Source: Alphaproteobacteria bacterium
GTDB lineage: Bacteria; Pseudomonadota; Alphaproteobacteria; UBA828
Direction: 5' to 3'
Length of the DNA: 64,000 nt
Assembly: GCA_963422645.2 (NCBI GenBank)
Contig: CAXXVO010000004.1
Span: 384,001 to 448,000 of the forward strand
The translations under genes and the position numbers were made by a program. This document shows, in pieces, positions 1 through 64,000 of this stretch; positions within the stretch are counted from its first letter, which is position 1, and each line of letters starts with the position of its first letter. The notes beneath the pieces are model-generated. The model saw nothing but the letters and a program-made list of their open reading frames with translations. It was not told the origin of the DNA and did not search any database.

Positions 1-1
1 G

Positions 2-115
2 GCCTTGGGCCTCGCCGACCGAGGCGGTGTCGTCCGCGCCAGCATGGTCCACTACAACACGGTGGACGAGGTCCAACGCCTGATCCGCGCCCTCGACGAC
101 GCCATTTCCGGCTAG
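2..115 (+). CDS. 3' end of class V aminotransferase / cysteine desulfurase-like protein (partial)
   Basis: Frame 2 reads ...GVVRASMVHYNTVDEVQRLIRAL...*, the typical class V C-terminal motif; runs off the window start. Confidence 0.75.
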   Translation, partial: ALGLADRGGVVRASMVHYNTVDEVQRLIRALDDAISG

Positions 116-237
116 CACTTCGTCGCTCACGACGGCCGCGCGCGCGATCCCGCACGCGCGGCGCGACCTTGAACCTCGAGCCGGTATGACGCACCCTTCA
201 GGAACTCCAGTTCAGTTCCGACAGGAGGGACGCGGGC

Positions 238-1092
238 ATGGGGATCGTGACGGACGTCGTACTGCCGATTGCCCTCGCGTTCATCATGCTCTCGCTCGGG
301 CTCGGGCTCACCGTCGGCGACTTCGCCCGGGTCGCGAAGCAGCCGCGCGACTTCCTCGTGGGCGCCGTGGCGCAGGTGGTGCTCCTGCCGGCGGTGGCCT
401 TCGGCCTCGTCAGCATTTGGCCGCTCGCGCCCGAGCTCGCGCTCGGGGTCATGATCATCGCCGCCGCACCCGGCGGGGTGACCTCCAATCTGCTCACCGC
501 CTTCGGACGCGGCGACGTGGCGCTCTCCATCTCGCTCACCGCCGTCGTCAGTCTGCTCAGCGTCGTCACGATCCCCTTCATCGTCGTGTTCAGCTACGCC
601 AGTCTCGTAGGCGGCGACGCGGGCGACATCTCCGTCATCGAAACCGCGCTCGGCGTCTTCATGATCGTCACTTTGCCCGTGCTGATCGGACTCGCGGTCC
701 GCCGCTGGGCCGAAGGCTTCGCCACGCGGGCCCACCACACCGCGCGCAGGATCTCGGCGCTGCTCTTCGTGCTGGTGCTGGCCGCCGCCATCTACCAGGA
801 GCACGAGAACGCGCTCGAGTACATGGGCCAGGCCGGGCCCGTGACGGCGGTATTGAACGTGGTGATGATGGCCCTGGCCTACCTGCTCGCGCGGTTCCTG
901 GCGACCGGTCCGCGCCAGCGCATTTCCATCTCCATCGAATGCGGGGTGCAGAACGGCACGCTCGCCATCGCCGTGGCGACGCTTCTCTTCGGCGGCGGGC
1001 TTACCGTCGTGCCGGCGGCCACCTACAGCCTGATCATGTTCGGGAGCGCACTCATCTTCATCGCCTTGCCCAGGCGCGGCACTGCGCCTTAG
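238..1092 (+). CDS. Bile acid:sodium symporter (BASS) family transporter
   Basis: Hydrophobic 284 aa with PGGVTSN, GDVALS and ECGVQN motifs; GGAGG upstream. Confidence 0.9.
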   Translation: MGIVTDVVLPIALAFIMLSLGLGLTVGDFARVAKQPRDFLVGAVAQVVLLPAVAFGLVSIWPLAPELALGVMIIAAAPGGVTSNLLTAFGRGDVALSISLTAVVSLLSVVTIPFIVVFSYASLVGGDAGDISVIETALGVFMIVTLPVLIGLAVRRWAEGFATRAHHTARRISALLFVLVLAAAIYQEHENALEYMGQAGPVTAVLNVVMMALAYLLARFLATGPRQRISISIECGVQNGTLAIAVATLLFGGGLTVVPAATYSLIMFGSALIFIALPRRGTAP

Positions 1093-1721
1093 AGCTTGCG
1101 CGCCTGGGCGATGGGGAGGTCGGAGATCCGGGCGTACTCGCCAGTCTTGAGCATGGTCGGATCGTTCAGGTAATCCAGCACCAGATCGGTCGTATCGAGG
1201 CCCCAGAAGACCTCGTCACCGATGACGAAGGTGGGGATCCCGAAGACTCCGCGTTCTGCGGCCTCCTCGGTGCCCCGTCTCAGCGCCTCCTTGACTTGCG
1301 GCGCCGCGATCATCTCGTCGGCGTTGGCGATGCCGAGACGCCCGGTCAGCCCCTGCCACTCCTCGTCTTGGGAGAGGTCGCGCCCCTCGGCCCATATGGC
1401 ATCGAACAGCGCGCGTATCAGCGCAGGCTCGGCGCCCTGGGCGACTGCAAGGCGGAGCGGGCGGAGCGGGTTGAAGGGGTGCGCCGGCGGCATGCGAAAG
1501 GGGATGCCGTGGCGCGCCGCGTACCAGTGGCACCAGCGGTAGGTCTGCACGCGCTTGGCCGGAATCTCCGCAGGCCCCTTGTGCTCCCAATGGGCTAGGA
1601 GCCCTGCGAACAGCACCGGCCGGTAGGTCACCTCCAGGTCCGGCGGCAGGCGGTCGAATTCAGCGAGTTGCAGATAGGAATAGGGAGAGAGAAAATCGAA
1701 GTACCAGTCTGCGGCCGGCAT
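1089..1721 (-). CDS. 2-hydroxychromene-2-carboxylate isomerase / DsbA (GST-kappa) family protein
   Basis: YFDFLSPYSYL N-terminal motif, GVFGIPTF, FWGLD. Confidence 0.88.
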   Translation of the reverse strand: MPAADWYFDFLSPYSYLQLAEFDRLPPDLEVTYRPVLFAGLLAHWEHKGPAEIPAKRVQTYRWCHWYAARHGIPFRMPPAHPFNPLRPLRLAVAQGAEPALIRALFDAIWAEGRDLSQDEEWQGLTGRLGIANADEMIAAPQVKEALRRGTEEAAERGVFGIPTFVIGDEVFWGLDTTDLVLDYLNDPTMLKTGEYARISDLPIAQARKL

Positions 1722-2151
1722 CGGCCCGTCCTTTGCGCTCAGGTATGGCGATTGCCGGCCGATTGTGCCCGGTTTGGCCCGGCCGCGCGAGGACGAGCGG
1801 TGGGCTTGCGAGCAGAAGCGGCGGAGGGACCATGAGCGAGACGGAGCGCGATGCGCGGATCGACCTGGCGGCGGCCTACCGGATTGCCTGCCACCACGGG
1901 CTCAACGAGGGTGTCTGCAACCACTTCTCCCTCATGCTGCCGGGGAGCGACGATCGCTTTCTGTTGATCGCCTACGGCACCCATTGGAGCGAGGTGCGCG
2001 CCAGCACGCTCCTGGTCGTCGACATGGACGGCCGCGTGATCGAGGGCGAGGGCGACGTGGAAGAGACCGCCATCTGTCTTCACGCTCCTCTTCACAAAGC
2101 GCGGCCGGACCTGCGCTGCCTGATGCACACCCATCAGCCCCAGGTGCTGGC

Positions 2152-4625
2152 CAATGGCATTCATTTGGCGCGAAGATTGTTCCGGGGTTTTTTTGGTGGT
2201 GTCGTAACGAGTTGATTTCTTGTGTGGATTGTCGGTCTCGGCGTTTCCCGCACGAGGGGGATTGACCGGCGGCGTGTGCTTTGGCACACTGTGGCTGTCC
2301 CCCTGTCAGTGGAGCCGGCCCATGGACCCCCGCATCACCGCGCTGAAGTCGACGACCTTTTTCGGCAGACGTCTGACCCGCCGGCAGATTGCCGACATCC
2401 AGGAGACGGTGGCGCTGTTTCCGGCGATCAGCCGCAACGAGCTCGGGCACACGATCTGCGAGCATTTGAACTGGCGCGCGCCGAGCGGGCGGAACCGTGT
2501 CGCGGTCTGCCTGCGGATGCTGGAGGAGTTGGAGCGGCTGGGCATCCTGACCCTGCCGGCGCGGGACGAGGCGCAGGTGCGGGGGCCGCAGGAGGCGATG
2601 GCCCGGAGCGAGCGGACGGCGCCGGCCGCGGCGATCGCGGAGGACCTGGCCGCGCTGATGCCGCTGCGCCTGTCGATTGCGGCGGGCAAGGAGGAGGGCG
2701 GGCTGTGGAACGAGTTCGTCGCGCGCCACCACTATCTCGGGCTGCATCGTCTGGTCGGCGCGCATCTGCGCTATTTTCTCCTGGACCGCCACGGGCGGCC
2801 TCTGGGCTGCCTTCTGTTTGCCCGGGCGTCGCGCACGCTGCCCTGCCGCGACGAGTGGATCGGGTGGCCGGCGGAAGGCTTCCGCAAGCACCTCGATCTG
2901 GTCGTGGGTCACACGCGTTTCCTGATCTTTCCCTGGGTCCGGGTCGACAACCTGGCGTCGAAAGCGCTGTCGATGGCGCTGCGCCAGCTGCCCGGCGACT
3001 GGGAGGCGCGCTTCGGAGCGCGCCCGGTTCTGGTGGAGACCTTCGTGGACCCCAGCCTCTTCGACGGCGCCTGCTACCGCGCGGCCAACTGGCGCTGTCT
3101 CGGCGAGACCGGGGGCGGCAAGGGCAAGACCCGCAAAAGCGTCTACGTCTACCCGCTGACGCCGGACTTCCGCTCGATCCTGCTCGAAGGCCCGCGGCCG
3201 GCGCGGCGCGGGAACAGGACACGGCCGGCAGCGCTGGCGCCGGACGATCCCTTCGTGGCGCTGTGGCAGGACCTGATCGGCGCACTGGCGGCGGTGGCCG
3301 CCGATCACGACCGGGTGTGGCAGAGCCGCCGGCGGGTCCTCGACACCCTTCTCGTCATGCTCTTCATCTTCCGGCTGGCGTTCTCGAACGGCCGCGCGGG
3401 CTACGCCACGACGCTGGCCGGGCTGTGGGAGCAGTGCCGGGTCCTGGGCGTCGCACTGCCGCAGCCGGCGCCGGTCTCGGCCTCGGCGATGTGCATGGCG
3501 CGGGCCAAGGTCGACGAGGCGGTGTTCAAGACGCTGCACGCCGAGATCCTCAAGCGCGCCGACGGCCCGGCCTGGAAGGGCCACCGCGTGTTCGCGGTCG
3601 ACGGCTCCAAGCTCAACCTGCCGCGGCCGCTGCTCAAGGCCGGCTACCGCACGCCCTCCGAGGCGGCCCACTACCCGCAGGGCCTGCTGAGTTGCCTCTA
3701 CCGGCTGCACGCGAACATCCCGGTGGACTTCGACCTGGTCGCGCACGGCGACGAAAGAAGGGCCGCCCTCGCCCACCTCAAGGCGCTCTCGGCCAACGAC
3801 ATCGTGGTCTATGACCGCGGCTACTACTCTTGGGAGATGCTGCACGCCCATGTCGCCCGCGGCCTGCACCCCGTGTTCCGGATCAAGAAGAAGGCAGGCG
3901 CCGCCCTCGACGCCTTCATCGCCGACGGCCGCACGGACGCGCCGATCACCGTCGCTCCCGGAAAGGACACCCTGAGAAAGCTGCGCCGCAAGACGCCGCA
4001 CGTCGACGCCACCCCGCTGCGCCTGCGACTGGTCCGCTACCGCATCGGCAGCACGGTCTTCATCCTCGCCACCACCCTCCTCGACCCCAAGGCCTGGAGC
4101 GTCGCGGAACTGGCCGAGCTCTATCACGCGCGCTGGGGAATCGAGGAACTCTACAAGACCTCGAAACAGGCCATGGCCGTCGAGGCCTTCCACAGCCAGA
4201 CCGAGCGCGGCGTCCGCCAGGAGCTCTTCGCCCACTTCAACCTCATCGCCATGACCCGGCTCTTCACCAACCGCAGCAACGCAAGCCTCGACGCCGAGCG
4301 CCCTGCCGACGGCAAGCCGGCGATGAAAGCCAACTTCAGCAACGGCCTCGCCACCGTCGCGCGCAACCTCGAAGCGCTGCTGCTGCGCCATACGGCGATG
4401 GTCGCCGAAACTCTCAGCCATGTCCTCTCCTGCATCAACCAGGCGCGTCAGCGCCCGCGCCCCGGCCGGTCCTGCGAACGCAGGTCGCGCAAACCCCGCG
4501 GCAAGTGGGCACGCGCAAAGCGGGCCGTCGCCTGAACACCTGAACGACAGAAACGCACGCAACCGACAGCGCAAGAACACGACTCCTTAAGTGAACAGTC
4601 GAAAACCGCTAAGTGAATGCCATTG
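2152..4625 (+). mobile_element. IS4-family insertion sequence, 2474 bp, carrying a DUF4338-transposase fusion
   Basis: 19-bp imperfect TIRs CAATGGCATTCATTTGGCG / CGCTAAGTGAATGCCATTG; 10-bp target duplication AGGTGCTGGC at 2142-2151 and 4626-4635. Confidence 0.93.
2322..4535 (+). CDS. DUF4338 (Druantia DruA-like) domain fused to IS4-family DDE transposase
   Basis: N-half: WNEFVARHHYLG, RFLIFPWV, NLASKAL, ETFVD, GACYRAANW. C-half: AVDGS, YDRGY, YHARWGIEELYKTSK (YREK motif). Confidence 0.88.
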   Translation: MDPRITALKSTTFFGRRLTRRQIADIQETVALFPAISRNELGHTICEHLNWRAPSGRNRVAVCLRMLEELERLGILTLPARDEAQVRGPQEAMARSERTAPAAAIAEDLAALMPLRLSIAAGKEEGGLWNEFVARHHYLGLHRLVGAHLRYFLLDRHGRPLGCLLFARASRTLPCRDEWIGWPAEGFRKHLDLVVGHTRFLIFPWVRVDNLASKALSMALRQLPGDWEARFGARPVLVETFVDPSLFDGACYRAANWRCLGETGGGKGKTRKSVYVYPLTPDFRSILLEGPRPARRGNRTRPAALAPDDPFVALWQDLIGALAAVAADHDRVWQSRRRVLDTLLVMLFIFRLAFSNGRAGYATTLAGLWEQCRVLGVALPQPAPVSASAMCMARAKVDEAVFKTLHAEILKRADGPAWKGHRVFAVDGSKLNLPRPLLKAGYRTPSEAAHYPQGLLSCLYRLHANIPVDFDLVAHGDERRAALAHLKALSANDIVVYDRGYYSWEMLHAHVARGLHPVFRIKKKAGAALDAFIADGRTDAPITVAPGKDTLRKLRRKTPHVDATPLRLRLVRYRIGSTVFILATTLLDPKAWSVAELAELYHARWGIEELYKTSKQAMAVEAFHSQTERGVRQELFAHFNLIAMTRLFTNRSNASLDAERPADGKPAMKANFSNGLATVARNLEALLLRHTAMVAETLSHVLSCINQARQRPRPGRSCERRSRKPRGKWARAKRAVA

Positions 4626-5129
4626 AGGTGCTGGCGCTCGCCATGGTCGAGGACGGCAAGCTGGAGCCGGCTAGCCAGAACGCGCTCCGCTTCAGCCATC
4701 GCATCGCCTACGACCGGGACTACGGCGGCGTCGCCCTGGCCGAGAGCGAAGGCGGGCGCGTAGCGCGCGCGATGGACGGCGCCGACATCCTCTTCATGGG
4801 CAATCACGGCGTGATGGTGGGGGGCGGCGACGTCGCCAAGGCCTATGACGACCTCTACTACCTGGAGCGCGCGGCGATGGTTCAGATCCTCGCCATGAGC
4901 ACCGGCCGCCCGCTCAAGCCGATCCCGCGCGAGATGGAGGAGGAAGCCGTGCGTCAATTGTCGCGGGACAACAGGCACCGCTACGCGGTCGAGCACTTCA
5001 CGGCGATCAAGCGGATTCTCGACCGCACCGAGCCCGACTATCGGGACTAGGCGCGCGGCGGGTGGGCTCGCCGTGCTGAACCCGATCGGGAACGAACGCG
5101 AGGCACAATGGCTGATCTAGAGATTTCCG

Positions 5130-7017
5130 GTAACTGCCCAGGTTCTTGCTGTGAAAATTCTCTGGGATTCGGCACAACGCTACCCACGCGACGCCCGTGT
5201 GCTCCTCTGGGGTCGCCGGGTTTCACAGCTCACGATGCCCCTCTTGCGGACTGCGACCGGTAAGCTACCCCGATGTGGCCCGAAGTCCGCCCGCGCGACG
5301 GGCACCGATTTTCATTCTATGGGGTGGTCCAGCACGGCGTCGACCATGATCGTTTATGAGAATGGCTCCGCTGTTGGAGAACCCGTGCCAGGTGAGCTTA
5401 CGCGCACTTGACGGTGGCGATGAGCCGATCCGATGGGCTGGTCAGGGCTTCGATGATATTCCAGCCCTGCTTTCTGGCGGTGGTGATGACGCTGCGCAGG
5501 ATGGCGAAGTTCTCGGCCCCCTGCGCGGACCGGAAGCCCCCGGAGATCTTCTGGCGCAGCTTCATCATCCGAAGGTCGCGCTCGGCCTCGTTGTTCGTGA
5601 ACCCGACCTCGAGGTCGATCAGGAACCGGAGCACCGCGCATTTGTGGTCGCGCAGCCTCAAGGCCAGATTGTGACCGATCCTTCGCTTCCGGCGCTTCTT
5701 CCTCTTGCCAGGCGAGAACGGTGGTTGGCTCTCGTGAAAGGCCAGCGCATCGGCGATGATCTCGTCGTATCGGCGCTCGATCAGCGCCACAAGCCTCGCC
5801 GGAACGGCGATATCCTTGTCCAGCGCGATGCGGGCGGCGCGATTGGCTCGGCGCAGGAGCTGCTGCATCCGCCGGGCCCAAGCCTCCCCTTCGATGTCCA
5901 CCAGCGCCTGCAACTCCCGCAGGTGATGGGCGTTGCACAGGCCGTGCTCCACCCCTTCCATCGCGAAGTACGGCTTCCAGTGATCGTGCACGACGATGCC
6001 GGAGACACCCGAGAGCAGGGCGCCGCGCTTGCCGCTGACCCGGTACGCCGCCAGCAGCGGCGTGCAGATCACATGAAGCCACTGCGTCTGACCGCCGATC
6101 CGCAAGCCGGTCTCGTCCATGTGTTTCACCCGCGCCGTGCCCGCCGCCAGGTCCTGTATGTGCAAGGCCGCGTCCCGCAGCCGCTCGGCCGCCCTCTCGC
6201 TCATCGTCGCCAACGTCGCAGCCGTCACCGGCGCGCCGAAGAGCTCGGCCATCACCTGCGACAGCCGATCCTCCGGCAGGAAGTGAGCGTGCTGAAGGTA
6301 GACCGCCACCCCGGCAATGCGCGGGCCGTACTGCACCGGCGCCGACACCCCGTCGGGGAACGCCGCCCGGGTCACCGTCCCGCAATGCCCGCAGCACTTG
6401 GCATGCGCCCGGTGCTCGGTCACCTCCAGGGGGCTCGGCTCGGGCAGATCGAACACCTGGCGGGCGACGGGCGTTCCCGCCCTGGCCGCGTCCGAAAGCG
6501 GCGAACCGCATCCCTTGCAGGAAGCCGGGACGTGATCCTTCACCCGATCCGGGTGATCGGCGCGGCGCAGCGTCTTGCCCTTGTGGCCGGGCTGGCCACC
6601 GGGCTTGCGGCCCGATTTGCCGCGCAGGCTTCGGGTTCGCCGCTTCGAATTCGGCTTCCTCAGCCCATCGCTCGAAGGCGGCTTGCCGCTGTTGCCGCTG
6701 TTGAGGCCGAGACGGCGCTCCAACTCCTCGATGCGCTCGACGAGACGCGCGACTTGCTCTTCCAGCCGCGCGTTCTGCTGCCGAAGCCAGGCATTTTCCT
6801 CCCGAAGCCGGGCGTTCTCCTCCTCCAGGCGGGCGATCTTCTGCGCGGGCGTTTCGGGCGCTGCTCCCGTCGAAGGGCCGCGCGGCGACTCGGGATTGCT
6901 CATGTCGTTGTTGAGTCATTTCCCGAAATTCCCGTCAAGCCCTTTCCACCAACTCCGAACGAGAAACGCCTCAATCCACTGGCCCAAAATGACAAATCAG
7001 ACGACCTGGGCAGTTAC
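5130..7017 (-). mobile_element. IS66-family (single-ORF, ISBst12-like) element, copy 1, 1888 bp
   Basis: TIRs GTAACTGCCCAGGT; 8-bp target duplication GATTTCCG at 5122-5129 and 7018-7025. Confidence 0.95.
5398..6903 (-). CDS. IS66-family transposase (intact)
   Basis: Coiled coil, NSGKPPSSD, GGQPGHKG, Zn-finger, DETG, CNAHHLREL, TNNEAERDLR. Confidence 0.95.
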   Translation of the reverse strand: MSNPESPRGPSTGAAPETPAQKIARLEEENARLREENAWLRQQNARLEEQVARLVERIEELERRLGLNSGNSGKPPSSDGLRKPNSKRRTRSLRGKSGRKPGGQPGHKGKTLRRADHPDRVKDHVPASCKGCGSPLSDAARAGTPVARQVFDLPEPSPLEVTEHRAHAKCCGHCGTVTRAAFPDGVSAPVQYGPRIAGVAVYLQHAHFLPEDRLSQVMAELFGAPVTAATLATMSERAAERLRDAALHIQDLAAGTARVKHMDETGLRIGGQTQWLHVICTPLLAAYRVSGKRGALLSGVSGIVVHDHWKPYFAMEGVEHGLCNAHHLRELQALVDIEGEAWARRMQQLLRRANRAARIALDKDIAVPARLVALIERRYDEIIADALAFHESQPPFSPGKRKKRRKRRIGHNLALRLRDHKCAVLRFLIDLEVGFTNNEAERDLRMMKLRQKISGGFRSAQGAENFAILRSVITTARKQGWNIIEALTSPSDRLIATVKCA

Positions 7018-7322
7018 GATTTCCGACTCTATCAACGAGACCTGCCCCTGGTCGGGGGAGCCGGTCCAAGCCGACTCCCTGACCGAGTTCAACGGCAACG
7101 TCGTCGGCTTCTGCAATCCCGGCTGCCGCGACAAGTTCGACGCCGCGCTCCGCCACTTCGAGACGGCGAAGGCGTCGAGAGGGGCGCCGCGCTCGTCTCG
7201 CTGAGCGCTTGCGGCACCACCCGGCGCCACACTTGCGCAACCGGGCTCCCCGCCGCCGATCAGAGTGGCGGGCCGCGGTCGCGGCCTGTCGCGAGTCCGT
7301 CAATAGCGGCCTCGCTCTAACC

Positions 7323-8006
7323 TTACTCCCTACCGCGGTAGCCGGTGGCGAGCACGTAGCTCTCGGCGGAGTCTGAGCGGCTCGCCGGCGGCTTGGCGTT
7401 GCGCACCCGCGCGAAGGCCTGGCGCAGTCGCACCTGAAGCGCGCCGTCGCCCCCTTGCCGCAGCTTGGCGAGGAAGCATCCGCCCGGAGTGAGCAGCGGC
7501 TCTGCGATATCGAGCGCGGTCTCGCAGAGTGCCGAGACCCGCAGCCGGTCGGTCGCCGCGTGGCCGGTGGTCGGCGCCGCCATGTCGCTCATCACCAGGT
7601 TCGCCGGCCCGCCGAGCGCGGAGCGAATTTCCTCGAGCGCGTCCGCGCCGCAGGCATCGATTGTGAGAACGGTGACGCCCTCGATCGGCTCGATTTCCGT
7701 GGTGTCGACCGCGACCACGCGGCCGCCCTTGCCCACCCGCTGGGCCGCCACCTGGCTCCAGCCACCGGGTGCTGCGCCGAGATCGACCACCCGTTGCCCC
7801 GGCTTCAGGATGTCCGCGCCCTCGGCGAGGCCGATCAGCTTGTAGGCAGCGCGGGAGCGGTAGCCGGCCTCCCGCGCCGCACGGACGTAAGGGTCGTTGA
7901 GCTGGCGTTCGAGCCAGCGGGTGGACGACGCCTTGCGCCGTCGCGCGCGCTTGAGCTTGACCGGCGCGCGGCGCCTTTGCGGACTGCCTTCGTCGCGGGC
8001 GCTCAT
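7323..8006 (-). CDS. rlmE: 23S rRNA Um2552 methyltransferase RlmE/FtsJ
   Basis: WLERQLNDPYV, GYRSRAAYKL, DLGAAPGGWSQ, SDMA, KPPASR. Confidence 0.95.
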   Translation of the reverse strand: MSARDEGSPQRRRAPVKLKRARRRKASSTRWLERQLNDPYVRAAREAGYRSRAAYKLIGLAEGADILKPGQRVVDLGAAPGGWSQVAAQRVGKGGRVVAVDTTEIEPIEGVTVLTIDACGADALEEIRSALGGPANLVMSDMAAPTTGHAATDRLRVSALCETALDIAEPLLTPGGCFLAKLRQGGDGALQVRLRQAFARVRNAKPPASRSDSAESYVLATGYRGRE

Positions 8007-8998
8007 GTGCGCGCTTCCTGTCTCTGATTGGCACGGGCCGCTCGCATCATGCGCAGCAGCATCCCCTCGCGGAGCCCCCGATCGGCGACATCCAGCCGCC
8101 CCGCCGGGCAGGCGGCCATGACCGCATCCAGGATAGCGCATCCGGCGATCATCACGTCGCCCCGCCCGGGGCCGATGCAGGGCTGCGCCGCACGGGCCTC
8201 GTAGTCCTGATCGATGACCGTGTCGATCACCGCCCGAACGTCGTCGAACTCCAGCCTGAGGCCGTCTACCCGGTCCCGGTCATAGCGCGGCAGCCCGAGG
8301 TGGATGCCGGCGATGGTGGTGACGGTGCCGGATGTGCCGAGGAGCTGGACCGTGCCGGCGGCCGCTGCAGCAGAGATGTCATGAGGCTGCGCGAAGGAGC
8401 CGATCGCGGCCCCGATCTCGGCGACCATCGCGGCGTAGGACGCGCGAGCGACGCGGTCTCCGCCGTAGCGCTCCGCCAGCGTCACCACTCCGTGGCCGAC
8501 CGAGGTCCACGCTGCGAGCGCGGGCGGCTGGCCGTCATCGAGGCGGACCCAGATGAGCTCAGTGCTGCCGCCGCCGATATCGAGCAGCAGCACGTGCCGC
8601 ATCGTCCGGTCGAAGAGGGGCATGCAGCCGTCGAGGGCAAGCTGCACCTCCTCGGCCGGCGAGATGATCTCGATGGAGAGCCCGGTCTCCTGGTTGACGC
8701 GATCGATGAACGCCTGGCGGTTCTCGGCGCGCCGGCAGGCTTCGGTCGCCACCGCGCGGTAACTGCCGACGCTGCCCCGTCTCAACTTGCCTGCGCAGAC
8801 CCTGAGCGCGCTTATGGTCCGCTCGACTGCCTGCTCCGAGAGCCGGCCCGATTGCGCCACACCTTCGCCGAGCCGCACGATGCGGGAGAAGGCATCGACG
8901 ACACGAAAGCCCGCGCCCCTCGGCCGCGCGACGAGCAGCCGGCAGTTGTTCGTGCCGAGGTCGAGCGCGCCAAATGATGGGCCGGGCCGATCGCTCAC
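8003..8998 (-). CDS. Ppx/GppA family phosphatase
   Basis: ALDLGTNNCRLL, VATEACR, DIGGGSTE, DRGLREG; typical position upstream of rlmE. Confidence 0.93.
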   Translation of the reverse strand: MSDRPGPSFGALDLGTNNCRLLVARPRGAGFRVVDAFSRIVRLGEGVAQSGRLSEQAVERTISALRVCAGKLRRGSVGSYRAVATEACRRAENRQAFIDRVNQETGLSIEIISPAEEVQLALDGCMPLFDRTMRHVLLLDIGGGSTELIWVRLDDGQPPALAAWTSVGHGVVTLAERYGGDRVARASYAAMVAEIGAAIGSFAQPHDISAAAAAGTVQLLGTSGTVTTIAGIHLGLPRYDRDRVDGLRLEFDDVRAVIDTVIDQDYEARAAQPCIGPGRGDVMIAGCAILDAVMAACPAGRLDVADRGLREGMLLRMMRAARANQRQEART

Positions 8999-9342
8999 TG
9001 TGCCTGCTCCGATTGCCGGGGCGCCCGCTCCCCGGCGCCGGCTCGGGCCGCATTACAGCGCGTGCGCTCCCGCCTGGCAACGCGCGGAGGGGCCGGCAGG
9101 GGAAGGAAGGCCGTCGCCCGGCGCGCACGCTCGGCTCCCGCGGCCTGCAACTCCCGGTTGCTCTGAGTCGCGTGCGTCGAGTGCCGGGTCAAGAACTTTC
9201 CGGAGCCCGCGAGTTGATCGTCCCCGGAGCGATGCGTATCGTGAAACGACAGATTAGCAAGACCGCAACGCAGCATCCCTTCGTCTTGTCCATCGACGAG
9301 ACTCGAGAGAGCGGGTGCCCGCGCATGGGAGGAGGAGCGAAG

Positions 9343-9723
9343 ATGCTCGACTATGCACACCTTAAAGACGAGGGCGGCCTCGAGCCGTGGCCGCCGCTGA
9401 ACGATCTGCCGTTCGCAGAGGTGCTCGAGGGAAGCCCGGAGCATTCGGGGCGTTTCGATCTCGGCGGTTTCGGCACGCGGACGATGGCGGGTATCTGGCA
9501 ATGCACGCCGGGCAAGTTCGCCTACACCTATCCGGGCGACGAGATTTGCACGTTGCTGGCCGGCAAGATACGGGTGACCGAGCAGGACGGCACGGCCCAC
9601 ACCTATAGCGCCGGCGATATCTTCTACACGTCGAAGGGCGAGCAGGTGACCTGGGAAGTCCTGGAGACTGTGCGCAAGGTCTTCTTCATTCACGACCCCG
9701 AGGCCGAGCAGCTCGCAGCGTGA
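9343..9723 (+). CDS. Cupin-domain protein (DUF861/EutQ-like)
   Basis: GIWQCTPG, DEICTLLAG, WEVLETVRK; RBS GGAGGAG. Confidence 0.85.
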   Translation: MLDYAHLKDEGGLEPWPPLNDLPFAEVLEGSPEHSGRFDLGGFGTRTMAGIWQCTPGKFAYTYPGDEICTLLAGKIRVTEQDGTAHTYSAGDIFYTSKGEQVTWEVLETVRKVFFIHDPEAEQLAA

Positions 9724-9879
9724 GCGGCGGCTTCTCGACCGGGTGGAGACGCGCCTCGCGCACGTTGTCGGCCGAATAGTGCCGTGCTGGCCTCGGCCTG
9801 GCGAGACGTCCGGGCGAGAACCGCGCGACGATCGGTTGACACGGCCGCCCCATGCCATAATTGTCGGGCGTAGCACTGC

Positions 9880-9953
9880 TGGGGGATAGTCTAACGGTAG
9901 GACAGCGGACTCTGACTCCGTAGGTCCAGGTTCGAATCCTGGTCCCCCAGCCA
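9880..9953 (+). tRNA. tRNA-Gln (anticodon CTG)
   Basis: Cloverleaf with anticodon arm GCGGA-CT-CTG-AC-TCCGT, T-loop GGTTCGAATCC, encoded CCA end. Confidence 0.96.
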
Positions 9954-9960
9954 TCTCTTC

Positions 9961-9987
9961 CGCCCGGCCCGGCCGGGCGATTTGATT
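9961..9987. terminator. Hairpin between tRNA and convergent gene
   Basis: CGCCCGGCC-C-GGCCGGGCG followed by ATTTGATT. Confidence 0.45.
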
Positions 9988-10003
9988 CCGCGAGGCCCGG
10001 CGC

Positions 10004-11101
10004 TCAGCCGTGTGTGCGGGTCTTGTCCGGATCGTAGAAGGGAATCCGGGAGACCGTCACCGCACACTGCATCGTCTCGCCCTCGAGCGCGAGCCGCGTG
10101 CCCTCGGCCGCCGCGTGGGGAGCCACGTGGCAAAGCGCGAGGGACTTCTGCATCCGGTGCGACCAGCCCGGGCTGTTGACGACGCCGACCTTCTCGCCGT
10201 CGAGGGTGAGCGCGGCGCCGGCGTCGACGGCGTCGGCGTGGTCGGCGACGATACCGACCATGAGGACCTTCTCCTGCCCCTTGCGGGCGAAGACCGCCTC
10301 CTTGCCGAGAAAATCGCCCTTCTTGCGCGAGACCGCCCAGCCCATGGTCACCTCCCAGGGCGTGTTCACCTCGGTCATGTCGTAGGGATAGAAGAGCAGC
10401 CCCGCCTCAATCCTTATCTTGTCAAGGCAGGTGAAGGAGCAGGGCACGATGCCGGCGCTCTCGCCCTCGCTGAGGATCGTCTCCCAGAGCGGCACCACGT
10501 GCTCGGCGGTGGCGAAAATCTCGTAGCCGCGCTCGCCGGAATAGCCGGTCCGCGAAATCAGCGCCGGCCGGCCGAAGAGCGTGGTTTCAGCCTGGTGGAA
10601 ATAGTCGAGCGCGGGCAGGTCGATCGGCGTGTGCTGGTCGAGGAAGCCCACCGACGCCGGCCCCTGTAGCGAGATGTCGTGCAGATCGTGGTCGAAGGCG
10701 ACACTCACCTGCTTGCCCTCGGCACTCTCCTGCAGCCTCTCCAGCCCCGCGCCCGCGCCGTGGACGAAAAGACAATCATCTTCTGCGATGTTGAAGATGA
10801 TGACGTCGTCGCAGATGCCGCCATCATCCTGCAGGATCGGTCCATAAGCTGAGCGCCCGACCGGAATGCGTGACATGTCACGGGTGACGACATGATCGCA
10901 GACCGCCGCGGCGTCGCGCCCGCGCACGCGAACCTTCTTGAGCCCCGAGACGTCGAAGAGGCCCGCGCGCTCCCGCACCGCGTCGTGCTCGTCGCAGGGG
11001 TCCGAGTGGTAGGTCCACGGCGCCCCCATGCCGTTCCAGTCCTCGAGGTTGGAGCCGAGCGCCCGATGGTGCGCGGCCAGTGCCGATTCACGTGTGGTCA
11101 T
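10004..11101 (-). CDS. GcvT-like aminomethyltransferase family protein
   Basis: GLFDVS, QGP, SRTGYSGERGYE, RIEAGL, PFYDP. Confidence 0.92.
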   Translation of the reverse strand: MTTRESALAAHHRALGSNLEDWNGMGAPWTYHSDPCDEHDAVRERAGLFDVSGLKKVRVRGRDAAAVCDHVVTRDMSRIPVGRSAYGPILQDDGGICDDVIIFNIAEDDCLFVHGAGAGLERLQESAEGKQVSVAFDHDLHDISLQGPASVGFLDQHTPIDLPALDYFHQAETTLFGRPALISRTGYSGERGYEIFATAEHVVPLWETILSEGESAGIVPCSFTCLDKIRIEAGLLFYPYDMTEVNTPWEVTMGWAVSRKKGDFLGKEAVFARKGQEKVLMVGIVADHADAVDAGAALTLDGEKVGVVNSPGWSHRMQKSLALCHVAPHAAAEGTRLALEGETMQCAVTVSRIPFYDPDKTRTHG

Positions 11102-11121
11102 GGGCAGACTCCCTTTCTTAT

Positions 11122-13491
<2,370 letters not shown>

Positions 13492-13657
13492 TCATCGCAT
13501 CGCCCCTCCATGCCGCGCCTGGCATTGTCGGCCGGCCGACAATGGGGAAATGGCATACCGTTGCTGAAACTGCATGGTCTGCGATGCAGGATAGCACAGT
13601 GGATACGTGGCCGGTAGACGATTGACTGCCAGTGCCGGGATCAAATCAACGAACATT

Positions 13658-13712
13658 TGATTGGTAGTACCAAATAGTCATCTCCCTCTGCTCTGATTGG
13701 TCCAACCAAATA
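13658..13712. promoter_or_regulatory. Two GntR/FadR-type operators in the divergent promoter region
   Basis: TGATTGGT-AGT-ACCAAATA (13658-13676) and TGATTGGT-CCA-ACCAAATA (13694-13712), 36-bp period, TGGT-N3-ACCA palindrome. Confidence 0.75.
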
Positions 13713-13879
13713 CTCGTATTTACGTGCTTAATTGTCGGCCGGTCTTGACTCGGATCAATGATCCCGAATACGGTTTGTTCGATGATTGCGCAAGAGAAGC
13801 GTAATCGCTTCGGCTGCCCCGGCGGACAGCGCCTCGCCAAGGCGCCCCGCGCAGCCGCACCCAACAGGGAGACCACATT

Positions 13880-15151
13880 ATGGGCAAGAAGGGACTTACA
13901 CGCAGGCAATTCACGGGAACGGCTGCGGCCGCGGCCGGCGCCGTTGCCGCGTCGTCGATCGGTGCCCCCTACGTCGCGCGGGCTGCCGAGAAGGTGGTGA
14001 AGCTCGGCTTCCTGGGGCCACTCACCGGCGAAGTCGCAGGCTGGGCCCTGCCGGGCCGCAATGCTTGCCTGATTTGGGCCGAGCAGGTCAACGCGGCCGG
14101 CGGCGTCAAGATCGGCGACGACAACTATATGGTCGAGATCGTCTCCTACGACGACGAGTATCTGGCCGACAAGGGACTGATCGGTGCCAAGAAGCTGGTG
14201 CTCGAGGACGAGGTCAAGATGATCATGATGCTGGGCGGCACCGACGCGCCGGCAGCCGTGCAATTCTTCACCAAACAGGAGATGCTGTCGACCACGTTGC
14301 TGCCGAGCGATCTCACCCCGGACACGCTCTATCACCTGGCGCCCGCCGAGGTGCATCCGCTCTACAACGTGACCGGCGTCGAGTGGCTGGCGGAGAACCG
14401 GCCGGAGCTCAAGACCGCGGCAATCTGTGCCCAGGACGACGAGCTCGGGTGGCCCTCGGTCGCGACCTATCTGGCTTCGTTCGAGGCGGCAGGCATCGAC
14501 GTCGTCTACAACAAGTACTTCGACATCAACACCACCGACTTCGCACCGGTGGTAACCGCGATGCTGGCCGAGAATCCTGACATCGTGTGCCTCGACACGG
14601 CCTATCCGGACTTCGTCAACCTGCTCTGCGAGCAACTGTTTCTGCAGGGCTACGACGGGCAAATCATCTCCTGCACCCTCGATTTCTACGGGCGGATAAT
14701 CGAGAAAACGAGCAAGGAATTCCTCGAGGGTCTGGTTTTCCAGTTCCCGGATTTCGACGACGCGGCGATGAACGAACCGCACATCAACTTCGACAACCCC
14801 AACGAGTTCTTCGCCAACTACAACGAGCGCTTCCCGGACGCTTGGAGCGCGGTGACCTGGGAGTATCCCGCGATCGCCGAGATGTGGAAATCGGCGGCCG
14901 AGACGGCCGGCAGCGTCGAGCCAATGGACGTGTTCGCGGCGCTGAAGGAAGGCGGGCGCGGCCCCCATGTCTTCGGCGACGCCGCCTGGTGGGGCAGCGA
15001 GCTTTACGGGATCGACAACGCACTGGTCGGCAACTGGCCGGTGGTTCAAATCCAGGACGGCAAAGCCACGATCGTCGATTACCGCAATATCCTCGACTGG
15101 TATGGGAAGCACGGCGATCTGTTGATCAAGCATACCGAAGAGCAAGGCTAA
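13880..15151 (+). CDS. HAAT (LivJ-like) ABC substrate-binding protein with Tat signal
   Basis: TRRQF twin-arginine leader; LGFLGPLTG, VNAAGG, YDD, TTDFAP. Confidence 0.9.
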   Translation: MGKKGLTRRQFTGTAAAAAGAVAASSIGAPYVARAAEKVVKLGFLGPLTGEVAGWALPGRNACLIWAEQVNAAGGVKIGDDNYMVEIVSYDDEYLADKGLIGAKKLVLEDEVKMIMMLGGTDAPAAVQFFTKQEMLSTTLLPSDLTPDTLYHLAPAEVHPLYNVTGVEWLAENRPELKTAAICAQDDELGWPSVATYLASFEAAGIDVVYNKYFDINTTDFAPVVTAMLAENPDIVCLDTAYPDFVNLLCEQLFLQGYDGQIISCTLDFYGRIIEKTSKEFLEGLVFQFPDFDDAAMNEPHINFDNPNEFFANYNERFPDAWSAVTWEYPAIAEMWKSAAETAGSVEPMDVFAALKEGGRGPHVFGDAAWWGSELYGIDNALVGNWPVVQIQDGKATIVDYRNILDWYGKHGDLLIKHTEEQG

Positions 15152-15184
15152 CCCTGGAGCCTTCGGTATCGATCACGTTATGAC

Positions 15185-15253
15185 GCGGCGGGTCCGTCAG
15201 CAGCACGGACCGCCGCCAGGGAAAGCCGGGGCCGTGCGGCCCCGGCTCTTCTG
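15185..15253 (+). terminator. Two GC hairpins after the SBP gene (terminator or mRNA stabiliser)
   Basis: AGCCGGGGCC-GTGC-GGCCCCGGCT (15224-15247) preceded by a second stem at 15185-15216. Confidence 0.55.
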
Positions 15254-15350
15254 TCGTAGGATTTGTCTCCCTATGAGCGGACGCCCCATCCGACCCGGCG
15301 CGCCGGCGGGCAGGGGGCGTGTGACCAGCACCTGACCTGCGCGGGGGACC

Positions 15351-16226
15351 GTGGATACTGTCGTTCAGACGCTGGTGAACGCTCTGATGCAGAGCAGCTT
15401 CGTCGCGCTGATGGCGGTGGGCCTGGTTCTCATCTTCGGCGTCATGCGGGTCATCAATTTCGCCCATGGCGAGTTCTATATGGCCGGCGCCTATGTCGTG
15501 TTCTGGCTCTATGCCCAGCACGACCTGCCCTTCTTCGGGGCCGTCGTGGCAGCGATGCTCATCGTCGGCATCATCGGGCTGATCATAGAGCAGTTCCTGT
15601 TCAAGCCGATGCGGAACAATCCGCTCGGCGGGCTGATCATGTCGATCGGCGTGCTCTTCATCCTCCAGGTGCTGGCGTCCGTCACCTTCGGCGTCGGCTT
15701 GATGAAGCACATCCCGCCTCTCTATCCCGGGGCGACGCACGTTTTCGGCTTGGAGGGTGCCTTGGTGCCGTGGCAGCGGCTCGTCGCCTTCGGCATTGCG
15801 GTCGTGCTGCTGATCGGGTTCTGGCTCTTCCTCAAGCGCACGCGCCTCGGCTGGGCGCTCCGCGCCTGTGCGCAGGACCGCGAAGCGGCGGCGCTGCAGG
15901 GGATGTCGATCAACAAGCTGGCGCTGCTGGCGATGGGGCTCGGCGCCGGCATGGCGGGTGCCGCCGGTGCGATCATGGCGCCGCTGGTACGGGTCTACCC
16001 CTATATCGGCGGCCCGGTGATCGTGACCGCCTTCATCGTTATCATCGTGGGCGGCATCGGCAGCCTCGAAGGCGCCGTGCTGGCCGCCGTGCTCTACACC
16101 TTCTTTCACACCTTCGTCGCCACCTATCTCGATGGCACCATCGCAAGCATTCTCGGCCTCCTCCTGATGCTGGTCGTGCTGACCGTGCGGCCCGCCGGCC
16201 TCCTGGGTAAGGGTGAGAAGGTCTAG
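15351..16226 (+). CDS. HAAT ABC permease (LivH-like)
   Basis: GLVLIFGVMRVINFAHGE, GWALRA, IVGGIGS. Confidence 0.92.
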   Translation: MDTVVQTLVNALMQSSFVALMAVGLVLIFGVMRVINFAHGEFYMAGAYVVFWLYAQHDLPFFGAVVAAMLIVGIIGLIIEQFLFKPMRNNPLGGLIMSIGVLFILQVLASVTFGVGLMKHIPPLYPGATHVFGLEGALVPWQRLVAFGIAVVLLIGFWLFLKRTRLGWALRACAQDREAAALQGMSINKLALLAMGLGAGMAGAAGAIMAPLVRVYPYIGGPVIVTAFIVIIVGGIGSLEGAVLAAVLYTFFHTFVATYLDGTIASILGLLLMLVVLTVRPAGLLGKGEKV

Positions 16227-17256
16227 CCACCTCTGGGCGACCGGCGGTGGCCTCGCGGCGCTGCTGGCCGTCTTCTGCGCGCTGCCCTTCCTGGTCGCGC
16301 TCTACCGCCTCGACATCCTGATATTCATGCTGATCAACGTGATCCTGGCGGTGAGCTACCGCTTCCTCACGCTGGCAGGGGAGTATTCGCTCGGTCACGT
16401 GGTGATGATGGGGGTGGGCGCCTACGGCAGCGCGCTCGCCACCAAGGAGGCGGGGCTCTCGGTCTGGCTCGCGGCGCCGCTGGCGGCGGCGTTCACCGGC
16501 CTCCTCGCGCTGCTGCTGGCCTTCCCGCTCTTCCGCATGAAGGGCTTCTACTTCCTGATCGGCTCGTTTGCCGCGGGCGAGGCGATCCGCCTCACCTGGA
16601 ACCGCTTCCGCGATCCCTTCGGAGGACCCGGCGGCATCGTGTACATTCCTTCGCCGGAGATACCGCTGCCCGTCCTCGGGACCTTCGATGTCGCGGCGGA
16701 CCCCATCGCCTATTACTTCTTCACGCTCGCGATCGTCGTCATCACCATCGTCATCTTCTACCGGCTGGAGCGGTCGCGCTTCGGCCTCACGCTGCACGCG
16801 ATCCATTGGCAGGACGTGCTGGCCGAATCGGTCGGCGTGCACATCTGGTGGTACAAGACCTTCGCGCTCGTGGTGGCGTCGGCCTTCGCTGGGCTCGCTG
16901 GCGCGCTCCTCGGCCACTATCTCGGCACCGTCAACCCGACCCAGTTCAACCTGCACATCATGCTCTTCGTGCTGGTCTGGGTGATCGTCGGCGGCACGCG
17001 GACCATTGCCGGCCCCATCATAGGCGTCGTGGTGCTGACCGTCGTCGACCAGGGGCTGCGCAGCCTCGAGGAATGGCGGCCGCTGTTCTACGGCGCGATC
17101 CTGATCCTCACCGTGATGTTCCTGCCCGATGGGCTGGAGAGCCTGCCACGGCGCGCCAAGGAGTGGTGGGAGCTTGCGCGGGACTGGCGCAAACCGCCGG
17201 TCATCGACGACGAAGACACACCGGAGTCAGATAAACCGCCGCCTCGAGACGCCTGA
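16213..17256 (+). CDS. HAAT ABC permease (LivM-like)
   Basis: GEYSLGH, KGFYF, GGPGG, SRFG, PDGL. Confidence 0.9.
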   Translation: MRRSSHLWATGGGLAALLAVFCALPFLVALYRLDILIFMLINVILAVSYRFLTLAGEYSLGHVVMMGVGAYGSALATKEAGLSVWLAAPLAAAFTGLLALLLAFPLFRMKGFYFLIGSFAAGEAIRLTWNRFRDPFGGPGGIVYIPSPEIPLPVLGTFDVAADPIAYYFFTLAIVVITIVIFYRLERSRFGLTLHAIHWQDVLAESVGVHIWWYKTFALVVASAFAGLAGALLGHYLGTVNPTQFNLHIMLFVLVWVIVGGTRTIAGPIIGVVVLTVVDQGLRSLEEWRPLFYGAILILTVMFLPDGLESLPRRAKEWWELARDWRKPPVIDDEDTPESDKPPPRDA

Positions 17257-17941
17257 GATCCGAGGGCGCGCTGCCGTCCGCAACGGCGCTAAGACGCTCG
17301 GGCCCGAAGCGCACCGGGTCGCGCTCGATTGCTTCGGCCTTGCTCAGGGCGCCCAGCGTGGCTGCTTCGTCACCGGTCTCTTGTCTAAGCGCCGCGAGCG
17401 CGCGCCAGATCGCCGCTTGGTCCGCGTCGCGCCAGCCGAGCCCCGCCGCCCGCTTCTCCTGTGCCTCTTCGAGTGCGGCTTCCGGGTTGCGTGCGAGATG
17501 GGCGACACCGGCGAGCGCCGCCGCCCGCCCGACGCCGAGCAGCTTGGCGCACTCGGCGCGGGCGAGCGCGTCGTAGCTGCGCCGATGCTTCTGCTCGAGC
17601 CTCAGATGGAAGCCCGAGCTGCGCGCGCGCTGGCCGACGCTCATGCGCGCAACCCAGGTGTCCGCCGCCTCCCACGCCTGGAGCGCCCGGCGGAAGGCCC
17701 GACGCGCCTTCGTGGCCTCGCCCGACGCGGCGTGGCAGAGGGCGAGGTGTGTGCGGCTCGCTGCCCGGCGCGGATCGGCCACGTCGAAGGCCCTGGCGAT
17801 TGCGGCGGCGGAGCGCCAGGCGGCATAGGCCTCCTCCACGCGGCCCGCTTCGAACGCCGCGAGACCGTCGCGGACCCGGGCTTCCCAGCGCTGCTCGGCG
17901 CTGGGTAGAGCGCGCCCGCCCTTCGTGCGCTCGGTCGCCAT
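17201..17941 (-). CDS. Helical TPR-like hypothetical protein
   Basis: Ala-rich helical repeats, DPRRAAS motif; directly downstream of the LytTR gene. Confidence 0.6.
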   Translation of the reverse strand: MATERTKGGRALPSAEQRWEARVRDGLAAFEAGRVEEAYAAWRSAAAIARAFDVADPRRAASRTHLALCHAASGEATKARRAFRRALQAWEAADTWVARMSVGQRARSSGFHLRLEQKHRRSYDALARAECAKLLGVGRAAALAGVAHLARNPEAALEEAQEKRAAGLGWRDADQAAIWRALAALRQETGDEAATLGALSKAEAIERDPVRFGPERLSAVADGSAPSDLRRLEAAVYLTPVCLRRR

Positions 17942-17944
17942 CGA

Positions 17945-18760
17945 TTACACCAGGCCTGCGGCGCGGACCGCGGCCATGTAGGTGCGGCTCACCGGCACCT
18001 CGTGGCCGCCGGCGAGGCGCAGCGTGGTTCGGCCCTCACGGCGCTCGGCGCCCTCCACATGGCGGCGCGCGACCCAGTAGGAGCGATGCACCCGGAGCCC
18101 GCCCGCGCCGTCGAGCTCGGCGACGGCGTCCGCGAAGCGCATCAGCACCAGGGTGGAGCCCGCCGTGGTGAAGGCCTCGACATAGTGATCGGCGGTTTTG
18201 AGGTAGACCAGGTCGCGGCCGAGCTTTTCCGGCAGGCGGTCGAGGAAGCGCGCGCCGGGCGCGGGGCCGGGCTGGGCACCTGACTCGCCGGCCTCCTCCG
18301 GGGCAGGTCCCGCGACGCTCCGCTCCGCGAGCCCGCGACGGGCTTCCATCACGGCGACCACCGCGAGCCCGATCACCAGCATCAGCACCGCCACCGAGAG
18401 GTAGATCATCGGTACGCCGACCGGCTCGGCATAACCGGGCCGGAAGAGCGCCTCAGCCGCGAACACGACGCCGGTGCCGGGCGCGGCGGCGACCGGTGCC
18501 GCTGCCGCCGTCACCAGCACGCGCCTCCGCAACGAGTGACCGCCGGCGGTGACCAGGGCCAGCATCATGATGCTGCCGCAGACCAGCCAGTTGCCGCCCA
18601 TCGCCACCGCCCAATAGCCGATGCGGTCGGACACGCCGAGCGAGTCGTAGGTGCCGAAAGGGCCGATGAAGGCGAACAACGCCACCAGAGCGACGAGCGC
18701 GACCGCCTGACCGGCCAGCGAGCGGCGCATTTCGCGAAGCGTGAACGGCGAATCCTGCAA
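17945..18760 (-). CDS. Membrane-anchored LytTR-family regulator
   Basis: N-terminal TM helices (GPFGT), C-terminal DHYV, RVHRSYWV, VPVSR; start uncertain. Confidence 0.9.
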   Translation of the reverse strand: MQDSPFTLREMRRSLAGQAVALVALVALFAFIGPFGTYDSLGVSDRIGYWAVAMGGNWLVCGSIMMLALVTAGGHSLRRRVLVTAAAAPVAAAPGTGVVFAAEALFRPGYAEPVGVPMIYLSVAVLMLVIGLAVVAVMEARRGLAERSVAGPAPEEAGESGAQPGPAPGARFLDRLPEKLGRDLVYLKTADHYVEAFTTAGSTLVLMRFADAVAELDGAGGLRVHRSYWVARRHVEGAERREGRTTLRLAGGHEVPVSRTYMAAVRAAGLV

Positions 18761-18863
18761 TTCGCGAATATTCCCTTGGCGTTTGCGTATCGGACGGTGA
18801 CGCGCGGTGCGGGCCTGCCCACCCTGCGCCGGTCAGCCAACCCAACGCTTAGGAGAATATGTG

Positions 18864-19343
18864 ATGACCATCCAAACCGCATCCATCAAGGGCGTCGCAC
18901 TGGCGGCCACGTTCGCCTGTGCAGCCGCGCTCGCTTTCGGGGCCGCGGCGGCGGACCTCGAGGTCCGTATCGAGGGCCTGCGCTCGGCCGACGGCGACGT
19001 GCGCATCGCCCTGCACCGGCAGATGCAGAAGGCGGACTTTCCCGCTGATAAGGGCGTGGTCGGCGCGATCATGCGCCCCGCCGCCTCCGGCACGGTGCGC
19101 GTGATTTTCGCGGACGTGGCTCCCGGCGCCTACGCGGTGGCGGCCTTCCACGATGCCGACGGCGACGGCGCGCTCAACCAGAACATCGTGGGCATGCCGA
19201 TTGAGGGCTACGGCTTCTCCAACGGCGCGGTGGGCTTCATGGGCCCGCCCAACTTCGTGGATGCCGCGGTGATCGTGGACGAAGGTGAGGCGGCGCCGTC
19301 AGTCTCGGTGCCGATCGCCTATCCCGAGGGGGCCGGGCAATGA
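18864..19343 (+). CDS. DUF2141 family exported protein
   Basis: Signal peptide; PGAYAVAAFHD, G.P.EGYGFSN, GPP.F; RBS AGGAG. Confidence 0.88.
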   Translation: MTIQTASIKGVALAATFACAAALAFGAAAADLEVRIEGLRSADGDVRIALHRQMQKADFPADKGVVGAIMRPAASGTVRVIFADVAPGAYAVAAFHDADGDGALNQNIVGMPIEGYGFSNGAVGFMGPPNFVDAAVIVDEGEAAPSVSVPIAYPEGAGQ

Positions 19344-20854
19344 CAGCCACACCCTCCCGCCGCGCGGTGCTGCGCGCGCTGGGAGCCCTGCCGGTCGTGT
19401 TGACGGCCGGCAGGGCAGGGGCGGCGAGCGGGGACGCCGCCGATCCCGCAACGACGCTGACCGCCGCGCAGCGCCGGCTCGCGTTCGCCACGGCGCCGGC
19501 CGAGACCCTCGCGGCGCCGCTGACGACGCTCTCGGGCCGCCTGCCGCCCGGTCTCGACGGCGTGCTCTGGCGCAACGGCCCGGCCGAGCACGAGCGCTAC
19601 GGCCACCGCTACGGCCATTGGTTCGACGGCGACGGCATGGTGCAGGCCTTCACCTTCACAGGGTCCGGCGTGAACCACCGCGCCCAAGTCCTGGAGACGC
19701 CGAAGCGAAGGCGGGAGACGGCGGCGGGCAAGCGCATTCTGCCAGCCTTTGCCACGCTCCCGCCCGACGTCGGACCCATCATGGCGCCCGACGACATGAA
19801 CGCCGCCAACACCTCCGTGCTCGCCCACGGCGGGCGGCTCATGGCGCTCTGGGAGGGGGGCTCGGCGCTGGAATTCGATGCCGAGACGCTGGTGGCCGGC
19901 GACTTCGTCGCGTGGCGGCCGGACCTCGCCGGCGCGCCCTTCTCGGCGCATCCGAAGGTGGAGGCCGACGGCACCTGCTGGAACATCGGCTGCGTCACCT
20001 TCCCCCGGCCGATGCTGCTCTTCTACCGCATCGACCCGGAGGGCCGGCTCGCCGCGTTCAACGTGCTGCCAGAGGAGCCGCTCGGCATGGTGCACGATTA
20101 CGTCGTGACCCAACGCCATCTGGTGCTTGTCGTGCCGCCCTTCGTGGTCGAGCCGGAGCGCTTCGCTGCAGGCCCGATCAGCTTTCTCGACGCCCACGTC
20201 TGGCGGCCGGAGCTCGGCACCCGCGTGATCGTTGTGGAGAAGGAGACGCTCACCCCGGCCCGCCGCTACGACCTGCCGCCCGGCTTTCATTTCCACCACG
20301 GCAACGGCTGGGAGGAGGCCGACGGCACGATCCACCTCGACCTCTGCCAGGCGGCGGACCCGATGTTCGCGATCCACGACCTGCGCGCGGTCATGCGGGG
20401 CGACTGGGGCTTCCCCTCCGCTCAACCGCGCTACCACCGCATGGTGCTGCGGCCCGGAGGGACGGCTACGGTCGAGCAGGTGGCCCCGGCCGTGGCCGAC
20501 TTCCCCCGCATCGACCCGCGCCGCACCGGGCTCCGGCACCGCGCGCTCTTCGCGCTCACCGGCACAGAAGACGGCGGCTGGCCGCTCTCACGCATCGATC
20601 GCATCGATCCCGGCCAGGGCGCCCTCGATGGCTGGTCCTACCCGCGCCACCTGATCCCCGAGGAGCACGTGTTCGTGCCGCGCGGCGACGCGGAGGGTGA
20701 CGGCTGGCTGGTGGGCCCCTTCCTCGATCTCGAGCGCGGCGCCTCGGGCCTCAGCGTCTTCGACGCCCGGCACCTTGCCGATGGCCCGCTCTGGCAAGGC
20801 CTTTTGCCCTACCCGCTACCCCTCGGCCTGCACGGAACCTTCGTGGCGGCCTGA
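19340..20854 (+). CDS. Carotenoid oxygenase (RPE65/LSD) family protein with Tat-like signal
   Basis: RNGP, HWFDGDGM, AHPK, MVHD, FHH, GLHG iron ligands; SRRAVL leader. Confidence 0.92.
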   Translation: MTATPSRRAVLRALGALPVVLTAGRAGAASGDAADPATTLTAAQRRLAFATAPAETLAAPLTTLSGRLPPGLDGVLWRNGPAEHERYGHRYGHWFDGDGMVQAFTFTGSGVNHRAQVLETPKRRRETAAGKRILPAFATLPPDVGPIMAPDDMNAANTSVLAHGGRLMALWEGGSALEFDAETLVAGDFVAWRPDLAGAPFSAHPKVEADGTCWNIGCVTFPRPMLLFYRIDPEGRLAAFNVLPEEPLGMVHDYVVTQRHLVLVVPPFVVEPERFAAGPISFLDAHVWRPELGTRVIVVEKETLTPARRYDLPPGFHFHHGNGWEEADGTIHLDLCQAADPMFAIHDLRAVMRGDWGFPSAQPRYHRMVLRPGGTATVEQVAPAVADFPRIDPRRTGLRHRALFALTGTEDGGWPLSRIDRIDPGQGALDGWSYPRHLIPEEHVFVPRGDAEGDGWLVGPFLDLERGASGLSVFDARHLADGPLWQGLLPYPLPLGLHGTFVAA

Positions 20855-20893
20855 CGCCATAAGTCAGCCGCTGGTGAGATGTGCGAGTTGAGA

Positions 20894-21030
20894 GGAACCG
20901 GGCCGCAGGCCCGGACGGCGCAACTGCGCCGCGCGGGAAGCGCGTAGCGTCGCGCGGGAAGCGCGTAGCGTCGCGCGTCCACGCGCGCGGAGCGCACGAT
21001 CGAGCGGAGCGAGCGCCCGGCGACTGAGGG
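20894..21030 (-). repeat. Inverted copy of the REP-like repeat family, with an internal 21-bp tandem duplication
   Basis: Reverse complement matches the 11122-11288 units; CGCGCGGGAAGCGCGTAGCGT x2 at 20930-20971. Confidence 0.75.
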
Positions 21031-21048
21031 AAACGAATAAGAACCCGC

Positions 21049-22254
21049 TCAAAGCCCCGGATCAGCCGAGTACAGGCCGAGCAGCACGCGGCCGTGGTTG
21101 GAGGCGTTCACGTCCCAGTTCTGGGTGATGTGGCCGCGGATGCAGTTGAGATCGCGCATCGCCCGCGAGATCGGGTTGCTGTCGTAGAGCCCGGCGCCGC
21201 CCGAGAGGTGGAAGAGGAGGTCCACCGCCTCGGCCGCGAGCTTGCCCGCCATGGTCGCCTGGGCGCGCAGCTCGGTCTTGAGCGGCATCGGCGCGATGCC
21301 GCCGCTCTCGGCGATCGCCATGCCCTTGTCGCAGCAGTGGTGCAGCAGCAGCCGGGCGGTCTCGATCGCGGTGTGGGCCTCGGCCACCTTGACCTGCGCG
21401 GTGGAATAGTCGGCCATGCTCTGGCCCGACATGCGCGCGACCCGGTCGCGGGTGCGGGCGACGAAGTCATCGTAGACGGCCTGGGCTACGCCGAGCGCGG
21501 AGGCGCTCTGGTTGATGGAGAACATGGCGTAGGCCGGCAGCTTGTAGAGCGCCGAGTCGTTCACGGCGCACCCCGGCGCGGTGCCGCCGCCCTTGGTGGC
21601 GTCGATGGTGAGCGCGCGGCGGTCCGGCACGAAAACGTCGTCCACAGCGACGTCAGCACTGCCGGTGCCGCGCAAGCCCGCGGTGTGCCAGGTGTCGATG
21701 ATCTCGTACTCGCCCCGAGGGATCGCGTGCATCTGGGCGAGCCTGGGCTTGTCGCCGTCTTCGGTGAAGGCGCCGGCGATGAACCAATCGGCGCCGTAGA
21801 CCCCGCTCGCGAAGGGCCAGCGCCCGCTGATGCGCCAGCCGCCATCCACGCGCAGGGCCCGGCCGAGGCTCGGGATCAGCACGCCCGCTACCATGGCGTC
21901 CGGGGTCGCGCCCCAGATCTCGTCCTGCCCCTCCGGCGGCCAGTAGCCGAGCAGGCAGTTGTGGGAAGAATACTGGATCAGGCACCAGCCGGCGGCGCTG
22001 CAGGCGATGGAGATGGTCTCCACGATGTCGACCAAGCCGGAATAGTGCGCTTCGGCCCCGCCGTGCCGCGCCGGCTGCAGGATGCGGTGGATGCCGGCCT
22101 CGCGCATCGCCTGCATGGTCTCGGGCGCGAGTCGGCGGGTCTCCTCGGTCTCATCCGAGCGCTCGCGGATCGTGTCCATGATCCCCCTGGCGCGCTCGAG
22201 CAGGCCTTCCCGGGTCCTCACCGTCGCCGTATCCGCCGCTGCTGCCTCATTCAT
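21049..22254 (-). CDS. Flavin-dependent monooxygenase, acyl-CoA dehydrogenase fold (HsaA-like)
   Basis: GRWPFASG, W...GLRGTGS, GGAGLY..NP..R..RD. Confidence 0.85.
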   Translation of the reverse strand: MNEAAAADTATVRTREGLLERARGIMDTIRERSDETEETRRLAPETMQAMREAGIHRILQPARHGGAEAHYSGLVDIVETISIACSAAGWCLIQYSSHNCLLGYWPPEGQDEIWGATPDAMVAGVLIPSLGRALRVDGGWRISGRWPFASGVYGADWFIAGAFTEDGDKPRLAQMHAIPRGEYEIIDTWHTAGLRGTGSADVAVDDVFVPDRRALTIDATKGGGTAPGCAVNDSALYKLPAYAMFSINQSASALGVAQAVYDDFVARTRDRVARMSGQSMADYSTAQVKVAEAHTAIETARLLLHHCCDKGMAIAESGGIAPMPLKTELRAQATMAGKLAAEAVDLLFHLSGGAGLYDSNPISRAMRDLNCIRGHITQNWDVNASNHGRVLLGLYSADPGL

Positions 22255-22260
22255 GGTGTC

Positions 22261-22914
22261 TCAACTCTCCATCAGCACGTCGTGGGCGAGGTGGTCGGCG
22301 ACCCGGTCGAGACCCTCGCCGGTGCGGCAGTTGGTGAGGAGAACGGGCCGGCCGTTCCGCACCTCTTCCGCCTCCTTGCGCATCAGCGCGAGATCGACGC
22401 CCACGTGGGGCGCGAGGTCGGACTTGTTGATGATGAGCAGGTCGGCCCGGACGATCCCCGGCCCCCGCTTGCGCGGGATGTCGTCCCCGCCCGAGACGTC
22501 GATCACGAACATCCAGTAATCCACCAGGTCGAGGGAGAAAGTGGAGGCGAGATTATCGCCGCCGCTCTCGATCAGGATCAGGTCGAGGGGGCGGAGCTGC
22601 TCCTCCAACAGGTCGGCGGCCTCGATGTTGAGCGTGGGGTCCTCGCGGATCACGGTATGGGGGCAAGCGCCGGCCTCGACACCCACCACGCGCTCCGGCG
22701 GGATCAGGCCGCTCCGCTGCAGCCGCTCGGCATCCTCCTGCGTCACCAGATCGTTGGTGACGATAGCCATAGAGGTGCCGCTTGCAGCAAAGAGCGGCAG
22801 CAGCCCTTCGATCAGCGCGGTCTTGCCCGAGCCCACCGGCCCGCCGATCCCGACCCGTGCCGCGCTCGGCGCCGCCCTTGCCTTAGCCAGCCCCTCCGCC
22901 CCTCCTGCCGTCAC
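22261..22914 (-). CDS. ureG: Urease accessory GTPase UreG-like
   Basis: [26 protein letters not shown]; GTG start overlaps the ureE stop. Confidence 0.92.
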
Positions 22915-23369
22915 GGGTCCTCCTGCTCCTCGATGATGCGCGCCCGGCCGTCGGCGAGATGCTGCGCGAGCCGCGCGATATAAGTCTCGCGGGGGCCGTC
23001 CAACGCCACCTTGAGGGCCGCGCCCTCGAACCGCACCCGCCAGTGCAGATTGCCGCAGAAATAGCCGAGGTCCAAAGCCGCTGCCAGGTCGCGGGGGCCG
23101 AGCGCGAGCCACACGGTCTCGCGCATGCGGACCACGACGGCGCGGTCCTCCTCAAGCAAAAGAACCGTGCCGTTGGCGAGACGATCGGAGCGCGCGATGG
23201 CCACCGCGCAGTCGGTCCCCTTGTCGGTCGCGACCCGGAGCCGCTTGCGCGCCGTATCGGCCGCATCCAGCGCGATGGTCTCGACCCGCCCGTCGTGCTC
23301 CAGCGCATGCAGCCGCTCGGCGATCGCCGGGTCGGTCGCGTTGCCGAAAATCTGGGTGAGCCGCAGCAT
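22911..23369 (-). CDS. ureE: Urease accessory protein UreE-like
   Basis: [21 protein letters not shown]; no His-rich tail. Confidence 0.8.
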
Positions 23370-23493
23370 GGCGGGCAGCTTAGGGCGATCGGAAGCGCTG
23401 GCAAGGGAGGGCGCGGCCAATGCGGTGTATGTCGATTGAAGGGTGGACCGGCGTTCGGCATCATGCGCCCACGGCGCCACGCGGAGGAGACTG

Positions 23494-25125
23494 ATGCGCG
23501 CGACGATGATGGACTACCCGCTCACCCTCACCCCTTACCTGGAGCGGGCCGGCACGCTGCTCGGCGACAGCGAGATCGTCACCCGCCTGCCGGACAAGTC
23601 GAAGCACCGCTACCGCTTCGCCGACTTTCACCGGCGCGCCCGCCAGCTTGCCTCGGCGCTGGCCCGTGCCGGGCTCGAGCGGGGCGAGCCCGTGGCCACC
23701 ATGATGTGGAACAACTACGCGCACGAGGAGTGCTACTTCGGCGTCCCCTGCGCCGGCGGCGTGCTGCACACCCTCAACTTCCGCCTGCACCCGAACGACA
23801 TCGCCTACATCGCGAACCACGCAGGCGACCGCTTCGCGATCGTGGACGACGTGCTCCTGCCGCTCTTCGAGAAGCTCCGGCCCGAGATCGCGCCGGAGCG
23901 GGTGTTCGTGGTGGCGCTCTCCGGCCAGCCGGTGCCGAAGGGCTACGAGAACTACGAGGATCTGCTGGCGTCGGGCGATCCCGACGACGCGCTGCCCACC
24001 CTCGACGAGCGCGACGCCTGCGGCGTCTGCTACACCTCGGGCACCACCGGGCGGCCCAAGGGAGTGGTCTACTCGCACCGGGCCATGGTGCTCCACACCA
24101 TGGCGATGTGCATGACCGAGCCCTTCGGCATCAGCCAGCACGACACCATCATGCCGGTGGTGCCGATGTTCCATGCCAATGGCTGGGGCCTGCCCTATTC
24201 GGCGGTGGCGGCCGGCGCCCGCGTCGTGCTGCCGGGCCCCCATCTCGACCCGGTGAACCTGCTCGATCTCTGCGAAACCGAACGGATCACGATGGCCGCC
24301 GGCGTGCCGACCATCTGGAACGGCATCCTCCAGGCGCTGGACGCGGAGCCGGACCGCTGGTCGTTCGACCCGCGGCTCCGCACCGCGGTCGGCGGCTCGG
24401 CGGCGAGCGAGGCGATGATTCGGGGTTTCGACCGCCACGGCATTCGCACCATCCACGCCTGGGGCATGACCGAGATGACGCCGCTCGGCACGGCCGCGTT
24501 CCTCAAGGCGACCATGGAAGGGCTCGACGAGGACGCGCAATACAGCTACCGCGCGAAGCAGGGGGTTGCCCTGCCCTTCGTCGACATGCGCCTGACGAAC
24601 GATCAGGGCATCGCGCCCTGGGACGGCGAGACCATGGGCGAGGTGCAGGTGCGCGGGCCTTGGATCGCCGCCGCCTACCACGATTCCGACGAGTTGAGCG
24701 ACAAGTGGTCCGAGGACGGCTGGCTGCGCACCGGCGACGTCGCCACCATCGACGCCGAGGGCTACATGAAGATCACCGACCGCACCAAGGACCTGATCAA
24801 ATCCGGCGGCGAGTGGATCAGCTCGGTCGATCTGGAGAACGCGCTCATGGGCCATCCCGCGGTGAGCGAGGCCGCGGTGATCGCGGCGCGGCACGAGAAG
24901 TGGGATGAGCGCCCGCTCGCCGTCATCGTCCTCAAGGAGGGGGCGGAGGCGGACGCCGACGCGCTCCAGAGCCACCTCGCCGGCGACTTCGCCAGGTGGT
25001 GGCTGCCTGACGACTACGTGTTCGTGGACGAAATTCCGCGCACGTCTACGGGCAAGTTCCTCAAGTCCGCGCTGCGCGAGCGCTACGATGGGCTATTGGT
25101 GGGGGAGGGCGGTGGCGAGAGCTAG
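23494..25125 (+). CDS. Acyl-CoA synthetase (AlkK/DmdB-like)
   Basis: [31 protein letters not shown]. Confidence 0.93.
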
Positions 25126-26873
25126 ACGCCCCTGCCGCATGGCCCGGCGCTGCGCCGGGCTGCGGTCGCTGCTTCGTCCACCTCAAGCGGGTCGTCGCGG
25201 AGAACCACGCCGAAGCGCTGCGCCGCCTCGTCGGCCGTGTAGTAGCCGCGCATCACGTCGCGCAGGACTAGCGCCGGCTCGCGCTCGTAGGCATGGCCGT
25301 AGCCGCCGCCGCCCGGCGTGGAGACGCGCACGGTATCGCCGGGGCGGAGCGGAATCTCCTGGTCTTTGGAGAGATGCGGCGGGCGGTAGGCCGAGCCGTC
25401 GGCGCGAATCACGTCCACAGTGTTGACGCCGCCGGGTGCGCCGCCGAGCGCGCCGTTGGGCCCGGTGCGGCCATGGTCCATCACCATGGAGGCCGAGGCC
25501 GCGCCCCTCCGGAGCGTGCAGGCATAGGTGACGCCGAAGCCGCCCCGCCAGCGGCCTGCGCCGCCCGAGCCCTCGTGCATGGAATACTCCTGGAAGAGCA
25601 CCGGGTACTTCTGCTCCATCACCTCGATGGGCTGCATCTTGGAGATGCCGATGGTCGAGCAGCCGTTGGTGAGCCCGTCGCCTTCGGGCGAGCCGCCGTA
25701 GCCGCCGCCGGTGAAGAGGTACATCACGTAGTCCCGGCCTCGCGCAGGGTCGCCACCGCCCACGGCGAAGTTGCCCGAGGTGCCGGCGGGCGCGGCGAAG
25801 AGGCGGTCCGGGATCGCCTGGGCGAGCGCATCGAACACGGCTTCTGCAATGCGCTGGCTCACCTCCGCCGCGCAGCCCGAGACCGGGCGCGGGTATTCGG
25901 CGTGAAGGAAGGTGCCCTTGGGCTCCGTAATGTGCAGCGGCTCGAACATACCGGCGTTGATCGGCACGTCGGGGAAGACGTGGCGGATCGCGAGGTAAAT
26001 CGAGGACTTGGTGGTCGCCGCAACGCTGTTCATCGGCCCCAGGCAGGGTGGGCTGGAGTGCGACATGTCGAAGTAAAGCTCGGTATCCTCGACGCGGATG
26101 CGCATGTCGATGGTGAGCGGCTCGTTCACCACGCCGTCGGAATCGACCTCGGCGAGCCCGCGATAGCTGCCGTCCGGGATGGTCTCGATCTTGGCCCGCA
26201 TCTGGCGGGCAGCGCGCTGGCGCATCTCCCGGATCACGTCTTCCACCAGGGACTGGCCGTACTTGTCGAGCAGCGCCGTCATCCGCCGGGCGCCCACCAG
26301 CAGCGCCGCCGACTGCGCCTCGATGTCGCCGATGCGCTGCTCGGGCACGCGGATGTTGGAGAGGATGATGGAGAGGATCTCCTCGTCGATCTTCCCTTCC
26401 TTGTAGAGCTTGACCGGCGGGAAGCGCAGGCCCTCCTGCACCACTTCGGTGGCCCGCGCCGAGAAGCCGCCCGGCACCATGCCGCCGGTGTCTGGCCAGT
26501 GGCCGGTGTTCGACAGCCAGGCGAAGTGCGCGCCCTTGTAGAAGAAGGGCAACGCGAAGCGCACGTCCATCAGGTGGGTGCCGCCGAGATAAGGGTCGTT
26601 GACGGCGAAGATGTCGCCCTCGCGCACGGTGGGCCTGGTAGCGATCAGGTGCTCGGTCGAAAACTGCATGGTTCCGACGAAGACCGGCAGCCCTAGCTCG
26701 CCCTGGGCGATCAGCTTGCCGTCCTCCCTGGCGTAGATGCCGTCGGAGCGGTCCAGCCCCTCCGAGATGACCGGGCTGAAGGCTGCGCGGACGAAGGCGA
26801 GGTCCATCTCGTTGCAGACCTGCTGCAGGCCGCTCTGCACCACGCCGAGGGTGATGGGGTCAAGCTCGCTCAT
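25122..26873 (-). CDS. Hydantoinase B / oxoprolinase family protein
   Basis: AFSPVI, NDPYLGGTHLMD, GHWPD.GG, GSGGAG.WRGG, TPGGGGYG. Confidence 0.93.
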   Translation of the reverse strand: MSELDPITLGVVQSGLQQVCNEMDLAFVRAAFSPVISEGLDRSDGIYAREDGKLIAQGELGLPVFVGTMQFSTEHLIATRPTVREGDIFAVNDPYLGGTHLMDVRFALPFFYKGAHFAWLSNTGHWPDTGGMVPGGFSARATEVVQEGLRFPPVKLYKEGKIDEEILSIILSNIRVPEQRIGDIEAQSAALLVGARRMTALLDKYGQSLVEDVIREMRQRAARQMRAKIETIPDGSYRGLAEVDSDGVVNEPLTIDMRIRVEDTELYFDMSHSSPPCLGPMNSVAATTKSSIYLAIRHVFPDVPINAGMFEPLHITEPKGTFLHAEYPRPVSGCAAEVSQRIAEAVFDALAQAIPDRLFAAPAGTSGNFAVGGGDPARGRDYVMYLFTGGGYGGSPEGDGLTNGCSTIGISKMQPIEVMEQKYPVLFQEYSMHEGSGGAGRWRGGFGVTYACTLRRGAASASMVMDHGRTGPNGALGGAPGGVNTVDVIRADGSAYRPPHLSKDQEIPLRPGDTVRVSTPGGGGYGHAYEREPALVLRDVMRGYYTADEAAQRFGVVLRDDPLEVDEAATAARRSAGPCGRGV

Positions 26874-28909
26874 CCGCTCACGTCCAGGATCAGGTTGCCG
26901 ATGGAATCGAGGGAGGCTCGGTTGCCCGGCTCCACCACGCTGGTGCAGTCGGTCTGCTGCACGATTGCGGGGCCTGGGAAGGCTGCCCCGGCGGGCAGGC
27001 GGTCACGGTCGTAGACCGGCGTCTCCGCCCAGCCGTCGGGGAACCAGACGCGGCGGGCCCCGATCAGGGCGTCGTCGAGGGAGGTGGCCCGCGCCTGGCC
27101 GCCGAGTGCGGCGAGCGGCACCTGAGGCCGCGCGCCAATCACTGCCGTGTGGAGGTTGACGAGCACAGCGCGGATCGTGTCGAGCGCCACCGCGAAGCGC
27201 TCCCAGTAGGCGGCCTCGAACGCGTTCTGGAGCTCCTCGCGCGTCACGTCCGGCCCCGCGACCGGCACGGTGAGCAGGTGGGTCTGCCCCTCGAACTGCA
27301 TGTCGGCGGCGTGCAGGTAGGCGATCTCGCCGACCGCCACGCCCTCCTGCTCGATGGTCGCGCGCCCCTCTGCCGCCTGGCGTTGGAGGATCGCGCGGAC
27401 GTCCCCCATGTCCGCCTCCGCCAGCGGCGCGTTCACCGTGTTCACGTAGTCGTGGCGCAGGTCGGCGGTGATGCAGCCGACGGCGCTGGTGATTCCCGGC
27501 CGGGCCGGGATCATCACCTGCGGGATGCCCAGTTCTGCGGCGAGCGCTGCGGCGTGCATGGGGCCGGCGCCGCCGAAGGCGAAGAGCGCGAAGTCGCGCG
27601 GGTCGTGGCCGCGCGCGAGCGTCGCCATGCGGATCGCGCCGGCCATGCGGTCGTTGGCAATGCGGATCACCGCCGCCGCCGCAGTGTCCGCATCGAGGCC
27701 GAGGGGAGCGCCGACGGTCTCCCCCAGTGCGGCCCGCACGTCGTCGGGCGCGACCGGGTTCTCGACCGCGAGCAGGGCGTCGGGATCGAGCCGGCCGAGG
27801 ATCAGGTTGGCGTCGGTGAGGGTCGGTCGCTCGCCGCCCCGGCCGTAACAGATCGGCCCCGGCTGGGCGCCCGCGCTCTCCGGCCCCACCTGGAGCAGCC
27901 CCGCCTCGTCGATCCGCGCGAGCGAACCGCCGCCCGCGCCCACCGTGTGCACGTCCACCATGGGGACGTGGATGGGCATGCCGTGCTCGAGCTCCATCTC
28001 GGCCGAGACCGCCGGCACGCCCTCCAGCACCAGGCCCACATCGGCGCTGGTGCCGCCGGTGTCGAAGGTGATCAACTGCCCTGCACCGACCGCGCGGCCG
28101 ATGGCGGCGGCGGCCATGACGCCCGACGCTGGGCCCGAGAGCACCGTGTTGACCGCCTTCGCCGCCGCCGAGCGGGCGGAGACGCTGCCGCCGTTGCCCT
28201 GGATCACCAACAGCTCGCGCTCGTAGCCGCGTGCCGAGAGCTGCCCCTGCAATCGGTCGAGATAGCGGTGCAGCAGCGGCTGAACGCAGGCGTTGACCGC
28301 CGCGGCGACGCCCCGCTCGAACTCGCGGTACTCGGCGAGGATCGCGTGTCCCGCGGTGACGTAGCCCGCCGGCCAGCACTCGCGGGCGATGGCGAGCGCG
28401 TGCTCCTCGTGCGCCGGGTTCTTGTAGCTGTGCAGGAAGTGGATCACGAGCGAATCGCAGCCTGCCTCCTGCAGCGCTGAAATCGCGGCGCGCACCGCCG
28501 CCTCGTCCAGCGGCACCAGCACCTCGCCGGCGGCATCCATGCGCTCCGGCACCTCGATGCGAAGCTCACGCGGGATTAGCGGGGTGAAGCTGCCGGTAAG
28601 GCCATAGGCGTTGGGCCGCGTGCGCCGGCCGAGCTCGAGTATGTCGCGGAATCCCTGGGTCGTGATCAGCCCCGTGCGGCTGAGCTTGCGCTCCAGGAGC
28701 GCGTTGGTGGTGACCGTGGTGCCGTGAATGATGGCCGCGACGTCCGCCAGGGACGCGGCCGCGCCGTCGAGCGCCGCAAGCACGCCTGCCGCCTGGTTCG
28801 CGGGTGTAGACGGCACCTTGGCGAGTCTGACGGCGCCGGTCTCCGGCTCCATGAGGATGAGATCGGTGAAGGTCCCGCCGACATCGACGCCGACGACCGC
28901 GCCGCTCAT
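26870..28909 (-). CDS. Hydantoinase A / oxoprolinase family protein
   Basis: GVDVGGTFTD, HGTTVTTNA, SGPASG, GAGGGS, FGGAGP. Confidence 0.93.
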   Translation of the reverse strand: MSGAVVGVDVGGTFTDLILMEPETGAVRLAKVPSTPANQAAGVLAALDGAAASLADVAAIIHGTTVTTNALLERKLSRTGLITTQGFRDILELGRRTRPNAYGLTGSFTPLIPRELRIEVPERMDAAGEVLVPLDEAAVRAAISALQEAGCDSLVIHFLHSYKNPAHEEHALAIARECWPAGYVTAGHAILAEYREFERGVAAAVNACVQPLLHRYLDRLQGQLSARGYERELLVIQGNGGSVSARSAAAKAVNTVLSGPASGVMAAAAIGRAVGAGQLITFDTGGTSADVGLVLEGVPAVSAEMELEHGMPIHVPMVDVHTVGAGGGSLARIDEAGLLQVGPESAGAQPGPICYGRGGERPTLTDANLILGRLDPDALLAVENPVAPDDVRAALGETVGAPLGLDADTAAAAVIRIANDRMAGAIRMATLARGHDPRDFALFAFGGAGPMHAAALAAELGIPQVMIPARPGITSAVGCITADLRHDYVNTVNAPLAEADMGDVRAILQRQAAEGRATIEQEGVAVGEIAYLHAADMQFEGQTHLLTVPVAGPDVTREELQNAFEAAYWERFAVALDTIRAVLVNLHTAVIGARPQVPLAALGGQARATSLDDALIGARRVWFPDGWAETPVYDRDRLPAGAAFPGPAIVQQTDCTSVVEPGNRASLDSIGNLILDVSG

Positions 28910-28916
28910 GGTGTGC

Positions 28917-29780
28917 TCATGCGGCGGCGGCTCCGGCAGTTTCCGCCGGCGCAAGCGTGCGGGTCTCGCCCTGGAGCGCGAGGCGCGAGGAGTCGATCAG
29001 TCCGGCCGCCTGCATCGCCCGCGCCTCCGCGAGCCCAGCGTCGAGCGCTGCGGCCTTGGCGCCTGCGGGGAGCGGCCCCACTTTGACGGTAACCGGAAGT
29101 TTGCCTAGGTCGCTCTCCTCCCGGAGCGACGACGCCGGCGCGTGTTCGACGGCAGGATGGTCGATGGTGACGGCGTTGGCGATCAAGGTCGCCGCAGCGT
29201 CCGCCGCAGCCGCGCTCACCGCCAGCACCGTGACCGCATCGGCGATCCCGAACGAGAGCGAACGCCCGCGCCAGCCCGAGGTCGCCATGCCGCGCGCAGG
29301 TCTCTCGGTGCCGAAAACAATCCGTTCGTCGAGGCCAGGCCGGTCGGGGTCGTTCACGACGCCGGCGGAGAAAGAGGTTCCAGGACCGAGATAAACCGCG
29401 ATGTCGCCACCATTGTTGACGTAGGCGCGCGCGAGGCGGCGCCCCGCCCTCGTTGCCGCCACCACCTCGTCAGCGACCGACCCGGCGACCGCCGCCATAG
29501 GCGTGATGAAGCGGGCCCGATGCGGCCAGCAGGCCCTGAGCATGCGTTGCGCCACCGGGCCATGCAGCGCGGGCTGAGCGTGGCCGAGGGGGCGGCGCAG
29601 CAGGGCAAGCTCGGCCACGAGTTCGTCGAGGATGGTGGCGAAGCGGGTGCCGGCCTGGCGGTAAGCGGCATCCACTTCCGCTGCCTCGCCGAAAGCCTCG
29701 GCCACGATGTCGATCGGCCCGTGCTGCAGGTGCAGCCTGCGGCCGTCGGGCAGCAGCGCCATGCGGGCGGCGCCCGGCAT
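28917..29780 (-). CDS. UPF0280 / ApbE-like protein
   Basis: LHLQHGPID, PMAAVAG, NNGGDIA, ATSGWRGRSLSFG. Confidence 0.88.
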   Translation of the reverse strand: MPGAARMALLPDGRRLHLQHGPIDIVAEAFGEAAEVDAAYRQAGTRFATILDELVAELALLRRPLGHAQPALHGPVAQRMLRACWPHRARFITPMAAVAGSVADEVVAATRAGRRLARAYVNNGGDIAVYLGPGTSFSAGVVNDPDRPGLDERIVFGTERPARGMATSGWRGRSLSFGIADAVTVLAVSAAAADAAATLIANAVTIDHPAVEHAPASSLREESDLGKLPVTVKVGPLPAGAKAAALDAGLAEARAMQAAGLIDSSRLALQGETRTLAPAETAGAAAA

Positions 29781-31252
29781 CAGGGTTTTCCCTCCCGCAG
29801 CGGCCAGGGATTGGCGCGGGGCCAGGGCTCCGCCCTGTGCTCGGCAGCGTCCAGCGCCTCCTCCAGGGGCACGATGCGGTCCAAGTGGCCGCCGAGCGCC
29901 GCGAACTCGGCGCGGCTCAGCGTGAATTCGATGGGCGCGACCAGCGCCGGCGTCGGCACGTAGCCGAAGGCATCCGCCGGCATGCGGGTCACGTCCACCA
30001 TGAAGGTGATACCTCCGCCGGGCCAGACATGCACCGGCGCCCCGCCGGCGGTGACGCGGGTGAGCGCGTCCTTGATCGAGCGGGTGAGGCGCACCGGATT
30101 CTCGGTGACGCCAGCGCGCAGGCTCCCGCCTGCGCCCGCCATGAAAAGCACGGTGCAAAGCGCAGGCTCGCAGTTCTCCGCGATGCGGCCGACCACGGTC
30201 TCGATCGCATCCGGCATGGTGGCGGGCCGGGGCGTCAGGGTCTCGTCGAGCTCGAACCAGGCAGCGTCCTCGCCGGTGGTCGAGACCATGTGGAGCCTGA
30301 GGCCGGGCCAGGCCTTCTTCGGGTCGATCTTCTCGATGATCTCCAGCGGGTCGGCGATCTCGGTGGCGGCCCAGCCGCGCCCCTTGCGCGCCACCTGAAA
30401 GTAGCGCCCCGGCGTCGACCGCCGACCACGGATGCGGATGCCCGAGGGCGGCATGTCGAGGAAGCGCCCGGCCTGGTGCTCGGTGAGCACGCCGGTGATC
30501 TGGTCGTCTACCACGATCACCTCGTCCGCGTGGCCGTGCCACTGGCGGGCGAACATGCCCATGGCGGCCGAACCGCAGCCCGCCCGCATGCGCTCCTCTT
30601 GCTGACCGTCCACCACCGGCGCCGCGCCCGCCTGCACCACGAGCTCGGCACCGCCGTCCACGGTGAGCGTCGCGGGCTTGCCGTTGCAGAGGTCGAGCAA
30701 GGTGGCGCAAGTGACCGTGCCCTCGCGCTTGGAGCCGCCGGTGAAGTGCCGCACGCCGCCGAGGGAGAGCATTTGGGAGCCGTATTCGGCGGTGGTCATG
30801 TGGCCGATGGGCTCGCCGTCGGCCCGCACCGAGGCCTGCTCGGGGCCCACATGGCGGTCGGTGTCGATCTTCACCTTGACACCGCAGTAGCTGAAGATCC
30901 CTTCCGAGACGACGGTCACCATGTCCACGCCCGCCGCCTCGCTCGCGATGATGAAGGGCGCGGGCTTGTAGTCGGGATAGGTGGTGCCGGAGCCGATCCC
31001 GGTGACGAAGCGCTCAGGCTGCGCGACGACGCCCCCGTCCCAATCTTCCGCGCCGTCCAGGAAGGGCACCAGGGTCTCGGCCCGCTCGGTCACCAGCAGC
31101 GGGTCCACGCGGGTGAGCGTGCCGCCGACGTTGGCATAGCGGTCGCAGGCGCCGACCTTGCCCTCACGAATGCGGCAGAGCACCGGGCAGGCGTCGCAGC
31201 GGATGATCGAGCCCTCGCCCTTGGCCCGGCGCGCGGTCTTCTGGTCACTCAC
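29780..31252 (-). CDS. 6-hydroxynicotinate reductase-like Fe-S protein
   Basis: CDACPVLC...GACDRY, TTYPDYKPAPFI, MRAGCGSA, WPGGGI. Confidence 0.88.
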   Translation of the reverse strand: MSDQKTARRAKGEGSIIRCDACPVLCRIREGKVGACDRYANVGGTLTRVDPLLVTERAETLVPFLDGAEDWDGGVVAQPERFVTGIGSGTTYPDYKPAPFIIASEAAGVDMVTVVSEGIFSYCGVKVKIDTDRHVGPEQASVRADGEPIGHMTTAEYGSQMLSLGGVRHFTGGSKREGTVTCATLLDLCNGKPATLTVDGGAELVVQAGAAPVVDGQQEERMRAGCGSAAMGMFARQWHGHADEVIVVDDQITGVLTEHQAGRFLDMPPSGIRIRGRRSTPGRYFQVARKGRGWAATEIADPLEIIEKIDPKKAWPGLRLHMVSTTGEDAAWFELDETLTPRPATMPDAIETVVGRIAENCEPALCTVLFMAGAGGSLRAGVTENPVRLTRSIKDALTRVTAGGAPVHVWPGGGITFMVDVTRMPADAFGYVPTPALVAPIEFTLSRAEFAALGGHLDRIVPLEEALDAAEHRAEPWPRANPWPLREGKP

Positions 31253-33996
31253 CGCCCAGCCTCCCGCTCGCGGAGCGCGCGGCGCAGGCGATGGGGCAGG
31301 GCAGGAACCCTGGTGACGCGCACGCCTGTCGCATGGCGGATCGCGCCCAGGATCGCCGACGCAGTGGGGATCAGGCCGGGCTCGCCTACGCCCTTGGCGC
31401 CGAAGGGGCCCAAGGGTTCCGGGTCCTCGACGATGATGACCTCGATCTCGGGCACGTCGCCGATGGTGGGGATCAGGTAGTCGTGCAGGTTCTCGGTCCG
31501 GCCGGGCAGGTATTCCTCCATCAGCGCGAAGCCGATGCCCTGGGCGATGCCGCCCTCGATCTGCCCTTCCACCTGGGTCGGGTTGATGGCGCGCCCGACA
31601 TCGTGGGCGGCATGGATGCGGACGGGCGTCACGGTCCCGAGCTCGGTGTCCACATCGACCACCGCGACCTGCGCGCCGAAGGCGTAGGTCGCGTAAGGCG
31701 TGCCCTGGCCCTTGGCATCGAGCGTCGTGGTCGGTGGATCGAAGCGGCCGACACCCTCCAGCACCACGCCCGCCGCGTCGGCCTTGAGTCGGGCGAGGTC
31801 GATCTCCACCCGCCGCCCGCCTTCGCGCACCACCACCTTGGCGCCCGCAAGCTCGATCGTGGCGTCGTCGGCGGCATTGGCCTCCCGCAGGATCGCGGCG
31901 CGGAGCGCGGCGCCCGCAAGCTCGGCCGCCTTGCCCGAGACGAAGGTCTGGCGGGAGGCCGAGGTCTTGCCCGCGTCCTCGGTCCAGTCCGTGTCGCCGA
32001 TGACCTGGGCGATCCGGTCCACCGCGACGCCCAGCGCATCCGCGCATATCTGCGCGAGGATCGTGGTCGAGCCCTGGCCGATATCGACGGCGCCGTTGTA
32101 GAGCGTGAGCCGGCCGTCGCGGTCGAGCTTGATCCGCATCGCGGACGGGTTGCTGAGCGCGGTGTTGCCGATGCCGTACCACATGCAGCCGATGCCGACG
32201 CCGCGCCGCACCGGGCCTTCCTGCGTGTTGAACCGGGCCGCGTCTTCGAGCGCGCGCTGCCAGCGCGGGGCCAGCGCCTCCAGGCAGGGCGCGAGGCCGG
32301 CGCTGGCTTCCAGCACCTGGCCGGTCGCAGTGGCATCGCCGACGCGAATCGCGTTCTTCAGGCGAATTTCCAGCCGGTCCATGCCGAGCCCGCCCGCGAG
32401 GTCGTCCATCAGCGCCTCATGGGCGATGGCGGCCTGCGGCACGCCGAAGCCGCGAAATGCGCCGGCGGGTGGCCCGTTGGTGTAGAAGGCCCGGCCGCGC
32501 GCGGAGACGTGAGGCACGGCGTAGGGGCCCGAGGCGTGAATCGGCACACGGCTCGCCACCGTCGGCCCCCAGGAGGCGTAGGCTCCGGTATCGAAGGTCG
32601 CGTCGAACTCCACCGCTTGGAGTCTGCCCTCGGCATTGCATCCGAAGCGCGCCTCGATTACCGAAGGATGGCGCTTGGGGCTTGCCATCATGCTCTCGGG
32701 CCGCTCGTAGACGCAGGCGACCGGCGTGCCGGTGAGCCACGCGGCGAGCGCCGTGAGCGGCTGAACCGAGACGTCGAGCTTGCTGCCGAAGCCGCCACCG
32801 CAGGCGCTCGGCACGATCCGCACCTGCGTCGGCGCGAGGTCCAGCACCTCGGCCGTCGTGTCGCGGTTCATCACCGGCGTCTGGGTCGAGACGAAGAGCT
32901 CCACCCGCTCGCCGACCCGCCGCGCCCAGCCGGCTTCGGGCTCGATGTAGGCGTGCTCGACGAAGGCGGTCTCGAAGCGCCCTTGCGCCGTCGCCGCGCA
33001 GCCGGCGAGCGCCGCCCGGGCATCGCCACTCTCGACCCCGCCCTCGATGAGCTTGTTGCCCTCGGTCTCTTCGTGGACCAGGGGGGCGCCCGGCGCGCGC
33101 GCCTCGTCGAGGCCGCGTACGGGTGGCAGCGGCTCGTAGCGGATCGGCAGGTCCTCGTCGCGGACGGCCGTGACCGCCGCGCGCGTGCCCAGGAGCGCCA
33201 CCACCGAATCGCCCCGGTAGCGCACGACGCCGTCCGCCAGCACCGGCTGGTCGTGCAGGTCCGGATAGATGCCGAAGCGGTTGGATGGCACGTCTGCGGC
33301 GGTGAGTATCCGCTCCAGGCCGGGCCGGGCGGCGACGACTGCCTCCAGGTCGCCGAGCACGACGCTCGCCGAGTCATGGGGCGAGCGGACGATGCGGAGC
33401 CAGAGCGCGTCCGCCGGCACGGCATCGGCGCCGTAGCGCTCGGCACCGGTGAGCTTGGGCTTGCCGTCGAGCTTGGCGAGACGGGTGCCGACGGCCGCAC
33501 CCGCCGGGGGCGCTTCCAGGGGCAGCGGGGCGTCGCCCGCCGCGTCGAGCACCGCGGCCACGATCTTGCGATAGCCGGTGCAGCGGCAGAGCACGCCGCC
33601 GAGCCCGTCCATCACCTCTGCCGGGCGGGGGCGCGGAGAGGCGCGCAGCAGTTCGGTCGCGGCAATCAGCATGCCCGGCGTGCACGCGCCGCACTGGGCC
33701 GCGCCGTGGCGCAGGAAGGCCCGCTGCAGGCGGTTGAGGCTTCCCTTCCGGGCGAGGCCCTCCACGGTTTCCACGCGGCGCCCTGCGGCCTGGGCCACGG
33801 GCACCATGCAGCTGCACACCTGGGCGCCGTCGAGCAGCACCGTGCAGGCGCCGCAGTCGCCGGCGTTGCAGCCCACCTTGGTGCCCGTTAGCCCGAGATC
33901 GTCGCGGAGCGCGTCGGCGAGGCGGCGAAGCGGCGGCGCCGCGACCGAGACCGATTCTCCGTTCACCGTGAAGGCGATGGCGCCGTTTTCGCTCAC
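31249..33996 (-). CDS. Xanthine/nicotinate dehydrogenase family: 2Fe-2S domain fused to molybdopterin subunit
   Basis: GTKVGCNAGDCGAC, QCGACTPG, CRCTGY, GGGFG, AFRGFG, GQIEGG, GAKGVGE. Confidence 0.92.
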   Translation of the reverse strand: MSENGAIAFTVNGESVSVAAPPLRRLADALRDDLGLTGTKVGCNAGDCGACTVLLDGAQVCSCMVPVAQAAGRRVETVEGLARKGSLNRLQRAFLRHGAAQCGACTPGMLIAATELLRASPRPRPAEVMDGLGGVLCRCTGYRKIVAAVLDAAGDAPLPLEAPPAGAAVGTRLAKLDGKPKLTGAERYGADAVPADALWLRIVRSPHDSASVVLGDLEAVVAARPGLERILTAADVPSNRFGIYPDLHDQPVLADGVVRYRGDSVVALLGTRAAVTAVRDEDLPIRYEPLPPVRGLDEARAPGAPLVHEETEGNKLIEGGVESGDARAALAGCAATAQGRFETAFVEHAYIEPEAGWARRVGERVELFVSTQTPVMNRDTTAEVLDLAPTQVRIVPSACGGGFGSKLDVSVQPLTALAAWLTGTPVACVYERPESMMASPKRHPSVIEARFGCNAEGRLQAVEFDATFDTGAYASWGPTVASRVPIHASGPYAVPHVSARGRAFYTNGPPAGAFRGFGVPQAAIAHEALMDDLAGGLGMDRLEIRLKNAIRVGDATATGQVLEASAGLAPCLEALAPRWQRALEDAARFNTQEGPVRRGVGIGCMWYGIGNTALSNPSAMRIKLDRDGRLTLYNGAVDIGQGSTTILAQICADALGVAVDRIAQVIGDTDWTEDAGKTSASRQTFVSGKAAELAGAALRAAILREANAADDATIELAGAKVVVREGGRRVEIDLARLKADAAGVVLEGVGRFDPPTTTLDAKGQGTPYATYAFGAQVAVVDVDTELGTVTPVRIHAAHDVGRAINPTQVEGQIEGGIAQGIGFALMEEYLPGRTENLHDYLIPTIGDVPEIEVIIVEDPEPLGPFGAKGVGEPGLIPTASAILGAIRHATGVRVTRVPALPHRLRRALREREAGR

Positions 33997-34838
33997 ATCA
34001 TGCTCCCGAGCTCGGCCAGCGTGCGCGCGGTCAGTGTCCGCGCCGCGTCGAGGCGGTAGGCGGCGGACCCCCGCGCATCGTCCATTGGTGCCAACGGCGC
34101 CATATGCGCGTCCGTCACGGCATCGCCCAGGGCCGCGTCGCAGGGGCGCCCGACGAGCGCCTGCTCCAGCGCAGGCAGCCTCCGGGCAACCGGCGAGCAG
34201 GCGCCGACCGAGACGGCGGCGCGGACGACCCGGCCCGCCACGTCGGCCTCCAGCGCTGCCGACACCATCACGATGGAGATCACCAGGTAGCGCCGCGCGC
34301 CGAGCTTGAGGAAGTGCCCGCGCGCATTCTCGGCCCGCGGCTTGGGCACGCGCACCGCGACCAAGAGCTGGTCGGGGGCGAGCGCGGTCGCCCGATTGCC
34401 GCGAATGAAATTGGCGAGCGGCATCGTCTCGCGCCGCTCCAGCGAGGCGAGCTCCACCTCGGCGTCGAGGCTGAGCAGCACCGGCACGCCGTCGGCGGCG
34501 GGTGAGGCGTTGCACAGATTGCCACAGAGGGTGCCGGCGTTCTGCACCTGCCGGCCGCCGATCTCGCGGGCGGCGAGCTTGAGGCCGTCGAACCAGGGCG
34601 GCAGGTCGGCCCCGACGATATCGGTCCAGGTCGCGAGCGCCGGAATGCGCCAATGATCGGCATGCTCCTCGATCGCGCGCATCGACTGCAGCGCGGTGAT
34701 GTCGAGCACGTCGTCGTCGAGCGGCGCACCCACTCTCGCCGGGTAGAAGTCGGTGCCGCCGGCCAGCACCGTGAGCCGACGGCTGTGCAACGCCGCAAGC
34801 GCGTCGTCGAGGGCGGTGGGTCGCAGATACTCCGGCAT
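33993..34838 (-). CDS. Mo-hydroxylase FAD-binding subunit
   Basis: AGGTD, QVQNAGT.CGN.CNASPAAD. Confidence 0.92.
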   Translation of the reverse strand: MPEYLRPTALDDALAALHSRRLTVLAGGTDFYPARVGAPLDDDVLDITALQSMRAIEEHADHWRIPALATWTDIVGADLPPWFDGLKLAAREIGGRQVQNAGTLCGNLCNASPAADGVPVLLSLDAEVELASLERRETMPLANFIRGNRATALAPDQLLVAVRVPKPRAENARGHFLKLGARRYLVISIVMVSAALEADVAGRVVRAAVSVGACSPVARRLPALEQALVGRPCDAALGDAVTDAHMAPLAPMDDARGSAAYRLDAARTLTARTLAELGSMM

Positions 34839-34902
34839 CACGGCAGCCTCATTTCCGCGCCCATGATACCGGAGAGGCCCACGCAAGGCGCGGGCGCTCG
34901 AA

Positions 34903-35538
34903 TCAGCCGGCGGAGGCGGGAGGCTCGCCCTCGTAGAGCCACGGTTGGGCGGCCTTTTGCGCGGCCTCGAAGGCGCCGATCTCACCGGACTTGCTCATGG
35001 TAATGCCGATGTCGTCGAGCCCGTTGAGCAGGCGGTGCTTGCGGAAGGGCTCGATCTCGAAGCTCACAACCTCGCCGTTCGACCGCGTGATGGTCTGGGC
35101 CTCCAGATCGACCGCCATCCGGCAGGTCTGGGAGTTCCCGGCGTCGTCCATCAGCAGGTTCACGCCGTCTTCCGGCAGCGGGATCAGCAGGACCCCGTTC
35201 TTGACGCAGTTGTTGAAGAAGATGTCGGCGAAGCTCGGTGCGATCACGCAGCGAATGCCGAAATCCTCCAGCGCCCAGGGGGCATGCTCGCGGCTGGAGC
35301 CGCAGCCGAAGTTCTCGCCCGCAATGAGGATACGGGCCTCGCGCCAAGGCTCCCGGTTGAGGACGAAGTCCGGAAGCTCCTTGTCCTCCATGTCGTAGCG
35401 GAAGTCGTGGAAGAGGCCCTTGCCGAGCCCGGCGCGGCTGATCGCGGTGAGGTACTGCTTGGGGATCAGCTGGTCGGTATCGACGTTAATCATCGGCAGC
35501 GCCGCCGCCGGGCCGGAGAGGGTCGTGAATGTCTGCAT
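34903..35538 (-). CDS. leuD: 3-isopropylmalate dehydratase small subunit
   Basis: NVDTDQ.IP, NFGCGSSREHAPWAL. Confidence 0.97.
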   Translation of the reverse strand: MQTFTTLSGPAAALPMINVDTDQLIPKQYLTAISRAGLGKGLFHDFRYDMEDKELPDFVLNREPWREARILIAGENFGCGSSREHAPWALEDFGIRCVIAPSFADIFFNNCVKNGVLLIPLPEDGVNLLMDDAGNSQTCRMAVDLEAQTITRSNGEVVSFEIEPFRKHRLLNGLDDIGITMSKSGEIGAFEAAQKAAQPWLYEGEPPASAG

Positions 35539-35550
35539 GACGGGCCCTCC

Positions 35551-36969
<1,419 letters not shown>

Positions 36970-37000
36970 CGGCGTCCTCCCGCTGCGATGGCCGGCGTGC

Positions 37001-37417
37001 TCAATCGGCGGACGAGGCGGTCTCCTTCGCCTTGGCGGCGGCCTTCTTCGTGCCGCGGTCGTCGCGCTTCTCCCGAATGCGCGCCGACTTGCCGCGCCGG
37101 CCGCGCAGGTAATAGAGCTTGGCGCGGCGCACCGCCCCCCGCTTCATGACCTCGATCTTCGCGATGCGCGGCGAATGCAGCGGGAAGACCCGCTCCACCC
37201 CCTCGCCATAGGAAATCTTGCGGACGGTGAAGGAGGAGTTGAGGCTGCGGTTTCGCCGGGCGATGCAGACGCCCTCGAACACCTGCACCCGCTCGCGCGA
37301 GCCTTCCACCACCTTGACGTGCACGCGGAGGGTATCGCCGGGGCCGAAGGTCGGAACCTCCCGCGCGTCTGCGAGCTTCTCCACGGCCTCGGCATTCAGC
37401 TGCTCGATCATGTTCAC
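37001..37417 (-). CDS. rplS: 50S ribosomal protein L19
   Basis: [24 protein letters not shown]. Confidence 0.97.
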
Positions 37418-37448
37418 GGCACTATCCTCGCGGTCTCAGGCGCGCCAC

Positions 37449-38186
37449 TTATCGACGCGCCTGGTGGCGCGCCCACAGATCGGCGCGCCTCGTTCTGGTT
37501 ACATGTTCCGCCTGGGCACGGCGCCAGGCGTCGATGGCGGCGTGGTCGCCGGAGAGAAGCACCTCCGGCACCGCACGGCCCTCGAAGAGGCGAGGGCGGG
37601 TGTACTGCGGATACTCCAGCAGGTCGTCCTCGAAACTCTCCTCGACCAGCGAGGAGGGCCGGCCGACCACGCCGGGCAGGAGGCGCACGCAGGCGTCGAT
37701 CACCGCCATTGCCGCGATCTCCCCGCCCGACAGGACGTAGTCGCCGACGCTGAGCTCGGTAACGCCTCGGCCTTCCAACACACGCTCGTCGACTCCTTCG
37801 AAACGGCCACAGATCAGCGTGATGCCGGGGCCGTCTGCCAATGCCTTCACCTGCTCCTGGGTCAGCGGGTCACCGCGCGGCGAGAGCAGGAAGCGCTGCG
37901 CGCCACCCTCCGCCGGCACAAACGAATCGATGGCCGCTGCCAGGACATCGGGGCGCATGACCATACCCGCCCCTCCGCCGAACGGGTGACCGTCGACGGT
38001 GCCGTGTTTATCGCGCGCAAAGCGGCGGATGTCCACCGTTTCCAACCGCCAGAGGCCGGAATCGAGGCCGCGGCCGGCGAGCGCGGCGCCAAGCGGCCCG
38101 GGAAAGACCTCGGGGTAGAGGGTGAGTACGTGGACGGTCCAGGGCCGGGCGCCCGATTGCCCGCTTTCGCGCCGGGTCGCACTCAC
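37449..38186 (-). CDS. trmD: tRNA (guanine-N1)-methyltransferase
   Basis: [33 protein letters not shown]. Confidence 0.97.
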
Positions 38187-38773
38187 GGATCTTCCTCCTG
38201 TGCGGCAACGACCATGCGGCCGGCCTCGATGTCGACGGCCGGCACGCGCTCCCGCGTGAAGGGAACGAAGGTGGAGGGGCCCTCGGGCGGCTGAATCTCG
38301 ACGATGGGCCCGGCGCCGTGGTCGTGAACTGCGATCACTTGACCCAACACGCTGCCATCCTCGCTTTCCACCCGGAGGCCCAGCAGGTCGACGTGGTAGT
38401 ACTCCTCGCCCTCGGTTGGCGGCAGTGCCGCGCGCGAGACGTGGAGATCCGTCCCGCGCAGCGCCTCCGCCGCGTCACGGTCGTCGACGCCCTCTACGCG
38501 GGCGAGCAGCAGGCCCTTCACGTGCCCGGTGACCGTGAGCGCGAAGCGCCGGGTGCCGGCCTCGTCGCTGAGCGCGCCGTAAGCGGTGAGGTCGTCGGGG
38601 TTCGCCGTGTGGCTCCTGATGCGCAGGATGCCGCGCACGCCGTGGGCGCCGACGATCCGCCCGAGGCAGACCGTCTCCGCCCGCCGCGCCGCAGCCGGCT
38701 CTACGGGTGCAGCAGACCCGTCAGGCGCGCTGTATGCGGCCCGAGTCGGCGGCTTTCTCTTCGCCCTCGCCAT
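38183..38773 (-). CDS. rimM: 16S rRNA processing protein RimM (start uncertain)
   Basis: [23 protein letters not shown]; synteny. Confidence 0.92.
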
Positions 38774-39239
38774 CGCCTGTACCGGCCTCCTCGGACGCGG
38801 CCTCGTCGGCAGCGGACTCCTCGGGAGCCATCTCCTCAGACGCGGTTTCCTTAGCGGCGGGCGCCTCTGCGGGCGCGTTGGCCTCAGCTTCGGCGGCGGC
38901 CGCCGCCTTCTCCGCGCGCGCTGCTTGACGCTCCACGGCCTTGGCCTTGGGCTGGCTCTTCTGAGGATTGTTACGCTGAGCCGGCATCGGGATGATCTCG
39001 GCGGCGCCAAGGAAGCGCGCCACGCGATCCGAGGGCAGCGCGCCGACGCCGAGCCAGTGGCGAATGCGCTCCTCCTTGAGGCGTACGCGCTCGGGATGGT
39101 CCTTGGGCAGCATCGGGTCGTAAGTCCCGAGACGCTCCAGGAAGCGGCCGTCGCGCGGGCTGCGAGTGTCGACCACGACCAAGCGGTAGAAGGGGCGCTT
39201 CTTGGCGCCGGCGCGGGATAGGCGAATTTTCAGTGACAT
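38721..39239 (-). CDS. rpsP: 30S ribosomal protein S16 with Ala/Glu-rich tail
   Basis: [27 protein letters not shown]. Confidence 0.97.
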
Positions 39240-39272
39240 GCTTTCTCCAGTCTCCTTGTGGGCTAGGTGTCG

Positions 39273-40628
39273 TCAGCGGGGCGGCATGATGCCGGGCATC
39301 CCGGCGCGCATGAGGCCCTTCTCGCCCAGCTTGCCGGCCCGCTTCATCATGACGTTCATCTGCTTGACCTGCTTGAGCAGGCGGTTGATGTCCTGCACGG
39401 TGGTGCCCGAGCCGCCCGCGATGCGCCGCTTGCGCGAGCTGTTGAGCAGCTTGGGGTTGCTCCGCTCGATCGGCGTCATCGAATCGATGATCGCCTGCTG
39501 GCGGTCGAGCATCTTGATATCGACGTTGGCCTCGGCGAGCTGGCGCTTGACCTTGCCCACCCCTGGCAGCATGCCGAGCAGACCCTCCATGCCGCCCATC
39601 TTCCGGACCTGCTGAATCTGCTTCGAAAGATCGTTCAGGTCGAAGCCGCCCTTCTTGGCCTTGCGGACGAGGCGTTCGGCTTCGTCCTGCTCGATGGTCT
39701 CTTGCGCCCTCTCGACCAGGGAAACCACGTCGCCCATGCCGAGGATGCGCGACGCGATTCGGTCCGGGTGGAAGGGCTCGATGGCGTCGAGCTTCTCGCC
39801 GACGCCGATCAGCTTGATCGGGCAGCCGGTGACCGCGCGCATGCTGAGCGCCGCGCCGCCGCGTCCGTCGCCATCGACGCGGGTCAGCGCAATCCCGGTG
39901 AGGCCGATCCGCTCGTGGAAGGCGCCGGCGACATTGACCGCGTCCTGGCCGGTCAGCGCATCGGCGACCAGCAGGGTTTCCGCCGGCACGGCCACGTCAC
40001 GCACCGCCGCGCACTCGGCCATCAGCTCCTCGTCCACGTGGAGCCGGCCGGCGGTGTCCAGCAGGACAACGTCGTGGCCCTCTTGCGCGCCGGTCTTCAT
40101 GGCGCGCCGGGCGATCGCGACCGCGCGCTCGCCGGGGATGACCGGCAGCACCTCCACCTCCGCTTGCACGCCGAGCGTCGCGAGCTGCTCCATGGCCGCA
40201 GGCCGGCTGGTATCGAGCGAGGCCATCAGCACCCACTTCTTGTGGCTCACACGCAGGAAACGGCCGAGCTTGGCGGTGGTGGTGGTCTTGCCGGAGCCCT
40301 GCAGGCCAACCATGAGAACCGCCGCCGGCGGGGTCGCTGCGGCGATGCCGATCTCGGCGGTCTCGCCGCCCAGCATCTCGACCAGGTGATCGTTCACGAT
40401 CTTGATCACCTGCTGGCCTGGTGCCACGCTCTTCAGCACGTCGGCGCCGACCGCCTTCTCGCGCACGCCCGCGATGAAGTCCTTGACGACGGGGAGTGCG
40501 ACATCGGCCTCGAGCAGGGCGATCCGCACGTCGCGGAGCGCGGCGCCCACGTCGGCCTCGCTCAGCGCGCCGCGGCGCGTCAGCGTCTCGAAGACCCCGC
40601 TCAGCCTGCCGGACAGACTATCGAACAC
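39273..40628 (-). CDS. ffh: Signal recognition particle protein
   Basis: GLQGSGKTT, DTAGR, RILGMGD, Met-rich M domain. Confidence 0.97.
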   Translation of the reverse strand: MFDSLSGRLSGVFETLTRRGALSEADVGAALRDVRIALLEADVALPVVKDFIAGVREKAVGADVLKSVAPGQQVIKIVNDHLVEMLGGETAEIGIAAATPPAAVLMVGLQGSGKTTTTAKLGRFLRVSHKKWVLMASLDTSRPAAMEQLATLGVQAEVEVLPVIPGERAVAIARRAMKTGAQEGHDVVLLDTAGRLHVDEELMAECAAVRDVAVPAETLLVADALTGQDAVNVAGAFHERIGLTGIALTRVDGDGRGGAALSMRAVTGCPIKLIGVGEKLDAIEPFHPDRIASRILGMGDVVSLVERAQETIEQDEAERLVRKAKKGGFDLNDLSKQIQQVRKMGGMEGLLGMLPGVGKVKRQLAEANVDIKMLDRQQAIIDSMTPIERSNPKLLNSSRKRRIAGGSGTTVQDINRLLKQVKQMNVMMKRAGKLGEKGLMRAGMPGIMPPR

Positions 40629-40816
40629 GCGCTTCCCCCGCCCCAACAAACGACGCGCCGGCGCGCGACACTCGCGGACCGGCGTCCCTCCTCGAAGGGT
40701 GGCCTGTTACAACCTCTCGAAGCGCGCGGACCCTAAGCCCACCCTTGCACCGGGTCAAGCTGCTACGCTGGCCCGGAAGAGCCCTGCACCGCACCGCACA
40801 CCGCTGCAGCCTGCTG

Positions 40817-41644
40817 TCATCTCTTCGCGGCCCTGACCGGCACGCTCAGCGGCGAGGCAGCCGGCTTCTCCCGCCCGCGCGTCACACGATGGAAGACCTC
40901 GAGGTAGTTCGGATGCTCCGTGCCTGCCAGGCGATCCCACCAGGTAAAGTAGAGGCCGTAATTGGACCCCCTGGAGCTGTGATGAAGGTCGTGATGTGTG
41001 TTCGTGGTCAAGACACCGAGCACGGCATGCGCCGGCATGCCCCGTGGAAACAGCTCGAAGCCGCTGTGGCCGACAACGTTCCGAACGATCATGTGAATCA
41101 TGAACAGGTATATGACCGTGACGTGCAGCGGCAGGACAAATATGAGGATTGTCAGGAACATCGCCTGAACGACAGCCTCCATGGGCGCAAAGGCATACGC
41201 CGCCCAGGGCGACGGGCTGTGCGATTCATGATGCAGCCGGTGAAACCGGTCGAACAGGCGCGGATGGTGCATCAGGCGATGCGTCCAATAGAAGTAGGCA
41301 TCGTGAAGCACGATGGTCACCGCCAGACTGAATCCGCCGTAAAACCAGCCGTAATCCGCGAAATCCGTGTAGATCAGCGTCCAGCCCTTCGCCATCGAGA
41401 CGTAGATGAAGACGCCGTTGAGCGCGAAGATGAACGCTGTGAGAAGCGAATAGAACACCTCGCGCCGGATCGCGTGGGAGGGTGCGAAGCCGGGCTGGAT
41501 CTTGCGCCCGCGGAAGGGATGACCCTTCCAAACATAGAGAGCGAAATACGCGACGCCCGCCGGAACGACGATGAGCAGAAGGTGCGCACCGAAAATCGTG
41601 GGCCACGCTGGCCAGGCCGCGATCAGATCGTCGAAAGCGGCCAT
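40817..41644 (-). CDS. Sterol desaturase / fatty acid hydroxylase family
   Basis: His boxes YWTHRLMHH, HRLHH, HHDLHH; NYGLYFTWWD. Confidence 0.92.
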   Translation of the reverse strand: MAAFDDLIAAWPAWPTIFGAHLLLIVVPAGVAYFALYVWKGHPFRGRKIQPGFAPSHAIRREVFYSLLTAFIFALNGVFIYVSMAKGWTLIYTDFADYGWFYGGFSLAVTIVLHDAYFYWTHRLMHHPRLFDRFHRLHHESHSPSPWAAYAFAPMEAVVQAMFLTILIFVLPLHVTVIYLFMIHMIVRNVVGHSGFELFPRGMPAHAVLGVLTTNTHHDLHHSSRGSNYGLYFTWWDRLAGTEHPNYLEVFHRVTRGREKPAASPLSVPVRAAKR

Positions 41645-41890
41645 GGCTGTCCTGCTTCTTGGGGTCTGGAAGCCGCATCGTGCGCGGCGCGGGCGGCGGA
41701 CGTGCCTTCCCCGGCGACGAGGTTGGCCGGCGGAACCTTAGCTTACGCGTCGGCGCTTAGCCATGCGACGACAACGAGAGTGACGCAGGGAACACTGTGT
41801 CACACGGGATAGCGGTGCTCCCCGCGGTTACCCAAGGGCCACGTTGAGGGGCACTGCATTCTTCCCTGACGCAAATCTCGCGACGTGGTC

Positions 41891-42103
41891 TCACGCGCCC
41901 AGGAAGAGGCGGCCGACCTCCGGGTCCTCGAGCAAGGCATCGCCGGGGCCGGCCATGGCCAGCCGGCCGGAGACAAGTACGTAGCCGATATCGGCGAACT
42001 CCAGCCCTTTCTTGGCGTTCTGCTCGACCATCACGATGGTCTTGCCCTCGCGCCGCTGCAGGTCCGCCAGAATCTCGAACACCTTGTCGCGCACCCTCGG
42101 TGC
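41891..42103 (-). pseudogene. 3' remnant of a LivF-like ABC ATPase, truncated by the integrase element
   Basis: APRV...MVEQNAKKGL...GYVL.SG...LFLG; no Walker A half. Confidence 0.8.
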
Positions 42104-42210
42104 TAACTGACTGATACGGCGTTGCTGTTTCCCTCCTGATTCGGCCGCTGGAGGCGAAGTCGATCCCCGATTTCGCCCCGGCTGCAACACAGAGCGCAGG
42201 AGGATCACAA

Positions 42211-43338
42211 ATGGCGACGCACCACCTCAACGACCGCCGCGTCGACGCGCTCAGGACCCGCAAGTCAGCCTACGACGTGCGCGACCGCGAACTGAAGGGC
42301 TTCGGCGTAAGGGTCATACCCTCGGGCACCAAGCGCTACTTCATACACATCCAGCAGCACCAGGGACGGCGAGTCTGGAAGATCGTCGGCGATGCCGACA
42401 CCATCGGCACAGACGAGGCCCGCGGCCGGGCGAAGACCCAGATGGCCGCGATCCGGGAAGGCAGCGACGCGCACGCCGCAACGCCGCCCGACATCGCCTT
42501 CGAGACGGTCGCCGAAGAAGTCTTCCGGCGCTATGCCCGAAACTGGAAGCCGTCCGCGCTCTACGTGAACCAGGGCTACTACCGCAACCAGATTCTGCCT
42601 TGGTTCGAGGGGCACCCGATTGCCGCCATCACCGTGAGTGACGTTCGGCGCTGGTTCGCGTCCCTTCACGAGACGCCGGCGGCGGCCGACCGCTCGGCCC
42701 CCATCCTCTCGGTCATCATGCGCCAGGCCGAGGTCTACGGCTACCGGCCGGAGGGAACCAATCCGTGTGCGGGCATCAGGCGGTACAGGCGCCGGGGACG
42801 GGAGCGCTTCCTCTCGGCGGCGGAGCTCCGCCGGCTGGGCGAAGTGCTGGCACGCCATGAGGCCGATCAGCCGCAGTTCGTGGCGATCATACGCCTGCTG
42901 CTGCTCACCGGATGCCGCAAGAGCGAGATCGTCACGCTCAAATGGCGCCACTACCGCGAGGGCAAGCTGTTCCTGCCGGACAGCAAGGTGGGGCCGCGCA
43001 CGGTCTGGCTCTCGTCCGCCGCGCGCGCGCTTCTGGACGGCCTGCCCCGCAGCGCGGTCTGGGTCTTCCCCTCGCCGCAGACCCGCAGCTGCTTGAGCGT
43101 GGCGACGCTCGACCGGGCCTGGCGATGCATGAGGGCGGAGGCGTACCTGTGCGACGTCCGCCTTCACGATTGTCGACACACGTACGCCAGCATGGCCCTG
43201 GCGCAGGGTGAGACAGTGCTGACCATCGGCCGGCTGCTCGGGCACCGCAATCCGGCGACCACACTGAAATACACACACATGTCCGATCTTGCGGTGCGCG
43301 AGGCGGCCGACGCCGTCGGCGCCGTCCTTGAGGGTTAA
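42211..43338 (+). CDS. Tyrosine recombinase/integrase with N-terminal arm-binding domain
   Basis: GFGVRV, LLTGCRKSE, RLHDCRHTYAS, LLGH, T.KY. Confidence 0.93.
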   Translation: MATHHLNDRRVDALRTRKSAYDVRDRELKGFGVRVIPSGTKRYFIHIQQHQGRRVWKIVGDADTIGTDEARGRAKTQMAAIREGSDAHAATPPDIAFETVAEEVFRRYARNWKPSALYVNQGYYRNQILPWFEGHPIAAITVSDVRRWFASLHETPAAADRSAPILSVIMRQAEVYGYRPEGTNPCAGIRRYRRRGRERFLSAAELRRLGEVLARHEADQPQFVAIIRLLLLTGCRKSEIVTLKWRHYREGKLFLPDSKVGPRTVWLSSAARALLDGLPRSAVWVFPSPQTRSCLSVATLDRAWRCMRAEAYLCDVRLHDCRHTYASMALAQGETVLTIGRLLGHRNPATTLKYTHMSDLAVREAADAVGAVLEG

Positions 43339-43341
43339 GGC

Positions 43342-44298
43342 ATGACCGCGAAGAGGCGACGCCTGACCGACGCCAACGTGGCAAAGCTGACGCCGGCGGC
43401 CCGCGAGTATACGGTCTGGGACACGCGCCATGCGGGTCTCGGCGTGCGCGTCCGCCCGTCGGGGCACCGCAGCTTCGTCTATTAGCGCAAAGGCAAGAAC
43501 GGAGCACGCAGGATCACGCTCGGTCCTGCGGCGTTGACGGGCGTCGATGAGGCGCGCACCAAGTGTCTCGCCATTGAGACCGGAGAGCGATTCGACCCGG
43601 CAAAGCGCTGTCGGGTCATCACGTTCGGGGATTTCATCTCGGGCCCGGGGCGGGCGTGTATCGACCGATGCAAGCCCTCGACGCAAAAAGCCGTAAGTTG
43701 GACCCTGAGAGCGCGCCTGCTTCCGGCCTTCGGCCCGATGCCTTTGGACCGGATCACCCATGCCAGTGTGACACGCTGGTTCGACGAATACAGCCAGACC
43801 GCGCCCGGCGGGGCCAATCACGCCTTGAGCGTGCTTCTCCGAATACTCAACCACGCAGTCCTTTGCGGTCATCTCGACACGAACCCAGCCCGCGGCATCA
43901 AGCCCAACCCGCGTCCGAAGCTCACCCGCTTTCTGTCGCGCGAGGAAGTCCACCGACTTCGCCGCGCGCTGGACCGCCACGCCGACGCGCCGCAGGCTGA
44001 CATCATCCGCCTGCTTCTGCTGACCGGCTGCCGGAGGGACGAGATCCTGACCCTGCGCTGGCAGGACTTGGACGGCAACATGCTCAATCTGGCCGACGCC
44101 AAGGCCGGACCGAGAAGAGTGTTCCTGAGCGCGCAGGCCCGCGCCGTCCTCGAGCGCCAGCCGAGAACCGGAAGCGCCTGGATCTTTCCCTCGCCGCTCG
44201 ATCCGGGGAGGCCGCGTTCGCCTCACCTGCCGCTCTGGTACTCGGTACGCAGGGAAGCCGGGATCGAGGACGTGCGGATCCACGACCTCAGGCACAGT
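43342..44298 (+). pseudogene. Second tandem tyrosine integrase, inactivated
   Basis: Paralogous N-terminus; in-frame TAG at 43483-43485; homology ends right after IHDLRHS, so catalytic His/Tyr are missing. Confidence 0.85.
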
Positions 44299-44586
44299 TC
44301 TGCGGGCTACCAGAAATATCCAGCGCCAATCAGCGTTCCAAATGACAATAACCCACTGATAAAACGAAATTTCTTTCATTCAGTGCAGGCTGTCCGAATT
44401 CACTCCCAAGATTTGCGGAAGCAATCCGTAACCGGAGTTGGCTGTCTCGCCGTCACCTCCTGCCAGCCATGCCGGTAAGCGTTCCGGCGTAACCGTTCGG
44501 GTTCCGTAATCGTTCGTTCGGGCCGTGGAGACGCTATCTGCTTGATGCCTAGCTTTGGCGTGCCCTGGATGGCGTTGGCTGGGATT

Positions 44587-44762
44587 CTAGCGGTTTAGGG
44601 TGCGCTGCCAATCCCTTCTGAGGGGCCGGAGCCAGACGTCCTTGCAGGGTTTGTTTTGGAGCTTGCCGCGGTCGTAGCGTCCGCCCGACCCGTATCCAGC
44701 CTGATGCCCGGTAGACGGCTCCGGTGTAGCGCGGGGTCTCGACAAAGGTCTCCACGAACGTC
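44587..44762 (-). pseudogene. 3' part of a DUF4338 (DruA-like) gene
   Basis: TFVETFVETPRYTGAVYRASGW, then after a frameshift GRYDR...KDVWLRPLRRDWQRTLNR*. Confidence 0.8.
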
Positions 44763-45207
44763 ACAGACTACTATCTTGCAGGCTTCCGAGGCTCCTGAGC
44801 CCGTTCGCATTCGACGCTACAAGCATCCTTTCGACGGTGAGGCGATCGAGATTCTCGATCGGCGCAAAGGAGGTTACGGGGGCCGGACTCTGAAGGTTCG
44901 GATGCCGGACGGCAGCTGTTGTTGGATACCAGCGGCATGGACGAGCCTTGGAGCCCGTCCCGAGGATGCACCACGCCTGATCGGAGAGTTGTCTGATTTC
45001 CTCACCCTCCTTAATCTTCTGAATGACCTTGATGAGAGGGAACTCAGGCGCGATGGATGCGGAGCAGGAGTTGGCGCTGATCGCGCTGATGGAGTGGGAG
45101 GAGCGCCGGGACCGGTGGCTGGCGTTTCCGGCTCCGGACCGGGATCGCGTCGTGCAGGGTCTGGCCGATCTGATGGTTCGGATTGCGGATCGGGAGGCGG
45201 CCGATGA
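44761..45207 (+). CDS. Start-less body of a small accessory protein (DUF5372 / Y4bD-like)
   Basis: HPFDG...DGS..WIPAAWT motif; no convincing start inside the left end; stop overlaps the recombinase ATG (ATGA 45204-45207). Confidence 0.7.
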   Translation, partial: SQTTILQASEAPEPVRIRRYKHPFDGEAIEILDRRKGGYGGRTLKVRMPDGSCCWIPAAWTSLGARPEDAPRLIGELSDFLTLLNLLNDLDERELRRDGCGAGVGADRADGVGGAPGPVAGVSGSGPGSRRAGSGRSDGSDCGSGGGR

Positions 45208-45244
45208 CGGTCGATCCGTCGAAGATCACCCAGCGTCATCTTGA
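45053..45244 (+). CDS. Small overlapping hypothetical protein (63 aa)
   Basis: MDAEQELALI...W.AFP..DR..VV..LA.L; identical in copy 2 (57806-57997). Confidence 0.45.
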   Translation: MDAEQELALIALMEWEERRDRWLAFPAPDRDRVVQGLADLMVRIADREAADDGRSVEDHPASS

Positions 45245-47386
45245 GCGTCTTGCAGTTGTCTACGTTCGCCAGTCGACACCCTTGCAAGTGAACGCGCACC
45301 AGGAATCGCAGCTGCGCCAATACGCGCTTGGCGAGCGTGCCCGGGAGATTGGCTGGCCGGCCGAGCGGATACGGACGATCGACGCCGATCTTGGCGAGAG
45401 CGCAAGCGAGAAGGCGCGCGGCGAGCGTGGCGGCTTTCGGGAGATGTGCGACCTGATCGCCCGGGACCATGTCGGGGGCATCTTCGGGATTGAGGTTTCG
45501 CGGCTCGCCAGGAACACGATGGAATGGTTTCAGCTTCTCGATCTATGTCGCAGGCACGACACGGTTCTGGTTGAGGACTGCCACATCTACTGCCCGAGCC
45601 GGGACGACGACTCCCTTGTCCTGGGGATCAAGGGAACCGTGAGCGCCGCTGAGCTGTCTCTTATTCGCGCCCGGATGGAGGGCGGAAAGCGGAACAAGGC
45701 GCTTCGTGGCGAGTTGTACTCGCGCGTTCCGATCGGATTTGTGCGGGATGGCTCGACTTTGCGGAAGGATCCGGATGCCCGGGTTCAGGCGGCGATTGCA
45801 ACGGTCTTTGCGCGTTTTCGGCAAGCCGGTTCGGCCCGCCAGGCGACGATGCTGCTGCGTGAGGCGGGCGAGGATGTTCCCTCTCGCCGGCACCCGGGGG
45901 CAGCATTGGAATGGGGCCCGGCGCGCTATGAACGGGTGTACCGCATCCTCACCAACCCGGCGATGGGCGGCGCCTATGCCTACGGCTTCAAACGCGGCGT
46001 TGGTCACGGTGCGCCGCTGCGGCCGGTCCAGGAGCGCTGGGATATTCTTCAGCCGGAGAAGCATGAGGGATATGTCAGTTGGGCAGAATGGCTTGAAGTA
46101 CAGGAGCAGCTGGCCCGCAACCACATGGCTCCGGACGGAGCCCGCGGCGCGGCGCGGGAAGGGTCGGCTCTGCTCCAGGGTCTCGCGGTCTGCGGCGGCT
46201 GCGGATTGCCGATGACCGTCTACTACAGCAAGACGGGCTGGGGGTATGAGTGCCGCAAGCGCGATGCTGCGCGCCGGCGCGGCGGTTGTTGGTCGACAGG
46301 CGGCAAGCGCGTTGATGCGGAAGTTGCCCGTCTGTTTCTCGATGCGGTCACGCCGGCGGGGGTGGAGGCGGCCCGGCAGGCGGCTTGTGATGTTGCTGAA
46401 CGCGGCCTGCGCGCGTTGCGCCGTTGGGAGCTGGATCTTGAGCACTGCCGGTACGAGGCGCGGCTTGCCGAGCGGCGCTACAAGCAGGTCGATCCCGACA
46501 ACCGTCTGATTGCGGCAACGCTGGAGCGCGAGTGGGAGAAGGCGCTTCGCGCCGAGAAGGCTGCACAGGAAGCGCTTGAGGCGGCACGGGCGCGTCAGCC
46601 CGCGGCCCCTGCCCCGGCGCGGTTTTCGAGGGTCTCGGCGCGCGCCTGTCGCAGGTCTGGGGGGCGTCGTCGACGACCATGCGCGAGCGCAAGCGCCTGC
46701 TCGCCTGCCTCCTCGACGAGGTGACGATCGAGCTTGCGCGACAGGAGCGTGAGATCATGGCAACATTGCGCTGGCGTGGCGGGCAGATCGACGAGATCAC
46801 TTTGCCGATGCTCGCGGGCTCTCCGACACCCCGGCGCGATGAGCGCAGCACGGTCGAGCTCGTGCGCAAGCTGTCATGCTTTTACAACGACCGGGAGACC
46901 GCGAAGGTTCTCACCCGCCAGGGACGGCGCACAGCACGGGGTCTGGATTTCACGGCCGAGCTTGTTGGCAGCCTGCGTCGCCGCCATGGCATTGCGCCCT
47001 ACCAGCCCGACGGGGACGAGCCGGTGCTCATGGGCGTTGCCGATGTGGCGAAGGAGATCGGAGTCTCGGATGACACCATCTATCGCTGGATCCGCGAGGG
47101 GCTGGTTCCGGTTGCCCAGCCCGATATCGAAGGTGCTCCTCTTCGGATCCGGATGACCCCGACCTTGCGCGAGCGCTTTCGTGAGGCGCCTCCGGAGGGG
47201 TTTGTTCCCCTCGCTGTGGCAATGGATCGTCTGGGTGTCACGCGGCAGACGGTCTGGGAACGGATCAAGGCGGGCAGGCTGGACAGCTGCCATGTGACCC
47301 GCGGCAAGACGCGCGGACTGTATGTGCGTTTGCCGGTCGAGGACGAACTGCCGCTGCTGCGCGGGCTCAACGGTGATGGGGGGTGA
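45204..47386 (+). pseudogene. Large serine recombinase with C-terminal HTH domains, copy 1, 2-bp frameshift near 46620
   Basis: YVRQST catalytic Ser, EVSRLARN, Zn ribbon CGGCG, coiled coil, two HTH; extra GC versus copy 2 (real or sequencing error). Confidence 0.9.
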
Positions 47387-47575
47387 CCATGCCCGGACCG
47401 TCAGGCAAAACGCCCGATGCAGATCCGCACCTCCAACGTGCGATACTGGAAAATCACGTCCGGCACGATGTAAAGGTCGCCGCGGCGGCAACAACGGAAT
47501 CCAAACCGCCTTTTCTATCAATGCGGTAGAAACGCCCGCCCACCTGCACAACGGAGAAGCATTATGAAGCCTTCA

Positions 47576-48005
47576 TCTCGATGAGCACCGGGGTGATGTT
47601 GTAGCGCTCGGTCCAGTCCCCGGGCAGGCGGCAGCGGACGATGGCGAGGATGTGTGAGCCGAGGTTGGGGATCTCGATCCAGGGCAGGATCAGGAACCGC
47701 GGGTTGTCGACCACCAGGGGGAGGTTCTTCTCGCGCTTCTCGGGCGTCCATCCAATGAACCTGTAGCGCGGTGCAAGCCTCCAGGCGGCGGTGGAGAAGC
47801 CGAGCATGGTCAGCGGCCAGCCGTTTCGGTCGTAGACGGCGTAGCGCATCTGGGCGCCGACCAGGGTCTTGAAGCCGAGATAGTGGTAGCGGGCGACGAA
47901 CTCGTTCCACAGCCTGCCGTCGCGGGTCTCGCGCACGACGGGGCGCATCTCCAGCGGGCGGACCTCGGCGAGGGTGGTCGGGGCCGGGAACAACGGCGGT
48001 CTCGT
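47576..48005 (-). pseudogene. Middle part of DUF4338 gene (allele A), 5'-truncated
   Basis: LWNEFVARYHYLG, RFLILPW, NLGSHIL, ERYNITPVLIE ending at the element boundary. Confidence 0.85.
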
Positions 48006-48140
48006 CTTCTCAGAGAGCGCCAAGGCTGAGGTGGCCCGGGAAAATCGGACAGGTCGCTAAGTGTCTGGCCTGGAATGAATTGATTGATTTCAGTGTGTTG
48101 TGATTCACTGTTTGTGTCCAAGCAATCAGCGAGGCACGAC

Positions 48141-48674
48141 ATGTGGACTGAAATCACTCGCCTGAAGTATGAGCGCAAGGGGTTGCGTTATGGAAGCGAC
48201 CTGACGGATGCAGAGTGGGCCGTTCTCAAGCCCTTGCTGCCCCCGGCCCGAGTTCTGGGGCGCCCGCGGACGACGGACCTGCGCGAGGTCGTGAATGCGA
48301 TCCTGTATGTGCTGCGCAGCGTTTGTCCGTGGCGACTGCTGCCGAAGCACTTTCCGCCGCGTTCGACGGTGCAGCGCTATTTCTACGCTTGGCGCGATGA
48401 CGGGCTCTGGCAACGGATCAACCGCACCCTGCTGACGGCGACACGCGTGGCCGAGGGCCGACAGGCCGGCATCATCGACAGCCAATCGGTCAAGACCACC
48501 GAAAGCGGCGGCCCACGGGGCTTCGACGCGGGCAAGAAGGTCAAGGGCCGCAAGCGCCACATCCTGACCGACACCGGCGGCCTGCTGGTCACCGCCCGGG
48601 TCCATGCCGCCGATATCCAGGACGGCGACGGTGCTCCGGCCGTGCTTGCCGGCGTCTGCGACGGCTTCCCCCGG
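48141..48674 (+). pseudogene. IS5-family transposase, truncated
   Basis: YGSDLTDAEW, WRLLP, IIDSQSVK, DAGKKVKGRKRH; cut by an IS21-like end at 48675. Confidence 0.88.
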
Positions 48675-48708
48675 TGTTGATCGGCGTGGAATATTGACCC
48701 CCTATTGG
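48675..48708 (+). repeat. Orphan IS21-like left end
   Basis: TGTTGATCGGCGTGGAATATTGACCCCCTATTGG resembles the IS21 end at 52285. Confidence 0.7.
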
Positions 48709-49378
48709 ACCGGGCCCGCCGACCTGTGCGGGCCCCCAAGAACGCCCACGAACGCGTTCAGCCCGGCGACGTCATGCCCGCCGGCGAGCGCCCGGTCTGC
48801 AACGCCTCCGCAATGTTCCAGGAGGCCCCCCAGGTCCCTCCAGCCCGCCCCGGCCACTATCCGCTCGACATGGCAATCCCGCGCGCCTTCCAGCGCGCCC
48901 TCGTGGCCCTCGCCAACATCTCCGCCTCGATCGCCAACGTCGCGGAGTACACCGTCGCCTTCGATCCCGCCATCGCCGCAGACAACATGCGCCGCGACGC
49001 CGCGGCCGGCCTCGAGAAAGCCGCCGCGCGCTACGACAACCGTACCTCCTGACCGTCGGAGCCATCCATGCACCTGACCGACATCCACATCGACGAAATC
49101 GTCAAGATCGACAATCTCCCATGCAACGCCGTCGGACGCGCCACCTTCTCCAACGCACGCCAGTACCGCCAGCCGAATTCTTCCGGCAGCCCAACGCCAC
49201 AAACGGGCACTGACATGCTGCCGGCTGTTGGAGATCCAGTTCCTGCGCAGGAAGTACGTCAGGGACAACCGCATCAAGCTACGGGACAGCAATACCGGGG
49301 GCCGGATCGGCCCGCTTAAGCCCGACACTCGTGCGGTTCTCGACGGCTTTCGCCGCCAAAAGTACAAGCCTCCGTCCC

Positions 49379-52284
49379 CTAGCGTTCCAAGGCAATGTGA
49401 AATCGCCTCGCGCGGTCCCTGAACGCTTCCTCTCCACCTTCCAGGATGTCGCACACGACCTTGCGGATTTCCGCCTCGTCCAGGCCGCCGCTCCTGTACG
49501 TGATGGCCGGAAGACCCTCCGCCGACTGAGGGCCGACATGTGCGACAATAATCTGGTCCGCATCGGTGTTGACCACAAGGTTCGCGTTATGCGTAACAAT
49601 GATGACCTGCCGCTTCTTCTTGGCCTCCTCGAACAACGGCACCAGCTCGTCGAAAATGGACTTCGGATCGAGATTCTCTTCGGGTTGGTCGATAATCAAC
49701 GGTCGGTCATCGGCATCGTCGAGCGCAAGGTAGAGAAGCACCAGAACTATTCCCCGCGTGCCAGGTGACAGTTTTTGTATCTCGATTCCATCGTACTTGA
49801 TGCCATACTTGAGGGAAATGTGGCTTGTACTGTACAGCCATTGCGCGAAACGCCTCGACCAGGGTCGATATTTCAACCGGTCTGTACGCGGGTACGGGGC
49901 CTTTTCGAGAAGCGCCTCCTGATGCTTCTCCTGAAACGCATTCATGGCCTTGGAAACCGCAGCAGAATCACCCTCCCGCCAAGCGTCCCTCAGCATCCGG
50001 TTCGCTTCCTTCTCAAGTGAGCCTATGCCCTTGAACGGGCCTCCCCTGAGGTCGAACAGCTCATCTTCACCCTGCTTTGCCCACGTACCCACGTCGGCCA
50101 CCCTGGAGACAGAGAACGAGAGCTTCCCCAGCGTACCGCCGGCTTCCCGCAGGCGCCGGATCAGCGGACCGTACAACTCGTTGAGCACGCGCTCTTCCGC
50201 AAGCAGGGCATCGAAGACGCGAACGTAACCGTCCGCCCGCTCCGCAACGAGGCTCCTCGCCCTGTCATGCGCCCTCTTGCAATCTGCGAGCCTTTCTTTC
50301 AGTCCGGCAAGCTCATTTCCTTCTTCGGCGATCCGTTTGGAGACGGCAGCAACCTTGCGCGCGCTTTCCCTGTCCGCTGCGACCAGTTTTTCCATCCTCT
50401 CGATCTCTGCTTCGAGGACGCCGAGCGGGGTCCTCGCAAGATTGGCACCTTTGGGAAGGAACGTCCCGCTGGCATCCACTGCAACAGAAGGCTTCTCCCC
50501 TTTCCATGCCTTCGTGCTCTTCTCCACTTCCTCGGACTTCGCCGCTACGACCCCATCGACATCACCCACGTATTCGAGAAGAAAACGCCCCCACTCGCCC
50601 TCATCGAGAGAAAGATTCCTATAGTTCTCCCTCATGCCCCGCAGCATCTCGGGTGCCCGATTCTGTCTCAGGTCCCTGATTTCGTTCCTGACCCCGACGA
50701 TAGATGCCCTTCGATTGCCGAGCTTCCTTAGGTGGCCGCGTACCCGTTCGGCAGCGGCGATCAGTTCCCGGAGCCGCTCGCCCGTCTTCTTCCCATCTTT
50801 GGGCAACAAGGCCGTGCGATCCTTCTCGTAGCGCGCAATCAGCTTCTCTTTCGCGGCGATCTTCGCCTCCAGCGGTTTGACCTCACGCGTCTTCTCCATC
50901 TCGATGCCGATCTGGTCAGAAATGTTCGCCAGCGCCACCTCTTCCCGGACCCGCGCATCGCGATGGCCTCCCGCCCGCAGTTCAAGGAGCTCGCCGAAGT
51001 CGACCGCGCCGTCGCGTTCGAGTGACGGGTGCGCTTCGAAGATAACCCGCTCGATTTCCGCGATTAGTGTGGGCATGCCCTCTATGGAGCAGAGATCCTC
51101 CACGAATTGCTGCGACAGATACCTAGCACGGGGATAGGCGTCCGCTGAACTATCCACGGGTGCGTCGAGCGGCTGCGCTTGCGAAAGCTCGCCACTCGAC
51201 CATTTCACAACAACACTTGATTCCGACAGATGTTCCCTCGCCCGCGCAAGGAAGGACGGATTCTCCTCCGACTCCATGTACGAGCTGCAACCAGCCGCGA
51301 TCATGTCCACCAGCGCAGTCTTGCCCGATCCCCGCCCACCAATGACCGCCGTCAAGCCCGCATTCAGCTCCACAACGGGTGTCATGACCCACGACGCGTT
51401 TTCGACACGCACCTCGTCGATGATCTGGGAACCCGCCGACCATGACGGCGGGGCCGAACCGACGTACGCACGTTCCGGCACGCGACACGCGTGGCGGAAC
51501 GTATCGAAGGACGCTCGCCCCTTTATCCAGCAATACCGGTCTTCCGCGGGCTTGGCGACGCGCTCCAGACCATGCGCATCGCTGCCCCAAAGACACGGCT
51601 TCGGGCCGCGATATCTCTCCTGAAGTTCGGCCACACTCGCCGCCCCGCTCCCAAGCCAGAAATCCCTCTGCCTCAAACTCGAGGCAAAGATGGCGTGCGC
51701 GGCCTTTTCGATTTCTTCTCGCAGTGTCGTATCGGCCGCATCCCTCACGCCCGAAGTGCCATCCGCGCTTCCGGCGACCGCGATAATGATGTTTTCCTGG
51801 GCCCAGTCGATGCTGCGGTACATGTCGAGCAGATTGTCAAGCGATACCTTGAACTGCGTGACGCCGTGTTTCAGCGCAGCTTCTTCGCTGATATCGCCAC
51901 CGCGCGCGCGCCTCCCCAGCCGCGCCAGCTCGGAGGGTGTACATGCGAACTTGTCGTCAAAAGCGGAGAACCAGAGCCGACCCAGAAATCGGTTCAATTC
52001 GTCCACGTGATTCGGGTCCTCCGGACTGACAAGGAGGTGAATGTTGACAAAATTTCCCTTTACGGTCCCAGTGTTGAGTCGCAGCTCAATATTGGGAAAG
52101 AGCAGGTCGCATTCTTTCAGCCGACCCTTTGCTTTCTCCTCACACATGCGCTCGTAGGATCTCGTGATACAATAATCCGTAATCCCGATCGCCTGCAGCA
52201 CAGGCGACGCCGCTTCGACGGCATCGAGGTACAATTTCCAGCCATTTTCCTTGGGGAAGTTGTCCCCCAACACCGTCCCTGGCG
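49379..52284 (-). pseudogene. PHP-domain plus SMC/ABC-type ATPase (TrlF/Ppl-like), N-terminus removed by IS21
   Basis: IGITDY, NIELR, NIH, GSDAH; GGRGSGKT, LSPG, IIDQPEENLD, VTHNAN; begins abruptly at TPGT against the IS end; codon style differs from core genes. Confidence 0.82.
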
Positions 52285-52403
52285 TGTTGTTAAGCGTGGA
52301 AAAGTGACCCCCTATTGGGGGTGATCGGCGTCCAAAATTGACCCCCTTGGATTTGTGTCCATGAACACACCTCGTCGTTTGGACGGACGGGGTGGTGGGG
52401 GAG

Positions 52404-53918
52404 ATGCTGGTTGTGGAAACGATCGCGAAGATCCGTCGGGATCATCTGGTGAAGGGCGTTCCGATCAAGAAGCTCGCCCGGGATTTGAGGGTTTCCAAGA
52501 ACACGATACGCAAGGTGGTGCGGGGCGATGCGACCTCGCACAGCTACGAGCGCAAGATCCAGCCGATGCCGAAGCTTGGGCTGTGGGTGGAGGAGCTTGA
52601 GCGCCAGCTGAAGGCCAACGAGAAGAAGGCACGCAAGGATCGGCTGTCTCTTCTGCGGATTCATGAAGACCTTGTGTCGCTGGGCTACAAGGGCGGCTAT
52701 GACGCGGTTCGCCGCTATGCCAGGGCCTGGCGGCGCCGGTGGCGGCTGTTGTCGCCGGCGCAGGCCTATGTGCCGCTGATCTTCGATCCCGGCGAGGCCT
52801 ACCAGTTCGACTGGAGCCACGAGTACGCGCGTCTGTCGGGCGCGACGACCAGGGTGAAGGCGGCGCACATGCGGCTGTGCCACAGCCGGATGTATCTGGT
52901 CCAGATCTTTCCCCGCGAGAGCCAGGAGATGGTCTTCGAGGCGCACGAGCGTGCCTTCCGCTTCTTCGGCGGGGTCTGCCGGCGGGGCATCTACGACAAC
53001 ATGAAGACGGCGGTGAGCACGATCTTCGTGGGCAAGAAGCGGGACTACAACCGCCGCTTCCAGGAGCTGTGCTCGCACCATCTGGTGGAGCCTGTGGCGT
53101 GCACGCCAGGGGCTGGCTGGGAGAAGGGGCAGGTCGAGAAGCAGGTGGGTGACCTTCGCGGCCGCCTGTTCGTGCCCATCCCGCGGGGCCGCTCCTACGC
53201 CGAGATCAACGAGTGGCTGATGGATCGGTGCATCGAGGACGCCAAGAAGCATCCGCATCCGACAATCCCGGGCAAGACGGTGTGGCAGGTGTTCGAGGAG
53301 GAGCAGCCCTTCCTGATGGCGTATCGCGGCCCCTTCGACGGCTTCCATGCCAGCGAGGTGTCGGTCTCGAAGACCTGTCTGGTGCGCTTCGACAACAACC
53401 AGTACAGCGTCGCGGCCCGCGCCGTCGGCCGGCCGGTGGACGTGCGGGCCTATGCCGATCGGATCGTCATCCGCCAGGACGGCGAGACCGTTGCCGAGCA
53501 CCCCCGCAGCTTCGGGCGCGGCCGGTTCGTCTACGATCCGTGGCATTACGTGCCGATCCTGACGCGGAAGCCCGGCGCGCTACGCAATGGCGCGCCCTTC
53601 AAGGACTGGCAGTTGCCCAACGCGCTCGGCCGCCTGCGAACCCGGCTCGCGGGCCACGACGACGGCGACCGGCAGTTCGTCAAGGTGCTCGCGGCGGTGC
53701 TGGAGGACGGACTGGAGGCGGTTGAGGCGGCCTGTGCCGAGACGCTCGACTGCGGTGCCTGCAGCGCCGACGTGGTGCTCAACATCCTCGCCCGGCAGCG
53801 CCAGCCGGCACCGCCGGCAATCATCCCGACGCCCGAGGGCCTGCAGCTTCGCCACAAGCCGGTAGCCGACTGTCAGCGCTACGACAGCCTGAGGGAGGCC
53901 GGTCATGGAGCGTCATGA
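52404..53918 (+). CDS. istA: IS21 transposase
   Basis: N-terminal [21 protein letters not shown]. Confidence 0.95.
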
Positions 53919-54633
53919 TGTGCTGGAGATGATGACCCAGCTGAAGCTCGCAGGTATGCGCGCCGCTTACGACGACATCCTTGCCGACGGGCTCAAGCGC
54001 CGCCATCCGGTGCAACAGATCATCGGTACGCTGCTGCAGGTCGAGATCGCCGACAAGAGGGCCCGCTCGATCAAGTACCAGATGGCCTCCGCCAAGCTGC
54101 CGACGGTCAAGGAGCTGGCCGACTTCGACTTCGCCGCCTCGCCGGTCAACGAGCCCCTGATCCAGGAGCTCGCCGGCGGCGGCTTCCTCGAGGGCAAACG
54201 CAACATCGTGCTGGTCGGCGGCACCGGTACCGGCAAGACCCATCTCGCCGTCGCCATCGCGCGGTCCTGCATCCGCAAGGGCGCGCGCGGCCGGTGCTAC
54301 AACGTCGTCGACCTGGTCAACCTCCTCGAGGCCGAGCTTCGCGCCGGACGCCAGGGCCGCACTGCAGACCAGCTCGTCCGCCGCGACTTCGTCATCCTCG
54401 ACGAGCTCGGCTACCTGCCCTTCGCCCAGGCCGGTGGGCAGCTGCTCTTCCATCTGATGAGCCGGCTCTACGAGCGCACCTCGATCGTCATCACCACAAA
54501 CCTCGCCTTCGGCGAATGGCCATCCGTCTTCGGCGACCCCAAGATGACCACAGCGCTGCTCGATCGCCTCACCCATCATTGCGAGATCATCGAGACCGGC
54601 AACGAGAGCTGGCGCTTCAAGAACCGCTCCTGA
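53905..54633 (+). CDS. istB: IS21 helper ATPase
   Basis: [22 protein letters not shown]. Confidence 0.95.
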
Positions 54634-54965
54634 CCCGCCGCCGGCCTCCCTTGCGGCCCGGTTGCCCCGGTGGGCCAACAGGGACCCCCCACGCGGCTTC
54701 GCTCCGCGTAGCGCAGGGCGCCACACGAAGCCGCGCGGGTCCCCCCTATTGGCTACCGGGACAACCTCCGCCGTGCCACTCAGGGGGGTCAATTTTGCAC
54801 GCCGATCGGGGGTCAGTATTGAAAGCCGATTGACAGGCTGTTCTGGGCAGCGTGCCGGGAACTCCTTGAATTCTGATACATTTCGGTTGTTTCAGGCGGT
54901 TTTTCGCTGGGTGTCGCGCCCGAGGTCTGATAGTATAATTTGATACCAATTGCACGGTCTCAACC

Positions 54966-57324
54966 ATGCCCAGTACCCTCCCAATGTGCCCTCCAGAGGC
55001 GGTCTCGATCGGCAACAGCTGCTTCGCCGTCCTGATCTCGGACGACACCTTCACCTACTTTTCCAACCTCATTCCCTTTGACAGCCACGCCGCCGATGAC
55101 CGCACGGCCATGCTCTTGCGGATCGGCCGCCTCGCGGCGATCAGCGCGGTCTCGCCGCAGGAACTGGCTGACGCTTTCGCTGTCTCGCGCGCGACGGTGC
55201 AGCGCGCACGACGGCGCTACCTGGCCGAGGGCGAAGCGGGGTTCATGAAGCCCCGGCGCGGTCGCGGGCCGTCGGTGTTCACTCCGGAGTTGGCGGAGAA
55301 GGCGACGGCGTTGCTGGCATCGGGCCTGAGCGGCTCTGCGGCGGCCCGGGTTCTCGGCGTGTCAGCGCCATCGGTCAACAAGTGGCGCCGTCAGGGACTG
55401 ATCGGCAACACGGAGGCGGATGGGGAGCCCGGACGCTCAGCGCTGGCTGCGCCGCCTGACGCGGGTGCGGCTCCTGAAGGCCGTGTCGATGAAGAGAGTA
55501 CCGGTGCCCCGGGGCCGGAGACGGCGCCGGGGCTGGAAGCGCAGCCGCAAACGGATCGCAGCGCGCGCGATCGGCGGGACCGGCAGGCGCCGATGGGGCG
55601 TGCGACTTGCGATGTTCCGGCTCGGGTTCTGGCCAGTTGTGGACAGGCGGGGCCGGTCGAACCGCAGTTCGCCGCCGCCGCCCGCGGTGTCCGCTTCGGC
55701 GGCGTGCTCGCCGCCCTGCCGGCCCTGCTGAAGGAAGGTCTTCTCTCCGAGACCGGTCTCCTGCCATTGCTGCCGAAGGGCTATTACGGCTTGCCTACGA
55801 TCCTGCTCTTCCTGGCCTTCATGACCTTGGCGCGGGTGCGCAACCCCGAGAGCCTGCGCTACCAGGCGCCGGGCGAATGGGGCGCCATTCTCGGCCTCGA
55901 TCGCTGCCCCGAGGTCAAGACGCTGCGCCGCAAGATCGCTCTCATCGCCGACGACGAGGCCGGCGTGCGGGCGTGGCAGCTCGCCCTTGCCAGGCGCTGG
56001 CAAGGCCGACGAGCCGGAGCTCTGGGCGACGCTGGCCATCGACGGGCACGTCAAGGTCTACTCCGGCCGCAAGGGGCGCTTGCCCAAGCACTTCGTCTCG
56101 CGCGAGAAGCTGTGCCTGCCGGCGAGCGCCAGCTACTGGATCAACGCTCTGGGCGGCAAGCCGCTGCTCTGTCTGCACAAGCCGCTGGACCCGAAGATGG
56201 TCGCGGCCATCGAAGCCGACGTGGTGCCGGCGCTGCAGGAGCTTGGGATCGTTGGCGCCGGGGCGCCGGACCTGACCGCCGAGCATCCCGGCCAGCCGGC
56301 GCTCACCCTGGTCTTCGACCGCGAGGGCTGGAGCCCGGATCTGTTCCGCCGGCTGGCGAGGCGCGGCGTCGCCTGCCTGACCTGGCACAAGAACTTCAGG
56401 GGCGAGGACTGGCCGGCCGAGGACTTCGGCGCGATGACCGTTCCCATTCACGGACCGGCGGCGGACGGCAGCGCCACCATGCGGCTGGCTGAGAAGCCGG
56501 TGACGTTGCCGAACGGCTTCAGGGTGCGCCAGATCCGCCGCCTGCTCGACAACGGCCGTCAGGTGCCGCTGATCACCACCGATCCGCACAAGCCGATGGC
56601 TGAGGTTGCGGGCGCCATGTTCTCGCGCTGGTCGCAGGAGAACTTCTTCAAGTACATGCGTGACGAGTTCAATCTCGACGCCCTGCCGACCCACGAGCTC
56701 GAGCCTCTCGATCCCGCCGCCATGGTCGTCAACCCGCTGCGGCGGGCCTATGACAAGGCAATCCATCGCCTCGACCGCCAGCTTGGCCGCCTGCGCAACC
56801 GCATCGCCGACACGGCCCGGAAGAAGCAGCCGACGGCGGAACTCAGGAGGGAAGTCAGGGACCTCCAGGATGTCCGCGACATCGTCAGGGCCAGCCGCAG
56901 GGAGACGCCCAAGCACTGCCGGGCCGGCGACCTCGACGAAGCCGAGCAGCTCGATGCCTTGCCCGCGCGCGAGCGCCTCCTCCTCGACGTCATCCGGATG
57001 ATCGCCTACCGCGCCGAAACCCGCATGATGCTTCCCGTCATGCAGGCGCAGGGCCACAAGCCCCATCCCCGGAAACTGCTTCAAGCGCTGCTCACCGCCG
57101 ATGCCGACATCCTGCCGGATCCTGGCAATGGCCTCCTGCGGGTCCACATTCTTGGCCTCGCAAACGACGCCTGCGACCGTTGGATCGATGCGGTTCTGAG
57201 CGACCTGAACGCCACCGAAACGGTCTTCCCCGGCACCCGTCTGCGCATAGTCTACGACATCGACGGGGCCTCGGAATCCGCGCGGCTCGTGTCACCTAAA
57301 ATCAGCAGAGGTCAGGAAGTCTGA
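54966..57324 (+). mobile_element. Unclassified HTH-DDE putative transposase, frameshift near 56004
   Basis: Two HTH-like segments, IDGHVKVY, VFDREG, RWSQENFFK; ends GQEV*; abuts an IS66 fragment. Confidence 0.72.
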
Positions 57325-57761
57325 ACCTCGCGCGCCGCCTTCAAAAGCATAAGGAGGGCTGCCTGCGCTTCCTCACCGACCTGCGCACGCCGTTCACGAA
57401 TAACGAGGCGGAGCGTGACATCCGTATGAACAAAGTGCATGAGAAGATCTCAGGCGGCTTCCGCTCCCTGCAAGGCGCCTGCAACTTCGCCGGAATGCGC
57501 AGCGTCATCGTCACCGCTCGAAAGCAAGGCTGGAACATCCTGCAAATCCTGGCGCACCCGGAACCGATGCAGCTGATCCCTATACTGCGCTCCTGAACTT
57601 CTCCGGCTCATCCTGAGTATCGCTGTCCTCTCATCTTGTTCGCGACGCGGCGTTCATCATCCTCTCGCGCTCAAGAGAGTAGGCACCCCCGCGGCGTGGG
57701 GGCGTTGACGCAAAAGGAACTGGCTTGTTCCATAAGAGAGAGGGGGTACCTGGGCAGTTAC
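57324..57761 (+). mobile_element. 3' remnant of a second, divergent IS66-family element
   Basis: NLARRL...FTNNEAERDIRM.KV..KISGGFRS (stop 57594-57596); right TIR CCTGGGCAGTTAC ending 57761. Confidence 0.85.
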
Positions 57762-58110
57762 CCTTAATCTTCTGAATGACCTTGATGAGAGGGAACTCAG
57801 GCGCGATGGATGCGGAGCAGGAGTTGGCGCTGATCGCGCTGATGGAGTGGGAGGAGCGCCGGGACCGGTGGCTGGCGTTTCCGGCTCCGGACCGGGATCG
57901 CGTCGTGCAGGGTCTGGCCGATCTGATGGTTCGGATTGCGGATCGGGAGGCGGCCGATGACGGTCGATCCGTCGAAGATCACCCAGCGTCATCTTGAGCG
58001 TCTTGCAGTTGTCGTAACTGCCCAGGTCGTCTGATTTGTCATTTTGGGCCAGTGGATTGAGGCGTTTCTCGTTCGGAGTTGGTGGAAAGGGCTTGACGGG
58101 AATTTCGGGA

Positions 58111-59161
58111 ACCGCTTATGCACATGGCTCCGGTCGCGAGAGTTTGCCACCAGATGTTGAGGTTGAGGTTAGGGCGGGAGAACGGGTAGAATGTTGCCTA
58201 TACGTTCCTGCCGACGGAGCCACCACATGAAACAGGTCGCCGACAGCCTCCTCGCCTTCCAGCACATGTTCCCGGACGATGACGCCTGCGCCGCCTGGCT
58301 GATCGAAATGCGCTGGCCGGACGGCTTCGTCTGTCCCGCGTGCGGCCATGAAAAGGGATGGGCGCTGCGCAGAAAAGCACACACCTTCGAGTGCGCCGGC
58401 TGCCGCCGGCAGACCTCGGTGACGGCCGGGACGATCCTGCACGCCAGCAAGCTGCCGCTCACCGTCTGGTTCTGGGCCGCCTACCTGATGGCGACCCACT
58501 CCAACGGCATCTCTGCCCTGCAGCTCCAGAAACAGCTCGGTATCGGCTCTTACCGCAGCGCTTGGCTGCTCGCCCACAAGCTGCGCGCCAGCATGGTCGA
58601 CCCCGAGCGCAACCCGTTGTCGGGCCTGGTGGAAATCGACGAGGCCAGCCTTCCATTCCGGACCAAAGACGATCCTCCCACCGGAGGGCAAGGACGCAGC
58701 CACGACGGCAAGATGCTCATCGTCGGCGCCATCGAACTGGGGGATGGAACCATCCCGGGCCGCCTGCGGCTGGCCGAAATCTCCTCCTACGGCGCCGCCG
58801 ACCTCGGACACTTCGTCGAAACCGCCGCCGATCCCGACGCCATCGCGAAAACCGACGGCTGGTCCGGCTACGCTGCGGTCCCCGCCGATCGCCACAATGT
58901 CCATGTCGTCGGGAAGACCGCCGCTCACCTCGTCCTGCCGTGGATCCACCAAGTCTTCTCCAACCTCAAAGGATGGGCGCGAGGCGTCTACCACGGGCTG
59001 CGCCGCAAGCATCTGCAGGCCTATCTCGATGAGTTCGCCTTTCGCTTCAACCGCCGCAAAACCCGCCACGCTGCTTTCCGCTCGCTCTTCCGCATCGCCA
59101 CCAATGCAAAACCCCTTACCTACAGCATGTTGATCGAACCGGAGCCATGTGCATAAGCGGT
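58111..59161 (+). mobile_element. IS1595-family element, 1051 bp, inside the IS66 leader
   Basis: 24-bp TIR ACCGCTTATGCACATGGCTCCGGT; 8-bp duplication TTTCGGGA at 58103-58110 and 59162-59169. Confidence 0.93.
58227..59156 (+). CDS. IS1595-family transposase
   Basis: RWPDGFVCPACG Zn ribbon, VEIDE, TDGWSGY, YLDEFAFRFNRR. Confidence 0.93.
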   Translation: MKQVADSLLAFQHMFPDDDACAAWLIEMRWPDGFVCPACGHEKGWALRRKAHTFECAGCRRQTSVTAGTILHASKLPLTVWFWAAYLMATHSNGISALQLQKQLGIGSYRSAWLLAHKLRASMVDPERNPLSGLVEIDEASLPFRTKDDPPTGGQGRSHDGKMLIVGAIELGDGTIPGRLRLAEISSYGAADLGHFVETAADPDAIAKTDGWSGYAAVPADRHNVHVVGKTAAHLVLPWIHQVFSNLKGWARGVYHGLRRKHLQAYLDEFAFRFNRRKTRHAAFRSLFRIATNAKPLTYSMLIEPEPCA

Positions 59162-59186
59162 TTTCGGGAAATGACTCAACAACGAC

Positions 59187-60693
59187 ATGAGCAATCCCGA
59201 GTCGCCGCGCGGCCCTTCGACGGGAGCAGCGCCCGAAACGCCCGCGCAGAAGATCGCCCGCCTGGAGGAGGAGAACGCCCGGCTTCGGGAGGAAAATGCC
59301 TGGCTTCGGCAGCAGAACGCGCGGCTGGAAGAGCAAGTCGCGCGTCTCGTCGAGCGCATCGAGGAGTTGGAGCGCCGTCTCGGCCTCAACAGCGGCAACA
59401 GCGGCAAGCCGCCTTCGAGCGATGGGCTGAGGAAGCCGAATTCGAAGCGGCGAACCCGAAGCCTGCGCGGCAAATCGGGCCGCAAGCCCGGTGGCCAGCC
59501 CGGCCACAAGGGCAAGACGCTGCGCCGCGCCGATCACCCGGATCGGGTGAAGGATCACGTCCCGGCTTCCTGCAAGGGATGCGGTTCGCCGCTTTCGGAC
59601 GCGGCCAGGGCGGGAACGCCCGTCGCCCGCCAGGTGTTCGATCTGCCCGAGCCGAGCCCCCTGGAGGTGACCGAGCACCGGGCGCATGCCAAGTGCTGCG
59701 GGCATTGCGGGACGGTGACCCGGGCGGCGTTCCCCGACGGGGTGTCGGCGCCGGTGCAGTACGGCCCGCGCATTGCCGGGGTGGCGGTCTACCTTCAGCA
59801 CGCTCACTTCCTGCCGGAGGATCGGCTGTCGCAGGTGATGGCCGAGCTCTTCGGCGCGCCGGTGACGGCTGCGACGTTGGCGACGATGAGCGAGAGGGCG
59901 GCCGAGCGGCTTGCGGGACGCGGCCTTGCACATACAGGACCTGGCGGCGGGCACGGCGCGGGTGAAACACATGGACGAGACCGGCTTGCGGATCGGCGGT
60001 CAGACGCAGTGGCTTCATGTGATCTGCACGCCGCTGCTGGCGGCGTACCGGGTCAGCGGCAAGCGCGGCGCCCTGCTCTCGGGTGTCTCCGGCATCGTCG
60101 TGCACGATCACTGGAAGCCGTACTTCGCGATGGAAGGGGTGGAGCACGGCCTGTGCAACGCCCATCACCTGCGGGAGTTGCAGGCGCTGGTGGACATCGA
60201 AGGGGAGGCTTGGGCCCGGCGGATGCAGCAGCTCCTGCGCCGAGCCAATCGCGCCGCCCGCATCGCGCTGGACAAGGATATCGCCGTTCCGGCGAGGCTT
60301 GTGGCGCTGATCGAGCGCCGATACGACGAGATCATCGCCGATGCGCTGGCCTTTCACGAGAGCCAACCACCGTTCTCGCCTGGCAAGAGGAAGAAGCGCC
60401 GGAAGCGAAGGATCGGTCACAATCTGGCCTTGAGGCTGCGCGACCACAAATGCGCGGTGCTCCGGTTCCTGATCGACCTCGAGGTCGGGTTCACGAACAA
60501 CGAGGCCGAGCGCGACCTTCGGATGATGAAGCTGCGCCAGAAGATCTCCGGGGGCTTCCGGTCCGCGCAGGGGGCCGAGAACTTCGCCATCCTGCGCAGC
60601 GTCATCACCACCGCCAGAAAGCAGGGCTGGAATATCATCGAAGCCCTGACCAGCCCATCGGATCGGCTCATCGCCACCGTCAAGTGCGCGTAA
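59187..60693 (+). pseudogene. IS66 transposase copy 2, +1 frameshift at ~59911
   Basis: Extra T relative to copy 1 (CGGCTTGCGG vs CGGCTGCGG). Confidence 0.88.
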
Positions 60694-63282
60694 GCTCACC
60701 TGGCACGGGTTCTCCAACAGCGGAGCCATTCTCATAAACGATCATGGTCGACGCCGTGCTGGACCACCCCATAGAATGAAAATCGGTGCCCGTCGCGCGG
60801 GCGGACTTCGGGCCACATCGGGGTAGCTTACCGGTCGCAGTCCGCAAGAGGGGCATCGTGAGCTGTGAAACCCGGCGACCACAGAGGAGCACACGGGCGT
60901 CGCGTGGGTAGCGTTGTGCCGAATCCCAGAGAATTTTCACAGCAAGAACCTGGGCAGTTACCAGTTGTCTACGTTCGCCAGTCGACACCCTTGCAAGTGA
61001 ACGCGCACCAGGAATCGCAGCTGCGCCAATACGCGCTTGGCGAGCGTGCCCGGGAGATTGGCTGGCCGGCCGAGCGGATACGGACGATCGACGCCGATCT
61101 TGGCGAGAGCGCAAGCGAGAAGGCGCGCGGCGAGCGTGGCGGCTTTCGGGAGATGTGCGACCTGATCGCCCGGGACCATGTCGGGGGCATCTTCGGGATT
61201 GAGGTTTCGCGGCTCGCCAGGAACACGATGGAATGGTTTCAGCTTCTCGATCTATGTCGCAGGCACGACACGGTTCTGGTTGAGGACTGCCACATCTACT
61301 GCCCGAGCCGGGACGACGACTCCCTTGTCCTGGGGATCAAGGGAACCGTGAGCGCCGCTGAGCTGTCTTTTATTCGCGCCCGGATGGAGGGCGGAAAGCG
61401 GAACAAGGCGCTTCGTGGCGAGTTGTACTCGCGCGTTCCGATCGGATTTGTGCGGGATGGCTCGACTTTGCGGAAGGATCCGGATGCCCGGGTTCAGGCG
61501 GCGATTGCAACGGTCTTTGCGCGTTTTCGGCAAGCCGGTTCGGCCCGCCAGGCGACGATGCTGCTGCGTGAGGCGGGCGAGGATGTTCCCTCTCGCCGGC
61601 ACCCGGGGGCAGCATTGGAATGGGGCCCGGCGCGCTATGAACGGGTGTACCGCATCCTCACCAACCCGGCGATGGGCGGCGCCTATGCCTACGGCTTCAA
61701 ACGCGGCGTTGGTCACGGTGCGCCGCTGCGGCCGGTCCAGGAGCGCTGGGATATTCTTCAGCCGGAGAAGCATGAGGGATATGTCAGTTGGGCAGAATGG
61801 CTTGAAGTACAGGAGCAGCTGGCCCGCAACCACATGGCTCCGGACGGAGCCCGCGGCGCGGCGCGGGAAGGGTCGGCTCTGCTCCAGGGTCTCGCGGTCT
61901 GCGGCGGCTGCGGATTGCCGATGACCGTCTACTACAGCAAGACGGGCTGGGGGTATGAGTGCCGCAAGCGCGATGCTGCGCGCCGGCGCGGCGGTTGTTG
62001 GTCGACAGGCGGCAAGCGCGTTGATGCGGAAGTTGCCCGTCTGTTTCTCGATGCGGTCACGCCGGCGGGGGTGGAGGCGGCCCGGCAGGCGGCTTGTGAT
62101 GTTGCTGAACGCGGCCTGCGCGCGTTGCGCCGTTGGGAGCTGGATCTTGAGCACTGCCGGTACGAGGCGCGGCTTGCCGAGCGGCGCTACAAGCAGGTCG
62201 ATCCCGACAACCGTCTGATTGCGGCAACGCTGGAGCGCGAGTGGGAGAAGGCGCTTCGCGCCGAGAAGGCTGCACAGGAAGCGCTTGAGGCGGCACGGGC
62301 GCGTCAGCCCGCGGCCCCTGCCCCGGCGGTTTTCGAGGGTCTCGGCGCGCGCCTGTCGCAGGTCTGGGGGGCGTCGTCGACGACCATGCGCGAGCGCAAG
62401 CGCCTGCTCGCCTGCCTCCTCGACGAGGTGACGATCGAGCTTGCGCGACAGGAGCGTGAGATCATGGCAACATTGCGCTGGCGTGGCGGGCAGATCGACG
62501 AGATCACTTTGCCGATGCTCGCGGGCTCTCCGACACCCCGGCGCGATGAGCGCAGCACGGTCGAGCTCGTGCGCAAGCTGTCATGCTTTTACAACGACCG
62601 GGAGACCGCGAAGGTTCTCACCCGCCAGGGACGGCGCACAGCACGGGGTCTGGATTTCACGGCCGAGCTTGTTGGCAGCCTGCGTCGCCGCCATGGCATT
62701 GCGCCCTACCAGCCCGACGGGGACGAGCCGGTGCTCATGGGCGTTGCCGATGTGGCGAAGGAGATCGGAGTCTCGGATGACACCATCTATCGCTGGATCC
62801 GCGAGGGGCTGGTTCCGGTTGCCCAGCCCGATATCGAAGGTGCTCCTCTTCGGATCCGGATGACCCCGACCTTGCGCGAGCGCTTTCGTGAGGCGCCTCC
62901 GGAGGGGTTTGTTCCCCTCGCTGTGGCAATGGATCGTCTGGGTGTCACGCGGCAGACGGTCTGGGAACGGATCAAGGCGGGCAGGCTGGACAGCTGCCAT
63001 GTGACCCGCGGCAAGACGCGCGGACTGTATGTGCGTTTGCCGGTCGAGGACGAACTGCCGCTGCTGCGCGGGCTCAACGGTGATGGGGGGTGACCATGCC
63101 CGGACCGTCAGGCAAAACGCCCGATGCAGATCCGCACCTCCAACGTGCGATACTGGAAAATCACGTCCGGCACGATGTAAAGGTCGCCGCGGCGGCAACA
63201 ACGGAATCCAAACCGCCTTTTCTATCAATGCGGTAGAAACGCCCGCCCACCTGCACAACGGAGAAGCATTATGAAGCCTTCA

Positions 63283-63742
63283 TCTCGATGAGCACCGGGG
63301 TGATGTTGTAGCGCTCGGTCCAGTCGTCGGGCAGGCGGCGGCGGACGAGGGCGAGGATGTGCGAGCCCAGGTTGGGGATGGTGATCCAGGGCAGGATCAG
63401 GAACCTCGGATTGTCGACGACGAGCGGGAGGTTCTTCTCGCGCGATCGTGGCGTCCAGCCGATGAAGTTGTCGCGCGGAGCGAGCTTCCATGCGGCGGTT
63501 GAGAAGCCGAGCATGGCGATGGGCCAGCCGTTTCGGTCGTGGACGGCGTAGAGCATCTGGGCGCCGACGAGGGTCTTGTAACCGAGATAGTGGTAACGGG
63601 CGACGAACTCGTTCCACAACCTGCCCTCGCGGGTCTCGCGGACGACGGGGCGCAGGTCGATCGGGCGAACCTCGTCGAGGGTTGTCGGGGCCGGAAGCAG
63701 CGGCGGCTCGGTGTCCGGCCCGAAGACGACTGGCTTTGGCCG
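63283..63742 (-). pseudogene. DUF4338 gene, allele B, interrupted at the same codon
   Basis: KPVVFGPDTEPP...WNEFVARYHYLG...ERYNITPVLIE; many substitutions versus allele A. Confidence 0.85.
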
Positions 63743-64000
63743 GTGACCTCGTCATACTGTCGGCGTATGGTCTCCTTGTGCCTCTCCGACGCCTGCTCCT
63801 CGCGGGCCAGCCGCTTCCCCAGACGGGCGACCTCCCTGTTCAGCCGGGTCACCTCCTTGCGCAGCTCGCCTCGTTCCGCGCGTAGCGACTCGATCGTGGC
63901 CTTCTGGTTCTCCGCTCGCTCCAGGGTCGCACGCAGCCGGCGCCCCTCCCTGCCCGCCGTTGAGGTCGGCCTGCGCTTGGCCTGCTCGATGCTGGCTTCG
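63743..64000 (-). pseudogene. Coiled-coil coding fragment joined out of frame to the DUF4338 fragment
   Basis: Heptad-like RLRATLERAENQKATIESLRAERGELRKEVTRLNREV; runs off the window. Confidence 0.45.

What the first reader, a model, noticed from the sequence alone, without database searches (positions are those of the whole stretch)
44761..47577. Gene split across the two ends of a serine-recombinase element and completed only on the excised circle
Seen: the element's first ORF (44761-45207, HPFDG...WIPAAWT) has no convincing start inside the left end. At the far right end lie GGAG (47553-47556) and, 7 nt later, ATG AAG CCT TCA TC (47564-47577). In the integrated state this ATG gives only MKPSSR*. 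Joining right to left end through the shared TC gives ATG AAG CCT TCA TCA CAG ACT ACT ATC..., exactly in frame, encoding a 152-aa protein MKPSSQTTILQASEAPEPVRIRRYKHPF... Its stop overlaps the recombinase start (ATGA, 45204-45207). The same right end is conserved in copy 2. Inference: a recombination-state switch in which excision creates an accessory protein (directionality factor, integration helper or regulator) and couples it translationally to the recombinase. Junction-formed promoters are well known in IS circles; I am not aware of a junction-formed ORF being described for this element class.
Basis: partly seen in the sequence, partly recalled or inferred. Interest (0 to 1): 0.92.

Follow-up and report, generated by a model that had tools for sequence, protein, structure and literature searches.

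The report
Gene completed only on excised circle
A small jumping DNA element keeps the ribosome-binding site and start codon of one of its genes at the opposite end from the rest of that gene, so the gene is whole only once the element has cut itself out as a circle, and eleven distant relatives share this layout.

Summary
The element is 2,827 bp (44753-47579), bounded by a TCTC overlap. The junction ORF therefore has 156 codons, not 152, and is still in frame.

The element sits in a DruA-like gene. There are about 10 near-identical copies in this genome.

The small DUF5372-like ORF has no convincing start in the integrated state. GGAG and an ATG sit 11 nt before the crossover at the far end.

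I mapped both ends in 11 diverged lineages, using copies in different flanks or by rebuilding the target gene. In 12 of 12 loci the ATG nearest the crossover is in frame with the ORF. The ATG-to-domain distance varies from 24 to 32 codons. GTG/TTG codons at the same ends show no frame bias (3 in, 8 out).

The ORF stays open across an overlapping small gene (orf2). Its stop overlaps the recombinase start in 11 of 14 loci.

A complex prediction places the ORF's C-terminal helix on the recombinase where directionality factors bind (0.70; best control 0.00).

No circle junction or RNA could be examined. The effect on directionality is inferred.

Gene splitting by integration is known (SSV integrases, phage BPs repressor), so this is a new variant.

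The parts
44549..44748 (-). 3' part of the interrupted target gene (DruA-like, C-terminal fragment)
   Evidence: The minus-strand ORF 44549-44764 continues the protein of 47562-48023 once the element is removed. Empty paralogs read straight through.
44749..44752 (+). attL overlap TCTC. The probable crossover dinucleotide is TC at 44751-44752.
   Evidence: 4-nt overlap between the left and right matches to empty sites. The contig joint 44748->47576 has 4 ambiguous letters. The dyad centre falls here.
44753..44802 (+). Left end: the P' arm of attP plus the leader codons of the split ORF. No ATG or GTG; TTG at 44776.
   Evidence: All copies are identical from here inward. 11 of 24 positions are symmetric with the right arm. 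The leader is modelled as disordered.
44803..45051 (+). DUF5372-like domain of the split ORF: a small beta-barrel followed by a helix
   Evidence: Pfam PF17342, E 0.0022, below cut-off. 68 HMMER relatives. Model pLDDT 82. Differences between relatives fall at codon position 3.
45052..45207 (+). Tail of the split ORF. It is read in another frame over orf2 and ends in TGA inside ATGA at the recombinase start.
   Evidence: Not conserved as protein, but kept open. Stop-start overlap in 11 of 14 loci.
45053..45244 (+). orf2: small overlapping gene (63 codons from ATG 45053; an earlier ATG lies at 45023). It ends 40 nt inside the recombinase gene.
   Evidence: GC3 of 0.8-0.9 in this frame. Differences fall at its third codon positions in 4 pairs of relatives. 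NCBI annotates the equivalent gene in 6 plasmid records. No Pfam match.
45204..47386 (+). Large serine recombinase gene. In this copy it is broken by a 2-bp GC insertion at 46617-46618; intact copies encode 726 aa.
   Evidence: Pfam Resolvase, Recombinase, Zn_ribbon_recom and a C-terminal HTH_17. 5 of 7 full copies lack the GC. The intact ORF is in L001. The GC is absent from contigs of 4 runs.
47387..47552 (+). Non-coding stretch between the recombinase stop and the right-end translation signals
   Evidence: Partly conserved in two 92-95% related remnants. No sigma-70 consensus found.
47553..47579 (+). Right end: GGAG (47553-47556), ATG (47564-47566), four more codons, and the attR overlap TCTC (47576-47579). 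This is the P arm of attP.
   Evidence: Present 11 times in the genome.
47580..48023 (-). 5' part of the interrupted target gene (DruA-like, N-terminal fragment)
   Evidence: Pfam DruA PF14236, E 7.5e-29.
57762..58013 (+). Copy 2, first piece. It matches 45009-45260, and the left end is missing.
60962..63286 (+). Copy 2, second piece, running to its right end. It is separated from the first piece by a roughly 2.95-kb insertion at 58012-60962.

Best explanation
The feature is a 2,827-bp cargo-free mobile element moved by a large serine recombinase. It is integrated at a conserved motif of a DruA-like gene. It carries three genes: a DUF5372-like ORF, a small overlapping gene (orf2) and the recombinase.

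The DUF5372-like ORF is split by the recombination site. Its Shine-Dalgarno sequence, ATG and first five codons lie at the right end. The other 151 codons begin at the left end. The complete 156-codon ORF therefore exists only when the two ends are joined, that is on attP of the excised circle or in a head-to-tail tandem.

Ribosomes that start at this ATG would read three things in turn: a disordered leader, the beta-barrel-plus-helix domain, and a tail that crosses orf2 in another frame. They would terminate on the recombinase start codon. The circle would then produce this protein together with recombinase by translational coupling.

The protein is predicted to bind the recombinase where known directionality factors bind, at the second DNA-binding domain and the base of the coiled coil. 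My best guess is that it resets directionality after excision.

In my preferred version, orf2 is the excision factor made by the integrated copy. The circle-only protein competes with it, and translation of its tail suppresses orf2, so the circle is driven to integrate.

Shown here: the ends, the split, its conservation, the open tail and the stop-start overlap. Inferred: the existence of circles, use of the ATG, binding, and the direction of the effect.
For: (1) Ends.
- Copies are identical from 44745 to 47579 apart from one 2-bp indel.
- There are three or more different flanks.
- Empty paralogous sites show a 4-nt overlap.
- Contigs from 3 of 4 runs join 44748 to 47576, skipping 2,827 nt.

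(2) The junction ORF is in frame and 156 codons long.

(3) Comparative test.
- I mapped ends without reference to the frame. The methods were copies in different flanks and reconstruction of the target gene: group II intron reverse transcriptase, IS66 tnpB and IS21 istB.
- The attL and attR dinucleotides are identical in 12 of 12 loci.
- The ATG at 14 or 11 nt before the core is in frame in 12 of 12 loci, representing 11 lineages.
- All ATGs in the last 40 nt: 14 in frame, 4 out. GTG/TTG: 3 in, 8 out.
- The cores differ between lineages (TC, AA, GC, TA, AC, TT, CG, CC, GT).
- The ATG-to-domain distance is 24 to 32 codons.
- Two close relatives differ by a 3-nt indel in the leader.
- So the frame is not fixed by the geometry of the site alone.

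(4) 9 of 15 loci have no in-frame ATG, GTG or TTG between the left end and the domain. NCBI annotation of 6 plasmid copies calls orf2 and the recombinase but not this ORF.

(5) A purine-rich stretch lies 4-8 nt before the ATG in most lineages, matching 4 or 5 of 5 positions.

(6) The ORF's stop overlaps the recombinase start in 11 of 14 loci. Under synonymous resampling of orf2, the chance that the tail stays open is 0.20 here, about 0.015 in the Pseudomonas type, 0.04 in F1, and about 0.1 in two other lineages.

(7) Predicted complex with the recombinase.
- Score 0.70; best of 3 controls 0.00.
- The mark was reached by 58 of 80 solved complexes and 2 of 110 mismatched pairs. I used my own alignments, so these counts hold only roughly.
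- The runs agree in at least 76% of contacts, and the partner's pLDDT is at least 64.
- The interface is the partner's residues 74-98 against recombinase residues 331-334, 381-394 and 468-528.
- In SPbeta integrase the directionality factor binds the second DNA-binding domain and the inter-hinge segments, with hinges near residues 379/380, 401/402, 467/468 and 479/480 (PMC11722253, passages read).
Against: - No circle junction was seen. It is absent from the assembly (0 matches), and no back-joint appeared in contigs of 4 runs. Contigs drop rare forms, so this is not evidence of absence.
- No RNA run was available, so transcription across the junction is untested.
- No sigma-70-like promoter was found in 44600-47700.
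- The ATG sits inside the recombinase-binding arm at a nearly fixed distance from the core (8 or 11 nt). The mirror-image arm has a similar word. Part of its conservation may therefore be for DNA binding rather than translation.
- Some lineages have an internal start just before the domain: ATG in L045, L059 and L021, GTG in L011/L020, and TTG 44776 here. HMMER relatives P0002, P0004, P0005 and P0013 are called from that position. A shorter protein could therefore be made while integrated.
- One lineage (L012/L014) is ambiguous. It is in frame only if a 2-nt core lies between two conserved blocks, as in its relative F2, and its attL and attR dinucleotides differ.
- In L046 and L047 the tail stops before the recombinase start.
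- If the protein is a classical excision factor, making it only after excision is hard to rationalise.
Confidence: 0.7

Rival explanations
1. The in-frame ATG is a by-product of the recombination site. The right-arm word containing ATG, and the fixed phase, exist because the recombinase reads them as DNA. The DUF5372-like protein would then be made in the integrated state, from an internal or non-canonical start or from ribosomes reading in from the flank. The junction would have no role in translation.
For: - The ATG lies 8 or 11 nt from the core in every lineage.
- The arms are partly symmetric, 11 of 24 positions.
- The last 30 nt of the right end are invariant in two 92-95% related remnants, while the DNA upstream varies.
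- Internal starts exist in 5 of 15 loci, and in L021.
- The ORF is open into the flank in this copy (TTG 44656) and in L001.
Against: - The phase between the core and the domain is kept in 11 lineages even though the leader length varies from 24 to 32 codons. That has no DNA-binding explanation.
- 9 of 15 loci have no in-frame canonical start inside the element.
- The flanks differ in gene and in orientation, so they cannot supply a conserved start.
- In L009 an in-frame stop lies in the flank just outside the left end.
- Within a fixed-length block the ATG moves by 3 nt between lineages (L041 type against L047 type).
- GTG/TTG codons in the same arm show no frame bias.
Confidence: 0.15
2. There are two isoforms. 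A short form, started inside the element at low level, is the excision factor of the integrated copy. The long form, started at the junction ATG, carries a disordered N-terminal extension that inactivates or destabilises it. The circle would then make recombinase without active excision factor. This follows the logic of the two repressor forms of phage BPs.
For: - The leader is modelled as disordered (residues 1-18).
- Some lineages have both a junction ATG and an internal start.
- The predicted interface on the recombinase is the one used by directionality factors.
- A precedent exists for forms that depend on the integration state (PMC4557955, abstract read).
Against: - 9 of 15 loci lack any canonical internal start.
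- No degradation signal was identified.
- The leader sequence is poorly conserved outside the part that doubles as the recombination site.
Confidence: 0.1
3. The DUF5372-like ORF is a decaying remnant with no present function, and its openness is a side effect of high G+C content.
For: - The Pfam score is below the cut-off.
- No start codon is present in the integrated state.
- GC3 in this ORF's frame is modest.
- The word-indexed protein search found nothing.
Against: - Differences between relatives concentrate at third codon positions across the domain in 4 pairs.
- HMMER finds 68 relatives.
- The fold model is confident, pLDDT 82.
- The ORF is also open in elements with 58-62% G+C, where resampling gives 0.01-0.04.
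- Ten near-identical copies in this genome point to recent activity.
Confidence: 0.03

Closest known systems
Tn4451/Tn4453 and their large resolvase TnpX (Lyras and Rood 2000; I saw only the title, in the reference list of PMC13023037)
   Same: A large serine recombinase excises the element as a circle, and joining the ends creates an expression signal for the element's own recombination functions.
   Different: There the junction forms a promoter. Here it joins a ribosome-binding site and start codon to the body of an ORF. Those transposons carry cargo, whereas this element is 2.8 kb with none. Circles are shown for Tn4451 but not here.
SSV-type integrases of archaeal viruses and plasmids (PMC7253208; I saw the start of the abstract in the search listing)
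   Same: The recombination site lies inside an ORF of the element. Integration splits the gene between the two ends, and only the circular form has it whole.
   Different: There the split gene is the tyrosine integrase itself, cut in the middle, in archaea. Here an accessory gene loses only its translation signals and five codons, the recombinase is a serine enzyme, and the hosts are bacteria.
Integration-dependent immunity of mycobacteriophage BPs (PMC4557955; abstract read)
   Same: attP lies within a regulatory gene, so the integrated and free states make different products. The recombination state is read out as a protein difference.
   Different: There the 3' end is removed, giving a shorter, stable repressor in the prophage, and the integrase is a tyrosine enzyme. 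Here the 5' end is removed, which is an on/off switch rather than a change of form.
Recombination directionality factors of large serine integrases: SPbeta SprB (PMC11722253; abstract and passages read) and phiC31 gp3 (PMC5814800; title seen in the listing)
   Same: A small protein is encoded beside the integrase. A helix is predicted to pack against the second DNA-binding domain and the segments at the base of the coiled coil.
   Different: No sequence or fold similarity to a known factor was found. Known factors can be expressed from the integrated element. This one apparently cannot, which fits poorly with a classical excision factor.
Circle-specific promoters of integrative elements, such as Pcirc of ICEclc (PMC13023037; discussion passage read), and junction promoters of IS circles (IS911 and others; recalled, not checked here)
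   Same: Expression of recombination genes depends on the two ends being joined.
   Different: Those act through transcription. Here the split is in the translation signals. No junction promoter could be recognised.

Membership tests
Large serine recombinase (integrase/transposase) elements | Recombinase with an N-terminal resolvase catalytic domain, a recombinase domain and a zinc ribbon domain | tested here: met
   Pfam Resolvase 2.3e-17, Recombinase 9.4e-10, Zn_ribbon_recom 2.9e-5 (24.8 bits against a 25.3-bit cut-off, so marginal). The intact form has 726 aa.
Large serine recombinase (integrase/transposase) elements | Simple insertion with an identical 2-nt crossover at both junctions and no target duplication beyond it | tested here: met
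   TCTC overlap at both ends and at empty sites. attL and attR dinucleotides are identical in 12 of 12 related loci.
Large serine recombinase (integrase/transposase) elements | Excision to a circle carrying attP | tested here: inconclusive
   The junction is absent from the assembly and from contigs of 4 runs. Only contigs were available. Empty-site joints exist, but they may come from paralogs.
Pfam DUF5372 (PF17342) | Score at or above the curated gathering threshold (25 bits) | tested here: not met
   18.4 bits, E 0.0022, covering profile positions 6-76 of 78. I therefore call it DUF5372-like. HMMER finds 68 relatives, 8 of them at E <= 1e-10.
Recombination directionality factor | Binds the cognate integrase at the second DNA-binding domain and coiled-coil base | tested here: inconclusive
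   Prediction only. Score 0.70; best of 3 controls 0.00. The mark was reached by 58 of 80 solved complexes and 2 of 110 mismatched pairs. At least 76% of contacts are shared between runs, and the partner's pLDDT is at least 64.
Recombination directionality factor | Stimulates attL x attR recombination and inhibits attP x attB | not testable with these tools
   Needs recombination assays.
Elements whose gene spans attP (SSV-type integrases, BPs repressor) | The crossover lies inside an ORF, so integration separates its parts to the two ends | tested here: met
   The crossover lies after codon 5 of the 156-codon ORF. The same holds in 11 lineages.
Insertion sequence in the ISfinder sense | Short element encoding only functions for its own mobility, in multiple copies with defined ends | tested here: met
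   2,827 bp with three genes and no cargo. 11 right ends and 10 left ends in the genome. Whether any named IS family covers it was not checked, because no IS database was available.

The most novel reading that the evidence does not exclude
A widespread family of minimal serine-recombinase elements may carry a built-in switch that reads its own recombination state through translation. In the integrated copy only orf2 and the recombinase can be made, which would favour excision. On the circle the rejoined start codon sends ribosomes through a protein that occupies the directionality-factor site on the recombinase. Those ribosomes then run over orf2 in another frame, silencing it, and onto the recombinase start. 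The circle would thus make recombinase plus an anti-excision factor and be driven to integrate. This would be a new way of controlling directionality in large serine integrases, and a compact switch that could be engineered.
Probability: 0.3. Interest if true: 0.88.

Novelty: new variant of a known kind. Interest (0 to 1): 0.78.

Why it matters
- Large serine integrases are major genome-engineering tools, and control of their direction by a partner protein is an active question. A natural system in which the partner gene is physically switched by the recombination event itself would give a testable, self-contained logic for one-way transposition. It would also provide a compact design for state-reporting genetic circuits.
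- The split explains why this ORF goes unannotated: NCBI annotation of six plasmid copies omits it. Gene callers will systematically miss or mis-start genes that span attP.
- The family is common. Recombinase relatives occur in 456 plasmid records.
- Its members insert into conserved motifs of other mobile elements. That pattern is of interest for how mobile DNA finds safe landing sites.

Tried and rejected
Searches and data that gave nothing usable
- The word-indexed protein search with the 101-aa ORF found nothing.
The third scan returned only 3 distant metagenome loci, which I did not analyse.
- The genome-contig scan gave two 87-88% relatives (L003, L004) that lack left ends.
- The order-level search found one relative (L027), which has no right end.
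- Reads: no RNA holder was listed. Only Logan contigs were laid, and no back-joint (circle junction) appeared. Two raw-read runs were Hi-C libraries of another organism label; I did not lay them because Hi-C creates chimeric joins. None of this bears on whether circles exist.
- The promoter scan found no sigma-70 consensus. By eye, the best junction-spanning pair matches only 7 of 12 positions, so I do not propose it.
- The Foldseek search of the PDB gave no match at E <= 0.001. The best rows were chromo, Tudor and SH3 barrels.

Readings I first held and then dropped
- I first read lineages d (L011/L020) and e (L012/L014) as out of frame.
- For d this was my error in placing the ends. The region shared by the two copies ends and begins with AC, and with that core it is in frame.
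- Lineage e remains ambiguous. I left it out of the 12-locus count.
- I considered predicting ends from dyad symmetry. True scores (10-11 of 20) are no better than the expected random maximum, so I dropped the idea.

Loci left out of the frame count
- L012/L014: ambiguous core.
- L003, L004, L027, L042: one end missing or a fragment.
- L061, L062, L067, L068: recombinase truncated.
- L056, L072: ends not mapped.
- L015, L054, L057 and their copies: no DUF5372-like gene.
- L008, L016-L018, L022, L040: cut by contig ends or partial.
- L023-L025: distant.
- L043, L044, L053, L011, L010, L055, L064, L073, L079, L071: close relatives of counted loci. Those I examined are also in frame.

Limits of two analyses
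- my automatic orf2 boundaries were wrong for L047, L076 and L046, so I do not use their values.
- the script took the wrong ATG for L012.

Tools and literature
- I did not open any supplements. The attachment-site tables of the recombinase survey PMC10083194 may list elements of this family, and I could not see them.
- Searches behind the statement that this arrangement is not described for this element class: and a term search inside PMC10083194.

Full report
**What is at the locus.**
- The + strand between 44.7 and 47.6 kb holds three genes.
- The first is a long ORF in frame 1 with a weak DUF5372 match (E 0.0022, 18.4 bits, below the 25-bit cut-off).
- The second is a small ORF in frame 2 that I call orf2.
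- The third is a large serine recombinase with Resolvase, Recombinase and zinc-ribbon domains, plus a C-terminal extension with an excisionase-type helix-turn-helix.
- On the minus strand, the sequence on both sides belongs to one DruA-like gene (PF14236, E 7.5e-29) that the element interrupts.

**Ends of the element.**
- BLAST against the whole assembly finds about ten copies.
- Seven full copies are identical from 44745 to 47579 except for a 2-bp GC indel at 46617-46618.
- The copies sit at the same position of at least three diverged paralogs of the target gene.
- Empty paralogous sites match the left flank up to 44752 and the right flank from 47576, sharing 4 nt, TCTC.
- Public contigs of three of four runs contain the joint 44748->47576, skipping 2,827 nt with four ambiguous letters.
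- The element is therefore 44753-47579.
- The two arms around the overlap are partly symmetric, 11 of 24 positions, centred on the second TC. This is as expected for an attP of this enzyme class.
- The window's copy has the 2-bp insertion that breaks the recombinase gene. Five of seven full copies lack it and encode 726 aa. Contigs of all four runs also lack it.
- Copy 2 in the window lacks its left end and is interrupted by another insertion.

**The observation.**
- Inside the left end the ORF has no ATG or GTG. The only candidate start is TTG 44776, with no purine-rich stretch before it.
- At the right end, GGAG is followed 7 nt later by ATG 47564. In the integrated state this ATG opens a 6-codon ORF.
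- With the corrected junction the ATG is still in frame with the left-end ORF, giving 156 codons that end in the TGA of ATGA at the recombinase start.

**Which frames are real.**
- Third-position G+C shows that from about 45030 to 45240 the compositionally coding frame is that of orf2, not the long ORF.
- In four pairs of related elements, differences fall at the long ORF's third codon positions across the domain. Across the tail they fall at its first positions, which are orf2's third positions.
- So the domain and orf2 are under purifying selection, while the tail is not conserved as protein.
- The tail is nevertheless kept open. I resampled orf2 with synonymous codons and asked how often the other frame stays free of stops. 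The result was 0.20 here, 0.011-0.017 in the Pseudomonas/Mycetohabitans type, 0.04 in a Novosphingobium type, and 0.075-0.10 in three further loci.
- The long ORF's stop overlaps the recombinase ATG, as ATGA or TGATG, in 11 of 14 loci. In L046 and L047 it stops earlier, and in L011 two codons later.
- I read this as selection for ribosomes to travel from the domain to the recombinase start, rather than for the tail peptide itself.

**The comparative test.**
- The recombinase has relatives of 34-44% identity in 12 of 401 genomes sampled from the same class and in 456 plasmid records.
- I fetched loci from both sources and mapped the ends without using the reading frame.
- One method compared copies lying in different flanks: F1, F2, lineage d, L069/L010 and L045/L053.
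- The other rebuilt the interrupted target gene:
  - the group II intron reverse transcriptase motif, for the Pseudomonas, Mycetohabitans, Mesorhizobium, Rhizobium and Bradyrhizobium elements;
  - IS66 tnpB, for L066 and L009;
  - the Walker A motif of IS21 istB, for L021.
- In 12 of 12 loci, representing 11 lineages, the dinucleotides at attL and attR are identical. In the same 12 loci the ATG nearest the core, 14 or 11 nt before it, is in frame with the DUF5372-like ORF.
- Over the last 40 nt of the right ends, ATG codons are 14 in frame and 4 out. GTG/TTG codons are 3 in and 8 out, about as chance would give.
- The cores differ between lineages, as do the targets and their orientation.
- The distance from the ATG to the conserved His-Pro of the domain ranges from 24 to 32 codons. 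Two close relatives differ by a 3-nt indel in the leader.
- Between two lineages the ATG shifts by 3 nt within a block of fixed length.
- A frame kept through such length changes is what a translated leader predicts. A DNA-binding constraint alone does not predict it.
- Nine of 15 loci have no in-frame ATG, GTG or TTG between the left end and the domain.
- In L009 the flank carries an in-frame stop just outside the element.
- NCBI annotation of six plasmid copies lists orf2 and the recombinase but not this ORF.
- One lineage (L012/L014) stays ambiguous and was not counted.

**What the protein looks like.**
- HMMER finds 68 relatives. Gene callers start them at varying places: some just before the domain, others far upstream in what must be flank.
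- The model, at pLDDT 82, has a disordered first 18 residues, a small beta-barrel at residues 19-61 and a helix at 81-100. Nothing in the PDB matches beyond generic SH3, Tudor and chromo barrels.
- A complex prediction with the intact recombinase passed its controls:
  - Score 0.70; best of 3 controls 0.00.
  - The mark was reached by 58 of 80 solved complexes and 2 of 110 mismatched pairs.
  - I used my own alignments, so these counts hold only roughly.
  - The runs agree in at least 76% of contacts, and the partner's pLDDT is at least 64.
- The contacts are between the partner's residues 74-98 and recombinase residues 331-334, 381-394 and 468-528. These are the zinc-ribbon domain and the segments entering and leaving the coiled coil.
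- In the SPbeta integrase structures the directionality factor binds that domain and the inter-hinge segments, and its C-terminal helix is essential (PMC11722253, passages read).
- Because integrase-factor complexes have been solved, the pass may partly reflect that likeness. It supports binding but does not show it.

**How it most likely works.**
- Shown: the ORF's translation signals and its body lie at opposite ends. This is conserved and under selection. The ORF leads ribosomes to the recombinase start.
- Inferred: after excision, transcripts crossing attP allow initiation at ATG 47564. The circle then makes the DUF5372-like protein and, by termination-reinitiation, recombinase.
- The integrated copy can make only orf2 and recombinase. 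The end of orf2 overlaps the start of the recombinase gene, and orf2 is a small helical protein, the size of known excision factors.
- The model I favour, at about 0.3: orf2 is the excision factor, and the circle-only protein occupies the same site on the recombinase. Translation of its tail across the orf2 start also lowers orf2 synthesis. Together these flip the system from excision to integration.
- The alternative is that the circle-only protein is itself a classical excision factor. That fits the predicted interface, but it leaves unexplained how an integrated copy would ever excise.

**What is missing.**
- No circle junction was seen, and none could have been with the data served. The runs were available only as contigs or as Hi-C reads, and no RNA run was listed.
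- No promoter was recognised.

**Comparison with what is known.**
- Joining the ends of a circle to create an expression signal is known. Examples are a promoter for TnpX of Tn4451 (title seen in a reference list), Pcirc of ICEclc (passage), and IS-circle promoters (recalled, not checked here).
- Genes that span attP are also known. SSV-type integrases are cut in two by integration (abstract start in the listing). The BPs repressor loses its C-terminal tag on integration (abstract).
- What I did not find in print is a ribosome-binding site and start codon separated from an accessory gene in serine-recombinase elements, with translational coupling to the recombinase.
- I therefore rate it a new variant of a known kind.

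Noticed in passing
window 46617-46618: A 2-bp GC insertion breaks the recombinase gene in this copy and in one other (contig C8). 5 of 7 full copies lack it, as do contigs of 4 public runs. This copy probably depends on recombinase supplied by the others, unless the insertion is an assembly error.
   Followed up: partly
window 57762-58013, 58012-60962, 60962-63286; also 5129-7019: Copy 2 of the element lacks its first 256 nt. It is split by a roughly 2.95-kb insertion, which has a 100% identical inverted copy at 5129-7019.
   Followed up: partly
loci L041, L043-L047, L066, L009, L014, L021 and the window: Every mapped member of this element family sits in a conserved motif of a gene of another mobile or defence-type element. 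The targets are group II intron reverse transcriptase, IS66 tnpB (two different sites), the Walker A motif of IS21 istB, and the DruA-like gene here.
   Followed up: partly
window 46679-47383 (recombinase C-terminal part): The recombinase has a roughly 200-aa C-terminal extension with an HTH_17 (excisionase-type) match, E 4.8e-11, and a second weaker helix-turn-helix. This extension is shared by the 40-44% identical relatives but not by the shorter ones.
   Followed up: no
G000 contigs C6:342628-345485 and C8:597522-600123 (right flanks): In two copies the right flank starts like one paralog family for about 52 nt and then continues like another. This suggests recombination or gene conversion between copies in different paralogs.
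   Followed up: no
loci L015, L054, L057, L062: A sister group of related recombinases has a helix-turn-helix gene resembling a transposase OrfA upstream, in place of the DUF5372-like ORF. It also has a purine-rich stretch and an ATG, or an overlapping TGATG, right after the recombinase stop. I did not test whether that gene is split in the same way.
   Followed up: no
locus L046 (4208-4230): In the Bradyrhizobium element the right-end ATG overlaps the recombinase stop codon. On a circle, the recombinase gene, the split ORF and the recombinase gene again would then be linked by overlapping stops and starts.
   Followed up: no
window 42211-43338 and 43534-44478 (+), 49379-52273 (-): Two tyrosine-integrase-like ORFs lie just upstream of the element. 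A 964-aa ORF with ATPase-like motifs lies downstream. I saw these only in the ORF list.
   Followed up: no

Follow-up and report, generated by a model that had tools for sequence, protein, structure and literature searches.

Among the mobile elements that interrupt a gene by means of a large serine recombinase (LSR), those closest to the locus described here are SPbeta (inserted in spsM, with SprA/SprB), skin (in sigK, with SpoIVCA) and the fdxN element (with XisF). In their recombinases, a catalytic domain is followed by a recombinase domain and then by a zinc ribbon; each element lies within an open reading frame (ORF), its attP and attB are dissimilar apart from a tiny overlap, and a small ORF neighbours the recombinase gene. 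Directionality factors bind the LSR just after the zinc ribbon. Elements of this type measure 20 to 130 kb, are present singly, and occupy a developmental gene of the host.

Compact elements in which a serine recombinase is the only mobility enzyme are also known, namely the serine transposons of the IS607 family and Tn4451/Tn5397 (TnpX/TndX). IS607 transposases are small, have minimal target specificity, and carry an N-terminal MerR-type helix-turn-helix (HTH) ahead of the catalytic domain. Conserved motifs, often those of other mobile elements, are also where homing elements (homing endonuclease genes, inteins, and group II introns) sit. The TndX-like LSR clade has been described as multi-targeting and as marked by DUF4368 (PMC10083194). 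In the streptococcal ICEs described in PMC4701971, triplets of serine integrases direct integration into traG of another ICE, a site-specific insertion into a conserved mobile-element gene that is accompanied by direct repeats of 2 to 8 bp.

Here, we analysed 64,000 nucleotides of an alphaproteobacterial genome (the window), in which two DUF4338 genes are interrupted by nearly the same sequence. We believe with considerable confidence that this sequence is a minimal integrative element of ca. 2.83 kb, driven by its own LSR and site specific for an attB that encodes a DUF4338 motif. It resembles the SPbeta, skin, and fdxN elements in domain order, in its position within an ORF, in its dissimilar attachment sites with a tiny overlap, and in its small neighbouring ORF, with a product for which the predicted binding site on the integrase lies just past the zinc ribbon. 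Unlike them, it has no cargo, is only 2.8 kb long, is present in multiple copies (11 plus a fragment), and targets a gene of other mobile elements; its integrase is also extended at the C terminus by ~200 residues that include an excisionase-type HTH, and is accompanied by a DUF5372-like ORF. The streptococcal elements, as PMC4701971 presents them, are large and conjugative, belong to Firmicutes, and have three integrases, whereas ours is an integrase-only mini-element of Alphaproteobacteria and Acidobacteriota that targets insertion sequence (IS) genes.

Results

As the preliminary description of this DNA had stated, both copies in the window (Table 1) end in ...GAAGCCTTCATC/TCGATGAGCACC, with TC at 47576-47577 and 63283-63284, at the VLIE motif of DUF4338. 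The 5′ part of the DUF4338 gene follows on the minus strand. Its claim that near-identical copies occupy diverged targets is likewise borne out: the elements differ by one substitution and one 2-bp indel between 45253 and 47618, whereas the flanks differ at 57 columns (about 13 to 15%) of a MAFFT alignment of 47619-48004. The DUF4338 reading frame at copy 1 covers positions 46 to 178 of the 297 in the Pfam DruA profile, passes through VLIE, and enters the element, where it stops after MKAS. At the other end, the target fragment matches the intact class-A protein in two frames (tblastn) and aligns with the empty sites e10, e13, and e16; it has lost 14 bp near 44683 relative to other alleles, which carry 14 extra letters behind this position in contigs from public runs.

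Copy 2 is a relic. It lacks its left junction and first ~250 bp, and the loss point (57761/57762) coincides with the end of a repeat of about 60 copies that abuts the truncated element at 57761. The IS66-family insertion that splits this copy breaks the integrase at codon ~17, is bordered by an 8-bp target duplication (58006-13 and 60962-69), contains a nested 1.05-kb insert (58112-59161), and corresponds to the IS at window positions 5129-7019, matched in two pieces. The target of copy 2 is a second class-A allele, ~13% diverged from the copy-1 flank, that covers residues 123 to 278 of the class-A protein at 89% (tblastn). The window also holds an unoccupied class-B target (NF033592, 156.8 bits against a cut-off of 115), in which the Glu codon GAG of the empty attB lies at 3036-3038.

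Table 1. Coordinates of the element copies, their genes, and their targets in the window
Feature	Position	Strand	Remarks
Unoccupied class-B target, IS4-family IS	2151-4625	+	Pfam DruA and DDE_Tnp_1; NF033592
3′ part of class-A DUF4338 target gene, copy 1	44588-44749	-	Decayed
Putative attL crossover dinucleotide CT	44750-44751		Within TCTC overlap 44749-44752
Element copy 1	44752-47576	+	Genome BLAST
orf1, DUF5372-like	44776-45207	+	TTG start proposed; Pfam DUF5372, E = 0.0022
orf2	45053-45244	+	62 aa plus stop; overlaps integrase start
Large serine recombinase gene	45204-47386	+	726 aa if intact
Putative attR crossover dinucleotide CT	47577-47578		Within TCTC overlap 47576-47579
5′ part of class-A DUF4338 gene, copy 1	47579-48023	-	Pfam DruA, 7.5e-29
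Copy 2, left piece	57762-58013	+	100% identical to 45009-45260
IS66-family insertion splitting copy 2	58014-60961		zf-IS66/DUF6444, NF033517
Copy 2, right piece	60962-63283	+	Remainder of integrase gene; attR core at 63284-63285
5′ part of diverged class-A DUF4338 allele, copy 2	63286-63751	-	tblastn

The element has a period of 2827 bp in copy 1 and 2825 bp in intact copies, and the LSR gene, preceded by two small conserved ORFs, is its only sizeable gene; the minimal element of ~2.8 kb proposed earlier stands. In copy 1, a GC insertion at 46617-46618 shifts the integrase frame. The length of ~726 aa given in the preliminary description is correct, but the repair of the gene from both copies is not needed, as six copies in the genome have an intact 726-aa ORF. 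Judged by its domains, the protein is an LSR with a C-terminal, excisionase-like HTH extension: an N-terminal catalytic domain (Resolvase, PF00239, E = 8.5e-17, residues 17 to 170) is followed by Recombinase (PF07508, E = 2.4e-10), Zn_ribbon_recom (PF13408, E = 4.7e-5, at 24.1 bits just below the curated cut-off of 25.3), and HTH_17 (E = 4.9e-10). R22, Q23, and S24 (..VYVRQST..) and Cys330, Cys333, and Cys362 are invariant in 21 homologues, and Cys350 is conserved in at least 90% of them. The integrase profile matches SPbeta SprA (E = 1.1e-15, residues 67 to 511), and the best NCBIfam match is XisF, albeit far below the XisF cut-off.

The DUF5372 match of orf1 is below the curated cut-off. This ORF, whose Gly-rich tail overlaps orf2 in a different frame, is conserved in four orthologous elements (L039, L040, L041, and L043), and DUF5372-type ORFs also lie upstream of distant relatives. 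orf2 is conserved in 6/6 aligned orthologues, with 13 invariant columns and a coding-like GC3 pattern. A complex prediction, fed with small self-made alignments, scored 0.74 for orf2 with the integrase against 0.00 for the best of three controls (58 of 80 solved complexes attain that mark, compared with 2 of 110 mismatched pairs). At least 86% of contacts are shared between its runs, the pLDDT of the partner is at least 71, and orf2 is placed on integrase residues 380-400, 466-502, and 523-527, just past the zinc ribbon. Together with the SprA alignment, which runs through residue 511, the contacts predicted at 380-400 and 466-502 may hint at a coiled-coil insert in the zinc-ribbon domain. orf2 is a candidate recombination directionality factor, although the score may reflect resemblance to solved SprA-SprB complexes (the 9dxd family) and not this particular pair.

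Three intact empty class-A sites in the same genome give attB directly. Because these read GACGAAGGTCTCGATGAGCAC, CACGAACG is part of the element, and the true left junction is GGTCTC/CACGAACGTCACAG at 44752/44753, 12 bp to the left of the TC at which it had been placed. The left flank of copy 1 does supply the 3′ part of DUF4338, as previously noted, but the flanks overlap by TCTC instead of TC only, and the displaced junction makes both of the strings proposed for attB and attP wrong on the left side. The reading TFVE-TFVET at attL arises because the end of the element mimics the target. attL and attR overlap by TCTC (4 bp) in class A, by TCTCCAC (7 bp) in class B, by 6 bp in L039, and by 2 bp in L040. 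All of these overlaps contain one common position, CT or TT, and in L040 attL and attR have only CT in common. The crossover dinucleotide is likely to be CT, which lies one base further right than the TC core first suggested; the assignment is based on one orthologue, whose attB is reconstructed and not observed, and it assumes that the crossover position is conserved. Variable overlap length fits microhomology around a 2-bp core, not a target duplication of fixed length, and the window sequence comparison reported no terminal inverted repeats. Dissimilar attP and attB sites, a 2-bp nonpalindromic core, and neither target duplication nor terminal inverted repeats are, as far as the sequence can tell, what this element has in common with other LSR systems.

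DUF4338 here belongs to two unrelated insertion sequences. In class A, the target gene comes second in an element of the IS66 family whose inverted ends measure 134 nt; in class B, an IS4-family transposase carries DUF4338 as its N-terminal domain. The target gene does, as had been supposed, travel on transposons. The suggested relation to Druantia extends to the Pfam DruA domain and no further. In PADLOC, class A matched DruA weakly and in part (2.6e-6), whereas class B gave no match. A Druantia system has its DruA protein in an operon of the druA-E type, and we rejected a Druantia defence component as the target, since the targets are IS genes.

A BLAST census of the 5.9-Mb genome found 11 copies with a right junction and one left-end fragment. 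Right (11/11) and left (10/10) junctions fall at a single Glu-Thr codon pair of DUF4338 (..VL(I/V)E/TFV..), and tabulation of the flanks, for which the preliminary description had called, yielded no copy at an unrelated site. Seven full copies differ solely by one 2-bp indel. Empty sites are present for both target classes. Elements at the same codon were found in MAGs of a Thalassobaculaceae member (L005; LSR 88% identical), a Paracoccaceae member (L006; 87%), another alphaproteobacterium (L039; 61%), and a member of the Bryobacterales in the Acidobacteriota (L040; 59%); in each, DUF4338 is split at position ~219-226 of an HMM that we built. More distant relatives interrupt transposases of ISAs1, IS1634, IS3, and IS66, a relaxase of the TrwC type, and reverse transcriptases of group II introns, again at conserved motifs of other mobile-element genes.

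In assembled contigs of four public runs from other studies (4/4), a joint from 44748 to 47576 skips 2827 bases, with 4 ambiguous letters. These joints agree with the same element boundaries but may stem from paralogous empty sites. X5 holds a 2836-nt contig that consists of the element only; an attP junction was sought in the assembled contigs of the four runs, and none was seen.

Discussion

The constancy of the insertion codon, the diverged target classes, the empty sites, and the four other genomes all favour independent integrations into a conserved attB, as originally proposed. A competing account, to which we give little weight even though it is the best of the alternatives, holds that a single ancestral insertion was multiplied as a passenger when the host IS transposed or was duplicated, and was redistributed among DUF4338 paralogues through homologous recombination or gene conversion. 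Such processes clearly contribute to the copy pattern. Six class-B copies have the same flanks over the 70 to 90 bp compared on each side of the junction and, with class-B IS sequences nearly identical along their length, could have spread as IS plus passenger. The flanks of copy c8b are identical to those of copy c6a at either end; these two thus represent a duplicated locus, and part of the copy number is due to something other than independent integration. Their right flank is chimeric, with class-B sequence over 50 bp and then class-A sequence of the c8a type, so homologous or homeologous recombination also moves sequence between occupied sites. Moreover, the same defects recur in different targets. 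The nonsense mutation C1278A is found in one class-A and one class-B copy, which gene conversion could also explain, and the presence of copies with a broken recombinase in different targets suggests either that the six intact copies mobilize them in trans or that gene conversion occurs between copies.

However, one insertion followed by duplication, an outcome that the preliminary description had itself considered, cannot explain the pattern. Class-A and class-B targets are 35 to 46% identical in protein sequence, and their DNA parts company exactly at the junction (TCTC/GATGAG versus TCTC/CACCAG), which leaves 11 bp or less on the left and 0 to 3 bp on the right for homologous exchange. Class-A flanks differ mutually by 9 to 23% over their first 230 bp, and three further class-A alleles, 9 to 23% apart, each contain a ~100% identical element. 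Among the seven occupied class-B ISs there are three haplotypes (positions 2835/2838/4459), and two of these also occur in empty copies (the alignment included 13 class-B IS copies that are empty or partial); by this measure, the occupied ISs are not one clade. Finally, orthologues whose integrases are 59 to 61% identical occupy this codon in other phyla as well, where a single ancestral insertion fails because the element has diverged as much as its target.

We consider it less likely still that a serine transposon of low specificity, similar to IS607, TnpX, or TndX, lies in DUF4338 by chance or tolerance. The element is indeed small, multicopy, and moved by a serine recombinase, and an identical element of a relative (L044/L045) occurs in two unrelated contexts. 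Nevertheless, its junctions are base-exact at one codon throughout the genome, and likewise in four others. Its domain order is that of an LSR, with an N-terminal catalytic domain, and the IS607-family model NF033518 gives 22.7 bits against a cut-off of 110, matching the C-terminal HTH only (residues 613 to 638); we therefore rejected an IS607-family transposase. The multi-targeting TndX/TnpX-like clade was rejected as well, given the single target codon and the fact that DUF4368, the mark of that clade as PMC10083194 describes it, is not among the 13 Pfam families that match the integrase at E ≤ 0.01. That a collapsed or misjoined repeat produced false identical junctions is scarcely credible even in a genome so extremely rich in repeats, as the copies are spread over seven contigs (C3, C5, C6, C8, C10, C13, and C14) and differ in their unique flanks and secondary IS insertions, contigs from the runs of other studies reproduce the element limits and the empty form, and the same junction recurs in other genomes.

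Returning to a site-specific, LSR-driven element, we infer its recombination chemistry from the positions of the copies, their similarity, their coding content, and the genes that they interrupt. A circular form carrying attP (...GAAGCCTTCAT-CT-CCACGAACGTCACAG...) would be recombined by the LSR with attB, the coding sequence of the conserved DUF4338 motif (plus strand ...GACGAAGGT-CT-CGATGAGCAC..., i.e., VLIE/TFVE), with strand exchange at a 2-bp core that would correspond to AG of the Glu codon GAG. Because DUF4338 is part of two insertion sequences, the element lands in other mobile elements, splits their gene, and is able to travel along. Precise excision by the LSR would restore the target gene, possibly with the 62-aa orf2 product as directionality factor.

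In this regard, the strategy is akin to that of homing elements. What is recognized is DNA that encodes a conserved protein motif, and the target therefore cannot easily mutate away; insertion into selfish DNA, moreover, entails little cost to the host. The chemistry differs, in that conservative serine recombination would here proceed without double-strand-break repair or reverse splicing. The element looks like a parasite of parasites, an integrase-only unit that inserts in the genes of jumping elements, and it supplies an integrase with readable attachment sites.

RESULTS

Self-comparison of the window matched 45253-48004 with 60962-63710 and, at 100%, 57762-58013 with 45009-45260. The two copies of the element that lie in these matches differ over 45253-47618 only by one substitution (45660) and a 2-bp GC indel; from 47619 to 48004, their alignment holds 57 differing columns. 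The abrupt switch from near-identity to about 13% divergence noted in the preliminary description is thus real. Copy 2 is interrupted by an IS66-family element, which is bounded by an 8-bp duplication of the sequence found at 45253-60 and itself holds a nested insert. This copy also lacks its first ca. 250 bp, adjoining at 57761/57762 the end of a repeat with some 60 genomic places, and its right junction is the sole one to survive. When the element and 200-bp flanks were compared by BLAST with the 23 contigs of the source genome (G000), we found 11 right-junction copies and one left-end fragment, spread over contigs C3, C5, C6, C8, C10, C13, and C14, as well as places in which both flanks are adjacent. 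The window corresponds to C5:384001-448000 of G000. The genome is extraordinarily IS-rich, and nested insertions such as that within copy 2 are common; a 2552-bp IS, for example, has about 70 matches. Between the two window copies lies a 964-aa ORF with AAA_21 (AbiEii-like) and SMC_N ATPase matches, adjoined by ORFs of 418 and 323 aa for which no Pfam match was found, and this region may be a defense-type locus.

Coordinates of the element, its targets, and neighboring features (window positions unless stated otherwise)
Feature	Location	Description
Element copy 1 (c5a)	ca. 44752-47576	
Element left end in attL	44753-44764	
orf1 tail and orf2 on the same DNA	45053-45207	two reading frames
GC insertion in integrase	46617-46618	
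Element copy 2	57762-58013, 60962-63283	
IS66-family element in copy 2	58014-60961	
Nested insert in that element	58112-59161	1.05 kb
Class-B IS, empty	2151-4625	2475 bp; ORF with Pfam DruA (DUF4338), then DDE_Tnp_1
Class-A unit fragments	44588-48023, 63286-63751	
Intact class-A unit (L119, G000:C13:250500-257500)	2506-6037 of L119	3.53 kb; 134-nt inverted repeats, 99% complementary
704-aa ORF	42265-44379	probably spurious
Single-ORF IS66-family element	5129-7019	1.9 kb; order of 100 matches genome-wide
964-aa ORF	49379-52273, minus	
Further repeat stretches	53500-54836, 57324-57761	
503-aa ORF of split gene	L001 345-1856, minus	begins MTFVETFVDPS..
Right flank of c8b, c6a	G000 C8:597537, C6:342643	mosaic
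Integrase ORFs with C1278A	G000 C8:597731-599908, C13:39278-41455	Tyr426 to stop

The genes that receive the element fall into two classes. Class B is a transposase that scores 156.8 bits against the NCBIfam IS4-family model (cut-off, 115); by tblastn and blastn, seven occupied copies, each split at residue 270-273, stand beside a dozen or so empty ones. In all, this IS, with DUF4338 fused to the N terminus of its transposase, occurs at about 20 places in the genome besides the empty copy in the window. In class A, DUF4338 stands alone in a gene of ca. 290 aa. In the intact class-A locus, it is the second gene of a unit whose right inverted repeat overlaps the DUF4338 ORF at its 3′ end; the first, rather than the longer ORF, is an 812-aa ORF of coding-like GC3, which encodes an IS66-family transposase (DDE_Tnp_IS66, 3.9e-58; NF033517, 288 bits against a cut-off of 180). 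The 704-aa ORF once considered as the operon partner of DUF4338 lies on the wrong side, the real partner gene being on the other. DUF4338, which PMC10853773 calls a GNAT-like acetyltransferase domain, here serves two unrelated IS families of a single genome as an accessory domain, and a third architecture, DUF4338 plus Tnp_DNA_bind, was seen at L044, the locus of a relative. In PADLOC, class A gave a weak partial DruA match and class B gave no match; together with the gene context, this led us to reject a Druantia or defense role for the target, with which it shares a domain only.

Every right junction in the genome reads ...GCCTTCATC and then TCGATGAGCAC.. (class A) or TCCACCAGAACC.. (class B), and on the left all class-A junctions show ..GA(C/A)(G/A)AAGGTCTC and all class-B junctions ..CCACGAAGGTCTCCA, with C(A)CGAACGTCACAGACTACTATC next in both classes. 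Set against the empty class-A sites (GACGAAGGTCTCGATGAGCAC; n = 3), these put the start of the element just past GGTCTC, which shifts it 12 bp leftward from the initial placement; in all other respects the original observation stood. The attB first proposed (GGTCTCCACGAACG-TC-TCGATGAGCACC) accordingly includes element sequence, and the stretch common to both junctions is longer than TC, namely TCTC for class A and TCTCCAC for class B. Contigs from four public sequencing runs carry the joint 44748 to 47576 (2827 bases omitted, with four ambiguous letters), and one run yielded a 2836-nt element-only contig (44745-47579) at a depth of 104, versus ca. 10 to 35 in left-flank bins. Paralogous empty sites, and the source sample itself, may have given rise to such contigs, which therefore corroborate the limits of the element but are no independent proof of excision. 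No attP joint appeared in the four runs; being assembled contigs, these would not reveal rare circles, and the lack of such a joint does not count against a circular form.

The same codon is occupied elsewhere. When each species was scanned through a single genome, two decayed copies came to light, L005 in a MAG of Thalassobaculaceae and L006 in one of Paracoccaceae, with integrase remnants 87 to 88% identical to ours; both end ...GCCTTCATC and continue into a DUF4338 gene, with different flank sequences that read ..VLLAE| and ..VLIE|, respectively, at the junction. A profile scan returned 80 loci, two of which hold orthologues interrupting DUF4338 at this position. The first (L039; Alphaproteobacteria MAG, integrase 61% identical) has attL GGACGAACG-TTTC-CACAACGG and attR CCAAAG-TTTC-CATCAGG and splits VLME|TFVQT; the second (L040; Bryobacterales MAG, Acidobacteriota, integrase 59%) has attL GAAGGT-CT-GGACTTTCG and attR CTAGGC-CT-CGGCCAG and splits VLLAE|TFVDP. 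When a small DUF4338 HMM of our own was run on 115 loci (L005-L118, with L009 omitted), these four were the only ones to split the domain at HMM positions 219-226. In a metagenome scan, none of the 80 relatives recovered, all at most 44% identical, had DUF4338 in its flanks, and none was a further orthologue of the DUF4338-targeting clade. Closer homologues in ENA (P0002-P0030) are 56 to 80% identical.

These orthologues narrow the crossover. Provided that the gene frame is kept, attL and attR of L040 have only CT in common, and this CT falls within the TCTC of our element; the homologous TT lies within TTTCCA of L039. From these positions, and by comparison of the three orthologues, we infer strand exchange at CT, the AG of the Glu codon GAG on the coding strand, which is one base further right than the TC core proposed at the outset. 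By eye, the motif GA(A/T)G(C/G)(C/T) occupies positions -6 to -1 of the attB left arm and -11 to -6 of the attP left arm in all three elements. Serine-integrase half-sites in attP show such a 5-bp outward shift.

The left end of the element repeats the TFVE codons of the target with different synonymous codons and supplies an in-frame TAG..GTG, from which the downstream part of the split gene reads as a 503-aa ORF containing a DDE domain. The notion that this might be a designed restart codon was considered and dropped. L039 and L040 have in-frame GTGs too, at different distances (by eye).

The intact copy (L001) encodes a 726-aa protein with Pfam Resolvase (8.5e-17) and Recombinase (2.4e-10) domains, a Zn_ribbon_recom match marginally under the cut-off (4.7e-5), and a C-terminal HTH_17/excisionase-type helix-turn-helix (4.9e-10). 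R22-Q23-S24 and three zinc-ribbon cysteines are invariant in an alignment with 20 homologues, and the integrase profile matched structures of the SPbeta integrase SprA over residues 67-511 (E = 1.1e-15). Upstream lie two small ORFs. orf1 is DUF5372-like, under the cut-off (E = 0.0022), and is kept in L039, L040, and two further relatives (L041 and L043); clear DUF5372-type ORFs stand upstream of distant relatives. orf2 (62 aa) overlaps the integrase start and has 13 invariant columns among six orthologues. One stretch of DNA holds, in two frames, the whole of orf2 and the Gly-rich end of orf1, as it does in L039, L040, L041, and L043; both frames are open in all five orthologues (integrases 50 to 100% identical), and the orf1 stop invariably falls at the start of the integrase.

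Prediction of a complex between the integrase and the orf2 product, from small alignments of our own, gave a score of 0.74, versus 0.00 for the best of three controls; 58 of 80 solved complexes attained this mark, as did 2 of 110 mismatched pairs. Contacts agreed between runs by at least 86%, and partner pLDDT was at least 71. The predicted contacts fall at integrase residues 380-400, 466-502, and 523-527, directly after the zinc ribbon, the region in which directionality factors act. The model supports binding of orf2, a candidate recombination directionality factor, to the integrase, although the score may mirror likeness only, because SprA-SprB complexes have already been solved. The sequence evidence makes it very probable that the element enters by attP × attB integration, mediated by its large serine recombinase (LSR), at a CT core in the Glu codon of DUF4338.

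Whether the copies arose by independent insertion or by copying of occupied loci can be judged from the element and its flanks. The only difference among seven full copies is a 2-bp indel and that among eight integrase ORFs a single C-to-A change. The right flanks of class A differ from one another by 9 to 23% over 230 bp, class-A and class-B proteins are 35 to 46% identical, and the DNA of the two classes diverges from the first base beyond the overlap, so that homologous recombination has almost nothing to use between them. Divergent targets carrying a near-identical element support the earlier interpretation of independent integrations into a conserved attB within DUF4338. The seven occupied class-B ISs have three haplotypes at positions 2835/2838/4459 (A-C-A, G-G-A, and A-C-G), of which G-G-A and A-C-G are found in empty copies too; the SNPs are few, and this is modest evidence that the occupied copies do not form one clade.

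Processes beyond independent integration clearly contribute as well. The flanks of copy c8b are the same as those of c6a at either end, so that the two represent a duplicated locus. On the right, this flank is mosaic: it matches the class-B flank for 50 bp and then the class-A flank of copy c8a, with the switch in a 15-nt stretch at which the classes agree at 14 positions, and it records recombination or gene conversion between occupied sites that are paralogous. Moreover, integrase defects are repeated in different targets: the GC-insertion allele is common to c5a and c8a (two different class-A alleles), and the nonsense mutation C1278A is common to c8b (class A) and c13 (class B). This suggests either mobilization in trans by the six intact integrases, one of which lies at G000 C5:335695-337872, or conversion between copies.

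A protein search found 4307 matches at E ≤ 0.001 among 8000 candidates scored; many of these, 725 to 735 aa long, share the domain set and come from contigs of just 2.5 to 3.5 kb, as multicopy repeats would give. Within the genus, 10 of 20 other genomes have relatives 34 to 43% identical, often in three or four identical copies. Targets were read where two copies set the limits or where flanks were readable. Several are transposases. In genome G005, an element with a 37% identical integrase cuts two diverged IS3-family transposases at (F/H)YN|..RPH (NF033516 reaches 348-349 of 369, and rve_3 reaches 50-52 of 67). L041 (57%) splits an ISAs1 transposase at HWGIEN|GLHW (NF033564 position 274-278 of 314), and L043 and L076 (50 to 51%) interrupt IS1634 transposases at LVLY|DVSS (NF033559 position 135-136 of 483 for L043; L076 by eye only). 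L115 lies near the C terminus of an IS66 transposase (match ending at 269 of 284), and L044 (46%) lies in the DUF4338 plus Tnp_DNA_bind transposase at ..RWGIEEF| (by eye). Others are a TrwC relaxase, split at profile position 151/153 in genome G020, and group II intron reverse transcriptases, in which L047 with L048 and L046 with L113 (42 to 43%) split RVT_1 at ca. 77-84 of 205, with a GIIM domain downstream.

Not every lineage is strictly confined to such genes: L044 and L045, from one Bryobacterales MAG, are 3379-bp copies 100% identical in unrelated contexts, and L045 has DUF7133 and HEAT-repeat ORFs on its two sides rather than a mobile-element gene. The survey likewise saw no such gene at the junctions of L042, L054/L095 (flanks with no Pfam match or with CHAT/nSTAND), L077/L079 and L117 (no match), L030 (no clear ORF abutting the junction, which was read without a family search of the flanks), or the element of G009a. 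The latter (L026-L028; 2.97 kb) sits at the center of an inverted repeat (ATTTATTGAAAC..ACTTCAGAG / element / AGAGTGTGAAAGTATTTCAATAAAT), a noncoding, palindromic target. L031 entered the survey as junction sequences and ORF coordinates only, and the copies of G008, G009b, and G011 have several kilobases in common, which obscures their limits. By our own grouping, made without formal clustering on a small, nonrandom sample in which kin are not independent, about 9 of about 14 lineages have at least one copy that interrupts a conserved motif in a gene belonging to another mobile element.

DISCUSSION

We lean toward the view that the element belongs to a large, cross-phylum radiation of integrase-only mini-elements (a DUF5372-like ORF, a small RDF-like ORF, and an LSR with a C-terminal helix-turn-helix), each lineage of which would recognize the DNA of a conserved enzyme motif in another selfish element. 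Serine integrases that split genes and restore them on excision are familiar from SPbeta, skin, and the fdxN element. Among other known systems, the serine-integrase triplets carried by streptococcal ICEs insert these elements into the traG gene of further ICEs, with repeats of 2 to 8 bp (PMC4701971), and a survey of LSRs and their target genes sets site-specific clades against a DUF4368-marked multitargeting clade (PMC10083194). A full-text literature search found no cargo-free, multicopy LSR element specialized on IS, relaxase, or intron genes, a negative that leaves aside the supplementary target-domain tables of PMC10083194, which might list transposase or reverse transcriptase domains among LSR targets. 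The same search found no mention of DUF5372, and DUF4338 was mentioned in four papers but never for such an element.

Here, a serine integrase appears as the engine of a cargo-free, multicopy element aimed at a conserved coding motif of mobile elements. If the pattern extends across the family, the mini-elements would be hyperparasites, disabling and riding transposons, plasmids, and introns. They would form an unnoticed layer of conflict, in which IS transposases, relaxases, and intron reverse transcriptases are knocked out, reversibly if excision works, and which would bear on the restraint of IS-rich genomes like this one. They would also offer a naturally occurring collection of serine integrases whose diverse att sites are legible from genomes. 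The source genome supplies matched attP, attB (in two diverged natural versions), attL, and attR, together with a 726-aa integrase in intact form and a candidate for its directionality factor, and the relatives would add further specificities; such sets are the input needed for the discovery of integrase tools (compare PMC10083194).
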